Source of the DNA: Octopus sinensis
Taxonomy: Eukaryota
Direction of reading: 5' to 3'
Length of the DNA stretch: 64,000 bases
NCBI RefSeq assembly: GCF_006345805.1
Contig: NC_043008.1
Coordinates: 4,216,001 to 4,280,000 of the forward strand
Below are positions 1-64,000 of the stretch, piece after piece. The notes beneath the pieces were generated by a model. The model ran no database searches, was not told where the DNA came from, and saw nothing but the letters and a program-made list of their open reading frames with translations. Numbering within the stretch: the first letter of the stretch is position 1; each line of letters opens with the position of its first letter. The translations under genes and the position numbers were made by a program.

Positions 1-887
1 GTGTACAATGGCAAGTAATGTTCATGCACCCATATATGTTAAACATTTGCAACATTACTGTATATAACTGTGTGTGTATGTTTGTATGTATATACATGCG
101 TGTGTGTGTGTTAACCAATATCTTCCACTATTGCATGTTTGTTAAGGATATAAGTATTGTCAAATAAACTGATAGTTTGTTTATTGTGTAAAAGTCAGCC
201 CGGGGCTAAAAATCTTAATAACTATGTTGTCACTGAACTCTTTTATTGAATCATACACAATTTTCAGAGACTGACAAAAGCTTTTTTTGACAAGGTTATA
301 GAGGAAGGCATTTGTTCAAGGGATAGCACAGTAGGATCGACTGTGGCTTCTCGTTATTGATTTATTTAAACATTTTGTATAAGAATAGGGAATTATTTGG
401 ACTCTTTTGAAAATGTCCTTGAAACCATTTGTTCTACATAGAATTGTGCATATTTCTCTTGTTGTTGTCACTGTTACAATTGGCCCATTGAAAGCCTATA
501 ATCAGTAATACAACTGTTTACTGATAGCAAAATGAATATAAAAGTTATAAATTATGGGATAATTCATTTCAGCATTCAGTCTTATGAGAAATCTTTCCAC
601 AGTCTGTTGGTTTCATTCCTTTTAAATTTATCTTTTACATCAGTTTTATAGTCTTACGGATTATGTTAAATATTTTTCTTAAGGACCAGAAATAGTTTGA
701 GAATAGATAAGGATTAGATAAGACCATATTTATATTGGAAAAATTAAAATCTTTATATTCTATTCCAATATTGTAACGTATCCGCAAGCCTCTGCAACAG
801 GAATAAATATTACTATCTGTATGAAATCCTATACAACCGATTGAAATGTTTATAACTTGGTTCTAAAATTAAACTATACCTTCTATA

Positions 888-1383
888 CTCTACTTGTTTC
901 AATCATTAGACTGTGGCCATGCTGGGGCATCGACTTGAACGTTTAGTCAAATGAATCGACCCCAGTACTTATTTTTTAAGCCTGGTATTTATTCTATCAG
1001 TTTCTTTTATTGAACTGCTAAGTTTTGGGCTGCAAACACTCCAACATTGGTTGTCAAGCAGTGGTGGGGAGGGACAAACACAGACAGAAAATACACACAC
1101 ACACATATATATATATAGTTGAAATTTAAAGAAAAATGAAAGATGAAGACACCTGTATAAATAACAAACAGGTGTATTAGTTTGACACTTGGGAAGGTGA
1201 GAAATTCTATATATATATATATGATGGGCTTCTTTCAGTCTCTGTCTGCCAAATCCACTCACAAAGCTTTGGTTGACCCAAGGCTATAGTAGAAAACACT
1301 TGCCTAAGGTGTCACACTACGGGACTAAAGCCAGAACCATGTGTTTGGGAAGCAAGCTTCTTACCACACAGCCACACCTGTGC
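888..1383 (-). mobile_element. tRNA-derived SINE, family A (head + CORE-like segment + ...GACTGAAACAAGTAAAAGA-type tail), with a nested insert at ~1119-1208
   Basis: Minus strand reads CAGGTGTGGCTGTGTGGTAAGAAGCTTGC (A-box-like), then CCTTAGGCAAGTG. Colinear with the copies at 5460, 10439, 31096 and 37308. Confidence 0.85.
1119..1208 (-). mobile_element. 3' fragment of the short hammerhead-bearing element family, inserted in (TA)n inside a SINE
   Basis: Reverse complement resembles 21400-21480 (AATACACCTGTTTGTTATTTATACAGGTGTCTTCATCTTT vs AAACATCTGTTTGTTTTGTACAACACCTGTCTTCGTCTTT). (TA)n on both sides. Confidence 0.6.
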
Positions 1384-1851
1384 CAACCCATTAAAATATT
1401 ATAATTCATGTCTAAAACCAAACTATATATGAGACAAATATTTAAAAATCTACAATTAACACTGACACCCAGAAAGTTAGGTCAACAGTTAAGTTAATGC
1501 ATTTTAAGAAATGCCTTTTAACCCATAAAATCAATATTTTAATATTCAGATCAGCAGCTTAAGGCATTTGGTTCAAAAAGTAAAACATTATAATGAAATT
1601 AATGTACTAAGACCCATACATTGGTATCTGAGCTCAATCTCTAAGCAGACCCTTCACTATTGCCATTACTTTGGGTAGCTTTCTCTTAAGACTATTAGAA
1701 TTTGAAACAAGTCTCCAAAGACTGTCAGAATAAGTTTTGCTGATGCGGTTGTGGAAGAAGGCATTTGTTTAAGGTACAGCACTGTAGGATTGAATGTTGC
1801 TTCTCATTATTGCAAAGCAATCATTTCTGTTGAACCCCTGCTCTAGTTTAG

Positions 1852-1862
<11 letters not shown>

Positions 1863-1918
<56 letters not shown>

Positions 1919-1924
1919 ACACAC
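1863..1924. repeat. (AC)n microsatellite
   Basis: Direct reading. Confidence 0.95.
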
Positions 1925-2439
1925 TTAAACACAAAGTATTTCTGCAATAGTCAGAGAAGTTCAAATGGGCTGCAGTGACATCAGACGAAATGCAAACTCA
2001 GTGAGTGATAAATGTTTTAAGAAAGGGTTTTGAAATGTCAACTGCACAAACATCACTTGTTACTCTCTCCATCAGAGATGCTGTCATCCAGTGATAGGCT
2101 CAATGGAAGCCCAGAGCTAATGCATTTGGTCACAAATGCATGACATAAAAAGGTAAAGAAAAAAAGACTTTCTAAATCCAATATAATTCAGCATTTACAT
2201 TTCGTGGCTAGTTTCTCCACTCATGTGAGCATTGGGCAATGTTTAGCAATGCTGGACGAGGCAAAAAATGAGATGTCCAGTCCTCTTAAACACATTCAGC
2301 ATCATGTGTTAGTAATAGACAACAGTGTTGAAAGCTTTGAATTCCTTATATAACTTCTTAAGCCACTTTCTTAACTACCTTGTGAAACAAAGGAATAATA
2401 AATTTGTTCTGCTTAAGAGATATTTAGGGGTGGAAAAAA

Positions 2440-2861
2440 GAGAGTCAAAGAAACCTAATCATTTATGGTAAGTGACACCATCAAGAGTATTCACCTTTTA
2501 TATTTACATTTCTGAATTTCGTTCACAGCCTTCTAACGAACATAAGGTTTCCTTCAAACATCACAAACCAACTGCTACTCACAGCATGTAAACTTGTAAA
2601 TTTTACAATTTAGAATTTAATTATTAAAACTTCTTAACGTAAAGTGAAATCTATCATGATATGCATCAAAAGGAGTTATCAGAAGGTTTCAGGGAGGTTC
2701 TTAAAATGCCTGATAGCACATTACAGTCGGGATTATATAACATATCTAAGAAACACATTTACGCAGAATCTTTAGAGTATCAGACAGCCTGACAGTCGGA
2801 AGAAGGTAACTGAGTCAAAACTTCAAAGTCACTATCAGCAATTTCTGCTTAAAAATATGAA

Positions 2862-2866
<5 letters not shown>
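2440..2866 (+). mobile_element. Highly decayed Penelope-like 3' fragment (GIY-YIG remnant + hammerhead remnant)
   Basis: NEHKVSFKHHK at 2535-2567 resembles the R-Y-x-x-H-x-x-S-F segment of PLE GIY-YIG domains. It is followed by a hammerhead-like motif and an ATTTCTGCTTAAAAAT end similar to 5341-5364, then (TA)n. Confidence 0.45.
2789..2838 (+). ncRNA. Decayed minimal hammerhead ribozyme motif
   Basis: CTGACAGT-[CGGAAGA]-AGGTAACTGAGTC-[AAAA]-CTTCAAAG-[TC]-ACTATCAG. Stem I is 7/8 paired; the core has U4>G and G12>A changes. Confidence 0.5.
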
Positions 2867-2944
<78 letters not shown>

Positions 2945-2997
2945 CATATATATATACACACACACACATATATATATATGAAATAAAATGCTCTGAT

Positions 2998-3160
2998 GAT
3001 GGTGTCATATAAAAACCACCCGGTGCACTCTGTAAGTGGTTGGCATTAGGAAGAGCATCCAAGCCCGACCAGACTACAGAACCTGGTGCAGCCCCTGACC
3101 ATGCCATTTCCTTTCAAGCTGTCCAACTCATACCAGCATGGAAAGCAGATGTTAGATGTT
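2998..3160 (+). mobile_element. RTE LINE 3' UTR fragment
   Basis: GTGGTTGGCATTAGGAAGAGCATCC...CCAGCATGGAAAGCAGATGTTAGATG is the reverse complement of the (CAT)n-ended family at 15228 and 34503. Confidence 0.75.
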
Positions 3161-3340
3161 ATTGAGGCCACATTTTACAGTCACATATATCTTTGTTGCT
3201 CTTCTTTCACAAACCTTTCATGCAACCCTTCATTTATCTTCAATTATATTCTTACTATATATATATGTATGTATGTATTATGTATGTATATATTTGTGTG
3301 TGTGTGTATATAAATGTGTGTATATATATATATATATTTA

Positions 3341-3398
<58 letters not shown>

Positions 3399-3419
3399 CA
3401 ATAGAGTGCTTAAACTCAG

Positions 3420-4520
3420 GCTAGTCATGCAAAATAGTATAGCTACCAAATGAAAAGAAGGACCACTCTTATGATATTCTTCTGCAGGCTACCTCAAAGA
3501 CAAGTGGCAGTGATCTCATCTTGTGGCTGGAGATTTTGGTATGTCAGAATGGGCATGTTGGACAGCAACCTGGTATCTTCCATGGTGTACATGGGGACCA
3601 TGGAATTGGTTGCTGAAACAAAGAGAAAAATAGGCTGCTGGAGTTCTGTGAAGCAAATAATCTATTGATCTGCAACTCCAACTTCAGGAAACCAGCCAGC
3701 CACCTGATAACCAATCAATCAGGCGACTCTGCTAGCCAAATTAACTTCATTCTCACCAGACAGCGGGATGCATGGTTGCTCTTAAATACAAAGACCCTCC
3801 CTGGTGAAGAACGTACTCCCCAGCATTGACTAGTTATAAGTGAGTTTAGACTCGAGGCCAGAAGGATACCAATCTGGAAAAGAAGGATTTGGCAGCTTAA
3901 GAACCTTTCACATGGTCAGAGATTTAGGGGCATCCTCATTGAGAAATTTGATGAGAGGGACTTGTAGCATAGAAGACAACCAGGAGTTCCTGTGAGACAG
4001 CTTTCTGTAGCTGGTGCAAAATCCCTTCCAGCCCTAGGGTAACATGGTGGTGGTGGTGGAACAATACTGTAGACAGGGCCATTAGAACAAAGAAACAGAC
4101 CTGGAAGAGTTGAGTAGCAGGGAACTGTATCAGATAGCCAGAAGGGAAGCTAGGAGACAGATGTACATAGCCAGGGGAGAAGCAGAAAAGAAGAAGTTTG
4201 CCAATGTCCAGTGACATGAGGACCAACGAACTGAAGTATTTCGGATTGCTTGACAGAGGGTGAAAGAAAATTGTGACGTTAGAGAAGAGGAATGTGTCTG
4301 CATAGATGAGGGCACACTTGCATTTAATGATTCTGCAAAGAAAGACGCTTGGAGATGCTATTATGAAAGACTGCTGAATGTGGAGAATGAATGGGAGGAG
4401 GAGAGCCTGCCCAATGTTGACCCAGTTGAGGGACCAGCTACCCAAATCGACAGCACCCTTGGAGATAAAGCAATTAAGGATATGAAGATAGGGAAAGCCC
4501 CTGGCCCATCAGAATCACTG
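3420..4520 (+). pseudogene. RTE-clade LINE fragment: APE endonuclease C-terminal part and EN-RT linker, frameshifted
   Basis: Translated pieces include ICNSNFRK, INFILTR, KTLPGEERTPQH, WRCYYERLLNVENEW and AIKDMKIGKAPGPS (the GKAPGxD-type motif just before RT). Confidence 0.85.
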
Positions 4521-4813
4521 ATGCTTCTTAGGTCCAACTTTTCTTTCAAGGTACTTACACTCTGTTGAGTATGCACACTGACATTACACATCTATCGGAG
4601 CATATTAGCTTCATTCCTTGCGCGCTGACTGTTTCACTGCCATGTAGCATGGCTGTTCGTACACATGTGTCATACAGTCTACCTTTTACTCTGAGCGAGA
4701 GGCCCTTTCTCACCAGCAGAGGTAAGAGCTCTCTGAACTTTGCCCAGGCTATTCTTATTCTAGCAGCTACACTTTCAGCACACCCTCCCCAGCTACTGAC
4801 CTGGTCACGTAAA
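4518..4813 (-). pseudogene. RTE-clade LINE fragment, post-RT C-terminal region, opposite orientation to the adjacent fragment
   Basis: Minus strand gives ARIRIAWAKFRELLPLLVRKGLSLRVKGRLYDTCVRTAMLHGSET...MCNVSVHTQQSVSTLKEKLDLRSI. Confidence 0.85.
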
Positions 4814-4877
4814 ACATAAATCTGACCTCAAATATCTTACGTACTCGTATATATATATATATATGTATATGTTTGTG

Positions 4878-4904
<27 letters not shown>

Positions 4905-4908
<4 letters not shown>

Positions 4909-5221
4909 AAGGAAATGAAGAAAATGCTGACAAATAATTGAAGTAATTTAAGTAATTTAATTAGGTGAAAGTTCTTTTTACCGGTTGCGCATTTGTTATG
5001 CTTATCAAAATATAAAAGAGAGATTAGAGTTCCTTTCTTATAGAATTTTTCCTCTTATCTGGAAAAGATAAGAGGAAAAATTCTATAAGAAAGGAACTCT
5101 AATCTCTCTTTTATATTTTGATAAGCATAACAAATGCGCAACCGGTAAAAAGAACTTTCACCTAATTAAATTACTTAAATTACTTCAATTATTTGTCAGC
5201 ATTTTCTTCATTTCCTTTTTT
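4905..5221. repeat. Perfect 156-bp inverted repeat with 5-nt loop, made of a Penelope-like 3' end
   Basis: 4905-5060 is the exact reverse complement of 5066-5221; loop GGAAA at 5061-5065. The arm end (AATTATTTGTCAGCATTTTCT) resembles the Penelope 3' end near 22795-22815 on the minus strand. Confidence 0.95.
5116..5149 (+). ncRNA. Variant minimal hammerhead motif (U3-A8 core, A13>C); mirror copy at 4977-5010 on minus
   Basis: TT-[TTGATAA]-GCAT-AACAA-ATGC-[GCAA]-CCGG-[TA]-AA: 4-bp stem II and palindromic stem III (ACCGGT). Stem I is weak. Confidence 0.55.
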
Positions 5222-5285
5222 ATATATCACCACTCGTGTTCGACATCTCCTTTTTTTAAATATATATATATATATATATATATAT

Positions 5286-5339
5286 AACAAAAACTGTCTG
5301 ATGAACGGCAACGAGAAACTCAGAGTAACAGATTTTGTT
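5286..5339 (+). ncRNA. Minimal type I hammerhead ribozyme with canonical core
   Basis: AACAAAA-A-CTGT-[CTGATGA]-A-CG-GCAA-CG-A-[GAAA]-CTC-A-GAG-[TA]-ACAG-A-TTTTGTT. Stem I is 4+7 bp, stem II has a GNRA loop, stem III is quasi-palindromic, and the predicted GUA cleavage site is at 5327. Confidence 0.8.
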
Positions 5340-5459
5340 GAATTTTCTGCTGCTTAAAATAAAGTATATATATATATATATATACGTATGTGTGTGTGTA
5401 TATATATATGTATGTGTGTGTGTGCATATATATATATAATATAAATAAATAAAATATAT

Positions 5460-5860
5460 ACTCTTTTACTTGTTTCAGTCATTTGACTGCAGCCATGCTG
5501 GAGCACTGCCTTTAGTCGAGCAAGTCGACCCCGGTACTTATTCTTTGTAAGCCCAGTACTTATTCTATCGGTCTCTTTTGCTGAACCGCTAAGTGACGGG
5601 AACATAAACACACCAGCATCGGTGGTCCAGCAATGCTAGGGGGACAAACACAGAACACAAACACACACACACATACATATATATATACATATATACGACA
5701 GGCTTCTTTCAGTTTCCGTCTACCAAATCCACTCACAAGGCATTGGTCGGCCCGGGGTTATAGCAGAAGACACTTGCCCAAGATGCCACGCAGTGGGACT
5801 GAACCCGGAACCATGTGGTTGGTTACCAAGCTACTTACCACACAGCCACTCCTGCGCCTA
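5460..5860 (-). mobile_element. tRNA-derived SINE family A, well-preserved full-length copy
   Basis: Minus strand: GGCGCAGGAGTGGCTGTGTGGTAAG (A box), GGTTCAGTCCC (B-box-like), CTTGGGCAAGTGTCTT (CORE-like), then TGACTGAAACAAGTAAAAGAG tail. Embedded in (TA)n. Confidence 0.9.
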
Positions 5861-6393
5861 TATATATGCATATATACATATATGTACATACTTACATCTA
5901 CATGTATATATACATGCATATATATGCATATATTTTATTTATTTATATTATTATATGACTGAATGCACGCGTTATTTCTCTTCTCCAAGTTTTTATTTAT
6001 ATATATATATATATATAACCTCAAGGCAGTGCTCCAGTATGGCGACAGTCAAATGACTGAATCAAGTAAAAGAATATGTATGTATGTGGTGTGTGTTTAC
6101 ATAGATATAGTTTAATGTACACAGTATATAGGTATAAGCTACTAATAGTTTCACACATCCTGCATTGCCTTTAGAACTAAAAAAAGAGTGTCTGCTTAAA
6201 TGTATATCTGTGTGTATGTATAAGCATATATCTATATAATTGTATATATTTACATACATGGGTTTCATATTTTTAATTATACACTCTCACATATTATTGT
6301 TAGAGTTGTTAAGTGACAAATAACGACAATGATTTATTGAAGCCAGGACTCAATAATGATGGTAAACTGAAATTTATTAGACATACAAATTCC

Positions 6394-6436
6394 GAGTTGA
6401 CTTCAGTTTTCACCTCTTGAGGTTTCTTCAAACCTC
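6394..6436 (-). ncRNA. Decayed minimal hammerhead-like motif
   Basis: Minus strand: GAGGT-[TTGAAGA]-A-ACCTC-AA-GAGGT-[GAAA]-ACTGAAG-[TC]-AACTC. Strong stem II, stem I 4/5 paired. Confidence 0.45.
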
Positions 6437-7158
6437 TTGAATAAGCCCTCTCTTATTTTTGCTTTTCATGCTCTATCTGTCTGTCTATCAGTTTGTATGC
6501 CTATACAACTGTGCGTTTTTATCTAAAATCACATATATATATTCTGTCATCTTGCATGTGGAGATTTTAATCATGTCACTGGAGGATATGTGACTATCAC
6601 TTCCATTTTATGAAAATATGTCCTCTGATATAATTCCCTTTAGCATATATGAAATTGTAAATTTAGTTTTGTGTGTGTCTAAATCATTCTTTTACCGTTT
6701 CTTTCCACTTCTGAAATATCACACACTAATGGCCTGGACCTTCAGAATCTCATATTTCAAGCAATTTTCTCAATACATATTGTCAAAAATCAATTTCATG
6801 AAGAATTCTAGAGAATTCTAAGAATTAACAAATACATTGAATTCCATGTAATAACATTGGAGAAGAATTTAGGAATGTGTAATACGATTCTTATAGTAAA
6901 ACTAAAATTTATAATGAGTGAGTGCCCTCGCGATTTATTGTAATCCATCAAAAATATTAGAAAAACTCATCTCTAAACATTCTGAGTTTCAGTTCAGATA
7001 TGCTCTTATTTAAAAAAAAGATGAAGAGATATTTCCAGCTGGGTTTCTTTTGCTTATAAGACTGCTTGGTCTGGGCAGACTCGGGGTTAAACTACAACAA
7101 AAAAACATCAACTACAGCAATGATGTAACTTTTACTTGATTTCTCAATGTTTTAATAA

Positions 7159-9595
7159 CACTGGTCAACAAAATTCAAACTTTTTCATGTCCCATGAACT
7201 AAAGAAAGGGAATTTTATAGTACTTTTAATACAGATTTCGAATCTGATTTTAGAATTTTTCTATCTGGCACGGTTTTAATGTGACAGAGTAATTAAATTA
7301 TACGATAAATGTACTATATTAATGCAGAACTAAGACTGACAATTATGATTGCTCAACAGAATTAATGAAAAATTCTCTCCTACAAACAAAAGTAGTTGAA
7401 CTTAATAGCATTTTATCTGCAGAATTCAAGTGTGTTTTCAAATTTTTTTTCTACAAGTCATAGTGTTTCTGTGAAAGCATGTGTAAATTGTTAAACAATT
7501 GTATTTCATGAATTCAAAAACCAGGCGGATATTACAAGGAAACTTACCTTTAAAACATAGAGCGTATGATTGTCAATTCTATTTAGCTTCTGGAATGTCC
7601 CTTTTTAGTGACCCACAATAATCAGCCAACATAGAAGAGCTCCTCTTTCCTTGGTACCAGGTCTTCATGTTCAGAATGTCCTGGTGAAACCTTTCACCAT
7701 GTTTGTTACTGACATCCCCAAAATTTGCTTGGAAAAAGTCCAAGTGAGAGTTCAAGATGTGGACTTTTAGGTTCATATTGCTTTCCAAGACCTTGTGTGA
7801 TGTCAATAGCTCTTTCACAACGTCAGAATAGGTCTCTGCTCTGTCATTTCCCCAAAACGCTCAGTAAACTTTCTTAAGTGACAGCCATGCAGCTTTTTTA
7901 ACATCATTGGGCTCTTCATCAAACTTTTGGGCTCTCATCAGCTCCCTAATCTGTGGCCCAACAAAAATACTTTCCTTGATTTTTATGTTACTTACTCTTG
8001 GAAATTCAGTTTTCAAATACACAAATCCTTTGTCAGTTCTCTCCATACCTTTGACGAAATTCTTCACCAACCCTAGCTTAATATGCAAAGGAGGTAGATA
8101 AATTTTCTCAGAATCACTAAGGGGAGGATTGAAGATATTCTTCTGTCCATAAGTCAGAGATCATTCCAGCCACACATTCTTTTCATAATGATTTTTCTTA
8201 TCCTTAGTGTCCCACTCTCAGAGAAAGCAACCAAACTTGGTGTAACCCAGCTGCATTCCAAGTACAAGTACCACAACCTTTGGGTTACCATAAATATTCC
8301 ACTTTTGTTCTTCCTATTAACTTTTTGCAACAGAAACTTCATAATCTCATATGTGTCCTTCATGTTAGCTGCATGGGCCAGAAGAACAGAAAGAAACTAA
8401 TTTCCATTCTGGAGTAAAACTGCTTTCAGGCTTACTTTTGAGGAGTCAATAAACAAACGCCACTCATTCGTGCCATACTTGTGGTTAAGTTTGTCCATAA
8501 CAGATTACACTTCATTACAAAACACCATCCTCAAGTGAGAAAAAATTTGCATAATCATAATGCCGAGAACGATAAAAACTTTGTTCTCTTTCTGGAGAGG
8601 ATTCCAGCCCTTTAACCTGGAACCAAGAAGTTCAGCTTGCTTTTTCGACAAGTTTAAATCCCGTTCAACATCGTTCAGATCTCCCTGACTCAACAAATGT
8701 GGTTCACTTGAAGAACAGTCAAGCTCAAAGTCCATGGCTTCTGTTTCTTTCTCACTGTTACTGTCATTTGTTTTGGAGGGTCAGGTACAGGTAAGGGTTG
8801 ACTGTGAACTACTGATCTCATAGCAGACTGTAAATTAGGATATTTTGCAGTCTGCTTGGATTTTGATGTTATACCTGTATATTCGTCAGGCAGAAGTAGC
8901 AATCTAAAGTGTGATCTTTGGGCTCTCTCCAAATCATAGGGATGCCAAAAGGCATATGGTGTAAGCCTTTGGCCCATGCAGTGAGAAGCCTGACACATGT
9001 TACACAACATGCACATGAGGGGCCCAGCTTTTATCCTGGTCACCCACTTTGCAGTCAAAATAATGCTTATAGCAATTTTTAATCAATGACGGGAAATGCT
9101 GTCTTTGTGATTTGAATGTTAAGTCACTGCAAATATAGCAAAAGTTGTTTGCGATGTTTATACAGTTTCTTGGCATTTATACAGTTTATACAGTTTGTTT
9201 ATACAATTTCTTGGCATATTCCATTCAAGGTGAATGGAATATGTGAACTTAGTACGCAACCGCACGCCTCCACTTCAAGCACAGTACTGACAAAGCATCG
9301 GTGATTCATTGACTCAGTGTTGTTAAGCTTCAGTGACTCATTGACTCTGATAGCTAGATTAATGATTTCATTAAGTTAATTCTATTCTTAAACATTTGAA
9401 TTAGGAGTATTTCTTAAACCGTTCACATTTCAACAGCTTAACTGAAATTTAGCCCATGTAACAGGAACTGAGAGGGATACCGCAGAAAAGAGAAACTGTA
9501 GGGGATAAAGAAAACTTGACATTTTTGAATTCTACATGCATAAACATATGATGCAGGTATTCTGTTTCTTGGGACAAATTCTTTGTTGATCAATG
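7159..9595 (-). mobile_element. Full-length decayed DNA transposon, Chapaev3-type (CMC group)
   Basis: Left TIR CACTGGTCAACAAA (7159-7172); right TIR TTTGTTGATCAATG (9582-9595, 2 mismatches); TAA on both flanks (7156-7158, 9596-9598). Contains transposase remnants. Confidence 0.85.
7579..9217 (-). pseudogene. Chapaev3-type transposase, frameshifted
   Basis: N-terminal MPRNCINIANNFCYICS...VGDQDKSWAPH; LNLSKKQAELLGSRLKGWN; PPLHIKLGLVKNFVKGM; HILNSHLDFF...HGERFHQDI...MLADYC. Spread over several frames. Confidence 0.85.
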
Positions 9596-9949
9596 TAATA
9601 GAAGCTAGTCTTCTTTAAATCACATTTTAAAAATAGGTTATTCGTAATTTCCACCACTTGGATCAATAACCTGGTTATAAAATCAAAACCTGTACTGAAC
9701 CACCCTTCTCTTAAAATGCACAGGTTTATCACTGATAAAATGATACTTGATCCGCCCAAATCAGAACTGTCCTTGGGTTAAACAACAGCAAAAACTTATG
9801 GAATTTGTTATTCAATTTGTTATATGGTAACTTCATCTTCTAAAGATATCACGCATAAATGCCAAGAATTCAACATTAAGAAAAATAAGCATATTTTAAA
9901 TGTCTTATGAAACAAAACTGATTTCTCAGAATATAAGACATTTCCATTG

Positions 9950-10180
9950 AGTTGTTTGTTGTGGTTTAGCCCCGGATCAGCACTCGGTCAACCCTGACCA
10001 AGCAAATGCATGATCAAAAGAATCTTCATCACAACCATATTATTCAAAAATGGTTTGTCTCAGCTTGCAATATCCAGTTGTCCTTCTTTTTTTTCTTTTT
10101 AATGATACTGGAGTGTAAATTGAGAGATTTGGCTGCTGTTTCTAGCGATATGAATAACTACACTAATATTCTGTAGTTGA
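9950..10180 (-). mobile_element. Old SINE-like repeat, family D ((AAC)n-tailed); representative copy
   Basis: Recurrent motifs TTTAGCCCC..TCAG, TGATCAAA, GAGATTTGGCTGCTGTTTCTAGC. Related copies, in both orientations, near 7040, 9700, 14330, 27500, 29110, 30770, 31470, 39470, 47300, 49530, 49890, 50980, 54600 and 55120. Confidence 0.7.
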
Positions 10181-10438
10181 AATCAATCATTTATTTTTTT
10201 CTGTTTCTGGCTGCATCAGAGTGATTTGAGTGCCTCTGCCCTTACTACAAGGCTTCTGAGATTTTGGTGAGGAAAGAGTGGAATATACCACACCTCATGG
10301 GTTACCATCAAAACTATCTATCTGCTAGCCAGAAAGTGAACCTGTTTTGCAATTACATGAAAATATCTCAAGATACCAACTCAGGTGATAGCATGTCGAT
10401 ATCAGCTCAGTGGAATTGTCCTAAATTATCATTATCAT

Positions 10439-10797
10439 AGGCACAGGTGTGGTTATAGGGGTTAAGAAGCTTGTTTTGCAACCACCTGGTTCTGAGGCCC
10501 AGCACCACACATCACCTTGAGCAAGGGTTTTCTGTTATATCCCCTGGTTGACCAATACCTTATGAGTGAATTTGATTGATGGAAACTATGTAGAAGCCCA
10601 TTATATATTTGTGTGTGTTCCTCCTTCTACCACTTGTGTTGGTTTGTTTATGTTTCTGTAACTTAGCAGTTTGGCAAAAGAGACTGATGGCATAAGCACC
10701 AACCTTGGAAAAGAAAGATAAGTACCAAGATTGATTTATTTGACTGAATCCTTCAAGACTGTGCCCCAGCATGGCCACAGTTCTATGACTGTATAAG
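10439..10797 (+). mobile_element. SINE family A, diverged copy
   Basis: GGCACAGGTGTGGTT...CCTTGAGCAAG...GTGCCCCAGCATGGCCACAG...ATGACTG, colinear with the reverse complement of 5460-5860. Confidence 0.8.
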
Positions 10798-10829
10798 ATG
10801 ATGGGCTGACTATTGATATCAATGATGAG

Positions 10830-11750
10830 AGTCCATTATGTAAAGCCATGGTGCCCAGTGTCCGAAGTGGACTGCTGCTCTCCTCCCACACGCTTCTGTT
10901 ATGAGCCGCTGTGGGTAGCAATGTTTATTCTCTTCATTTTGTATTTGACCACATCCTTGTTTCTTGTTTCTCAGTCAATATTTGCCTTCATGCACAAGGC
11001 TCAGTAGTTAGTGTCGTACTCACAATCATGAGGTAGTAAGTTTGAATCCCAGACCGGGCTGTGTGTTGTGTTCTTGAGCAAGACACTTTATTTCATGTTC
11101 CTCCAGTTCACTCATCTGTAGAAATGAGTTGCAATGTGACTGATGCCAAGCTGTATTGACCCCTTTACCTTTCCCTTGGATAACTTCAATGGCATAGAGA
11201 GGGGAGGCTGGTATGCATGGGCGACTGCTAGTGTTCCATAAACAACCTTGCCTGGAATTGTGCCTCAGAGGGGAACTTTCTAGGTGCAATCCCAAGGTCA
11301 TTCATGACTGAAGGGGGTCTTGATCCCTTTTTGTGCTTAGCCAACAGTGAATAGGGTACTTGTCTTGATAGATAAGTTTTCTTCATTATCTGAACAAGCC
11401 TAAGCCACAGCAAGGTCGTCTACACCCAGGAAGATGGTTTTCTCTAAGATACTGGTATTCCTGATCTTGTCTTTCAAAGCAATGCCTTGATGCTAATCTA
11501 ACTGCTGTTGCTTCTTTCATCAAGAGACAACATCTCTGAGTAATGCAAATATAAAGACAACTTGTTTGGGGGAGTAAGTAATAGCAAATGTACGTGTCTT
11601 TTGAATGTAAATATTTTGGATTGAGATTACTGGGAGTCTTTGTTATAGACCAGCAAGCATGGAGGAGAAGATTTGTAAACTGTTGCCAGTGGTGGGGTGT
11701 GACTCGAAGGAGACGTTTCTTTTGTTTTGGTCCCTGCCTTGGGGAATTTT
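10830..11750 (-). pseudogene. Old RTE-type LINE C-terminal fragment interrupted by a SINE
   Basis: Minus strand gives GIALKDKIRNTSILEKT, LLWLRLVQIMKKTYLSRQVPYSLL and, beyond the SINE, KDVVKYKMK..AAHNRSVW. These match degenerate RTE C-terminal motifs. Confidence 0.55.
10995..11322 (+). mobile_element. tRNA-derived SINE family C (CORE-like central segment)
   Basis: GGCTCAGTAGTTAG (A box), GTTTGAATCCC (B box), GTGTTCTTGAGCAAGACACTTTA...CACTCATCTGTAGAAATGAG. Related copies at 37740, 38305 and 39795. Confidence 0.8.
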
Positions 11751-11756
11751 TGTTGA

Positions 11757-12037
11757 ACAACTCAACCCCAGCACTTATGTTATTTTTTAAAGCCTGGTGT
11801 TTATTATCTCAATCTCTTTCATTGAACCACTAAGTCACAGGGATGTAAACATACTAACACTGGTTGTCAAGTAGTCTTGGGGAACAGACACAAAGACACA
11901 CGCTCATCAAATCCACTCATAAGGCTTTAGTCAGCCTGAAGTTATAGTAGAAGCTACTTGCCCAATGTGCCACACGGTGAGACTGAAACCAGAACCATGT
12001 GTTTGGGAAGTAACCTTCATACCAAACAACCAAAGAG
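11757..12037 (-). mobile_element. SINE family A, 3'-truncated copy
   Basis: Shares ATCCACTCATAAGGCTTT...CTTGCCCAA...AGAACCATGTG with 5460-5860. Confidence 0.8.
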
Positions 12038-12968
12038 GCATATTTTTGGAGAATAAATTACCCAATGTGACACCCACTTTGAAAAAAAAAGAATTTAAAT
12101 CAGTGTTAGGATATTAATGCAGAGAGAATCTTCAAAATTTTAGCTAGAAACAATTATCTGGTGAGGAAAAGGCAATATTTTTCAATTACTAATATCGTTT
12201 TCATTTCTTCAGCAAATATGTGAGAGAACACAGGACATGTTTTGAACTTAGGTCTTTTTATCAAAGCATAAACTTCACTGCATTTGTCAAAGTAGTGATG
12301 CAAAAATCACTAAATAATTGTACAATATTGTACACTCGTAGAAAATTTAATTATTCTGTCTGGCAAGTATCAGACACAGCTCCAAACATGCTTTAGTCTT
12401 ATTCAGAAAATAACTTGGTATTGACAAAATCTATTTTTGCTTGCTTTCTCTGCAATCATAATAAACTTGTTAACACAGACTGAGCAGCCGACTGGATGGA
12501 ACATGCACAAAACTTCTCCAGTGAAGTGAAGGCCGTACAGAATGACAACCATCCATTATGTGGTTTTGCATAAAACTGAATCATGGTATATCTGGTGCCT
12601 TACATCTGAACTTTTCGGTTGCCATTAAACTTTTGTTTCTTCACTACTATGTCGTATGTCTCTTTGTTTAAGACTAACATTAGTTATTCAGCAAAATCCA
12701 CAGGAATTTTCTGAAATACCAAAAAATTATTCTTGAGACAACATGTTTTCACTCTTTGTCTTCAAAAGATTATTTCTTCCTGGTAACGATAGTTCAAAAC
12801 TCTTGTGTGGTTTCACTAAAAAGTGAAAGACTTCCTGTTGTGTCTGTGCTTTGCAGTTTAATTCAGGCATTATGTCATCCGTCTCGTTTTAGTAACAGAC
12901 TTTAGTTCAGCATGATCTGGCACCCACCCACCCACATCTACACATGCACATGTAGCTCTACGTATACA

Positions 12969-13111
12969 CATCATCATCATCATCTTCATCATTTAGCGTC
13001 CGTTTTCCATGCTAGCATGGGTTGGACGGTTCTACTGGGGTCTGTGAAGCCAGAAGGCTTCATCAGGCCCAGTCAAATCTGGCAGTGTTTCTACGGCTGG
13101 ATGCCCTTCCT
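12969..13111 (-). mobile_element. RTE LINE 3' terminus with (GAT)n tail
   Basis: Plus strand reads (CAT)n-TTAGCGTCCGTTTTCCATGCTAGCATGGGTTGGACGG...GGCTGGATGCCCTTCCTA. Confidence 0.85.
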
Positions 13112-15227
13112 AGTAAAGTAAAATACATTTCTTTCAATCTTGTGATTAAATATTGTAATCACTTGATCAACTGAACTACCTATAGATTGTATTGATATAA
13201 ATAAGTGGCTGAGTATTCCACATACACTTCTACTCTTAATGTAATACTCAGAATTAGCATCATACAGCATGTGACATATATCAGACAGAGTACCTGCACC
13301 TCTAAATCCATGCAGTGGACTTGCAGGCACATTGTGAGTGTGTGCACAATCCCTGCATAGTTCCATATATCCAACTTTATTCACAAAGCATGAGTCAAAT
13401 CTTGACTATGTTTTTTCAAGAAATAGATTGAATTCAGGGCCACATAATTTCAAAGCAAACTTCATCAACCTCTTGCTCATGACTAACTCCGCATGTTCAC
13501 ATATACAAATGCATGCTAATACTGTATTTGTTCTATTATCCAGCCCTATTCATTCACAACGTTTTAGGTCAAAACAAAGTGATGATAGGGGCTTTTTATC
13601 TAAATCTCAACTTCTAACATTAGAATGGCATTAAAGAATCAACAAATAAAAGATGGTTGGAACAATCAAGAATAAATATAACCGGTTGAATAGGAATAGT
13701 TTCATTTGTTGGGAAGAAGAGTAAATCATTAATATTTTAGGTAGGTCTGTCTAACTCATAAAAATGTTTTCTCATCGTACTAACGATATTGAGACAAGTT
13801 AATTCATTCCACTTTTAAAGGATTACTACTGATTATTTGCCAACACAGACATTCATTAGTTTTCGTAGATCCTACAAACAACCAGTGATTCACATCCTGT
13901 CAGTGGTGCAATGTTGAAGCCACCATGGTCTAAAAATGGCCCCAACATTCTTAGCTTTATATATAAAGAAAATCAGAGTAAGAACAAGTTCTTATTGTAG
14001 TCATTGGTTACAATTTATAATTGATAAGTGGGCCTTTGGCTGGTCGTGTGTCTTGCCTCCTGCTCTGTGGTCAGCTATGGACTAAAGCTCTCGAATCACT
14101 TTGCTCAGATTGTTCACATTCTAGTTTTGGTTTACTTTTACTTTTGTGAGTTTTATATTGCATTCTATGAACAACAACACTGTTTGTTTTCAGTTTCCAA
14201 CTGGCCAATGACTGCTTCACTGTATTTCTGGTAATGAAAATAACAAGGGATTCTTTATGTAATTTAGGCAGAAAAAAGACCATACAAGATATCTCTGTTG
14301 TAAATCACAAGTTTCTTAGTTTTTTCACCAATGTTTTGAGCTGTCCTACTATGCTTAAGCGAGGGTATTTTATTATAATCTCAGGTCTAGGGTTTGTGAG
14401 AGAAATTTGGCCAAATGCAACTAAGCTACTTCTGGAACCCAGGGTAGTAATCCTTCTAGTCACAGCTCCCACTCTCCTTGGCTCTCTGGACCCTTAACTA
14501 AAATAATAGCAAACTTCCACTCATACAGGCCCACTCAAACTGACCAAATTTATGTGAAAGAAAATCGATAGATCTGTGGGGATGGTAGATTTAAACAATT
14601 GCCTAATTTAGCACCACCACCTGATTATTGAGTGCCTTTAATGGCGTTCAGTCTGATGCAAATTTTCAAACCAGCTTTTCGCTTCTTCCCACCAGAAATA
14701 AAATCTCACACAGTTACACACGCACACATACTCATATATCTATGTATAAACAGATATACATAAATATATATAAAAACCCCAAAAAATAAGCTATTTTCGA
14801 AGCATTGTTTTCAAGTAGAAATGTAGATGTGAGGATGCTTTAACAATGCAAAGATATATTTTTTCCAATATCTTAAATTTTCACCTTAAAAATTCTTTTA
14901 CAAAAGAGCATTATTTTAAACAACTTTTCATGTCTGGCCCCAAAGGGGAAATGAAATTTTCTCTTTTCTAGTCTGACAGCATTGGTGTTGATGGTATTTT
15001 ATGGCATGAATCCAACAATTCGTTAACTGATCAAAGTTCAAAATTTATTTTTTCATTTTCCAAAGAGGCTGAAAATTGAATAAAAATAGCTGATAGATAG
15101 CGTCAAGAAACTGGCTTTGTGTGAATTAGGAAGCTGAAGTATACAGGGTATTTCTGAAGATAGTTTTTTAATAGAAATATAGGTATAAGAAAACCCTACC
15201 AATGCAAAGAATTTATGTGTGTAATAT

Positions 15228-15912
15228 ATCATCATCATCATCATCATTGTTTAATGTCTACTTTCCATGCTGACATGGGTTGGACGGTTTTACTGAGGAC
15301 TGACAAGCCAAGAGGCTGCACCAGGCTCCAATCTGATCTAGCAAGGTTTCTACAGCTGAATGCCCTTCCAAACGATAACCACTCCGAGAGTGTAGTGGGT
15401 ACTTTTTATGTACCACCGGTACAAGTGCCAGTCAGGCACTACTGGCCTCGACCACAACAGTGATTTCACTTGACTCAGCAGGTCTTCTCAAGCACAGCAT
15501 ATTGCCAGATGATTGAAGGGCACTCTTGAATGGGCCAGTTATGTGACACTGGCATAGGCCATGGCTATGATCTCACTTGACTTGCCAGGTCTTCTGAAGC
15601 ACAGCATTTCTCCAAGGGTCTCGGTTGCTTGTCATTGCCTCTATGAGGCACAACATTTGAAGGTCATGCTTCACCACCTCATCTTAGGTCTTCCTGGTTC
15701 TACCTCTTCCACAGGTTCCCTCTACTGTTAGAAGGTGACACTTCTTCACACAGTTGTCCTCATCCATACATAACACATGGCCATACTAGTGCAGCCATCT
15801 CTCTTATACACCATATCTAATGCTTCTGATGTCCCACTTTTTTCTCAGAGCACTTATGCTCTGTCGTGTATGCACACTAACATTACACATCCAGCAGAGC
15901 ATACTAGCTTCT
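15228..15912 (-). mobile_element. 5'-truncated RTE LINE (ORF C-terminus + 3' UTR + (GAT)n tail)
   Basis: Minus-strand translation SMLCWMCNVSVHTRQS...YGHVLCMDEDNCVKKC..VEGTCGRGRTRKT runs directly into the (CAT)n-ended UTR. This identifies the (CAT)n family as RTE 3' ends. Confidence 0.9.
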
Positions 15913-16642
15913 ACAGCTGGATGCCCTTCCTAACGCCAACCACTCTATGAGTGTAGTGAGTGCTTATTATGTGCCACCAGCACAGGGCCCAGAGGAAGCT
16001 GGCAAACAGCCACTATCAGTTGGTGCTTTTTACGTGTCACTGACATGGTTGTCAGTCAGGCGGCGCTGGCATTGGCCACGTTTGGATGGTGCTTTTTCAT
16101 GCCACCGGCACGGGTATCACAACTACAATTTCCATTTGATTTTTATTTTGATGTTGATGTAATTGACTCAATAGGTCTCCTCAAGCATAGCGGGTCACCC
16201 TACAATGCAAAGTTAGCACAGCAGGCCATCCTGTGAGCCATGAACTCACTTCATTTGTCAGGTCTTTGCAGTCACGGCATATCTCCAGAGGTCTCGGTCT
16301 TTCGGCATAGCCTTTGTGAGGCCCAACATTCGAAGGTCATGCTTGACCACCTCATCCCATGTCTTTTTGGGACTACCTCTACTCTGGATTCCTTCAACTG
16401 TTTGGGAGTGGCACTTCTTCACACATCTCTCTTCATCCATCCATAGTACATGACCATACCAGTGCAAACGTCTCTTCTTGCACACCACATCCGATGCTTC
16501 TTATGTCCAGCATTTCTCTCAGGGTGCTTGCACTCTACCATCTGTGCACATTGATATTACACATCCAGCAGATCATGCTAGCTTCATTTCTTTCGAGACT
16601 ACGCATGTCCTCCACAGTAACAGCCCATGTTTCACTGCCATG
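15909..16642 (-). mobile_element. Second RTE LINE 3' fragment in tandem
   Basis: ORF 16258-16488 (RRLHWYGHVLWMDEERCVKKC...RGSPKKTWDEVVKHDL) plus a UTR that lacks the tail. Confidence 0.9.
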
Positions 16643-16699
16643 AACCACTTGAAGAACTTTTAGACCACATCGTCTGGTGTGACTTTTCCTTTTTATTTA

Positions 16700-17095
16700 A
16701 AATTTTAAGTTAGGATTTGGTTGCTATTTTTAGCAGGTTGAATGACCATGTTGTGACATCTTTGTTGATGCATGTATTGCTTAGCCCCAGATCAGCCATA
16801 ACTGAGCAGTTTTTGATTAAAGGGGTTGCAGCTCTGACTACACCATTTTAATTCCAGCACAGTTTATCACAGAGTAATATCATCCAATGTGTCCTTTTGG
16901 TTTAAAGATAATAATGTGCAGTTTGAGATCGATTTAGTTGCCATTTTTAATAGTTTGACCAAGTGCAGATAAACTTCAATATATTTTAGACTATATTATC
17001 CAATGTTTTCTTACTTTTTTGAAACATTTGAATTGATGAATATTTGGCTGCTGTTTCTAGCAAGTTGAGCAACCACATAACAGCTTCCTCTTCTG
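16700..17095 (-). mobile_element. Clustered degenerate family D copies
   Basis: The motif ATTTGG(T/C)TGCT(A/G)TTT(T/C)TAGCA..TTGA..(G/A)ACCA recurs about three times (16715, 16930, 17040). Confidence 0.6.
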
Positions 17096-17651
17096 TTCAT
17101 TTCTTTAATTTGAGAAAGTTTCCAAAGACAGCCTAATTTCAAACCATTATCTATTTTGTATTCTGTAAGTATTACGATCATTCTCTATTTCTCCCAGCTT
17201 ACTTCTAAACTATTTTTCTTTATTTTTTCCAATCAATTATACACACCAATATATTTTGTGCTTTTTTTGAAATTGGCTTCTAAGATGTTCTCGTATCATT
17301 GCAAATCATAGAGAAATCTGAATGCCATAACAATGGCTTTTCTAATGAAACAAAGAAATTTTTGCTTTCGTGTTTTCATTTGAAGAGTTAAATTATATGG
17401 ACTAACAAAAATAATATAAACAAAAAAGGGCCAGAGTGGGTGGTTCAAAAAATTAAGTCCCCAGCTGTTGAGGTAGACATAAATGTGTTTGAATTGAAAA
17501 GATATCCAGTGATTCTGGCCAGTTTGGTGTACCAGCATTTCGTTAAACACAATCTACCGTTTTGGTGAAACACACAAGCAACAACCATACTTGTACAACT
17601 TTGTAATAAAAGTTAGTAGTGAGAGCTAGGGACAATTCCTTGTTTTTCAAA

Positions 17652-19498
17652 TTCTTCTTCTTCTTCTTCTCCTTCTTCTCCTTCTTCTTCTCCTTCTTCT
17701 TCTCCTTCTCTTCTTCTCCTCTTCTTTTTCTTCTTCTCCTTCTTCTCCTTCTTCTTCTCCTTCTTCTTTCTTCTTCTTTCTTCTTCTTCTCTTTTCTTCT
17801 TCTTCTTCTCTTCTTCTTCTCCTTCTTCTTTTTCTTCTTTTCATTCTTCTTCTTCGTCTCCTTCTTTTTCTTCTTCTTCTCTTCTTCTTTTTCTTCTTCT
17901 TCTTCTTCTTCTTTCTTCTTCTTCCTTCTTCTCCTTCTTCTTCTTCCTTCTTCTTCCTTCTTCTCCTTCTTTCTTCTTCTTCTTCTTCTCTTCTTCTTCT
18001 CTTCTTCTCTTTTCTTCTTCTTCTTCTTCTTTTTCTTCTTCTCTCTTCTTCTTCTTCTTCTCCTTCTTCTTCTTCTTTCTTCTCTCCTTCTTCTTTCTTC
18101 TCCTTCTTCTTCTTTTTCTTCTTCTTCTCTCTTCTTCTTCTTCTTTTCTCCTTCTTCTTCTTTTTCTTCTTCTTCTTCTTCTCTCTTCTTCTTCTCTTCT
18201 TCTCTTTTCTTCTTCTTTCTTCTTTCCTCTTCTCTTCTTCTCTTCTTCTTCTTCTCTCTTCTCTTCTTCTTCTTCTCCTTCTCTTTTCTCCTTCTCCTTC
18301 TTCTTCTTTCCTTCTCCTTCTTCTTCTTCTTTCTCTTCTCCTTCTTTCTCCTTCTTCTCCTTCTTCTCCTTCTTCTTCTTCTTCTTTCCTCTTCTTCTCC
18401 TTCTTTTTCTTCTTTTCCTTCTTCTTCTTCTCCTCCTTCTTTTTCTTCTTCTCCTTTTCTTCTCCTTCTTCTTCTCCTTCTTCTTATCCTTCTTCTTCCT
18501 TCTTCTTCTCCTTCTTCTCCTTCTTCTTCTCCTTCTTCTCCTTCTTCTTCTCCTTCTTTTTCTTCTTCTCCTTCTTTTTCTTCTTCTTCTCCTTCTTCTT
18601 CTTCTTCTTCTTCTTCTCCTTCTTCTTCTTCTCTCCTTCTCTTCTTCTTCTCTCCTTCTTCTTCTTTCTTCTCTTCTTCTCCTCTTCTTCTCTTCTTCTC
18701 TCCTTCTCTTCTTCTTCTTCTTCTTCTCCTTTTCTTCTCTTCTTCTTCTTTTTCTTCTTCTTCTTCTTCTTCTCTTCTCCTTCTTCTTCTTCTTCTTCTC
18801 CTTCTTCTCCTTCTTTCTTCTCTTCTTCTTCTTCTTCTCCTTCTTTCTTCTTCTCTTCTTCTTCTCTTCTCTTCTTCTTCTTCTTCTCCTTTTCTTCTTC
18901 TTCTTCTTCTTCTTCTCCTTCTTCTCCTTCTTCTTTTCTCCTTCTCTTCTTCTCCTTCTCCTTCTTCTTTCTCTTCTCTCTTCTCCTTCTTCTCCTTCTT
19001 CTCCTTCTTCTCCTTCTTCTTCTTCTTCTTCTCCTTCTTCTTCTTCTTCTTCTTCTTCTTTCCTCTTCTTCTCCTCCTTCTTCTTTTTCTTCTCTTCTTC
19101 TCTTCTTCTCCTTCTCTTCTTCTTCTCCTTCTTCTCCTTCTTCTTTCTTCTTCTTCTCCTTCTTCTTCTTCTTCTTCTCCTTCTTCTTCTTGTCCTCCTT
19201 CTTCTTCTCCTTCTTCTCTCTTCTTCTTCTTCTCTTCTTCTCTTCTCCTTCTTCTCCTTCTTCTTCTTCTTCTTCTTCTCCTTTCTCCTTCTTCTTCTTC
19301 TTCTTCTCCTTCTCCTTCTTCTTCTTCTCCTTCTCCTTCTTCTTCTTCTCCTTCTTCTTCTTCTTCTTCTCCTTCTTCTTCTTCTTCTTCTTCTCTTTCC
19401 TTCTTCTTCTTCTTCTTTTTCTTCTTCTTCTCCTTCTTCTTCTCCTCCTTCTTCTTCTTCTTCTCCTTCTCCTTCTTCTTCTTCTTCTTCTTCTTCTC
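17652..19498. repeat. ~1.85 kb degenerate (CTT)n/(CTC)n polypyrimidine tract
   Basis: The plus strand is almost entirely C/T; I see only four purines. Confidence 0.98.
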
Positions 19499-20989
19499 AG
19501 ATATGCTAATAACAGCCAGCCAAGTGAATCCTTCAAAATTTCTTCTCTCTTTCATCCCAGCTAGATGCAAAGTAGTTTTTAAATTGGTTTGTGAGAAATT
19601 CTTCAAGTATTGGGATGTATGAAATTGAACAGAAATTTCAACGCCATGACAATGCGCTTTTTAATAAAACGAAAGTGTTGTTATATTTTCTTTCTTCATC
19701 ATATTTCGATCTTTAGACACCTTTATCAAATAATACAGTGGAACAAAAAAACCTGACAGCAGATGGGTAGAAATCTCAATACATCACAATCAGTTTGAAT
19801 TCGTTCAGCTCTACCTTGACAGCCGGCAGTTTTAATCTTTTAGTGTTCTATATTTTTTTGCTTTCCACAGAGTTATATGAAAAAGGTTTCCAAGATTGAA
19901 ATATTATGAGTGAATAGAAAAAACAATAAAAAGTTTGTTTTATTAAAAATCGTGAAGACATTCAAATTTCTGTTCAATATTGTATACCATTTTCTAGGAA
20001 AAATCTACTTTTGTTTGATATGTTTTTGTAATGACCATCAAATAGAATATCTATCCATCTCTCTCTCTATGTCTCTCTGTCTGTTTGTCTTCTGCCTGTA
20101 CAAATATAGATAAGTCTATCTACCAACAGATAGAAAGATATTTTTTTTCATTTGTTTATGTTTCCATTTACTTCCATATCTCTGTCTATATCTCTTTATT
20201 CCTTTCTTTCCTTCTCTCTCTCTCTCTCTCTCTTTCTCTTCTTATTTACTCACCTGTCTATCCATTTATGTATACCAGCACCAAGACCCACCCATTCCTA
20301 TCTCTTATCCTTAACTCAATCATATGATGTCTCATGATATACCATTGACAAGAGATTACAGCAATGAATTTACACAACTTAAATAGATCATGGGATCAAA
20401 CCTTGCCAAATACCTTCAATTGTAATCTTTCTTATTCATTAGTTTTCTCCCAGATATAATTGATTTTTCTTGATATCTTCTGTTGCTGTAAATGCAATAC
20501 TCTGATACTTTGCAGTATTAATATCCACATCTTGATTTTCTACTTATTAATATAAAAAAAAGTTTTAATCAAGGCTTAACAAACTTGTGTATATTTAATG
20601 ACTTATGCTTAGAAAAAAGTCAATGTACTCACACATACTCACCTCAGCCCAGTTCTCTTTCCTTCCTCTCTCATTCTTCTGTTCACCATGTCAGTAATCC
20701 TGCCATGAGTGGACAGAAACAACATAAAGAAGACTATTTTGAACTGCTGAGGACAAGGCAACATCTCTAGTGCTGGTGCTTCTCTGAAATGCACCCATTA
20801 CACTCTATCAAGTGGATTGTGTTAATTAGGGGCATTCAGTGATAGAAACTACACCAAAAAGGAAATACTGGAGTAAGATATGATTCTGTGACCCATCCAG
20901 GAAAGCAGTAACTCCAGTTAACCATTTCAGACAATGATTACCCATATAGCCCATGGCAGCATGGAAAGAAGTTATAAAATGGTTCTTCT

Positions 20990-21625
20990 TCCACCCCACG
21001 ATCATCCTCACCATTTTATCATTCACTTTTCCATGCTTGCATGGGTTGGACATAATTTATTGTGTTTGATGATTCTGTGGTGGGATGCCTTTCCTGTCAG
21101 CAACTCTCACCTGTTTAGAAATAAGATGATATTTCCCAACAACCAAACATCTTTAAAAAAAAAAACTGAAAATGAATGACACCAGTTGCATAATAGTGAC
21201 ATTCACTTAAAACAATTGCATGATGTCAAAGCATGAAAACAGTAACACACACACACTTTTACATACATATGCATATACACTCAAGTGAATATCAGTCGCC
21301 ATGATAGATCGTTAGCCGCTACACAATTTTTTTTCTCTCCTCGTTTTTTCTGTGTCCCTTTCTGTAGAAGAGCGTAGGCTCAAAACGTAAAATACTTTTT
21401 CTATTCCTGAGCGTTATACTTAAACATCTGTTTGTTTTGTACAACACCTGTCTTCGTCTTTTGTTTTTTTTCGTAAACTCTCCCTACACTCATATATACA
21501 TATATGATGAGCTTCTTTCCGTTTCTATCTACCAAATCCACTTGTGAAGTTTTGATCAACCTGGGCCTATTGTAGAAGATACTAACCCAAGGTGTGAGAC
21601 TGAGCCTGAATCAATGTGATTGATT
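20990..21625 (-). mobile_element. Family A head joined to an RTE-like 3' tail, interrupted by a hammerhead-bearing insert
   Basis: RTE-type tail at 21000-21130 (TTTCCATGCTTGCATGGGTTGGAC..GGATGCCTTTCCTG); family A head at 21503-21625. Confidence 0.6.
21285..21490 (+). mobile_element. Short non-autonomous Penelope-type terminal element with decayed hammerhead (21358-21393)
   Basis: TTT-[CTGTAGA]-A-GAGC-GTAG-GCTC-[AAAA]-CG-[TA]-AAA. Layout parallels 24495-24700 on minus. Confidence 0.6.
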
Positions 21626-22148
21626 ACAATATATATTCATACAAATATAAACACACACATACACACACACATACGCACACACACACACACTTTACAAAAG
21701 TAATATATTTAAAGTGTCTTTACGGTGGACGTGTGTGTTTCATTAGCTCCATTTACTCTACCATGATGGAATTTTTTTAGTCCTAACACATGATCTCAGG
21801 TCAATCACTTGCTAGACTAGGGAAACTCCAGAAATATACTTACATATATATATACATAAATGAGCGGGTGACTTCATAACACGATTGAGAAATCTCTGAA
21901 AAAGTAACTTAAAAATTCAATATGGGGACATATTTGAATATTTCGTGGAATTGTTTTTCTAGATAAGAATGAGTACTAAAAAGAAAAGAAAAGAAAAGAA
22001 GTAAGTATTGGTTTGGAAATGGAAAACAATTAGATGCCAAGAAAATGCCTGTCTGCCGTGAAATTATGAATTATGATTTACAGACTGGCAGAGAAATGAA
22101 ACATTTCCAAATACAACTGAATATGTATATATATACACACACACATAT

Positions 22149-22181
<33 letters not shown>

Positions 22182-22429
22182 CATATACACTGTGTGCATG
22201 AGTGTATATGCAATTGTGTGTGTGCGTGTGCATTTAAATATAAATGATTTATTCAAAGATGAGTTGGGTCACTACTGGAATTTTCTATTTCCACTATATC
22301 GAGTAAATCACCCCCCCCCACACACACACACACATTATCTGTAGCTAAGTATTGATCAGTAGAAGTACTCAATACAGATATAGTGTGCAATGGTTTATTT
22401 GGGCCTGCTGAGTGACTTGTTACTCTTGA

Positions 22430-22533
22430 ATTACCAAAGCATGTATCCAGTTTTGCAGTGAACAACACCTGACCTAACGCTGACTTTATCTGAGGAACCA
22501 GCTACACGGATGGAAGAACACACATATATATAT
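22430..22533 (+). repeat. 104-bp perfect direct repeat, copy 1 (copy 2 at 24368-24471)
   Basis: ATTACCAAAGCATGTATCCAG...GAAGAACACACATATATATAT is identical at an offset of 1938 bp. Confidence 0.95.
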
Positions 22534-22576
22534 ACACATACACAAACTCTCACACACAAACATACAAACACACATG

Positions 22577-22616
<40 letters not shown>

Positions 22617-22722
22617 GGCTATAGCAAAAGACACTTGCCCAAGGTGCCATGCAGTGGGGACTGAACCCAGAACCATGTGGTTGGAAAGCAAGCTTTTCAT
22701 CACACAGCCACACCTGCACCTA
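22617..22722 (-). mobile_element. SINE family A head fragment
   Basis: Minus strand: GGTGCAGGTGTGGCTGTGTGATG...GGGTTCAGTCCCCACTGC...CCTTGGGCAAGTGTC. Confidence 0.85.
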
Positions 22723-22744
22723 TATACATACATACATATACATA

Positions 22745-22775
<31 letters not shown>

Positions 22776-22828
22776 GAAAAAACAAGTAAAAAATAGAAAA
22801 TGCTAAAATAATTTTATAGTGAACATTT

Positions 22829-22866
22829 CAGTACCGGTTTCGGTCATTTTGAGACCTTTTCAACTG
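22829..22866 (-). ncRNA. Minimal hammerhead ribozyme with U3-A8 variant core
   Basis: Minus strand: CAG-[TTGAAAA]-GGTC-TCAAAAT-GACC-[GAAA]-CCGG-[TA]-CTG. Stems I and II pair, stem III is palindromic (ACCGGT), and the motif lies ~50 nt from the PLE 3' end. Confidence 0.75.
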
Positions 22867-23218
22867 TAACGATTAAATAATTAAATTTAGAAAAATTAGA
22901 AGAAAAGTTTTTTTAAAAGAATATTTCTATAGTAGTGTTCAGATTTAAGTGGCATTCTGCCTTTCTCTGACTCCCTTGTTTGCACTTGTGTGTTCGAGGT
23001 AGTTGTGAGCTCTTGGTAGGGTAGTAGAGAGAAGGCTGGTGAGGAAAGGGGGGTGGGAGAATCTGGGAGTGCCCTGATGGTCGTATTTTGAATGGTCAGT
23101 GGCGGCTGGCAGTCTCAGTTCAATTCAGGAGAATATTTATATTGACAGGCTTCTTTATAGAATTAGCGTAGGTGTTATACTAAAAAACATTAGTGACAAA
23201 CTTAAGGGGTAGGGGGTG

Positions 23219-23427
23219 GAGAAGAAGAAGAAGAAGAAGAAGAAGAAGAAGGAGAAGGAGAAGATGACGATGATGGTGATGGTGGTGATGATTATGACGA
23301 CGATGATGATGATAACGATGATGATGAAGAAGAAGAAGAAGAAGAAGAAGGAGGAGAAGGAGAAGATGGTGGTGATGATGGTGGCGATGATGATGATGCC
23401 GATGATGATGATGATAACGATGATGAT

Positions 23428-23460
<33 letters not shown>

Positions 23461-23470
23461 AAAACAGAGA
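23219..23470. repeat. Compound (GAA)n/(GAT)n microsatellite inside the PLE 3' region, with a two-block internal duplication
   Basis: Direct reading: GAA block, GAT block, GAA block, GAT block, GAA block. Confidence 0.9.
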
Positions 23471-23587
23471 AGGGAGAATATGAATGTAAATATAGCTATG
23501 AAGGGGCTGATTAGTAATGGATTCTATTGAGTGTAGTATTTGTGTGTGTATATATATTTTTTTCTTTTATTCTAAAGTTGAGGTATA

Positions 23588-24367
23588 TTAATTGTTTGTC
23601 GTAGACCCGTTAAGAAGTGGCTTGTATTTTGTAATAAAGAGATTTTCTTTACTTATTCGTTGTCTCGAGGTTGTATCGTCCCTAAATTGGTAGAGGGGGA
23701 AAATTCTGAAGTTTGGTGTTTTTTTGTTGGCGCAAGTATCTATGTGTTGGCTAAAAGCTATTTTTCTGTTTTGGGGAATTTTTATCTGGGATCTGTGCAG
23801 GGCCATTCGTTTACGCAAACCATTTTTTGTTTGGCCTATGTACTGCTCTTGACACCCGGAGCAGGTTAGTGAGTATATTAGGTTCTCCGAAGCACATGTG
23901 AAGTTGCTTTTCACTGTGAAACGTTGTCCCTGTTTGAAGGAGAACTCAGAACCCTCGATTAGATAGTCGCATATCCCGCAATTGGGTCTTCCACATTTTT
24001 TTACTGTCGGCTTCTGTGTTGAAGAGTGAATTCGGGCTTGTGTAAGGAGACTTTTCATGGATCTAGGCTGTCTTTTGCTTTTTATGATCGTGTGTGTTTG
24101 GAGGATTGTGTTCATTCTGTGGTCTTTTTTTAGGAGGGGTATGTTGTGGAGGATGGTGTCGAAGGCTTCGTTATTGAGAGGGTTGTGTGTGGAGATGTAT
24201 GGTAAGGCTTTTGGTTGTAAGTTTTTCTTTGATTTGGGATGTCTCAGTTCCTTGATGTTAAGTTGAAGGGCACGTTGAATGCATTTGTCAATAAGTGAAG
24301 GTGGATAGTTCCTGGTGATTAGGGTATCTTTTAGTTCTTGTAGTCGTGTGTCTCTGGTGTTATATAT
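23588..24367 (-). CDS. Penelope-like polyprotein C-terminal part: RT thumb end, Cys-rich linker, GIY-YIG endonuclease (5'-truncated, uninterrupted frame)
   Basis: LITRNYPPSLID, LPYISTHNP, KKCGRPNCGIC, FTCASENLIYSLTCSGCQEQYIGQTKNGLRKRMALH, KENLFITKYKPLLN. The start given in the ORF track lies in duplicated flank DNA. Confidence 0.9.
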   Translation of the reverse strand: MYNTRDTRLQELKDTLITRNYPPSLIDKCIQRALQLNIKELRHPKSKKNLQPKALPYISTHNPLNNEAFDTILHNIPLLKKDHRMNTILQTHTIIKSKRQPRSMKSLLTQARIHSSTQKPTVKKCGRPNCGICDYLIEGSEFSFKQGQRFTVKSNFTCASENLIYSLTCSGCQEQYIGQTKNGLRKRMALHRSQIKIPQNRKIAFSQHIDTCANKKTPNFRIFPLYQFRDDTTSRQRISKENLFITKYKPLLNGSTTNN

Positions 24368-24471
24368 ATTACCAAAGCATGTATCCAGTTTTGCAGTGAA
24401 CAACACCTGACCTAACGCTGACTTTATCTGAGGAACCAGCTACACGGATGGAAGAACACACATATATATAT
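24368..24471 (+). repeat. 104-bp perfect direct repeat, copy 2, fused to the PLE 5' truncation point
   Basis: Identical to 22430-22533. Confidence 0.95.
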
Positions 24472-24494
24472 GTGAAGGTGGATATATATATATA

Positions 24495-24700
24495 GTTAAT
24501 CCAAACAAGAAAGCACAAAAAAACACAACAACGCGAGGATGTGGAACAAATATAGTATTATTGGACAACAGGAAAGAAGGAAAGAAGGAGGGTTTAACGT
24601 TTCGAGTGGAGCTCTTCGTTGGAAACATAGGAGAAGGAAAGATCCAGAGAGGGGAAGACAGAGGGAAAAAAATCGCCAACGGTACACACGAGGTCACATC
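24495..24700 (-). mobile_element. Short non-autonomous Penelope-type terminal element with variant hammerhead (24592-24626)
   Basis: Minus strand: GTTT-[CCAACGA]-A-GAG-CTCCA-CTC-[GAAA]-CG-[TT]-AAAC. The 3' end runs into (TA)n. Confidence 0.65.
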
Positions 24701-24705
24701 TGTCA

Positions 24706-24915
24706 CAATTGTTTAACGTCTACTTTTCCATGCTTATATGGGTCAGACAGAATTTGTTGAGGCAGAGTTTTCTAAGGTTGGGTGTCCATGGCCGTAATCC
24801 TTGTTTGTTTGCAAATGTTTTTTTTTTTCTGTTTCTACGGAAGATAGGAAGTGAATAACACCTCTTGTATGATGGTGAAACTCATTTACAACTACTGTAC
24901 AATATCAAAACAAGG
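24706..24915 (-). mobile_element. RTE-like-tailed SINE or LINE 3' fragment
   Basis: TTGTTTAACGTCTACTTTTCCATGCTTATATGGGTCAGACAGAATTTGTTGAGGCAG; a related copy lies at 34358-34490. Confidence 0.7.
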
Positions 24916-25059
24916 AGATATATACATACATGTGTGTGTGTATGTGTGTGTGTGTGTGTTACTCCTTCATCAGGATAGAATCAACAAAAAAAAAGACACT
25001 CCCTTCAGTGAGAGATAAATATCTTTTAATGTACACAAAATAAAGATTTGAGCTACTAA

Positions 25060-25400
25060 TAGTTCCAAGAAATTTGTGGGCCCAGAGCATGTAGGCTATT
25101 CAATTTACAACCAAAAAGAAGAATTACATTGGGTAATGCAAAACTGATTTCAAAAAATGTTATGCAAACCACCTATCTTCATAGATAAAAGTAAAGCCCT
25201 GAGGTTGGCCAGCCACAAATGTGTTTTGAAGACCAACTCCATACCAGATACAATCAAGTGGAAAATTGTAGAGAAATCCATACCAAAATAAGTCAATGGA
25301 TCTTAGAAATGCAACTGAAAGATCACATATTCTTTTTAGATCTAAGAATTCAACTGCATTCCTGAATTCCAAACATTTCTTTTGGTGAACTGGAGGACAC
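25060..25400 (+). pseudogene. Decayed Penelope-like GIY-YIG endonuclease fragment (second PLE lineage)
   Basis: KKNYIG*CKTDFKKCYANHLSS (YIG at 25125-25133), IKWKIVEKSIP, GS*KCN, LNSK. These are typical PLE C-terminal motifs, with stops. Confidence 0.75.
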
Positions 25401-25775
25401 CAACCTCTCTGGATTGATCAATTGTCTCACATACTTCGGCCCCTTCTCCATTAAATTATTCTACAACCAGTTTTATTATGATTTTACAGTCAAAGGCAAC
25501 ATAACTCTAATTTTCTTATTTTCTTTTCCTTCCCTTTCTTTTTCCATTTTAATTTTCACCATTCCACCTTTTGCATCTACTTTCATCATGTTTTTTTTTC
25601 TTGTGATTTCTCTTGTTCCTGTATCTTGATTTCTAAATTGAATAGCTCATTTGCTCAGAGCCTGAAGCTTGCTTGGAGACACAAGACATGTTATAAAAAC
25701 CTGCATAGACTCACATCTCCAATGCATAAATCTATCAGTAACTCATATTTTTATACTGTGTACATCAAATTACAC

Positions 25776-25806
<31 letters not shown>

Positions 25807-25811
25807 TACAC

Positions 25812-25842
<31 letters not shown>

Positions 25843-28399
25843 TACACACACACACACACACACACATACACATGCACACGCATACACACACACATTCACA
25901 ATGGGTTTCTTTCACTTTATGTCTACCATATCAACGTACAAGGCTTTTGATTGGTTTAGGAGTGCAAAAGAAATCACATGCCAAAGGTACCACACAGTGG
26001 TTAGGAAGAAAGCTTCTTTATGCCCATATAAGCATTGAACCCTTTTGCATTTAAACCGACCATATCAGCCCCAAATATTCTGCCTCTTTTATGTATACTC
26101 CTGTATGCCCACCACCCATTAGGTCTACCTTCATATGTCAGCCTCTTATGCATCCGTCGTTTACAATGCAGACATCACTTTCCTGACAGAGACTTGTCTT
26201 CGTTCTTCCTTCTTTAAAGCCTCTTAATTTTAAATTTTACTTCCAAATTAGGAATTTCCTCTCTAAATCTTTGATTCAGCTTATCACAGCATCTAAGAGT
26301 CCTTTGAACAGCAGGTCTTAAACTCCAGTTATGGCCTGGAGGATTATAATAAAAAAGCGGGGGGAGGGGCGGGAGGTCAAGAAGTGGTTTCTGATGCGCT
26401 CCAGCCTGGTCACTGAGTTTCTCACTGAACTTAACTCTCACCTACATCCTATGCGACTAAAAGGCTCTTCTTTTCTTAGCGTATATATGTGTGTGTTTGT
26501 GTATTATGTATGTATAAATATGTAATATATAATGTGTTTGTGTATGTATGAGAGTATATATATATACACACACACACACACACTCCTATTAAATAGTATA
26601 GTAACCAACAATATTTCCAATATTCTGTACACTACTAACAAGTGGCTAGTGAAGTCTGTGAATTGTATTTTACTTGATATCCATCATTCTGTTCTGTAAT
26701 TGCTTTTGTTTCCTCTTCTTTCTGAATTCTACTGCATGAGGTTTTTCTTGGTTTTGTTTTCAAAAACTTCTCATTGTTTCTTTTTCTTTCCCATTCTGGT
26801 TCTATTTCCACCTGACACCTTTAATCATCACACTTTCAAGTTATCTATTTCTCTATGCATTTAATGATTTTCTGGTAAATATGCTCCATAAGTAAATATA
26901 CTATACATCTTTTGTAAGAAGATCTGACTTATCATTGAATTAACAAGCACCAAGGGATTCATTTTTCATGGATCATTAAGTCACAGACAAGGTAAATCCA
27001 AGAGAACTAATATTGATGTGTGTTGACAAAATGGAATGTATTATTTTGTCGTGAGAAATTAAATTGACAAGAATATTCAATGTTTTGATTGAGCATTAAT
27101 TTACTGTACTCTTTAATTGATGTTAGTTAAGTATTATTAACTAATATGAGATAAGCAGTGGGATGGTTTGGCAAAATCCATTTTAAACATTAAGAAAATA
27201 TCAAAACAAGCATTTGCCATATTTAGTTTTGGCCATTTATGTTCTGAGTTAAAATTGTAAAATAACAACCAGTCCAGGATCAGGGCTGATGTCACTGACT
27301 GACTCCAAGTTCAATAGGCTTAATCACCCATAGACGGATACCTCTCTCATCACCATAATTCACTTTATTTGCATAAATAAAATCGGAAGACAGAAGAATC
27401 TTTGTAGATATTATGAAATACTCAAGAACAATTGATTCATTAAGATGATAAAGAAAAGTTTTTTTACATTATTTTTTCCTTTTATTTTGGCTTTGGAATT
27501 GCTGTCTCTGGTTTTGTTGTTTAGACCACAGGTTAGCTCTAATCAAGTAGATTTATGGCACACATATGTAGTCAGTTGAATGACTGTGTAATCAATAGAT
27601 CCATTGTTCTAGATACACCACAAATTTGTGTAGAGGAGGAAGGACCATGCTGTGCAATTCTAACAACACAAAAATAGCTGCATTATCAATAATAATCTCA
27701 TTCGCCCCAAACAACCTCTGTGTTTCACAGAAACAACCTATGTTGCACTTCGACCAACTCCTATTTGCCTGCTTCCACTCTGGTTGCGGTTGCTGCCATC
27801 CAGTTTTCATTTTCATTTTTGTTTTTCTCCTGAAATAAAGAACTCCAGACTATATTTTCCTTACCATTCTCTGTTATAGTCATTAGGTATGGCTTGAAAA
27901 AGATTCCGATGCTGTTTCTAGCAAACAGAATGGTCTTGTAGTGACTCCTTCATTGGTTCATGTTCCCTGGTTGAATTTAGCATGTTAACGTTGGTAATAT
28001 TAACTCTAGATTAAATTACCAACTTGTTTGGTATCTTCGATGATAATTTCTGGTTGTTGGCAGGTAGTTAGATTTAGTCCATGTTCAATAACTGTATTCT
28101 CAGGATTCGGCATTGGTTACACATTATCACCACCACCACCACCACCACTACAGAATTTGGATTTCCAAAATTTGTAATTATTTTGACATGAGATATTAGT
28201 ATTATCATTATTATTGAATTATTTTTTTTTGTTTTTTTTCTGTCTCAGATCATTACAGAAGACAATAATTTTCTATTGTTAAGACCTGTTCTGAACGTGC
28301 ATTGTCCGTGATTGTCGGTAGACAGTTGTGCAGTTGAAATAAATGTATAGCCACCATTGTTACATTCTGCTATTTTCTTATTTTGTGCAGTTTTGGTTT

Positions 28400-28880
28400 A
28401 AATATGTTGGTGATTTCTGCTGTAGTTTAGCCTACATCACTTTGGATTAAGTGAGCCTATGTTTAAAGTATTCCAAGCATGGCTATCCTATCCTATTTTC
28501 AGATAATATATATTTCAGGACAATATTATTCTGTGTGTTTTACCTATTTTTTAAGATGTTGAAACATTTAAGAAATTTAAGGAGATTTGGGTCACTATTT
28601 TCAGCAAGTCAGCTACCATGAGGAGGCTTCCTTATTGACTATGTAGGTAGGATGGTAGAAGAGTTGGATGTTATGATGCAGAGAGCATTATTTTGCTTTT
28701 GCTCCATGTCAACCAGATGGAGCAGATTTGTGATCAAAAGTGTTCTAACTATGACCATCATGTCTCTGTATATATAGTATTACAATGTAAAAATATATTT
28801 TCTTTCAAATGAGACCTAGATATTATTTCTAGCAGATCAAACAACCACATAAAACAATTCCTTTGTTGACCAATGATAAT
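28400..28880 (-). mobile_element. Two adjacent degenerate family D copies
   Basis: GAGCCTATGTTTAAAG..ATTCCA / GAGCAGATTTGTGATCAAAAG and ATTTTCAGCAAG / ATTTCTAGCAG motifs are repeated. Confidence 0.6.
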
Positions 28881-29399
28881 GATAATAATGGTGTTGGTGA
28901 TGAGGCTGATATCCTGACAGTCGAATAAGAACATGTCACATTGAACAAATTATTCAGAAAATATTAATAATTGAATAGTTAATTGTGGAAGCCTCTGATT
29001 GGTCGAAGACTTAAATGTGTAGCAACTTTTTGTCACTAACAGAATGGATTCTGTGTAGAGGCTCTCTCATTGGCTGAAAATTATAAATTGCACATTTTCA
29101 TAGCTTTTGATCTGCATACGCTAGAAATAGTAGCCAAATTTTCCTGAAATCAATACTTTAGCATCATATAAAAAAAAAGTACACATTATATAATGTGGTC
29201 CTTGACACCCCTAAAAACCAGGACAGGCCCGGCTGGAATGCCTTTGCCCATCTGTTCAATGAAAGTGACCAGAGGCTAAACAAAAGCAATTGTATATAGC
29301 ATAGAATTAAGAGTTAAAGACATTGATGAAGTTACAATAGATATTATCCACCTGAGAACTACAAATCTGTAATTCAAGTGATATCTTCAAGAAATTCAA

Positions 29400-29650
29400 T
29401 GAGTTGGCCCCAGCAGCAGCAGCAGTAGTAGTTAGAAATAAATCCAAAGTGTAAAAGTTGAATGTTATGAGAGTTCCAGAGTAACTCTCTGAACCAGGAC
29501 TCCATAAATTTGGTGTTACCGCTAGCAAGACTGACTGGACAGTAATTGACATGTGATGTGCAGACATCCATTTTGAAAAGGGGAATAACACTGGCAGTTT
29601 TCCACAGTTCTGGGAGAACGCAGAGATTTTGGCAGAATTTGTAAAAGTAG
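29400..29650 (-). pseudogene. CR1/L2-like LINE reverse transcriptase N-terminal fragment
   Basis: FPELWKTASVIPLFKMD....VNYCPVSLAS..TKFMES matches the P-x-x-WK-x-A-x-V-x-P-x-x-K...NYRPISL...K-x-x-E motif. Confidence 0.75.
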
Positions 29651-30089
29651 TGAAAGCTGGTATTGTAGAAAAAGCCCGCTGCATTTATAATTTGTGCAAA
29701 CTGCTGCAGTATTCACGAAGTATAGATTTTTTGTTAGTCTGGAGTAACAAAAATTTTATAAACAAAATAAACAACTACAACACTAAAATATTACAAAAAT
29801 GTATTTTGAGGTATTTATGTAATTCCAGCTTTGAAAGCTAAACTTTACTGTTTATCATTGGAAGAGATTAATGAGACCGGTTTTTTCTATAATTCTTTGT
29901 AATTGGAGATTTGGGGAAAAAAGACTAATTTCTGAAAATAAATACGTAAATACATTTAAAGAGTCTGTATCTTAATCCTAAGAATTTATCATTATTCAAG
30001 CCTAGATAACAGAGTAGGCAATAGGAATGACAAAGCGAAACAAATAGAATATTGGTAAATAGGTAAATCTTGAGACGTTAGATATATGC

Positions 30090-30200
30090 AAATTGCCAAG
30101 TGTGTACAACATATGAGTCTCGAAAATATCAAGGAATTAAGCTACCAAGAGAGGATTGAAGCAGAATATGTTGTTTTGTGTTTTGAATAAATGTCAGGGT
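30090..30200 (+). pseudogene. Possible CR1/L2-like C-terminal scrap
   Basis: IKELSYQERIEA resembles the LSYEERL motif; this is a short match only. Confidence 0.35.
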
Positions 30201-31095
30201 TGATGATATTAAAAGTTATTTAGAAACAGAGAGTTCCTATAAGACTGTGGCTAAGGCATCAAAAATATTACAGTTAACCATTTCCAAAAGACTCTTCAGA
30301 ATTAATACTAACTAAATTATCAAGAAGGTGGCATTAAATTAAAACAAAAGCAATCATAACTTTAAATCAAATTAAAATTCTGTTAAAACATATTAATTTG
30401 GACTGTGCAATATTTTACATTTTAGCAAATATAATTTTTATTTGTGTTTCTATGCCAACAATATGGCAGTCCTCTAAAGAATAATGTTACTGTTGTTTTA
30501 GCCCCAGGAAAACATCTTTTCCAGCTGGCCATCGACACACAGTTTGTGTCCCTGTATAGCATTTGCAAAGGAGGTCATCGCTCCCATTTCTAGACTTACG
30601 TGATACTCACAGACCTAGGTTTCTGACTGTTATCCATCCTCAGTGTGAGACAACCACCAGCTAGTGACGAAAGTTCTCTCCACTTGCAAATACTACATAT
30701 TCTTTAAACATCTTTGCTAAAAATAAACAATATAAAAAGAAGCTGAGATAAAATATCTACTCAAATGCCCAGCAAGTTAGAAATAGTAGCCAAATCTCCC
30801 CTATGTCATACTTTACCATCCTGAATAAAGTGCCCATTCAGTGATGCAGTCACCGATGTACAAACAGACAAAATGGGCATTGGTGATATGCCTTCAGTCA
30901 TAGTTGTGGTCAATCAGTGCCAAGCTGGGTCAGAACAGCAACAAGTAGATAGGAAGAAGAGATTTAAATGCTGTGTAATATCCTTTAATGTAACATGTTC
31001 TTATTCATAAATCTACATTGCTTTAATTCAGTGAACTGTCTAAAGGCCCTGTGTCAAATGAAGCAACTCTGTCTAACAAAATCCAGGATAGAAAT

Positions 31096-31441
31096 ATAGG
31101 TGTGACTACATGTGTAAGAAGCTTGTTTCCCAGCTTTGTAGTTTGAGATTCAGCCACCTTGAGCAGGTATCTCCTGCCATAGCCATAAAGCCTTATGAGT
31201 GGATTTGATGAATTGAAACTGAAAGAAGCCCATCATGTGAGTGTGTGTGCCTTTGTGTTGTGTCCCCAACACCATTTGGCAACCAGTGTAACATAGTTTG
31301 ACAAAAGAGACCAATAGTTGTAGGCTTCAGAAAAAAGTAGTGAGGTTGATTGACTGAACACTTCTGCTTGAATAAACCCTTCAAGATGGTGCCCCAGCAT
31401 GGTCACAGTCCACCGAGTGAAACAAGTAAAAGATAAAAGAT
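31096..31441 (+). mobile_element. SINE family A
   Basis: GTAAGAAGCTTG...GAGTGGATTTG..GAAACTGAAAGAAGCCC...GGTGCCCCAGCATGG..GAAACAAGTAAAAGATAAAAGA. Confidence 0.85.
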
Positions 31442-31676
31442 AATTTCACAAGGAAACCTATATGTTGTTGCTGGGCCTTCTGGAAATAACAGCTTGATCA
31501 CCTGCAAACCATACCCTACTGGCTTAATAAAGGATACCCGAGAATAATTAAGCCTGAGGTTGACTCAGCTTGGAAAGAAAAGAAAAGAAAACAGAGATTT
31601 CACGTCCACGAGCAGAACCCTTTGATCAAAGATGGGCTCAATTAGGGCTGCTGAGAACTAAACAACATAGAAACAG

Positions 31677-31839
31677 TCATCATCATCATCATCATCATCG
31701 TTTAACGTCCGTTCTCCATGCTAGCATGGGTTGGACGGTTCATCCGGGGATCTGGGAAGCCAGAAGGCTGCACCAGGCTCCAGTCTTATCTGGCAATGTT
31801 TCTACAGCTGGATGCCCTTCCTAACACCAACCACTCCGA
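31677..31839 (-). mobile_element. RTE LINE 3' terminus with (GAT)n tail
   Basis: (CAT)n-CGTTTAACGTCCGTTCTCCATGCTAGCATGGGTTGGACGG...GGATGCCCTTCCTAACACCAACCACTCCG. Confidence 0.9.
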
Positions 31840-31903
31840 ATATTATGTAGAAGTGATATATTGGTGGTAGGAGGAATCACTGCTATTCCCCTCCTCCTCC
31901 TCC

Positions 31904-32880
31904 TCATCATCATCATCATTTAACGTTCATTTTCCAGGCTGACATGGGTTGGAGACTTTGACAGGAATAGGCAGATCAAAAGACTAAGCCAAGCTCTTCT
32001 GTCTACTTCGGCATGCTTTCTACACCCAGATACTCTTCATAATGCCAACCACTTTACAGAGTGTACAGGGTGCTTTTTACACGGCACCAACAGCAGCAAT
32101 TTGCAGAACAAGGCCTTTCAGCTGAGAGGAATGGTATTGAGGGACAGGTATTGAGAGGAATGGTATTTAAGGCGGTGAGCTGGCAGAAACGTTAGCACAC
32201 CGGGCAAAATGCTTAGCGGTATTTCATCTGCCACTATGTTCTGAGTTCAAATTCTGCCGAGGTCGACATTGCCTTTCATCCTTTCGGGGTCGATTAAATA
32301 AGTACCAGTTACGCACTGGAGTCGATATAATTGACTTAATCCGTTTGTCCTTGTTTGTCCTCTCTGTGTTTAGCCCCTTGTGGGTAGTAAAGAAATATGT
32401 ATTGAGGGACAGAAAGGTGTTTTGCATTAGAAGAGAGACATGGCATCTTCAGTTAGAGAAGGTGGTGGTGAAGATGGCAGGGAGGGAGCAGGGGCCATAC
32501 ACCTAAGTTACAAGGTGGTGTATATAGTGGTGTGAACAAGGAATTGGAGAGGGTGGGTAGGTGAGTGGATTCACAAAATTTTGAAAGGTGAATGGGAGTT
32601 AGGTATGGAGGGAAGGGATTTAAAAGGGCAAATTGTGTGCAGGAAGGGAGAATGGAGGGGAAGTAGAGAAACAGTGATGGTGGTGAGCATAGGCAGGCTG
32701 TGGGAGTGTGAGGGAGTCGTGGACATGGGTTTTACTATCCTGGAAGGGTCTTCTCAAGCACAGAATATTTCCAGTTGTCTCAGTCCATTGCCATCTCTGT
32801 GAGGATCAACATTTGGGGATCAATTTTTCCACTTCATCCCATGTTTTTCTGGGTCTTCCTCTCCAACAAACATATTGGCA
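31904..32880 (-). mobile_element. Older RTE 3' fragment interrupted by a family B SINE
   Basis: Tail and UTR at 31904-32095; ORF end RGRPRKTWDEV at ~32830-32865 on minus. Confidence 0.6.
32171..32397 (+). mobile_element. tRNA-derived SINE family B with Nin/Deu-like domain
   Basis: GGCGGTGAGCTGGCAGAA.., GAGTTCAAATTC (B box), GCCTTTCATCCTTTCGGGGTCGATTAAATAAGTACCAG. Degenerate relatives near 27160, 33115, 34125 (-), 46590 and 62190. Confidence 0.85.
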
Positions 32881-34502
32881 AATATTTTCTTCGTGACAAA
32901 TCCACATTGCATGAGTTTTCTTTTGTTCAATAGCTTGTAGTTTATCTAAAAAAAAAACAGAATGATCATTATAAGCAAAGAATGTAGTTTAAAAAGTTAA
33001 CTTTTCGTGTGTGTGTCTGTGTGTCTGTGTAGCTTTGTGTTCCTAGCACAGCCCTCAATACAAATTCCTTGTGTTAAATTCATCCTTTTTCATCTTCCAT
33101 ATCTAATACACACAGAAGAGGTGGTCAACTGACGAAGCCATTTAAATGTTGGACAGAATGCTTTGTCGTATTTATTTTTGCTTCCTACAAATCAGTTCAA
33201 ATAGCACCAAGGTGGTCTTTGCCTTTCATCCTTTCCGGGTCAACAAAACACCAGTAAAGTATTGAAGTTGATTCTGCTTTTTTTCTTTCTCTTTTTTTTT
33301 CCCAGTTATGTTTAGATCTGAGGAATACTCGGCCATGCTGTGTTCAGCTTGTCCAAAAGATGTCCCCTATCATGGCATTGCTCCTGTGACTCCATGAGGA
33401 GTCGTATATGTGTGTATGCATGCATTTTATTCTTGTAACCATCATACCAAACTCTCCATCAAGATATACACATGGTTACATGGTACCATAAATACTCAAT
33501 GAATTATCATGAATAGCAGAGAAAGAACAGAATAAGGATAGAAATTGCCACTTTATACACAATTTTTCATTTCATTTCTAATTGCCAATTTCCAGATATT
33601 TATTTTCTTTAAATTTCCAGTTGAAGAAAATGGCTATTCAGGTACAAAATGTTGCATTATAAGAAAACTAAAGTCTTCATTTTTAGCATGAAAATGGGAT
33701 TGAATGATTAATGAGCATGATACTGAAAGACAAACTAGGAACTCATTATTCGAAACATAATTCCATTTCAGGCAAAAAAAGAAAAGAAAAATAAAGAACC
33801 TGATGAGGAATCGCTTGGTTGTATCTTATTACGTTGCTAATATATTTTCTTGATATTATGGCATTCAATGGAATTACTTTCCAACTAATTGGAAAATCAA
33901 TTTCATTTCCACAAGAAAGATTTGATAAACCTAGATGATCTGATTGGTATTAGCTCAAGGAAATGTAGCATTTCTGATTCCTAGCTTTTAGAAATTATTG
34001 CTCAGAGCAGAAGAGTAAATCCTTGCAAAAAATCATTCGTTTTGGTCTAATTCAAAAATACATAAAAGCATCATTAGATGTATTACCATGAATTCATTAT
34101 TGCCTAAGTCTTGTTTCTTAATATTGGTTTCAAATTTTGGTGCAAGGCTGGAGGTGGGGGTGTCAACTACATCAACCCCAATGTTTAACTGGTACCAATC
34201 TTTATCAACCTAAAATAATGAAGGGCAAAGTCAACCTCAGAAAAATTTAAACACAGAGCATAAACACAGACAAAATCACTTAGCAGCATTTTGTCTGTGT
34301 TTATGCTAATGATTCTGCAGGCATGACATCCGTTTGTTCCTTAATATTGCTGGGACATCATCATCATCATCATTTTCATGTTCACCGCTCTATGCTCACA
34401 TGAGTCAGACAGAATTTATTGAGGCAAATTTTTTACAACTGGAAGCCCTTCCTGTCATCAATCCTCACCTGTTTGCAAGGTAATATTTCTCCATCACCAG
34501 AA

Positions 34503-35186
34503 TCATCATCATCATCATCATCATTTAACGTCCATTTTGCATGTTGGCATGGGTTGGATGGTTTGACTGAGGACTGGCAAGCCAGAAGGCTGCATCAGTC
34601 TCCAATCTGATCTGGCAGAGTTTCTACAGCTGGATGCCCTTCCTAACACCAACCACTCTGAGTGTGTAGTGGGTGCTTTTACATGTCACCAGCATGAGGG
34701 CCAGTCAGGCAATACTGGCAATGACCTCGCTCAAATGGTGCTTTTTATGTGCCACCGGCACAGGAGCCAGTCTGGCGCCACTGGCAACAATCACACTTGA
34801 ATGGTGCTTTTTTTATGTGCCACAAGCACGGGAGCCAGTCAGCAGCCCTGGCAACAATCATGCTCGAATGATGCTTTTAACATTCCACTGGCACAGGTGC
34901 CAATCAGGCGGTACTGTCATCGGCAATGGCAGCGATTTCATTTGCCTCAACAGGTCTTCACAAGCATAGTTTATGGTCCAGTGATTGAAGGGTACTCTTA
35001 AATGTGCTGGTTATACAGCACTGGCATAGGCCACAATTATAGTCTCACTTGGCTTGCTGGGTCTTCCCAAGCACAGCGTATCTCCAAAGGTCTTGGTCAC
35101 TTGTCATTGCCTTGGTGAGGCCCAATGTTCAAAGATCATGCTTCACCACCTAATCCCAGGTCTTCCTGGGTCTACCTCTTCCGCTG
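34503..35186 (-). mobile_element. RTE LINE 3' fragment with internal ~66-bp tandem repeats in the UTR
   Basis: (CAT)n tail; four GTGCTTTT...CAC..GCA units at ~34672-34930; ORF end RGRPRKTWD at 35150-35180 on minus. Confidence 0.9.
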
Positions 35187-36671
35187 GGTCCATCTGGCAC
35201 ACACATACACATATATGTTTATTTTAAATGTATGACCTTACAGCGTACATTAACTAATTCAAAATACTTTTCACATGAGACTAGAAATAATATTAGTTCT
35301 CACTTTAGACAAGATAGGATAAGAACCCTGAAGATGTCAATATATACTGTAAGAGGACACATTATAGATGAAATAATATACATTCTGACAATGAACTTAG
35401 TCCCTTTTTTTGAACAGTCATTTTCTTTTTTTTTTTCACCTAAGAAATTACACAATTTGGACAACAAATTGAGTCAACCACCCAAAAACTGGAAAGCGTT
35501 CTCCAATGGTCTTTTGTATAGTTTCCTGAAATTTCCTACACCAAGCTTTGGTCAGCAAAGGTTATAATAGCAGATGGTCAAGATGCTATGTAGTGGCAAA
35601 CCCAAAACCCATGTTGTTGAGAAGCAAACTGTTTAACCACATGGCCATACATGTTCTCAGTTACAATTTAAAATCATTCTCCATTCAGTTCTATTCTTCA
35701 GCCTCCTGGTGTTAATGGAGTATTATTATTAATTAATACATTGTAGTTGATTCAGTTATTTATAAATGTTGTCGAAAAATTATCTAATTATTAATTATGC
35801 TTCGTGTTTTATTCTATCTGATATGTGTCCCTTCTAATGTTTATTCTAAATTTCAATCTAAACCGGTTCCGATCCCTTCGAAAGTTCAATCTTTCTAATA
35901 ATACACGTATTTATCTAAAAGCCATTCAAAATATTTTTTTAAAACATGGTTAACAGTCAATTTTAAGCAAAGAACTATTAAATTATATGCATTCTTTAAA
36001 ACTTTTTTTTGTTTTGCTATTCAGGAAATACAGCCTATAATTATAGCTTGTTCTTATCATTTTCATCTGCAGTCTCTCCAAACATTATACACTGGTGTGA
36101 GCTGAATACTTTGTATAATCAGTAATTATTATTACTGAACACAAACGACATATGTTGTTTTGAAATTCGTGCTTTCATAGTTTATTTTTATTTTGTTTTT
36201 GTGTTTCAAAAAATAAGTTCCTCATATTTTGACTAATCAATAAAATGTCCAATATGTGAGTTGTTAGCTGTCAAAAATTCGAATAGATAAATGGCTGAAT
36301 GTACTCTTGTAATGAGAGAAAAATGACAGAATTTTTCTAAATATCCTTCTTCAATTAAGAAGAAAGCCATCATAATGTTTTAACTTTTTCATGACCAAAT
36401 TCCTAATGAAATACACCATTCAAGTGTTTCAATTAATTCTAAAAACAATCAAGAATTTGGGAGAATTTATTTAGCAAAGTAACTAACTTTGTCATTATTA
36501 AATTAGTGTTTGATACGGAACATAATGAAAGCTCCATAAAGAAAATTAGGAAAGTTTTTTTATTAAAACATAATCAATTTGAAAGCAGAAGTTTTCTTTT
36601 GTGCAATGAGAGTTGTTTCTTAGATGAACTAATATATTTAGTCGTATCAGAGCAGGTTATGCAAATACAGC

Positions 36672-37155
<484 letters not shown>

Positions 37156-37307
37156 GACACTGGCAAGTTGTAGGATCATCAAAGTTCAAAAATGATTGCT
37201 AACATCTTATTGTTTGTTTATCTATCTATTTCATATTGTATATTATCACAGATATTATTGATTCATAATTAGACATAAGTTAAGAAAATAATTAATTCTA
37301 TGTATCT

Positions 37308-37711
37308 CATGGTTCAATCTCACTGTGTGGCATCTTGGGCAAGTGCCTTCTACTAGAGTCTCAGGCCAACCAAAACCTTGTGAGCGGATTTGGTTGACCA
37401 AAACTAAAAGAAAGCTGTTGTGTGTGTGTGTATATATATATAATATATATATATATGACATGTGTGTGTGTGTGTGCACACATGTGCATGCACGTGTGTG
37501 TCTGTGTTTGTTCCTCACCACTACTTCACAACCGGTGTTGATGTGGTTACATCTCTGTAACTTAGTGGTTTGGCAAAGGAGACCAACAGAATAAATATCA
37601 GGCTTTAAAAAACACCAAGGACTAGGGTCGATTCATTCGACTAAAAATTCTTCAGGATGGTGCCCCAGCATGGCCACAGTCTAATGACTAAAACAAGTAA
37701 AAGATAAAAGA
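37308..37711 (+). mobile_element. SINE family A, 5'-truncated
   Basis: GGTTCAATCTCACTGTGTGGCATCTTGGGCAAGTG...GGTGCCCCAGCATGGCCACAGTCTAATGACTAAAACAAGTAAAAGAT. Confidence 0.85.
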
Positions 37712-37739
37712 TTTAAATGGGAAATACTTTCCCATCAGT

Positions 37740-37905
37740 GAAGACACATGGCTCAGTGGTTAGAGCATTGGACTCACAATCATGAAGTAGCGAGTTCAGT
37801 TCGCACACCGGGTTGTATATTGTGTTCTTGAGCAAGACACTTTATTTCACATTGCTCCACTTCACTCAGCCATAGAAATTGGTCGCAACATCACCGGTGC
37901 CAAGC
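37740..37905 (+). mobile_element. SINE family C, 5' half
   Basis: TGGCTCAGTGGTTAGAGC (A box), GAGTTCAGTTC (B box), GTGTTCTTGAGCAAGACACTTTATTTCAC. Confidence 0.85.
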
Positions 37906-38033
37906 ATTGTTCAGTAGAGTTTGTACCTATTTTGCATCTTATATCCTATCATTAGCATAGAAATATATAACATGCTACAAGTTGTCTGTAACAACTGAGA
38001 AAAGCCTATGTCTTGTCTTCAGTTATTCTAACG

Positions 38034-38079
<46 letters not shown>

Positions 38080-38304
38080 TTATGTTATATCTTGTGTGTA
38101 CCTCCAGATCTATCTCTGCTGCAGCTTATTTGCATCACCATCAGGAATATTCCTACTTTAATGTGGTTACACCACCTGATATATCCATGTTATATCAGGT
38201 GGTGTTATATCCATGATATATCCATGTTGTATCAGATATAACCAAGTTATATTTGGTTTGTATCACTAAATATATACCTTGTATATCTTGTCATTGGAAT
38301 ATAG

Positions 38305-38610
38305 TGGTGAGGATGCATGGCCTAGTGATTAGGGTGTTGCATTTCCAATCACGAGATCCTGGTTTCAGTTCCCAGGCTGGGTGGCGTGCTGTGTTCTTGA
38401 GCAAAACATTTTGTCTCGTGTTCCTCTGGCAATCACTTCAACACTTGACGCACAGTATACTGTGCACCTATTCAAGCCATGTTGATTTGATGGAGGGGAG
38501 AGTGAGCTAATGGACAACACATTTGATCACTATAAACAAATCCTCTGTGTGGGTCGTTCGGCAAAAGCTGAACACTGATACAGTCTCTCCAATGGAGAGC
38601 CCATCATATC
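38305..38610 (+). mobile_element. tRNA-derived SINE, family C-related head with a different body
   Basis: TGGCCTAGTGATTAGGG (A box), GGTTTCAGTTCCC (B box), GTGTTCTTGAGCAAAACA. Confidence 0.7.
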
Positions 38611-38730
38611 TTCTCAAGAATGTCAGATGTGCTTACATTATATCCTGTCTAAACCATTAAATATATTTTGTCTTATATTTTGCTTTGGTTCTGATAAACC
38701 AATATCTGTAGCCTCATACAAACACATGCA

Positions 38731-38813
<83 letters not shown>

Positions 38814-38815
38814 AT

Positions 38816-38862
<47 letters not shown>
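38731..38862. repeat. (TATC)n followed by (TA)n
   Basis: Direct reading. Confidence 0.95.
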
Positions 38863-38865
<3 letters not shown>

Positions 38866-41454
38866 TGCACACACACACACATGCATACACACACATAAAC
38901 ACATACATCTTTCTCTATCAATTGTGCTGCCAATACGCATTGGTGTATCTTGTCTGTAGCACAAGATATATATTTACCTATTTTCTATATTGAATGTAAC
39001 CTTAGATATACTTTTTGTAACACTATGGCTTCTGTTATTTTCTTCTAGCTTTATCTGTGATTTTCTTTTTCGCTTTTTACAGAACTTTTGTATTGGAGAC
39101 GTTTCTCTATGTTTAGGAAGTGTAAATATGTTGCAGCACTCTGATGAACTCTTTCATTATATTAGAACTAGAATTTTATTCATTTTCTTTCTGTTGTTAA
39201 TGTTGTCTGATTTATCTCCATTTTGTTTAACAGTATTTTATTATATTTTTGCTTGAATTCATACATTGTCTACCAGTTTATTAATGCATTCATTCATTAT
39301 CAATAAGATATTTTTCTCTCTGTGTAATGTCCTTAGTATTTAGTGCAGTGTCAGAGAATTTTAGCTGTATGAAGATTTGGCAGAATTATTGAAGTAAGGA
39401 GACATCATATATTGATCCAGACATGGACCTTGTGCTACACAGGTATTTACAACCACAATGGTTGATTCTGCTTTTGGACCTGAGGTCACCCCTGATATAC
39501 CCAAGCATGTGGTCAAAGGTGTCCTAGGCAGTAACCTTCCCATCTTCTATTTAGACGTATTATATCTAAGGCTACATCTTTTTTTTTATTTTGAAGATGG
39601 TTGGGTGTGATTTGAAGCAGATTTGAATATCATTTTAGCAGCTCAAGGGCCACATGCCTGCGTCACCTATTGGTGGACCTGATAATAATGATGACATCAT
39701 TTTTGTTTGTTGTTTAATTGCCAATTGTCCAGTCATGCCACACCTTATCTATTTCTCTTCAAAGTCTGGTAATTTTAACAGTGAAGGAACCCAGTGAAGG
39801 TACATGGCTCATTGGGCTCACAATCATGATGTAGTGAGTTCAATTCCTGGACTGAGCAATTTTCATGCTGGCATGAGTTGGAAAGGTCACTAATGTTTGA
39901 GTCAGCAGATATTTGGGGATAGTGCTCACCTAAAGAAACTAGAGGACCATGTGTTTCATCCTCAGCTTGGTATCTACAGTTATATGCTTTTCTTAATACC
40001 AACTACCTTACAAAGTATACTGGTTTTTTTTTTTTTGCTTTTTCTTTTCTGGCACCAGCCTCAGTGCCATATCCTTAACTAAAGATTACAAGCTCTTCTC
40101 TAACAAAATACAGAATCTAGTGTACAAAATGAAGAATCTAATTTTGTGTTAGACCCAAACTGGTGTCCTGTTTAACATGATGCTAATACCTGACCATTAA
40201 GTGCATTTAGCAACATCCACTCTAATGCAAGAATTCAGAGCCAGCTTTTAATATGAGGATGACACAACATCATTATACACTGCAGCAGCCCATAAGTGGA
40301 GTTTGTTGATGAATAAAAATGATACTGAACTTATGATAATAATAAAGAGCTTGATCTCTCTGATTCTTCTCCCTGTTGAGTTTCAGAAACTCCTGAAAAA
40401 AAGGGGTATAAACAAGTGCAGCCCTTCCTCCTCTAAGCAAGCAATGGTGAAAACAAAGGAAAGTTGTAAAGCAAAAAGAAAATATTTCAGTAGCCAAGAT
40501 TTTATGAAAGATTTTTGCATCAATACACACACACACACACACATAGACAGGTGTGTGGGAAAACACACGCATGCACACTGAATCTTACAAACATGTACAC
40601 AAATATATACACTAACATTGATGATGATGATGATGGTTTAAGATTGAAGGACAATAAAAACAGCCTTCCAGAGAATTAAATCCTGCAAGTCTCATGTGCC
40701 AAGTAAACATGATTATAGTTAATCCTATGTTTGAAGGTGAATGTCTATATATGTATATACATTTGTGTGTGTGTATAAACATATATATAAAATGTAGACT
40801 TAGATGTGTACCTATGTATATATAATGTATATTTATAATATATGTGTGTGTGTGTGTGTGTATATATATACGCACACATACGGGCATAATGTACACTTAT
40901 TATACATATGTATAATGTACTCACATTTTATACACACACACACAGACACAGACACACGCACACACACACTCAACAATTTCATTCCGCTGCCTTTTTATTT
41001 GTTAGCACAAATATGCCACAGATTGTCCCCTCTTAAGATAAAGCGGGAATGTCATGATTGGGGAAAAAAGTGCAGTTACTTTAAGAGGCTTTATGCTTTA
41101 TTAATTTACATGTCAAAACACAGCCTGATAACAAATTGTATTCACTTGAATTCAAATAGAATTAGGAAGGAATTACACAGCTTGGTGGGATGTGTATATC
41201 TCCTTTGTGGCAAGTCATTCATTCAGTAGAAATATTTCTTAATAGTATATATATATATATATGCACTCACACTTTGCAATATATACATGCACACTTTATG
41301 TATACTCACATATATACACACACAGACACTGATGTATATTTGGTTTTATATGTACATGCTTATATATATATATGTACGTTTATATATATATATATGTACA
41401 CAAGTTTATTTATTAATATATATATATATATGTATATATTTCTTTTATTCTTTT

Positions 41455-41630
41455 ATTCTTTTACATGTTTCAGTCATTAGACTGTGGCCATGCTGGAGCA
41501 CCACCTTTAGTCAAACAAATCAACCTCAGGACTTATTCTTTGTAAGCCTAGTACTTACTCTATCAATCTCTTTTACTAAACTGTTAAGTTACAAGGACGT
41601 AAACACACCAACATTGGTTGTGAAGTGGTG
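41455..41630 (-). mobile_element. SINE family A 3' half
   Basis: TTTCAGTCATTAGACTGTGGCCATGCTGGAGCACCACCTTTAGTC... matches 5465-5630. Confidence 0.85.
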
Positions 41631-42047
41631 TATATATATATATATTAATGAATATATGCACACACACACACACACACACACATATATTATATATATATAT
41701 ATATACATATATACTTAGATATGCTCGTGTGTGTGCAAATATGTGTATGAATATGTATTTTTATATGTGTGCGTTTATATAAATCTCTATGAACTTCTGT
41801 ATAACTAATAAAATTGGAAAGCAAATAAGAATTGCCATGATAACCATCTGTAGTTTTGTCCATCTCTTGATGTGAAGTTTGTGTGTGCCATTCCACAGTG
41901 TGTTTGAATTTGTGTTTCGTCATATGCCTGCTTGGTAGCTGTAGGTAAAATCAAAATTGATGTTTTGGTTGTAAACAATATATATTTTTCCTTATTTGTC
42001 ATAAAACTGGGCTTCAAATAAATAAAAGAGAAAATATAAATTCTGCC

Positions 42048-42058
42048 TAATAATAATG

Positions 42059-42110
<52 letters not shown>
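42048..42110. repeat. (AAT)n microsatellite
   Basis: Direct reading. Confidence 0.95.
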
Positions 42111-42574
42111 TAGCAGTAGCAGCAGCAACAACAACGACAGCAAGTTTGAGAATAACAAGATTAATAGTAGTGTAATTTGTTGTACAAAGGCACAAACAGT
42201 ATGCAATGTTTAAAAGTACTCAATGCTACATGTAGAGTAAAAGCAAACTATTTTTGAAGCCAAACAAATTCAATAATACTTATTTAACTGCAGTTTCATT
42301 TGTCAAACTTTTAAAAATATTGCACATGTTCAATAAATAATGAAACTGAAGAATTTCACTCATTATGTATGTACACACACACACACACATGCACTCACAC
42401 ACACACACACATTTATATATAAATATAATTTTTTTAAAGCCAAAACAATGCAAGTCATAAGAAATAATAAACCAATGGTTTGTACTTTTACCTAGTATTT
42501 CAATATTCACAAGTTTTCGCTTTATGAGCAATCTTTGGGAACAAATTAACTCATATATTGAGGCATTACTTTGT

Positions 42575-42656
<82 letters not shown>

Positions 42657-43872
42657 CAGGCATGACAGAAGTAAATAGACACCCTTATAATCATTCCATT
42701 TATTTGTTAATCCTTATAATGTAAATATTTAATATTTAGTAGACATGCCCTTTGCATTTGTCAGTGCAAGGACCCTATCAGGCATGCTACTGACCAGATG
42801 ATGAATATTCTCTGGAGGAATTTCATGCCATGTTCCATGCATTATTCTCAAAAAACCCGGATTTGAGTCTGGATGCTTTCTTGTTCTTTTTACAAAGTGT
42901 CCTGTCCATTATGCCCAGAGGTGTTCAATAGGGTTCATATCTGGTGACTGGCTTGACCATGGAAGCTTTCTAATGCCATTCTGTTCCAACCAATCTTGAG
43001 TCTTTTTAGCTGTATGACATCTTCCATAAACAGAGAGTCTTCTTTAATCATTTCACCTCGCGAGAAGATTGGAAGGAGTCCCTTCTGCAATATGGACACA
43101 TATCTGAGTTTATCTTTCCTTCACACTCCACTAGCACTGATCAACCATTGCTCCAAATTTGATCCCCGATCATCACAGAATAGCCACCATGTTTTATTGT
43201 TAGCTGCAACCTTTTCACATCAGTTTCTTTGATCACAGAGTCTCCAGACCCACACTCAACCACTGTCAGAAAATACAGCAAATCTGGACTCATCAGAGAA
43301 TATGACAGTGTCCCAAAATGCTATTAACCAACCTCTCTGCCATCTCACTGTCTCAATTTTTTTCTCCACTTTAATGTTGGCTGGTTGACGAAGTGGCTTC
43401 CCTCTTGCTGCTCTACCATAGTAGCCAAGTTTGTGAAGATACCTGACAGCTGTTCTGAGACTGACATCAACAGGTTTTCTTATGTCAGGGTCCTTGCAAT
43501 GAGGATTATCCTCCATACTTCTCTTAACAAAGTGAAGGGTTATGTCAGAGGGCCCTGGTCGATCTGGGCAAGGTGATGTGGACTTCTTCCCCTCTCTAGT
43601 GAACTGCACAATCACTCTATTAACTGTAGAAAGCAGGGTCCCAAAGTTTTCTGTGATTTTACGTTGGCTAAGTCCACGTTCAGATTGACCTACAATATGG
43701 CTTCTTTGAAATTTGAACAGTTCCAAAGCTTCTTTTGTATGTGGCATGATTAAACAGTCACATTTAGAACCTGAAACATATAAATGTCAATTAATATAAA
43801 AATATACAACTTTTCAAGTTAAAATAAACACAAAATGTTTTATGGAGTGTCTATTTACTTCTGTCATGTCTG
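42657..43872 (-). mobile_element. Tc1/mariner DNA transposon, full length (~1.2 kb), decayed
   Basis: TIRs CAGGCATGACAGAAGTAAATAGACACCC and GAGTGTCTATTTACTTCTGTCATGTCTG (26/28 match). Inserted in (TA)n: TA on the left, TG on the right. Confidence 0.92.
42729..43747 (-). pseudogene. Tc1-like transposase, frameshifted
   Basis: HTH region [60 protein letters not shown]. Confidence 0.9.
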
Positions 43873-43952
43873 TGTATATATCTGTGTATGTCTCTATATA
43901 TGTGTTTATATGTGTATGTATATATATCTCTGTGTGTATGTATATGTATGTG

Positions 43953-43998
<46 letters not shown>

Positions 43999-44690
43999 TG
44001 TGTGTTCATATGTGTTCATATATTGCTGTCTCATAGTGTCAGCCGAACTTCTGTCAGTCTCGAAATAAAATGTTGAATTTTTTAACATAATATTTGTTTG
44101 ATTGTTTTTATGTGTCTAGATTTCAAGTTTAACTCACGTTATTTATTTAGTAACTTGTAATTTGTGTCAAGTTATTGCATTTCAATGCCAAACAAAGATT
44201 ACATTTTTTTGGCAACCCCACCATAAACTTCTCAAGCTTTCAAATGGACTATTTTCTTGCTATATTTGTTTTAGGCATTCTCATTTAATTATTAAACCTA
44301 TACAGTCTATCTAAAAATCAGAGAATCAACTATGTACTTTCTTCTACCAAGTATTGTTGCAAAAGTATAAATTTACAGGTCTGTGAAAACTCATAACATT
44401 TTAGTATATAAAAGTTCAAATGGAAAATAGAAAAAAGTTATTTAAAATTGTGTTTTTTTCCTTGTTGTCCATGGATACCATCTTTCATCTTCAGTTTCTG
44501 AAATAAAAACAGGAAATGAAAACATTAGCATTGAGTTAGTGCATGCAGTTTTGTTTCTCTGCTATATAAAATATGAACATCCAACATAATCATAAAACCT
44601 TACTAAAATAAAACCTTTATATTTATTGTATAGAAACCTTCAAATTTAATTTTAGCTTCTTCTTCACTGTATGTAATTTTTTGAGCACAC

Positions 44691-44770
<80 letters not shown>

Positions 44771-45268
44771 TATATATATTTGAAACTTGATTTTTCATAA
44801 CATTAAGACTAGAAATAATTTATGATGGCCATCTGATAAATCAATACCACTTTGATGGAAGATAAACTGGCATAGACGTTTTATTTATTCTACTCTTTAA
44901 ATAACTTTTTATAATAAAATATATGAAAAAGTTATTCACAGAAGATTAAGTGGTCTTAATTTGTCTTGGCTTCTTCTCTGGAACATGTTTTCTTTTTAAC
45001 ATGTAATCTGTACGATTCAAGGAAAGCACTAAAGACGCAAAACTAATGGTATCTTTTAAATCCTATTTTCATTAAATCAGTCATATTTTTTGGCTTTTTG
45101 TAATAACATGAAAACTTTTGATGGTGTTTTATATATTATTTCCTGAAAACTAAATTGTATCAGTTTGTAAAATGCAAAAAAACTATCAATAGCATTTACA
45201 ACCAAACCACAGTATTCTCCCCCCCCCTCTCTCTCTCTCTTTCTCTCTCACACACACATACATTCCTC

Positions 45269-45337
<69 letters not shown>

Positions 45338-45799
45338 GATATACTTAATCTTTGTGAGCTTGTGATTTTTTTTGACTTCAACCTGCAGAGTCTTAGTTGT
45401 TGTCAATGCAACAATTGGTCGTCTGCAGAGTCTCAGACAGAACTCAGTTTCTCCATTTCATCAATAGAAACCAAAATGGAAGCAAAAAATACTCTGACGT
45501 TGATCATTAATTTGATTTTCTGATAATCTACACAGAATAATTTCTGTGAACCCAATTTTACTCTGAAAGCCTGGTCAGTCTGGAGCTCTGTGCTGGGCAG
45601 TGAAATGGAATCTAGAATCACATGACTGTGAAATAAACTTCTTTCCCTCGGAGCCATACTTATGTCTTGGCAGCTGTGAGTTTTAGTTTTCCTTTTTTTC
45701 CCATGTGAAGCTTGTTCAGTTGTGCTTTTGCTTAGAAATATTATGGCTTTGCAAAAGCATACAACTAAAACACTTCAACTTTCAGTTGAAGCATTTTTG

Positions 45800-46152
45800 T
45801 GGTGAGCTGGCAGAATCATAAGCATGCCGGGCAAAATGCTTAGTGGTATTTCGTCTGCCGCTACGTTCTGAGTTCAAATTCCGCCGAGGTCGACTATGCC
45901 CTTTATCCTTTTGGGGTCGATATAATCGACTTAATCCGTTTGTCTGTCCTTGTTTGTCCTCTCTGTGTTTAGCCCCTTGTGGGTAGTAAAGAAATAGGTA
46001 TTTCATTTGTCTTTACGTTCTGAGTTCAAATTCCATCGAGGTCGGCTTTGCCTTTCAGGGTCAATAAATTAAGTACCAGTTGCATACTGGGATCAATCTG
46101 ATCAACTGGCTCATCCCTCAAAATGTCAGGCCTTGTGCCTAGAGTAGAAAAA
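45800..46152 (+). mobile_element. SINE family B with internally repeated body and ~16-bp target-site duplication
   Basis: Two GGTATTTC..TACGTTCTGAGTTCAAATTCC..GAGGTCG units. Flanks AGTTGAAGCATTTTTG (45784-45799) and AGTTAAGGCATTTTTG (46153-46168). Confidence 0.85.
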
Positions 46153-46736
46153 AGTTAAGGCATTTTTGGAATAAATAAAGGAGGGTGAATTATTTTGCAA
46201 TGGGTACCCAATACTTAAAACTCTACGTTCACTGTTTAAGCGGGTGACACAGAATCATCATCATCATCATCATCAGAAAACAGAAACAGTGAGAAGTATG
46301 ACAGTTTCTTTCATTGCTGATACCCAACTGTTGATAATTTCATGATGCTAACCCAGAGGGAAACACAGCTTATGAGAAGCAACACAACCCATCTACCCCA
46401 GGGAAAATCTAATAGGACTTCTGAAGGCAAACAATGTGAATTAATCAGGGTATCAGGTTCTAAAGATGTATGAAACTTTTATGGAACTTGTAACCAAGGA
46501 AAGGGATTTTCCCTCCATTCAGGCAAGATATATTCTTAATGTTTGATCCACTGCACTACATATTTATTTGTATTGTAATATAAGTGGCTTTCCAGTTCTT
46601 TAGATTCTGAGTTCAAACCGTGGCAAGGTCAACTTTGCTTTTCATCCTTTTGGGGGTTGATAAAATAAGTGTCAGTTGCATGATAGTCAATGGAATCAAC
46701 TTATTTGAAACCATTATAATCTAAGTGGTTGATTTC

Positions 46737-46773
<37 letters not shown>

Positions 46774-48789
46774 TTAATTTAATCCTAAGGCAGAATTTAT
46801 GTGACAAGAGAGTGATAAGACTGCTCTTTACTATAACAGGTCTGTTCTATTTAATGCACATTTTCAGTTTTTGTGTATTCAGTTTCACCCACTTAACTCA
46901 GAGTAACCAGTGAGCACAAGACACTTATTAAAGGTGTCATGCAATGCAATCAAACCCAGGATCTTGTGATTGTAAAACAAACTTCTTGACCATTAGGCCA
47001 TGACTTCATTCATAAGTAGCCTAGTATTCTACCACACACACACACACAGAGGAGATCTGAAGACAGTAGATATTACCAGCTGATACATTTCATTGCAAAT
47101 TTAATACTCCTTTTACGTGACTGCAAGAAGCTAACTGACTTTAGAATATAATCCAAGTGATACGAACGAACGTAGACAAAGACTTTTGGAATGTGTAAAG
47201 GTAGAATTATCAAGATTACTTTTGAAATAATAAGAGCTGAATAACTCTATTGTGAATATAGTAAATCAGAAGAGCTTATATTGACAAATTTTAGATGTTA
47301 TTAGTTATTTTTGTTCGGCTTCAAAACAGCCCTAATCAACCAACCTACGATCAAAGATTAACTGTCACCATCTCAATTTTCTTTTTTCAAGATGTAAAGT
47401 ATCTGGGTTTATATCCTCCAGTGTTTTCCTCTTCCTTGTTTAAATTGTAAAATGTAATCTGAGGAAGATTTGGCTGGAATGCCTAGTTGAGTAGCCACAT
47501 AGTCTTCCACGTTGGCCCATTAAATTTGATTATATCTTTTACACTGGAATGGTGCTAAGGCATGTTTAAATAGAAGAGCAATCAATAACAGTGGAAAAAC
47601 ATATTTCCGTGATTATTCTCTAATTCTTCAAAGGCTATCAATTGCTGTTGAATGTATATATAACAAGTAAGATACATCACTTGAAACAATCTAAAAATAA
47701 ATTCAAGCAAATGATAGCTAAGAAGCTTTTACAACTTCATAAATTCTTTTCTATTATATGATTGATTGCTATTAACCATAACAGATTGCTATTTTGTTTT
47801 AATATATCAAAATTAAGAATATGAAGTGTCAACATTTATATGGCATGCTAGCAGAGTATTCAATTGTTCCAGCAAAAGATTTATGTCTCATATTCATAAT
47901 AATTACTGTAAGAAAATAAATGGCTGACAGTCTGTTGTAAATCTTATGTTCTTAACGTATGATTTGTTGGAACAGAATAAATACTCTGTTGTCATAGATG
48001 GCTACACTGCCATAAAAGGTCAACAACGGTTTCACTGGTGGTTGTCATTAGCTTAGCAGCAAACATGAAGAACATAGTTCTATTTTATTTATTCTTTTAT
48101 CCAAGGTTTGAAAGTATTTTTCAATTTTGCTTCTTTAATTTGTTTTGTTGTTTTTTTAAAAAGTTTTTGCCCAGTTATTTAATCAAGATAAAGTTTAATC
48201 ATGCTATAAAGTTGACATAATTCTGGCGTTATAATAATTCCATCTCAAAAGATATCCTTGGATTGTTTTTTTTCATATATTCATTTTAATGCAATAGATG
48301 TATGGAAACATTTTATAGCTCTGTGTCTCAAATATTCCTCACCTTAAAGTTTTCCATAATATAATATAACATTCAAGAAATATCTTTTTCTTATTTAACT
48401 CTTCTTGAATCTCCTGTTAATGAAATAACTCAACAGTAAAGATGGCTTAAACTTCACCTTTCCTATTCAAAATTCCAATATGTGACAAAGAAAGCTGACT
48501 GCTTTTTTTTTTGCGGTGTGTATGTAGTGGTGGTGGTGATGATGGGGATCAGGAGATAGATGGAATCAAAAAGCTTAAATGTAATAATATGTAGAGTGAA
48601 TCAATAACAATATAGGAATTAAACCAAGATTAATATATACAAAATTCTTAGGAAAGAATTCCATTTTCACTTGTTGAAATTGAAGTTTTGTTTCAATTTT
48701 TCTTTCATTCTTTTTCAACTTTATCTTGTTTTCTAACTTAACTTACATTCTTCTTAGTTTGGTAATTTTTAAACTATTCTTTCTCTCTT

Positions 48790-48830
<41 letters not shown>

Positions 48831-49406
48831 TTCTCTCTCTCTCTCTTTTCTTTTCTTATTAGAATAAAATTATTTTAAGAGATTCTTCGCTGAAAATGTT
48901 TTCTGAAATTTATGAACATTATTGTATGTCTGTTCTGAATAACAAATATTTTTATTTCCAACTTCTTCAAAGATTTTTGAAAAGTTAACATATCTTTTTT
49001 TTTTTTTTTGCCTTAAATCTAGGATACTTTAAATGTTTCTGTGAGAACATTCAATGTGAAAAAAACAAAGAAAAAAATACAAATTTCTTTCTCACTTTAT
49101 AGTAGTCAATGAAGATTCGAGAAATAATATTTCAAATATGTTAACATTTTATTTTGTTTTTAAAATATTAGTGTTGTTTAAAATAAAGATTTCATTATCA
49201 GTTCAAGATTTGTCTGCCAGAAATTTAAAACACTTTTCAGTGAAACTATATATATATATATATATATATCTTCGTTTAGCGTCCGCTTTTCATGCTAGCA
49301 TGGATTGGACATATATATATATTACTACACCTTTTATTTTTGATGATGGCTTCAAAGAAGGTTCTGAGAACCAAATTTGGTTCTGAGTTACTGCTAAAAT
49401 TGCTAT

Positions 49407-49522
49407 TCATCATCATCATCCTCGTTTAACGTCTGTTTTCCATGCTAGCACAGGTTGGACGGTTCCACCTGGGTCTGGGAAGCAAGGAGGCTGCACCAGG
49501 CTCCAGTCTGATCTGGCAGTGT
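49407..49522 (-). mobile_element. RTE LINE 3' terminus; an additional ~40-bp piece lies at 49270-49310
   Basis: (CAT)n..CGTTTAACGTCTGTTTTCCATGCTAGCACAGGTTGGACGG..CTCCAGTCTGATCTGGCAG. Confidence 0.85.
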
Positions 49523-50860
49523 TGTTTGTTAATCTTAGTTTGGTTCTAATTGAGCTGACCTATGATCAAAGCGGATTCACCCTTTTCTTCACAAACTTGT
49601 TTTGTTATTTAGGAATATATTACTTAAAATGTCATTTGCTTTTTAAAACAAATAGGATGTTAGTTTGACTGAAATTTTACTACTTTTTCTATCCGGCTGA
49701 GATTTAGCTGCTATTTCTAGTAAATTCTGTGGTTATGTAGCAAGAGAAACTCTCTTGTTAGCTTGTGCTATGATTGGTGGTTTCAGTAAAAATGATTGCT
49801 ATTTGGTTCATAAGGTACCAAACTTTTAGTTTGTGCATATCTGAGATGTATGTGCTGGGTCTCATTGCCAAACAAGCTTCTCTAATTATTGCTTGGGGCT
49901 TACTAGAAATAACAAATATGTCTCCCTCAAATTATTCCATGTTGTTCTAAAAAGACACAACAGATTGGACAACATAACCATACTTATTAAAAGTTGGTCA
50001 AATCTGTAAACCCTTTGACTCTAGGTTTGTTTAATTAGGTTTGACTTGAAGCTAAACAACACTGACAGTAAATATCTTTATTCCAAAACTTAACTAAAGA
50101 AACTTCAACTATGTAAATGCACTGAGGTGGCCTTACTGCAAAAACCAAAATCCTCTTTAGGTAATTGTCATTGTAATGTTACTTGACAGGGTGCATAGGG
50201 TGGAGGCCAAGGGGTTTCTTCAGGTCGTGCCACTAATTCTTCCCTTTGAGGGGTCACAGATCCAGTACTGCAGACATCTGATTAGAATGTTGCAGGAAAG
50301 GTTTGCAAAACAGAGTCTTTAAGCCAAGCCAAACTTCAGGGGACCTAGGGGTAAATGAAGAGCAAGATGGCTGGATAATATCCATAGACACAAAAGGGTC
50401 ATACTTGGGAAGCCAACTGGAAAGTGGAATTATGGGTGCTTCTGATGAGACCCGATGGAGGAGGTGCCAAATCTAGCCACAAGACTTTCCCAGGAATGGT
50501 GAGTAGTAAAAGTCTAACAATCAACATAAACATTTTCATGTTCATTGTATATGTTGGAACGGAATTATACCGGTTCTGATTTTTATTCTGTAAAGAGCAG
50601 CATATCATTTGATTAATTCTCTATGAAATCATGAAGAAATCAGTGAAAGTTGGTCGCTGAAAGAATTTAACCAATTTTCTAAGTAAGTCTTCAAATCAAA
50701 ACTATATCCAACTGATATCAGTTTTGCCAGGATTTTAAGAGCTGAAGACGTTTGTATGGCTTCAATTCATTAATTTTTTTTTTTTTTGTCTATATATTTC
50801 CATCTACCAACATTTGGATTATCTTATTCCATAGACTTTGTCTTTTTCCAGTTTTGTTCA

Positions 50861-50900
<40 letters not shown>

Positions 50901-51763
50901 AACTATAATTTATAAATTATGATTATTGTTAATCCTCAATACATTTCTTTCATCTCTGCTATAGGTACGTGTTTACCAATAGCTATGTTTAATACTAGAT
51001 CCTCTCTGATGACATGCAATCAGAAGCATTCCAGGCTTGACCATCCTGTCTTTTTGTTTGTTCTTTTTTTCATACATATTGTACCTTGAACCACATTATG
51101 CTTTCACATACAGTTTGAGGCAAATTTACTTGCTATTTCTAAGAAGTTGAGTTACAACAACAATACTTTTATTGTAGTTAACTTTAATACTCCTGGAATT
51201 GTAAAATACTCCATAAAATTGACCTTACTCAATTGAAGAGCCACAACATCAACCAGTTTCAGTATTTTCATATTAATCTCAGTTTCTGGGGGAATAATCA
51301 AAGAAAACTTGTATCAATATACTCATAGAAGCTTCTAGAACATTGTGCCTCTTATTGTAGAATCTGTCAGAGAACAGCTGGAATAAATGTAGAACTCAAA
51401 AGATAGTTTTTTTTTATAAATATAACCTGTGAAGGTGAATATTGTCAGAACTGAAGAATACAAAAAGAAAGCAGGAACTCAGTACTGTGTAGTCAATAAA
51501 AAACTATGGGTATAGTAGTTACTATGGCTTAATTAGTTACATCATATCACATTTTAATGAACGTTTGACTGTTAGAAGACTTAGAAAATAGGTTATTTTG
51601 CATTGGATGATACAGGATCATATACACATGAAAGAGAAACGCTTTTTGTTGTTAAATGTATAAGGAGAAGCATTCCGGTTGTGACCTTCTCAATTTTTGT
51701 TTTACTGATAACATCTAATGGCTCTTTTCTTTTACGAGATGTCAAGATGCGTTTTTTGATGAT

Positions 51764-51920
51764 ATGGCTGTGGGCATGGGTATGTGGTTAAGAAGTTTGC
51801 ATTGCATCCACATGGTTCTGGGTTCAATCCCACTGCACAAAATCTACTACCATAGTCTCAAATTGGCAAATGCCTTGTGAGTGGAACTGGATAGATCAAA
51901 ATTACAGAAATCCATAGTGC
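51764..51920 (+). mobile_element. SINE family A head, diverged
   Basis: GTGGTTAAGAAGTTTGC..CACATGGTTCTGGGTTCAATCCCACTGC..GCCTTGTGAGTGG. Confidence 0.75.
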
Positions 51921-52578
51921 ATGTGTGTGTGTGTGTGTATACATATCTGTCTATCTATCTGTCAGTCTCTCTCTCTCTTTCTTTCTATATACACATGCAC
52001 ACCACACCCACACACATATATATATAATATATATATAATCTTGTATGCATGCATGTAGGCATGTACCTTTCAGCAATGCATATTAGTGAACGATGTAAAC
52101 ATCAACAAGAAACCCACAAACACTTTGGTGTTTTCAAAGAATGAGACTCAGTTTGGTATTTTATTCCATCAAGCTGGACAATGTCTTGTCACTCTTGTCC
52201 ATTAGCAATAAGGTTGAACCAGAAATTGGCTCATTGGAAATCTGTTACTAATTAGCTATCATTGCTCACTAAATGATATAAAATATAATTAATTCCAGTT
52301 CATTGAAAAGCCGTACAAAAGCCTCTCTGTTAGTACAATGTGCTTAATTGTAAACTAATCAAATTCCTTACATTGTATTTAAAAGTAAAATACTATTCCT
52401 TCAGACTCAGAATGTCATTTTTGTATAAGTGAGGAAATATCTAAAATGTGTTTAATCTGGGAAGTAAGCAATCTGCTTTATAGATCTGACATTTTGCTAA
52501 ACATAAACGGTTGTTGTGAAATATAGGAGTTCAAACAAAGGAGAGAACGATATGTAGTAGCTGGGACATATACATTAA

Positions 52579-53250
52579 ATCATCATCATCATCATCATCA
52601 TAATCCGGTTGTGCTTAATGCATGGATTGTTGTGATTCTCTCTCCCCAGTCTGTCCAGTCCACCATTACACATGGCAGGGCCTCTTGCATGTGCTCTGAG
52701 TCCTCTCACAGTTGCTTTATGTAGGTTCCATGTGATCTGCCAACATTTGTGTACACATGCTTTCGTTCCAAAAGACCATCACTGATGACCTCATCCAGCA
52801 ATGTCCAGCAGATCTTGTTCTCCTTTGTCTGATGACATGTGATATTGGTGGGGAATTACCATCAAGAAGTTCTTTCATAGGTGTTGGTCTCCAAATGTCC
52901 AGAGCAGCTTGAAACATTCTTGTATAGGTTCCCATCGATTTTCTTTTCAAGATGCTTTGTTCAAGTCCATGTTGTACATCCATATCACAGAACTGGTTGC
53001 ACAACCACCTAAAAAACAAAATCACATTTCAAATTCAATGGAAGCTTAGATTTCCAGAGCCATTGGTAATTTATTTAAAGCTGCCCAAGCGTTACCAATT
53101 CCATCATGAACATCACTTGCAGACAGATATTCCTTTGCAATTTTCTTTCTGGGATATGTGAATTTGTCAACATTTTCCTAGGATTTTCCAGACATGGAAT
53201 TAATGGTGCCACTCTGGTTGTGCATATATTCTGTCTTGAAAGAGTTGGCA
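52579..53250 (-). pseudogene. RTE-clade LINE of a second family, C-terminal fragment with (GAT)n tail
   Basis: GTYTRMFQAALDIW...ELLDGNSPPISHVIRQRRTRSAGHCW; (CAT)n at 52579-52601. Confidence 0.8.
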
Positions 53251-55616
53251 TAAATCATGCTGTTGTGTATTAGGAATGAAGTTGATCATTCGTGATTAGT
53301 AACTTCAAGTGCCAAAAGTATTCTCAGAAATCAATGGCTTTTACTTGACTTAATAGAACTTATGGCATTTAGATTGATATCAAGAGCTGTTTAAATATTT
53401 CATAATCTTTTTATTGACTGTCTTGCAGATTTTTTGCTTGTTTTTTAAATCAAACCCTTTGATTTGTGGTTAGAAACTGTCTCTGAGTCATATGGTCTTT
53501 TGACGGCTATGCTATGTTCTTAGGTTCCATTTGAAAAAATGGAACATTTGAGGATCACAAGAATTTTAAGGAGACGACGTTTACATATCCAAACTGTTGA
53601 AAGTACTATCACTTGTAACGTAACTTCCATATTTCATTCTTTGTGTTATTTTGAACAGCATCAATATTGAACATTACATTAGCTGCATGTTATTGTTTTT
53701 CCCCACTTTTTCTTGAATCTGGTTTTATAGCCAGGTATTGAAAACTTTGCTCGCCCACATCAGTTTGCATTGACTCACCCTGTGCAGCAAAGTGCCCCGC
53801 ATCAGGTTATTTTTTATTTCTATGTATTTTTCAATTTCTAAGTTCTTTTTGTGTGTATGTATGTGGTTTTTTTGTGGGTTTTTTTTTTTTGTAAACATAA
53901 AGTACATATTATTAATGTTAATATTTGGCAGAATTGATAGCTTATTCTCCTCGAGCACATTTATGTCTTTATATGATTTTGCTTGCTAATACACCATTTT
54001 GTCTGCACAGAAATGGTCGTTTTCGTAAGCTATTAGAAGCACTTCCTTTTTAGATGATACAGCTGCAATTAATAACCATTGCAAATACTAAAATGCTTTC
54101 TCTTTCAGCTAATAGCATCTATAAAATGGGTACAGAAGGAAATTAGGTTCAGAAAGGGGACCACGAATGAAAACAAGAAAGAAATGTTGAAAATCATTGC
54201 TCTTCTAGACAAGCAATAAAATTTAAAAGCAACAAATAAGGAAAGAACAATGACACAATTTAAAAGCATTTTTTTTAAACTTTTAAGCCCATTAGCTTGG
54301 ATAACTTATTTGTTATCCAATCTAAATCTATGATATGCAAATGGAAAGAAGTTATTTTAAATTTTAAGTAATATTCCGAATCTTTGAAAAGAAAAATTTA
54401 TTTGGGAAAAACTGAAATACTTAGAAATTTCATTGTAACCATTGGAAGAATATTTCATATTTTTGGAATATACTTGTTCCTCTTTCTTCTGAAGTGGCTT
54501 TTGCTGTACCTAAGTCGAATTCTTAAAGACATCAAAGTGTTTTGCCAAATAACAAGAAGCTATGGCAATAATGCTTTCCTAGATGATGCCTACAAACTTG
54601 TAATATTATTGTTTAGCTCCAGCTCAACCACTAATTGAGTAGACTTCATAATGAAGATATTCTGGACAATTCTATCCTATATTTTTAGAGTTATTTAGGC
54701 GTACACCATCAAATGTTCACTTTTCTTATTTTAAGATATGATGTGATTTGCATCTAGAAACATGCTGTACACATGTTCTTTAAACTTGCGTTAGAATACA
54801 AATAGTATTGAAAATTAAATTAAAATATTGGAAACTATAAGTATGAATTACTTTGAGGCACTTGGGATTTATAGAGTTTTCTAAACATTATGAAATATAA
54901 AGAACAGGTATGTGTTAGGCAATATTATTACTATTTAATTGCAAAAGTTTTGGGGATCAGGTGATTAGCTACAGTATTTCATCATATGAACTGCAAAACA
55001 TTGCATTCGTGAAAGTTATGTTCCAAATTTAGTTTCCAAAGCATTAAATCTGCTGTTGTTCACCACAACTAATAGCAAAATAGCTGAGATAATAAGGGAA
55101 CAATTTTGTGTGTGGTAACTCAGTCTGCAGGACTAGCAGCCAAATCTTACTTAAATGTACCTTGCTGTCTTTAGAAAAACAAGGGCACATTGGATATTTC
55201 AAGGCACACTATCTCAAAAAAAAACAAAAAACAGAATCAGAGTAACAATGCCTTTCATCCTACCTAGTTTCTTGGGGATAAACAACATAAGATGGCTGGA
55301 ATAAAATTGCAAATCTCAGAAACATCAAGAGATTACCAAAATGTGTTGATTTATTTTACTGTAAGCCCAACAAAATATATACGACAGAAAATTTTAAGAT
55401 AGATTTTTAATGATATAATGGAATTTGTTTGGATGAATTTTTAGTGAAAACTGGTTAAATACGAAATGATTAGATTGAATAACAGTTGCTCTGAACACAA
55501 GAACAACGAATAATTAATGATTAGCATAAAAAAAGCTGAATGTATATATTTTCATGTGTCTATATATTTTGTTACAAATTATAAGAAAGTTACACACTTA
55601 TACATGCACACACCAC

Positions 55617-55756
55617 TGCATGTGTGTGTGTGTGTGCATGCACACACACACACACATGTGCATGCACACACACACACATGTGCATGCACACACACACACA
55701 TGTGCATGCACACACACACACACACATGTGCATGCACCACACACACACATGTGCAT

Positions 55757-55791
<35 letters not shown>

Positions 55792-56246
55792 ACACATGTG
55801 CATGCACAACACACACACACATGTGCATGCACACACACACACACATGTGCATGCACACACACACACATGTGCATGCACACACACACACATGTGCATGCAC
55901 ACACACACATGTGCATGCACACACACACACATGTGCATGCACACACACACACACATGTGCATGCACACACACACACATGTGCATGCACACACACACATGT
56001 GCATGCACACACACACATGTGCATGCACACACACACACACATGTGCATGCACACACACACATGTGCATGCACACACACACACATGTGCATGCACACACAC
56101 ACACATGTGCATGCACACACACACATGTGCATGCACACACACACACACACATGTGCATGCACACACACACACACATGTGCATGCACACACACACACACAT
56201 GTGCATGCACACACACACACACATGTGCATGCACACACACACACAT
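55617..56246. repeat. Composite minisatellite: ATGTGCATGC core + variable (AC)n spacer, roughly 28 units
   Basis: Direct reading; near-strict purine-pyrimidine alternation. Confidence 0.95.
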
Positions 56247-56348
56247 GAAAGTCTTCCACAGTTTTTTTGTTTAGCAAATTCCACTCAAAAGCTACAAGTC
56301 AACTTGAGGCTATGGCAGAAGGCAGAGTGCCACATGTCTGCACTCATG

Positions 56349-58390
56349 TGATTTATATACTAATGCTGATGGTATATACTGATTTATATACTAATGCTGA
56401 TGGTATATACTGATTTATATACTAATGCTGATGGTATATACTGATTTATATACTAATGCTGATGGTATATACTGATTTATATACTAATGCTGATGGTATA
56501 TACTGATTTATATACTAATGCTGATGGTATATACTGATTTATATACTAATGCTGATGGTATATACTGATTTATATACTAATGCTGATGGTATATACTGAT
56601 TTATATACTGATTTATATACTAATGCTGATGGTATATACTGATTTATATACTAATGCTGATGGTATATACTGATTTATATACTAATGCTGATGGTATATA
56701 CTGATTTATATACTAATGCTGATGGCATATACTGATTTATATACTAATGCTGATGGTATATACTGATTTATATACTAATGCTGATGGTATATACTGATTA
56801 TATACTAATGCTGATGGTTAATACTGATTTATATACTAATGCTGATGGTATATACTGATTTATATACTAATGCTGATGGTATATACTGATTTATATACTA
56901 ATGCTGATGGTATATACTGATTTATATACTAATGCTGATGGTATATACTGATTTATATACTAATGCTGATGGTATATACTGATTTATATACTAATGCTGA
57001 TGGTATATACTGATTTATATACTAATGCTGATGGTATATACTGATTTATATACTAATGCTGATGGTATATACTGATTTATATACTAATGCTGATGGTATA
57101 TACTGATTATATACTAATGCTGATGGTATATACTGATTTATATACTAATGCTGATGGTATATACTGATTTATATACTAATGCTGATGGTATATACTGATT
57201 TATATACTAATGCTGATGGTATATACTGATTTATATACTAATGCTGATGGTATATACTGATTTATATACTAATGCTGATGGTATATACTGATTTATATAC
57301 TAATGCTGATGGTATATACTGATTTATATACTGATTTATATACTAATGCTGATGGTATATACTGATTTATATACTAATGCTGATGGTATATACTGATTTA
57401 TATACTAATGCTGATGGTATATACTGATTTTATTATACTGATGCTGATGGGTAATACTGATTTATAACTAATGCTGATGGTATATACTGATTTATATACT
57501 AATGCTGATGGTATATACTGATTTTATACTAATGCTGATGGTATATACTGATTTATATACTAATGTGATGGTATATACTGATTTATATACTAATGCTGAT
57601 GGTATATACTGATTTATATACTAATGCTGATGGTATATACTGATTTATATACTAATGCTGATGTATATACTGATTTATATACTAATGCTGATGGTATATA
57701 CTGATTTATATACTAATGCTGATGGTTATATACTGATTTATATACTAATGCTGATGGTATATACTGATTTATATACTAATGCTGATGGTATATACTGATT
57801 TATATACTGATTTATATACTAATGCTGATGGTATATACTGATTTATATACTAATGCTGATGGTATATACTGATTTATATACTAATGCTGATGGTATATAC
57901 TGATTTATATACTAATGCTGATGGTATATACTGATTTATATACTAATGCTGATGGTATATACTGATTTATATACTAATGCTGATGGTATATACTGATTTA
58001 TATACTAATGCTGATGGTATATACTGATTTATTACTAATGCTGATGGTATATACTGATTTATATACTATGCTGATGGTATATTCTGATTTATATACTAAT
58101 GCTGATGGTATATACTGATTTATATACTAATGCTGATGGTATATACTGATTTATATACTAATGCTGATGGTATATACTGATTTATATACTAATGCTGATG
58201 GTATATACTGATTTATATACTAATGCTGATGGTATATACTGATTTATATACTAATGCTGATGGTATATACTGATTTATATACTAATGCTGATGATATATA
58301 CTGATTTATATACTAATGCTGATGGTATATACTGATTTATATACTAATGCTGATGGTATATACTGATTTATATACTAATGCTGATGGTAT
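56349..58390. repeat. 31-bp tandem satellite GATTTATATACTAATGCTGATGGTATATACT, about 65 copies
   Basis: Period 31 (56350, 56381...), highly homogeneous, no unique spacers. Confidence 0.98.
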
Positions 58391-59216
58391 TCCTTGAAAT
58401 CTTAAAAGAATTAACAATCGTCGGTCACTTGAAATTATCATGATCCTAAATTTCAAGTCTATGTAGTGAAAATTGTTTCTTGGTATAAAATGTGCTTTTA
58501 AAGTTGTAAACCACGAATTTACGATTATTCTTCAGACTATTAACATTGTTTTTAGAGTGTATATTTACAGTGTTTATATTTGCTCTACATTTCGATCAGT
58601 TTAACCTCTGATCATTGTCAAGTATTATTTTTATTTCCAAGTTTGTGTTCTGAGTTCATTGAGATATAAAAATCTCCAGGAATAACACATCCAACGATGA
58701 TTGGAGATCAAACCAATCAAAATAGAGTGTATGTATAAATGTTGTAAAGATTAGGTTAATAGTCCAGAAAAATTTAATCTTATTAACATCAACTAATCCC
58801 AAGCATTTAGACATTTAGTAAGCCATTATGATAAAATTTAATGCTACATATTTTACATAGTTTCTAAAATATTCCTTGCATTATTCTATAATCCTTCATA
58901 ATCTCATTATTTTACTGAATTTCAGAATATTGAATGACTTTATTTTTATATTTTCTGTATTAAATATCCAGAAAAACTCTTTTCCATTTTATTGAAAGTA
59001 TAAATTGCATTCAGAAATAGACAAATTTTTGTAGGGAGTTTTTTGACTCATTATTTCAAGGACTAGCTGAATCTCAGTCCCCTTCATCTTCTTTCATTTA
59101 TTTTTTTCTTGTAGCTTCTTTTATTGTGTGAGCTAAATTAATCCAAGGTATGGTTTGAACAAAGAGCTACAAGTTCAGGGATTATGTGAATCAATCTATA
59201 TATATATATATATATT

Positions 59217-59410
59217 GCTCTTTTACTTGTTTCAATCATTTGACTGTGGCCATGCTGGAGCACCACCTTTAGTCAAGCAAATCAACCCTAGGACTTATTC
59301 TTTGTAAGCCTAGTACTTATTCTATCAGTCGCTTTGCCGAATCGCTAAGTTACGGGGACGTAAACATACCACCATCAGTTGTCAAGCGATGTTGAGAAGA
59401 CAGACACAGA
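59217..59410 (-). mobile_element. SINE family A 3' half
   Basis: CTCTTTTACTTGTTTCAATCATTTGACTGTGGCCATGCTGGAGCACC... matches 5461-5660. Confidence 0.88.
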
Positions 59411-59738
59411 CACACAAACATATACACACACATACATATATATATACATATATATATATGCACACATATATATATATATACATATATATATATACACATA
59501 TATATATATGAATATATATATATACTCATATATATATGTGCACATATATATCACAGTTGCCCGACAAACGGGAACATGACACACTGAGTAGTAGTTTTTT
59601 GTGATGACTTTGCAGCTTTAATAAAAAAAAAAGCATACTACTCTACCTCCTGTATTCAAGTACAACTTTTTTACCACCTTGTTTTGCATTGATATGCTTG
59701 CTCATGTATACACACACACACACACACATACACACACA

Positions 59739-59771
<33 letters not shown>

Positions 59772-60489
59772 CACACGCACACACACACACACACACACAC
59801 ATACATATTGATATGCATGTGTGTGCATGTGTCTATGTATGAATATACCTAGCTGTGTGCATGTCTTATTTCTGAAATGTTGGAAGCTAATAAACAAGGC
59901 AGTAGCTATAACAGCTTGACTTATCATGAGGAGTTATCAATGGAAAGATTTCACTACTCTATTGCTATAAAACAACGAAATTGGAGTACATTCGGTTCTT
60001 ACAATGATTTCAAAATATTTCTGCTGTGTTTAGCTTGTATTGCATTCAACAGTTTTTGTACTGAATGACAGATGTGAAATAAAGTATAAAGAGTAAACTG
60101 GTTAACACTCCTTTCAGATACTTTCTGCTGTTCTGTGGCTACTTGATACTTTCTGGAGTTTCTTTCATTTGTGATGTGTGAAGGGTTGAGTAAATTAAAT
60201 ATTGGCTTCTTAGAAGGACAACACTGAAATACAATATCTTTATAAGCTATTAAGAAGTGGAAAATTAACTTTAGCACATTATTTCTTATATCATTTTCAG
60301 TTCAACATTATTCTCACGTGTGTGTGTGTGTGCTTAGGTTTGACAGAATAGTTAAGAAGTTTCCTTCCCAACCATAGTTCAGATTCATTTCTACTGCTTA
60401 GCATCTTAGGCAGATGCCTTCGACAATAAATCTATGATTAAAAGGTATTCCCACCATGGCTCTCTCTTATGTCTAGGACTACGTAAAAC

Positions 60490-60840
60490 TGTCATTCTTG
60501 CCTTCAAGACAGAAAAGTGTGATTTGACTGAGGAGGTAGCTGTTATTTCTAGCAGGCTAGGCAAGCACATGTGGAGTCTCAGTACAGTAGTTTTTGCAGT
60601 TGTTGTTAAGCTGCTTAAGGTAAATTTTAATCTCACAGACTTTATATCAGAAATATTCCAGCCATTATGATCCTGGTTTTTTTTTTTGGAGGTGTGTGTG
60701 TCTTTTGTTCTTTTTTGCAGGCAAGTGTATCTAAGGTTATATTATCCAATGTGTCCTTCATTTTCCTTCAGATGGTAGGGAGACTTTGCTTGTTATTTCA
60801 TGTAGGTTGGATGACCACAGATAAGCTTCCATATTAGCTT
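60490..60840 (-). mobile_element. Degenerate family D copies
   Basis: GTGATTTGA..GCTGTTATTTCTAGCAGG; ATCCAATGTGTCCTT..AGATGGTAGGG..GACCAC. Confidence 0.6.
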
Positions 60841-62934
60841 TAGTTGGATCAGTTACTAATATGCCTGCAGTTTTAGGATTAACACAATAAAAATATATTG
60901 TTGAATTAAATATATCAATTAGAAACATCTTAACATGTACAATTGAAATTTTGAATTAATTATTTTCATATGTTGGTGTTGTTGTTGTTTTTAATAATGA
61001 TAATATCATAGGAATAATACATCTTTCATACAATTTCAAAATGTCTGTTAGCAATTGTGAAGAATTGTTTTGAAACAATTGTGGGAGAATTGAATGCTGT
61101 ATTAGTTTTTATAATCCTTTAATATTTCCAGCAAAATTTCTAGTTTTCCTTTATTGAATGCTTGTTCAAATAATCAACGTACAAAAGAAAAAAAGAGTGA
61201 AAGCAAAATTTGAAACATTTGAGAATTATTCTGAACTTGCGAAAGGAAATTTTAATAAAGACTAAGGGGGAAAAAAATACATTTACAAAAATACATATCA
61301 AAATACATTTTACATCTTTGAAAAATTTCTTTTGATTTCACCATATCACTTATGTATATATGTATATATATATTTATATATTTTTAGTTGTAATAGAAAA
61401 CAAGGCTTCATTTATTGAGTACGGTATTGTTTAAATGGTTTGAGACAAAAGCAAAACTGTTCTAAGCCTTCCATTTGAATTCTCATTTGTCCATTGTCTG
61501 AAACATTAGGAAAGTCTATTATAAACAACCATTGATGGTTGTTTATAATGCTATATGGAACATTATAAAACTACATTATAAACACTCATTGATGATTGAT
61601 TGTTTATAATGAGGTTTGAAACATGAGAAAAATACATTATATAAAAAAAATAGAAATCATTATATAAGTGTCAATTTATTTGCTATTATTGAAAAAATAT
61701 ATATTTCCTAAAGATTTTATCCATCAGTTGTTAATGCAACATTTCCAGAATTTCTATTGCTGATGGCTTTAGAAATGTTTAACACTGACTTTTCCATAAA
61801 ATTGTCTTTATTATCCAGTTTTCATTTTATGGCCATTTTAATAGTACTCATTGGGGTTGGATAAGTTTGTAAAGTTAGAAATTGGTTTATATAACTGTAT
61901 ATAAGTAACCAACAAACCTTGTCTATAATATATATGGACCTGGTTAGAAAGTGAGTCAGGTATTTTATTTTCATATATCATTTCAACTGAGACAAGTTGA
62001 GTAAAACGGTTTAAAATGACTTGCCATTGTCAAATTAATATAGGATTACATCTAACATAGATAGAATTTGGAGATGCTAACAGTTCAGTTGACGTAACAA
62101 ATGGATGGTGAAGGCAAGAAAAACATTCAACCACAGGTTTTTATGTCTGACTGATCCCAAACATTTAAGGAAATGTTAGCAAATTGTTAGCCTTGTGATA
62201 CTTGTTCTAGCTCTGCATTCTGGGTTCAAATCCAACTAAGGTCAACTTTTGCTTTCATCCTTCAATGGCCAATAAAATAAAATATCAGAATTACAAGAAA
62301 ACTCACCAACAAGCAATGTGTTAGTTATTCCATCCCTTATCTTTCTGAGTAATTAGATGTCAAGAATGTGTCTGTCTGCAGCCAACAAAATTTGTCTTGT
62401 ATATATATATACCAAAAGAAAAAGGCAATGGTAAACATTTGTTTTACAAAAACGCTAAAGTATGCATATAACATTTCTCAAGGTAATTGTTTGTCAACCT
62501 GAGGATGCAAGGAAGAAAGAATGGCTTCATGTTCAAAATTCCAAATAGCTATCTTTTGGCCTCAAATTTCAATTAACAATTTAAATGAAACCAAATGCTT
62601 TCTTTGAATGTGAATCAAATAAAGTGATACTCAAACTGAATGTGATAGGAACAGGCTGAACTGGATGCTACAATTTCAGTGCAGGCATAGTAATGTGTCA
62701 ACTTCAGCATTTGATCCTCAGAAAAGGAGAGGTTGTTAAAAAAAAAAAAAAGAAGAAGCTTAACTTGCTACCTTTAATTTGATTTTCGTGGTTATCTTCA
62801 CCTACGATGACAAATATTGGGTAATGACTAAAAGAATGCGACTTCAAATACAAGCAGTCAAAACAAGGTTTCTCTGAGAGATCTCTGAATTAACATTACT
62901 CAGCAAAGTACATAGCTTGAGGATCAAGAGTCTC

Positions 62935-63058
62935 TCCAGGTCAAGCTGCTATTTCAGCTAAGGACTATAGTAGAAGACACTTGTCCAAGATAGTATGCTG
63001 TGGGAGTGAACTCAAAACCAAATGGTTGCAAAGTGAGCTTCTTGACTACACAGCTATG
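62935..63058 (-). mobile_element. SINE family A head fragment
   Basis: CTATAGTAGAAGACACTTGTCCAAG..GTGGGAGTGAAC..GCTTCTTGACTACACAGC. Confidence 0.75.
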
Positions 63059-63094
63059 TTGAATAATTTTCTTTGTTTTTTTATTGGTTTTTGG

Positions 63095-63320
63095 GCTTGT
63101 TTTTTTCTCTTACAACTGAATCAGCTCTGATTGCTCAGAGCTATGATTAAAGGCATTCCAACAATAGCCACCCTTGTATCTTCAGATATAAGTTAATATC
63201 AGATTATCAACCATATTTTTCTTATTAGATTTAAACAAGGTAGGGTGTAATTTGAAGGCAATTTAGCTGTTAGTTTTAGCAGATTGAGTGCCCGCATAAA
63301 GGATCCTGCATTGGCTTAGC
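63095..63320 (-). mobile_element. Family D copy
   Basis: TCAGCTCTGATT..CTATGATTAAAGGCATTCCA..GGTAGGGTGTAATTTGAAGG..TTTAGCTGTT. Confidence 0.65.
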
Positions 63321-64000
63321 AGGTAATTTCTTTAGTGTCTTAAAGTCAACAAATGTGTTTGTTCTCATGCATATACATACCATGTACTAAGGAAAATAAG
63401 ACTGGATGTTGTTTTCATTGTGTACATGAGCTTCCAATTTTACCCTCTTTTAAATATTTCTTACTTTAATTCCCCGAAAATTTCTTTAGAAATAATTTAG
63501 TGTTCAAATATTATTTTCTCATTTTTGTTTATTCTACAGACTTTCTTGTTTACTTGTTTCTTTCATTAACTTTCTCCCGAAACAGTTTTACGATAACCTA
63601 ATGCAAAGGATTGACACACCGATCGTATTTGTTAATCTGAAGTCTTTACATTACGATTTGTTCATGTGTTCTCCAGGTCCCAAAGTAGAGAGTGTCTGTT
63701 TTATATATTACATTATTTGCACATTGAAATATTTTTTCTGTTCTACCACACCATGAATATCAATGTTATGAATGTTTGAAGATTGTGAAACAACAGAGTC
63801 GTAACAGATTTGATCAAACTGTGTAAACCGCATTGTCTTCAGTACACCTTTTATACAACATCTGCACAGTGACAGCTTTTAGTGTGGTTATGAAGCTTTT
63901 TATGTCTGTTAAATTAGGAATAATTCAGGACATCATAAAATACTCTTTTTTATATATATATATATTTGTACATAGCGAATTTGAGAGCTAGTAGAATTTT

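What the first reader, a model, noticed from the sequence alone, without database searches (positions are those of the whole stretch)
2789..24700. A dispersed, diversified set of minimal hammerhead ribozymes on short Penelope-type ends next to (TA)n
Seen: eight hammerhead-like motifs at seven loci: 2789-2838(+), 4977-5010(-)/5116-5149(+), 5286-5339(+), 6394-6436(-), 21358-21393(+), 22829-22866(-), 24592-24626(-). All have the order stem I / 7-nt core / stem II / GAAA-like / tiny self-complementary stem III / UH / stem I', but stem sequences differ, so structure rather than sequence is conserved. Four loci add one A between the core and stem II. Most lie 25-100 nt from an end that runs into (TA)n or a related microsatellite. 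Established: Penelope-like elements carry minimal type I hammerheads with palindromic stem III, thought to cleave as dimers. Inference: this genome hosts several ORF-less 80-320 bp ribozyme-bearing families mobilised by PLE RT/GIY-YIG proteins like the one at 23588-24367. Canonical hammerhead searches would miss most of them. I cannot tell whether these specific families have been described.
Basis: partly seen in the sequence, partly recalled or inferred. Interest (0 to 1): 0.75.

Follow-up and report, generated by a model that had tools for sequence, protein, structure and literature searches.

The report
Penelope end-repeat hammerheads, not separate families
Most of these motifs are the already described tiny self-cutting RNA motifs (hammerheads) in the end repeats of Penelope-type jumping genes, and the short copies are pieces of those end repeats that stop at a preferred point, likely the element's own transcription start; cutting itself is untested.

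Summary
All eight motifs are at the stated coordinates. Six of the seven loci belong to repeat families (7 to over 3,000 search candidates); 6394 is single-copy and unverified. The 4977/5116 pair is one motif in a fold-back. Four families (22829, 5116, 5286, 21358) were traced to the terminal repeats (pLTRs) of Penelope-like elements encoding reverse transcriptase and endonuclease; 24592 runs into a longer UTR, but no ORF was reached. Minimal type I hammerheads in pLTRs, the extra A, the U3-A8 core, the palindromic stem III and solo or inverted copies were all described in 2014. The short copies form no separate lineage: they match the pLTRs of coding copies. They are not random truncations either: 5' ends pile up within 6-18 bases in four families, on initiator-like motifs, with a TATA box at -30 in one. 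They are likely cDNA copies of the transcript's 5' leader, primed at the pLTR/tail. Four families carry a fixed non-standard core or junction base, and three window copies have lost G5 or G12. This scan noted the start-site idea before in other genomes. New members of a known kind.

The parts
22776..24365 (-). Family A: 5'-truncated young Penelope-like element (thumb, CxxC linker, GIY-YIG ORF end 24364-23588; simple-repeat 3' UTR; pLTR)
   Evidence: Pfam GIY-YIG E 8.7e-5; 41 matches 100% identical over the last 185 bp; two-pLTR copy L140 with RVT_1 + GIY-YIG
22829..22866 (-). Family A hammerhead, U3-A8 core, 3-bp stem I, 4-bp stem II, CCGG stem III; equals the family majority
   Evidence: core and GAAA the same in 38 of 38 rows
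4899..5060 (-). Family B pLTR, inverted arm (no tail), motif at 5010-4977
   Evidence: 162-nt arms 99% complementary
5066..5227 (+). Family B pLTR, forward arm, starting at the family's 5' hot spot; motif 5116-5149 with U3-A8 core, fixed C13 and a 2-bp stem I
   Evidence: 100% identical to the 5' pLTR of two-pLTR copy L141 (RVT_1 + GIY-YIG); GCAA in 33 of 33 rows
5228..5263 (+). PLE 'tail' of family B (start of the element body)
   Evidence: same sequence follows the 5' pLTR and leads into the ORF in L141
5285..5366 (+). Family C solo pLTR piece, Hydra-type PLE; motif 5294-5331 with A on both sides of a 2-bp GCAA-capped stem II
   Evidence: 100% identical to both pLTRs of L142; RWK, DKT and CxCx5C motifs in L142/L145
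21292..21484 (+). Family E solo pLTR piece; motif 21358-21393; family core has fixed U6; this copy has also lost G12
   Evidence: 25 of 30 loci chosen by the GIY-YIG C-terminus carry this end (or its sister subfamily) 0.5-1.4 kb downstream; 5' pLTR, tail and RT in L301
24495..24700 (-). Family D short end; motif 24626-24592; family core has C4; this copy has also lost G5; coding parent not found
2789..2865 (+). Family G: decayed end of an old family; relatives point to a standard core with the extra A
   Evidence: 6 relatives at 81-83%
6394..6436 (-). Locus F: hammerhead-like string, single copy, unverified
24369..24470 (+). Copy of host flank 22432-22533 at the 5' junction of element A, followed by an 11-bp piece of the element

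Best explanation
The motifs are minimal type I hammerheads in the pseudo-LTRs of several protein-coding Penelope-like retrotransposon families that insert into (TA)n, and the short ORF-less copies are pLTR pieces of those same elements, likely made when reverse transcription primed at the pLTR/tail runs off the 5' end of the transcript. Shown here: links to RT/endonuclease ORFs for four families, two-pLTR copies, tails, (TA)n at 3' ends, identity of short copies with coding pLTRs, and sharp 5'-end hot spots. From published work on other PLEs: the promoter and start site lie in the pLTR (PMC2377424, PMC8557442); the endonuclease nicks AT-rich DNA, the RT starts internally at the pLTR-ORF junction, uncut RNA is the main template and the ribozyme is protein-assisted and not needed for insertion (PMC11167929, in vitro, Poseidon clade). 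Inferred: (1) a transcript starting in the 5' pLTR gives a cDNA that ends at the start site, so a unit of fixed length is inserted (about 163, 84, 190 and 205 bp in families B, C, E, D); (2) at that end the cDNA is joined to (TA)n or folds back, giving the 330-bp palindrome; (3) such solos lack the ORF-start binding region and would be dead ends; (4) stem III would form only between two motifs, so solo copies would not cut as monomers.
For: ORF links: A 22 of 30 loci and L140; B 4 of 25 loci (probably one duplicated locus) and L141; C L142, L145, L149; E 25 of 30 loci and L301. No short lineage in E: 29 short, 12 UTR-length and 20 ORF-linked ends share one majority sequence apart from one 7-member ORF-linked sister subfamily; no bootstrap tree makes the short copies one clade (0% of 200). 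Hot spots (distance from the 3' end): E 21 of 29 at 182-199 and D 21 of 29 at 196-213 in samples chosen by the 3' 140 nt only; D 18 of 35 at 197-213 with 3 longer in copies chosen by the last 48 nt or met by chance; E 8 of 12 chance-met short copies at 180-195; B 18 of 25 arms (13 insertions, 12 fold-backs) at 160-166; C 12 of 25 at 81-86. Junctions differ by a few bases, as for independent events. A BBCABW initiator-like site (recalled consensus) lies in the B, C and E clusters and TCA in D; B has TATAAG at exactly -30. Across 11 families 94 of 99 paired cells are Watson-Crick with changed letters; the two stem I pairs not required by the descriptor hold in 10 of 11 each. Stem III self-duplex -8.3 (A, B), -7.4 (C), -1.7 (D, E) kcal/mol; monomer fold with stem III +0.7 to +8.2 in A, B, C.
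Against: No RNA evidence for a start site or for cutting. The initiator motif is short (about one per 60 bp) and was looked for after the fact; D, E and A have no TATA, and C has a weak one in 7 of 13 long copies only. Family A shows no hot spot among 30 copies (206 to over 1,700), though its 185-bp query could not see one at about 165. B and C samples exclude copies shorter than the query, and all samples are the top 40 hits to the window copy, not random draws. The 5' pLTRs of two-pLTR copies do not start at the hot spots (964, 1,368, 625, 211, 88). The short label in E is somewhat clustered on the tree (11 changes against 18 shuffled), which selection by similarity can explain. The A and B pLTRs do not align at the motif by sequence alone. 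No ORF or tail was found for D. The covariation count is partly circular.
Confidence: 0.6

Rival explanations
1. Discrete non-autonomous SINE-like or retrozyme-like families: a short pLTR copy is transcribed on its own and is mobilised in trans by a PLE protein.
For: Fixed unit lengths; D and E are very abundant and mostly short; no ORF found for D; pLTRs can act in cis to mobilise other sequence (PMC3846280, passages); retrozymes derive from pLTRs (10.64898/2026.07.22.740005).
Against: Short B and C copies are 100% identical to coding pLTRs; no short clade in E; the B palindromes have differing centres, so they are not copies of one unit; no head-to-tail unit arrays apart from one three-copy E locus spaced by (TA)n; the published RT-binding region lies in the ORF start, which solos lack.
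Confidence: 0.17
2. Ordinary 5' truncation of long cDNAs with a sequence-dependent stop: the RT stalls, or the cDNA anneals to the target, at preferred sites before the low-complexity 3' UTR.
For: Long CA/CT/GAA-rich UTRs lie upstream in A, C, D and E; many junctions show TA or TG microhomology; family A looks like plain truncation.
Against: The peaks lie 60-100 nt before the simple-repeat tracts in D and E; TA and TG dinucleotides are everywhere; B's peak has TATA and initiator spacing and needs no (TA)n microhomology.
Confidence: 0.18
3. The motifs are chance look-alikes in AT-rich repeat DNA.
For: Post hoc descriptor; AT-rich false hits occur; most family cores depart from the standard; 6394 cannot be verified.
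Against: The motif lies within the last 130 nt of four independent RT/endonuclease families, while 1.04 Mb of shuffled loci gave 2 hits at the same score; compensatory changes.
Confidence: 0.05

Closest known systems
[quoted passage not shown]
   Same: Type I order, tiny palindromic stem III, extra nucleotide between 9 and 10.1, U3-A8 variant, many families per genome, mostly solo copies, inverted pairs 100-700 bp apart.
   Different: Family-wide C13 (B), C4 (D), U6 (E) and A on both sides of stem II (C and two other families) are not in the text I read; they may be in its figures and supplements or in Lunse et al. 2016, which was not available.
PAc, Poseidon element of Anolis (Frangieh et al. 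2024, PMC11167929; parts 1-2 of 4 read)
   Same: AT-rich target, two 3' ends with and without tail, hammerhead near the ORF start, uncut RNA copied.
   Different: The text read gives no 5'-end hot spot for genomic copies; families here have CxxC or CxCx5C linkers.
Hydra clade of PLEs (Craig et al. 2021, PMC8557442; sections 6, 10, 11 and passages)
   Same: Family C has RWK, DKT and CxCx5C, a hammerhead and (TA)n insertions.
   Different: Unit is about 3.4 kb, not under 3 kb; no tree was built.
Animal non-LTR retrozymes (PMC7229834, passages; bioRxiv 10.64898/2026.07.22.740005, parts 1-3 of 5)
   Same: Short non-coding units with a type I hammerhead, derived from pLTRs.
   Different: Defined by tandem units with canonical motifs and circular RNA; here dispersed solos identical to coding pLTRs.
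Solo and inverted pLTRs of Adineta vaga Penelope (PMC3846280, passages)
   Same: Solo pLTRs, head-to-head palindromes, pLTRs of about 190-220 bp.
   Different: Explained there by recombination or deletion and by self-priming on an antisense template, not by a start-site stop.

Membership tests
PLE minimal hammerhead (min-HHR) | Type I order with stems I and II | tested here: met
   A, C, D, E majority motifs have 3-4 bp stem I; B only 2 bp; C stem II 2 bp
PLE minimal hammerhead (min-HHR) | Core CUGANGA or UUGANAA, GAAA, UH | tested here: inconclusive
   Met in A (38 of 38), in C (with an extra A before GAAA) and in the G majority apart from CpG decay at G12; one fixed change in B (C13, 33 of 33), D (C4 in all but 4 of the main rows of 78) and E (U6)
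PLE minimal hammerhead (min-HHR) | Palindromic 15.2-16.2 / loop 3 | tested here: met
   CCGG (A, B), CG (D, E), 3+1+3 (C); not met at 6394
PLE minimal hammerhead (min-HHR) | Located in the pLTR of a PLE | tested here: met
   A, B, C, E; not shown for D, G, F
PLE minimal hammerhead (min-HHR) | Self-cleavage as dimer or with protein | not testable with these tools
   No raw RNA reads offered
EN+ Penelope-like element | ORF with RT and C-terminal endonuclease | tested here: met
   A and B by Pfam RVT_1 + GIY-YIG; E by translation and 29-31% identity to A; C by motifs only, no Pfam hit; copies carry frameshifts
EN+ Penelope-like element | pLTRs in partial tandem, optional 30-40 bp tail, inverted 5'-truncated copies | tested here: met
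   L140, L141, L142, L147, L301; tails in A, B, C, E
EN+ Penelope-like element | Insertion bias to (TA)n | tested here: met
   (TA)3 at the 3' end in 30 of 30 A, 25 of 25 B, 23 of 25 C, 26 of 30 D, 23 of 30 E; in A and B part of this run belongs to the element
Hydra clade (family C) | RWK, DKT, CxCx5C linker | tested here: met
Hydra clade (family C) | Phylogenetic placement | not tested
   No reference set was fetched
Neptune/Nematis clades (A, B, E) | CX2-5CxxC linker before GIY-YIG with internal cysteines | tested here: met
   Seen in translations of A and E and B by 68-72% identity to A; which clade was not tested
Non-LTR retrozyme | Head-to-tail tandem units, each with a complete hammerhead | tested here: not met
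   Dispersed solos or fold-backs; one three-copy E locus spaced by (TA)n among the 30 E loci
Non-LTR retrozyme | Circular RNA | not testable with these tools
   contigs only
Independent non-autonomous (SINE-like) family | Own lineage distinct from the coding element | tested here: not met
   B and C 100% identical to coding pLTRs; E no short clade; D inconclusive

The most novel reading that the evidence does not exclude
The thousands of fixed-length solo pLTRs are inserted 'strong-stop' cDNAs that map each family's transcription start site, placing the hammerhead in the 5' leader 5-75 nt after the cap; and several young, successful families spread with non-standard catalytic cores (C13, C4, U6), so PLEs keep the hammerhead fold for a role that does not need fast cutting.
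Probability: 0.4. Interest if true: 0.55.

Novelty: new member of a known kind. Interest (0 to 1): 0.33.

Why it matters
As a catalogue of motifs this repeats a 2014 result in one more animal genome. Two points are useful. First, if the 5' hot spots are start sites, genomic copies give a free map of PLE promoters and support the internal-priming model in vivo for Neptune-type and Hydra-type elements, whose replication steps are largely unknown. Second, natural core variants fixed in recently active families are ready test cases for the open question of what the PLE hammerhead is for. It also warns repeat annotators that such 80-330 bp units look like SINEs or MITEs but are pLTR pieces.

Tried and rejected
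Rfam scan: no hammerhead family among the 150 listed of 227 matches; the top hits are hairpin and microsatellite look-alikes of miRNA models. A first reading that D and E are discrete 200-bp families was dropped for E once 3'-only and 5'-extension queries led to the ORF. Looking for D's coding parent: three longer copies end in CA-rich tracts, and 9 kb upstream of a sister copy gave no tblastn hit; the query meant for D's 5' end was taken from the wrong strand and sampled its 3' end, which I then used as a length-unbiased sample. Cut-site footprints: only three junctions lie within 5 nt of a predicted cut (L301, L264, L276), no pile-up. The inverted pair as dimer partners: rejected, the arms are on opposite strands. 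Sequencing runs: no RNA holder listed, contigs only, uninformative. Plain alignment of A and B pLTRs does not align the motifs. The E core count is invalid (its alignment file had been overwritten); E figures come. Lunse et al. 2016 could not be read (seen only as a citation and summary in PMC6765202). Paper searches for solo pLTR / strong-stop and for A6U / U4C returned nothing; this covers the open library only.
Full report
Setting. The window is G000:C12:4216001-4280000 of a 2.72-Gb animal genome, rich in (TA)n and (CA)n. It looks like an octopod: this rests on my recall of its SINE-like repeats and on an Argonauta protein among the named relatives of the element ORF (P0054); it was not tested further. 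I call the families A (22829), B (4977/5116), C (5286), D (24592), E (21358), F (6394) and G (2789).

Observation. Only A fits the standard core with no deviation. A relaxed descriptor made after seeing the motifs finds A, both B arms and C; it gives 7 window hits against 0.25 in shuffles, but two are AT-rich noise, so this control is weak. Rfam lists no hammerhead among the 150 matches shown of 227. The two B motifs are the arms of one 162-bp inverted repeat. Own-genome searches show A-E to be high-copy (890, 730, 433, 3,329, 3,213 candidates), G old and rare (7) and F single-copy at the motif.

What the families are. A: 41 matches are 100% identical over the last 185 bp, 22 of 30 loci run into the GIY-YIG ORF, and L140 is a copy with two pLTRs 4.4 kb apart around RVT_1 and GIY-YIG pieces. 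B: L141 has the same layout, its endonuclease part about 70% identical to A. C: L142 has two pLTRs 3.4 kb apart around an RT with RWK, DKT and a CxCx5C linker, the Hydra-clade marks of Craig et al. 2021; Pfam gave no hit. E first looked like a 200-bp family. A query on its 5' extension showed a low-complexity UTR ending in a GIY-YIG C-terminus, and 25 of 30 loci chosen by that C-terminus carry the E end or a sister subfamily 0.5-1.4 kb downstream. L301 has an E 5' pLTR, a tail and the RT. D runs 200 to over 900 bp further 5' into CA-rich sequence in a few copies and sister copies, but I reached no ORF and saw no tail among 82 ends. G relatives suggest a standard core with CpG decay at C11.1-G12.

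The ribozyme motifs. Family majorities: A has the U3-A8 core. B has U3-A8 plus C13 in 33 of 33 rows and only a 2-bp stem I. C has a standard core with an A on both sides of a 2-bp stem II, a junction also seen in two unrelated families met by chance. D has C4 (48 of 78 rows CCGACGA, 19 CpG-decayed as in the window, 4 standard). E has U6, as does its sister subfamily. Over 11 families, 94 of 99 paired cells are Watson-Crick with different letters, and the third and fourth stem I pairs, which the descriptor did not require, hold in 10 of 11 each; the total is partly circular. The non-circular argument is position: the motif lies in the last 130 nt of four independent RT/endonuclease families, while 1.04 Mb of shuffled loci gave two hits at that score. 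Monomer folds with stem III closed are unfavourable in A, B and C, and stem III self-duplexes are stable there, as the dimer model expects. By established hammerhead chemistry (G12 general base, PMC6155905 passage; G5 recalled), the window copies of D, E and G are predicted dead. Cervera and de la Pena 2014 already report the extra nucleotide, U3-A8, the palindrome, solo copies, inverted pairs and weak dimer cleavage.

Short copies: neither separate families nor random. Short B and C copies are 100% identical to coding pLTRs. In E, 29 short, 12 UTR-length and 20 ORF-linked ends share one majority sequence and form a star, apart from a 7-member ORF-linked sister subfamily. Yet 5' ends cluster. 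In samples chosen by the 3' 140 nt only, 21 of 29 E copies end at 182-199 and 21 of 29 D copies at 196-213. Among D copies chosen by the last 48 nt or met by chance, 14 are shorter, 18 end at 197-213 and 3 are longer. B has 18 of 25 arms, or 13 insertions, at 160-166, 12 of them fold-backs with differing centres; C has 12 of 25 at 81-86, just before stem I. A shows no peak above 185 bp, the length of its query. The clusters include a CA initiator-like site (B 162, C 86, E 190, D 209), and B has TATAAG at -30. The motif is short and was sought after the fact, so this is weak support.

Mechanism. The PLE promoter and start site lie in the pLTR (PMC2377424 passages; PMC8557442). In vitro, a Poseidon protein nicks AT-rich DNA and starts cDNA inside the RNA at two sites that bound the tail; it needs the first 172 nt of the ORF, copies uncut RNA, and makes shorter products from 5'-shortened templates. 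I infer that a transcript starting in the 5' pLTR yields a cDNA running from the pLTR end or tail to the cap, which is inserted as a solo unit, joined to (TA)n or folded back. Longer copies need tandem or circular templates. Against this, the 5' pLTRs of the two-pLTR copies do not start at the peaks, three families lack a TATA, and no RNA data were available. Only three junctions lie near a predicted cut site, which fits copying of uncut RNA. I put about 0.9 on the pLTR identity and about 0.4-0.5 on the start-site origin of the peaks.

Novelty. The system is known. I found no paper on these particular families: a search for hammerhead + Penelope + octopus gave 5 papers, 4 listed, none on them, and a 2026 octopus repeat annotation counts 31 recently active Penelope-like families and never uses the word ribozyme in its main text. 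Searches for a strong-stop reading of solo pLTRs and for the core variants were empty. Lunse et al. 2016 and the supplements of the 2014 paper, which list many variants, were not seen and may cover the core variants. I formed the start-site reading before consulting the scan's notes; earlier reports on other genomes reached the same idea, which is not independent proof. Verdict: real, ordinary members of a known kind, with one testable mechanistic lead.

Noticed in passing
Its 3' flank is related at 70-79% to old repeats in L253, L080 and L174, all ending in the same short motif.
   Followed up: partly
window 22432-22533 and 24369-24470, 24473-24483: About 100 bp of host flank lying 250-350 bp beyond the 3' end of element A is copied at its 5' junction, followed by an 11-bp piece of the element: a templated, complex junction rather than a plain target-site duplication.
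   Followed up: partly
window 4850-5380 and 24455-24700: Different PLE families share one (TA)n tract (B with C; A with D); also E next to D in L082 and L234.
   Followed up: no
L072, L268, L174 and family C: An A on both sides of stem II (A10.1/A11.1-like junction) recurs in three unrelated hammerhead families.
   Followed up: partly
L039, L077, L277, L222: Further hammerhead-bearing ends of other families; L222 has a GIY-YIG ORF 51% identical to A followed by a decayed motif with CCGG stem III.
   Followed up: no
L301 (minus, about 5350), L264, L276: Three junctions begin within 5 nt of the predicted cut site; L301 is the 5' pLTR of a long E copy. Too few to call a cleavage footprint.
   Followed up: partly
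window 17600-19600: About 2 kb of degenerate (CTT/CTC)n simple repeat giving long spurious ORFs.
   Followed up: no
window 56260-57500: Tandem array with a 31-bp unit.
   Followed up: no
window 3550-4510: Decayed LINE-like coding remnant (endonuclease/RT-like text in translation, from recall; no relevant Pfam hit).
   Followed up: no
tails of A, B, E (window 5228-5263; L140; L301): The tails of three families share a short CTCGTG / CTCACGTG-like word, and a similar word lies near the 5' hot spots of D and E.
   Followed up: no
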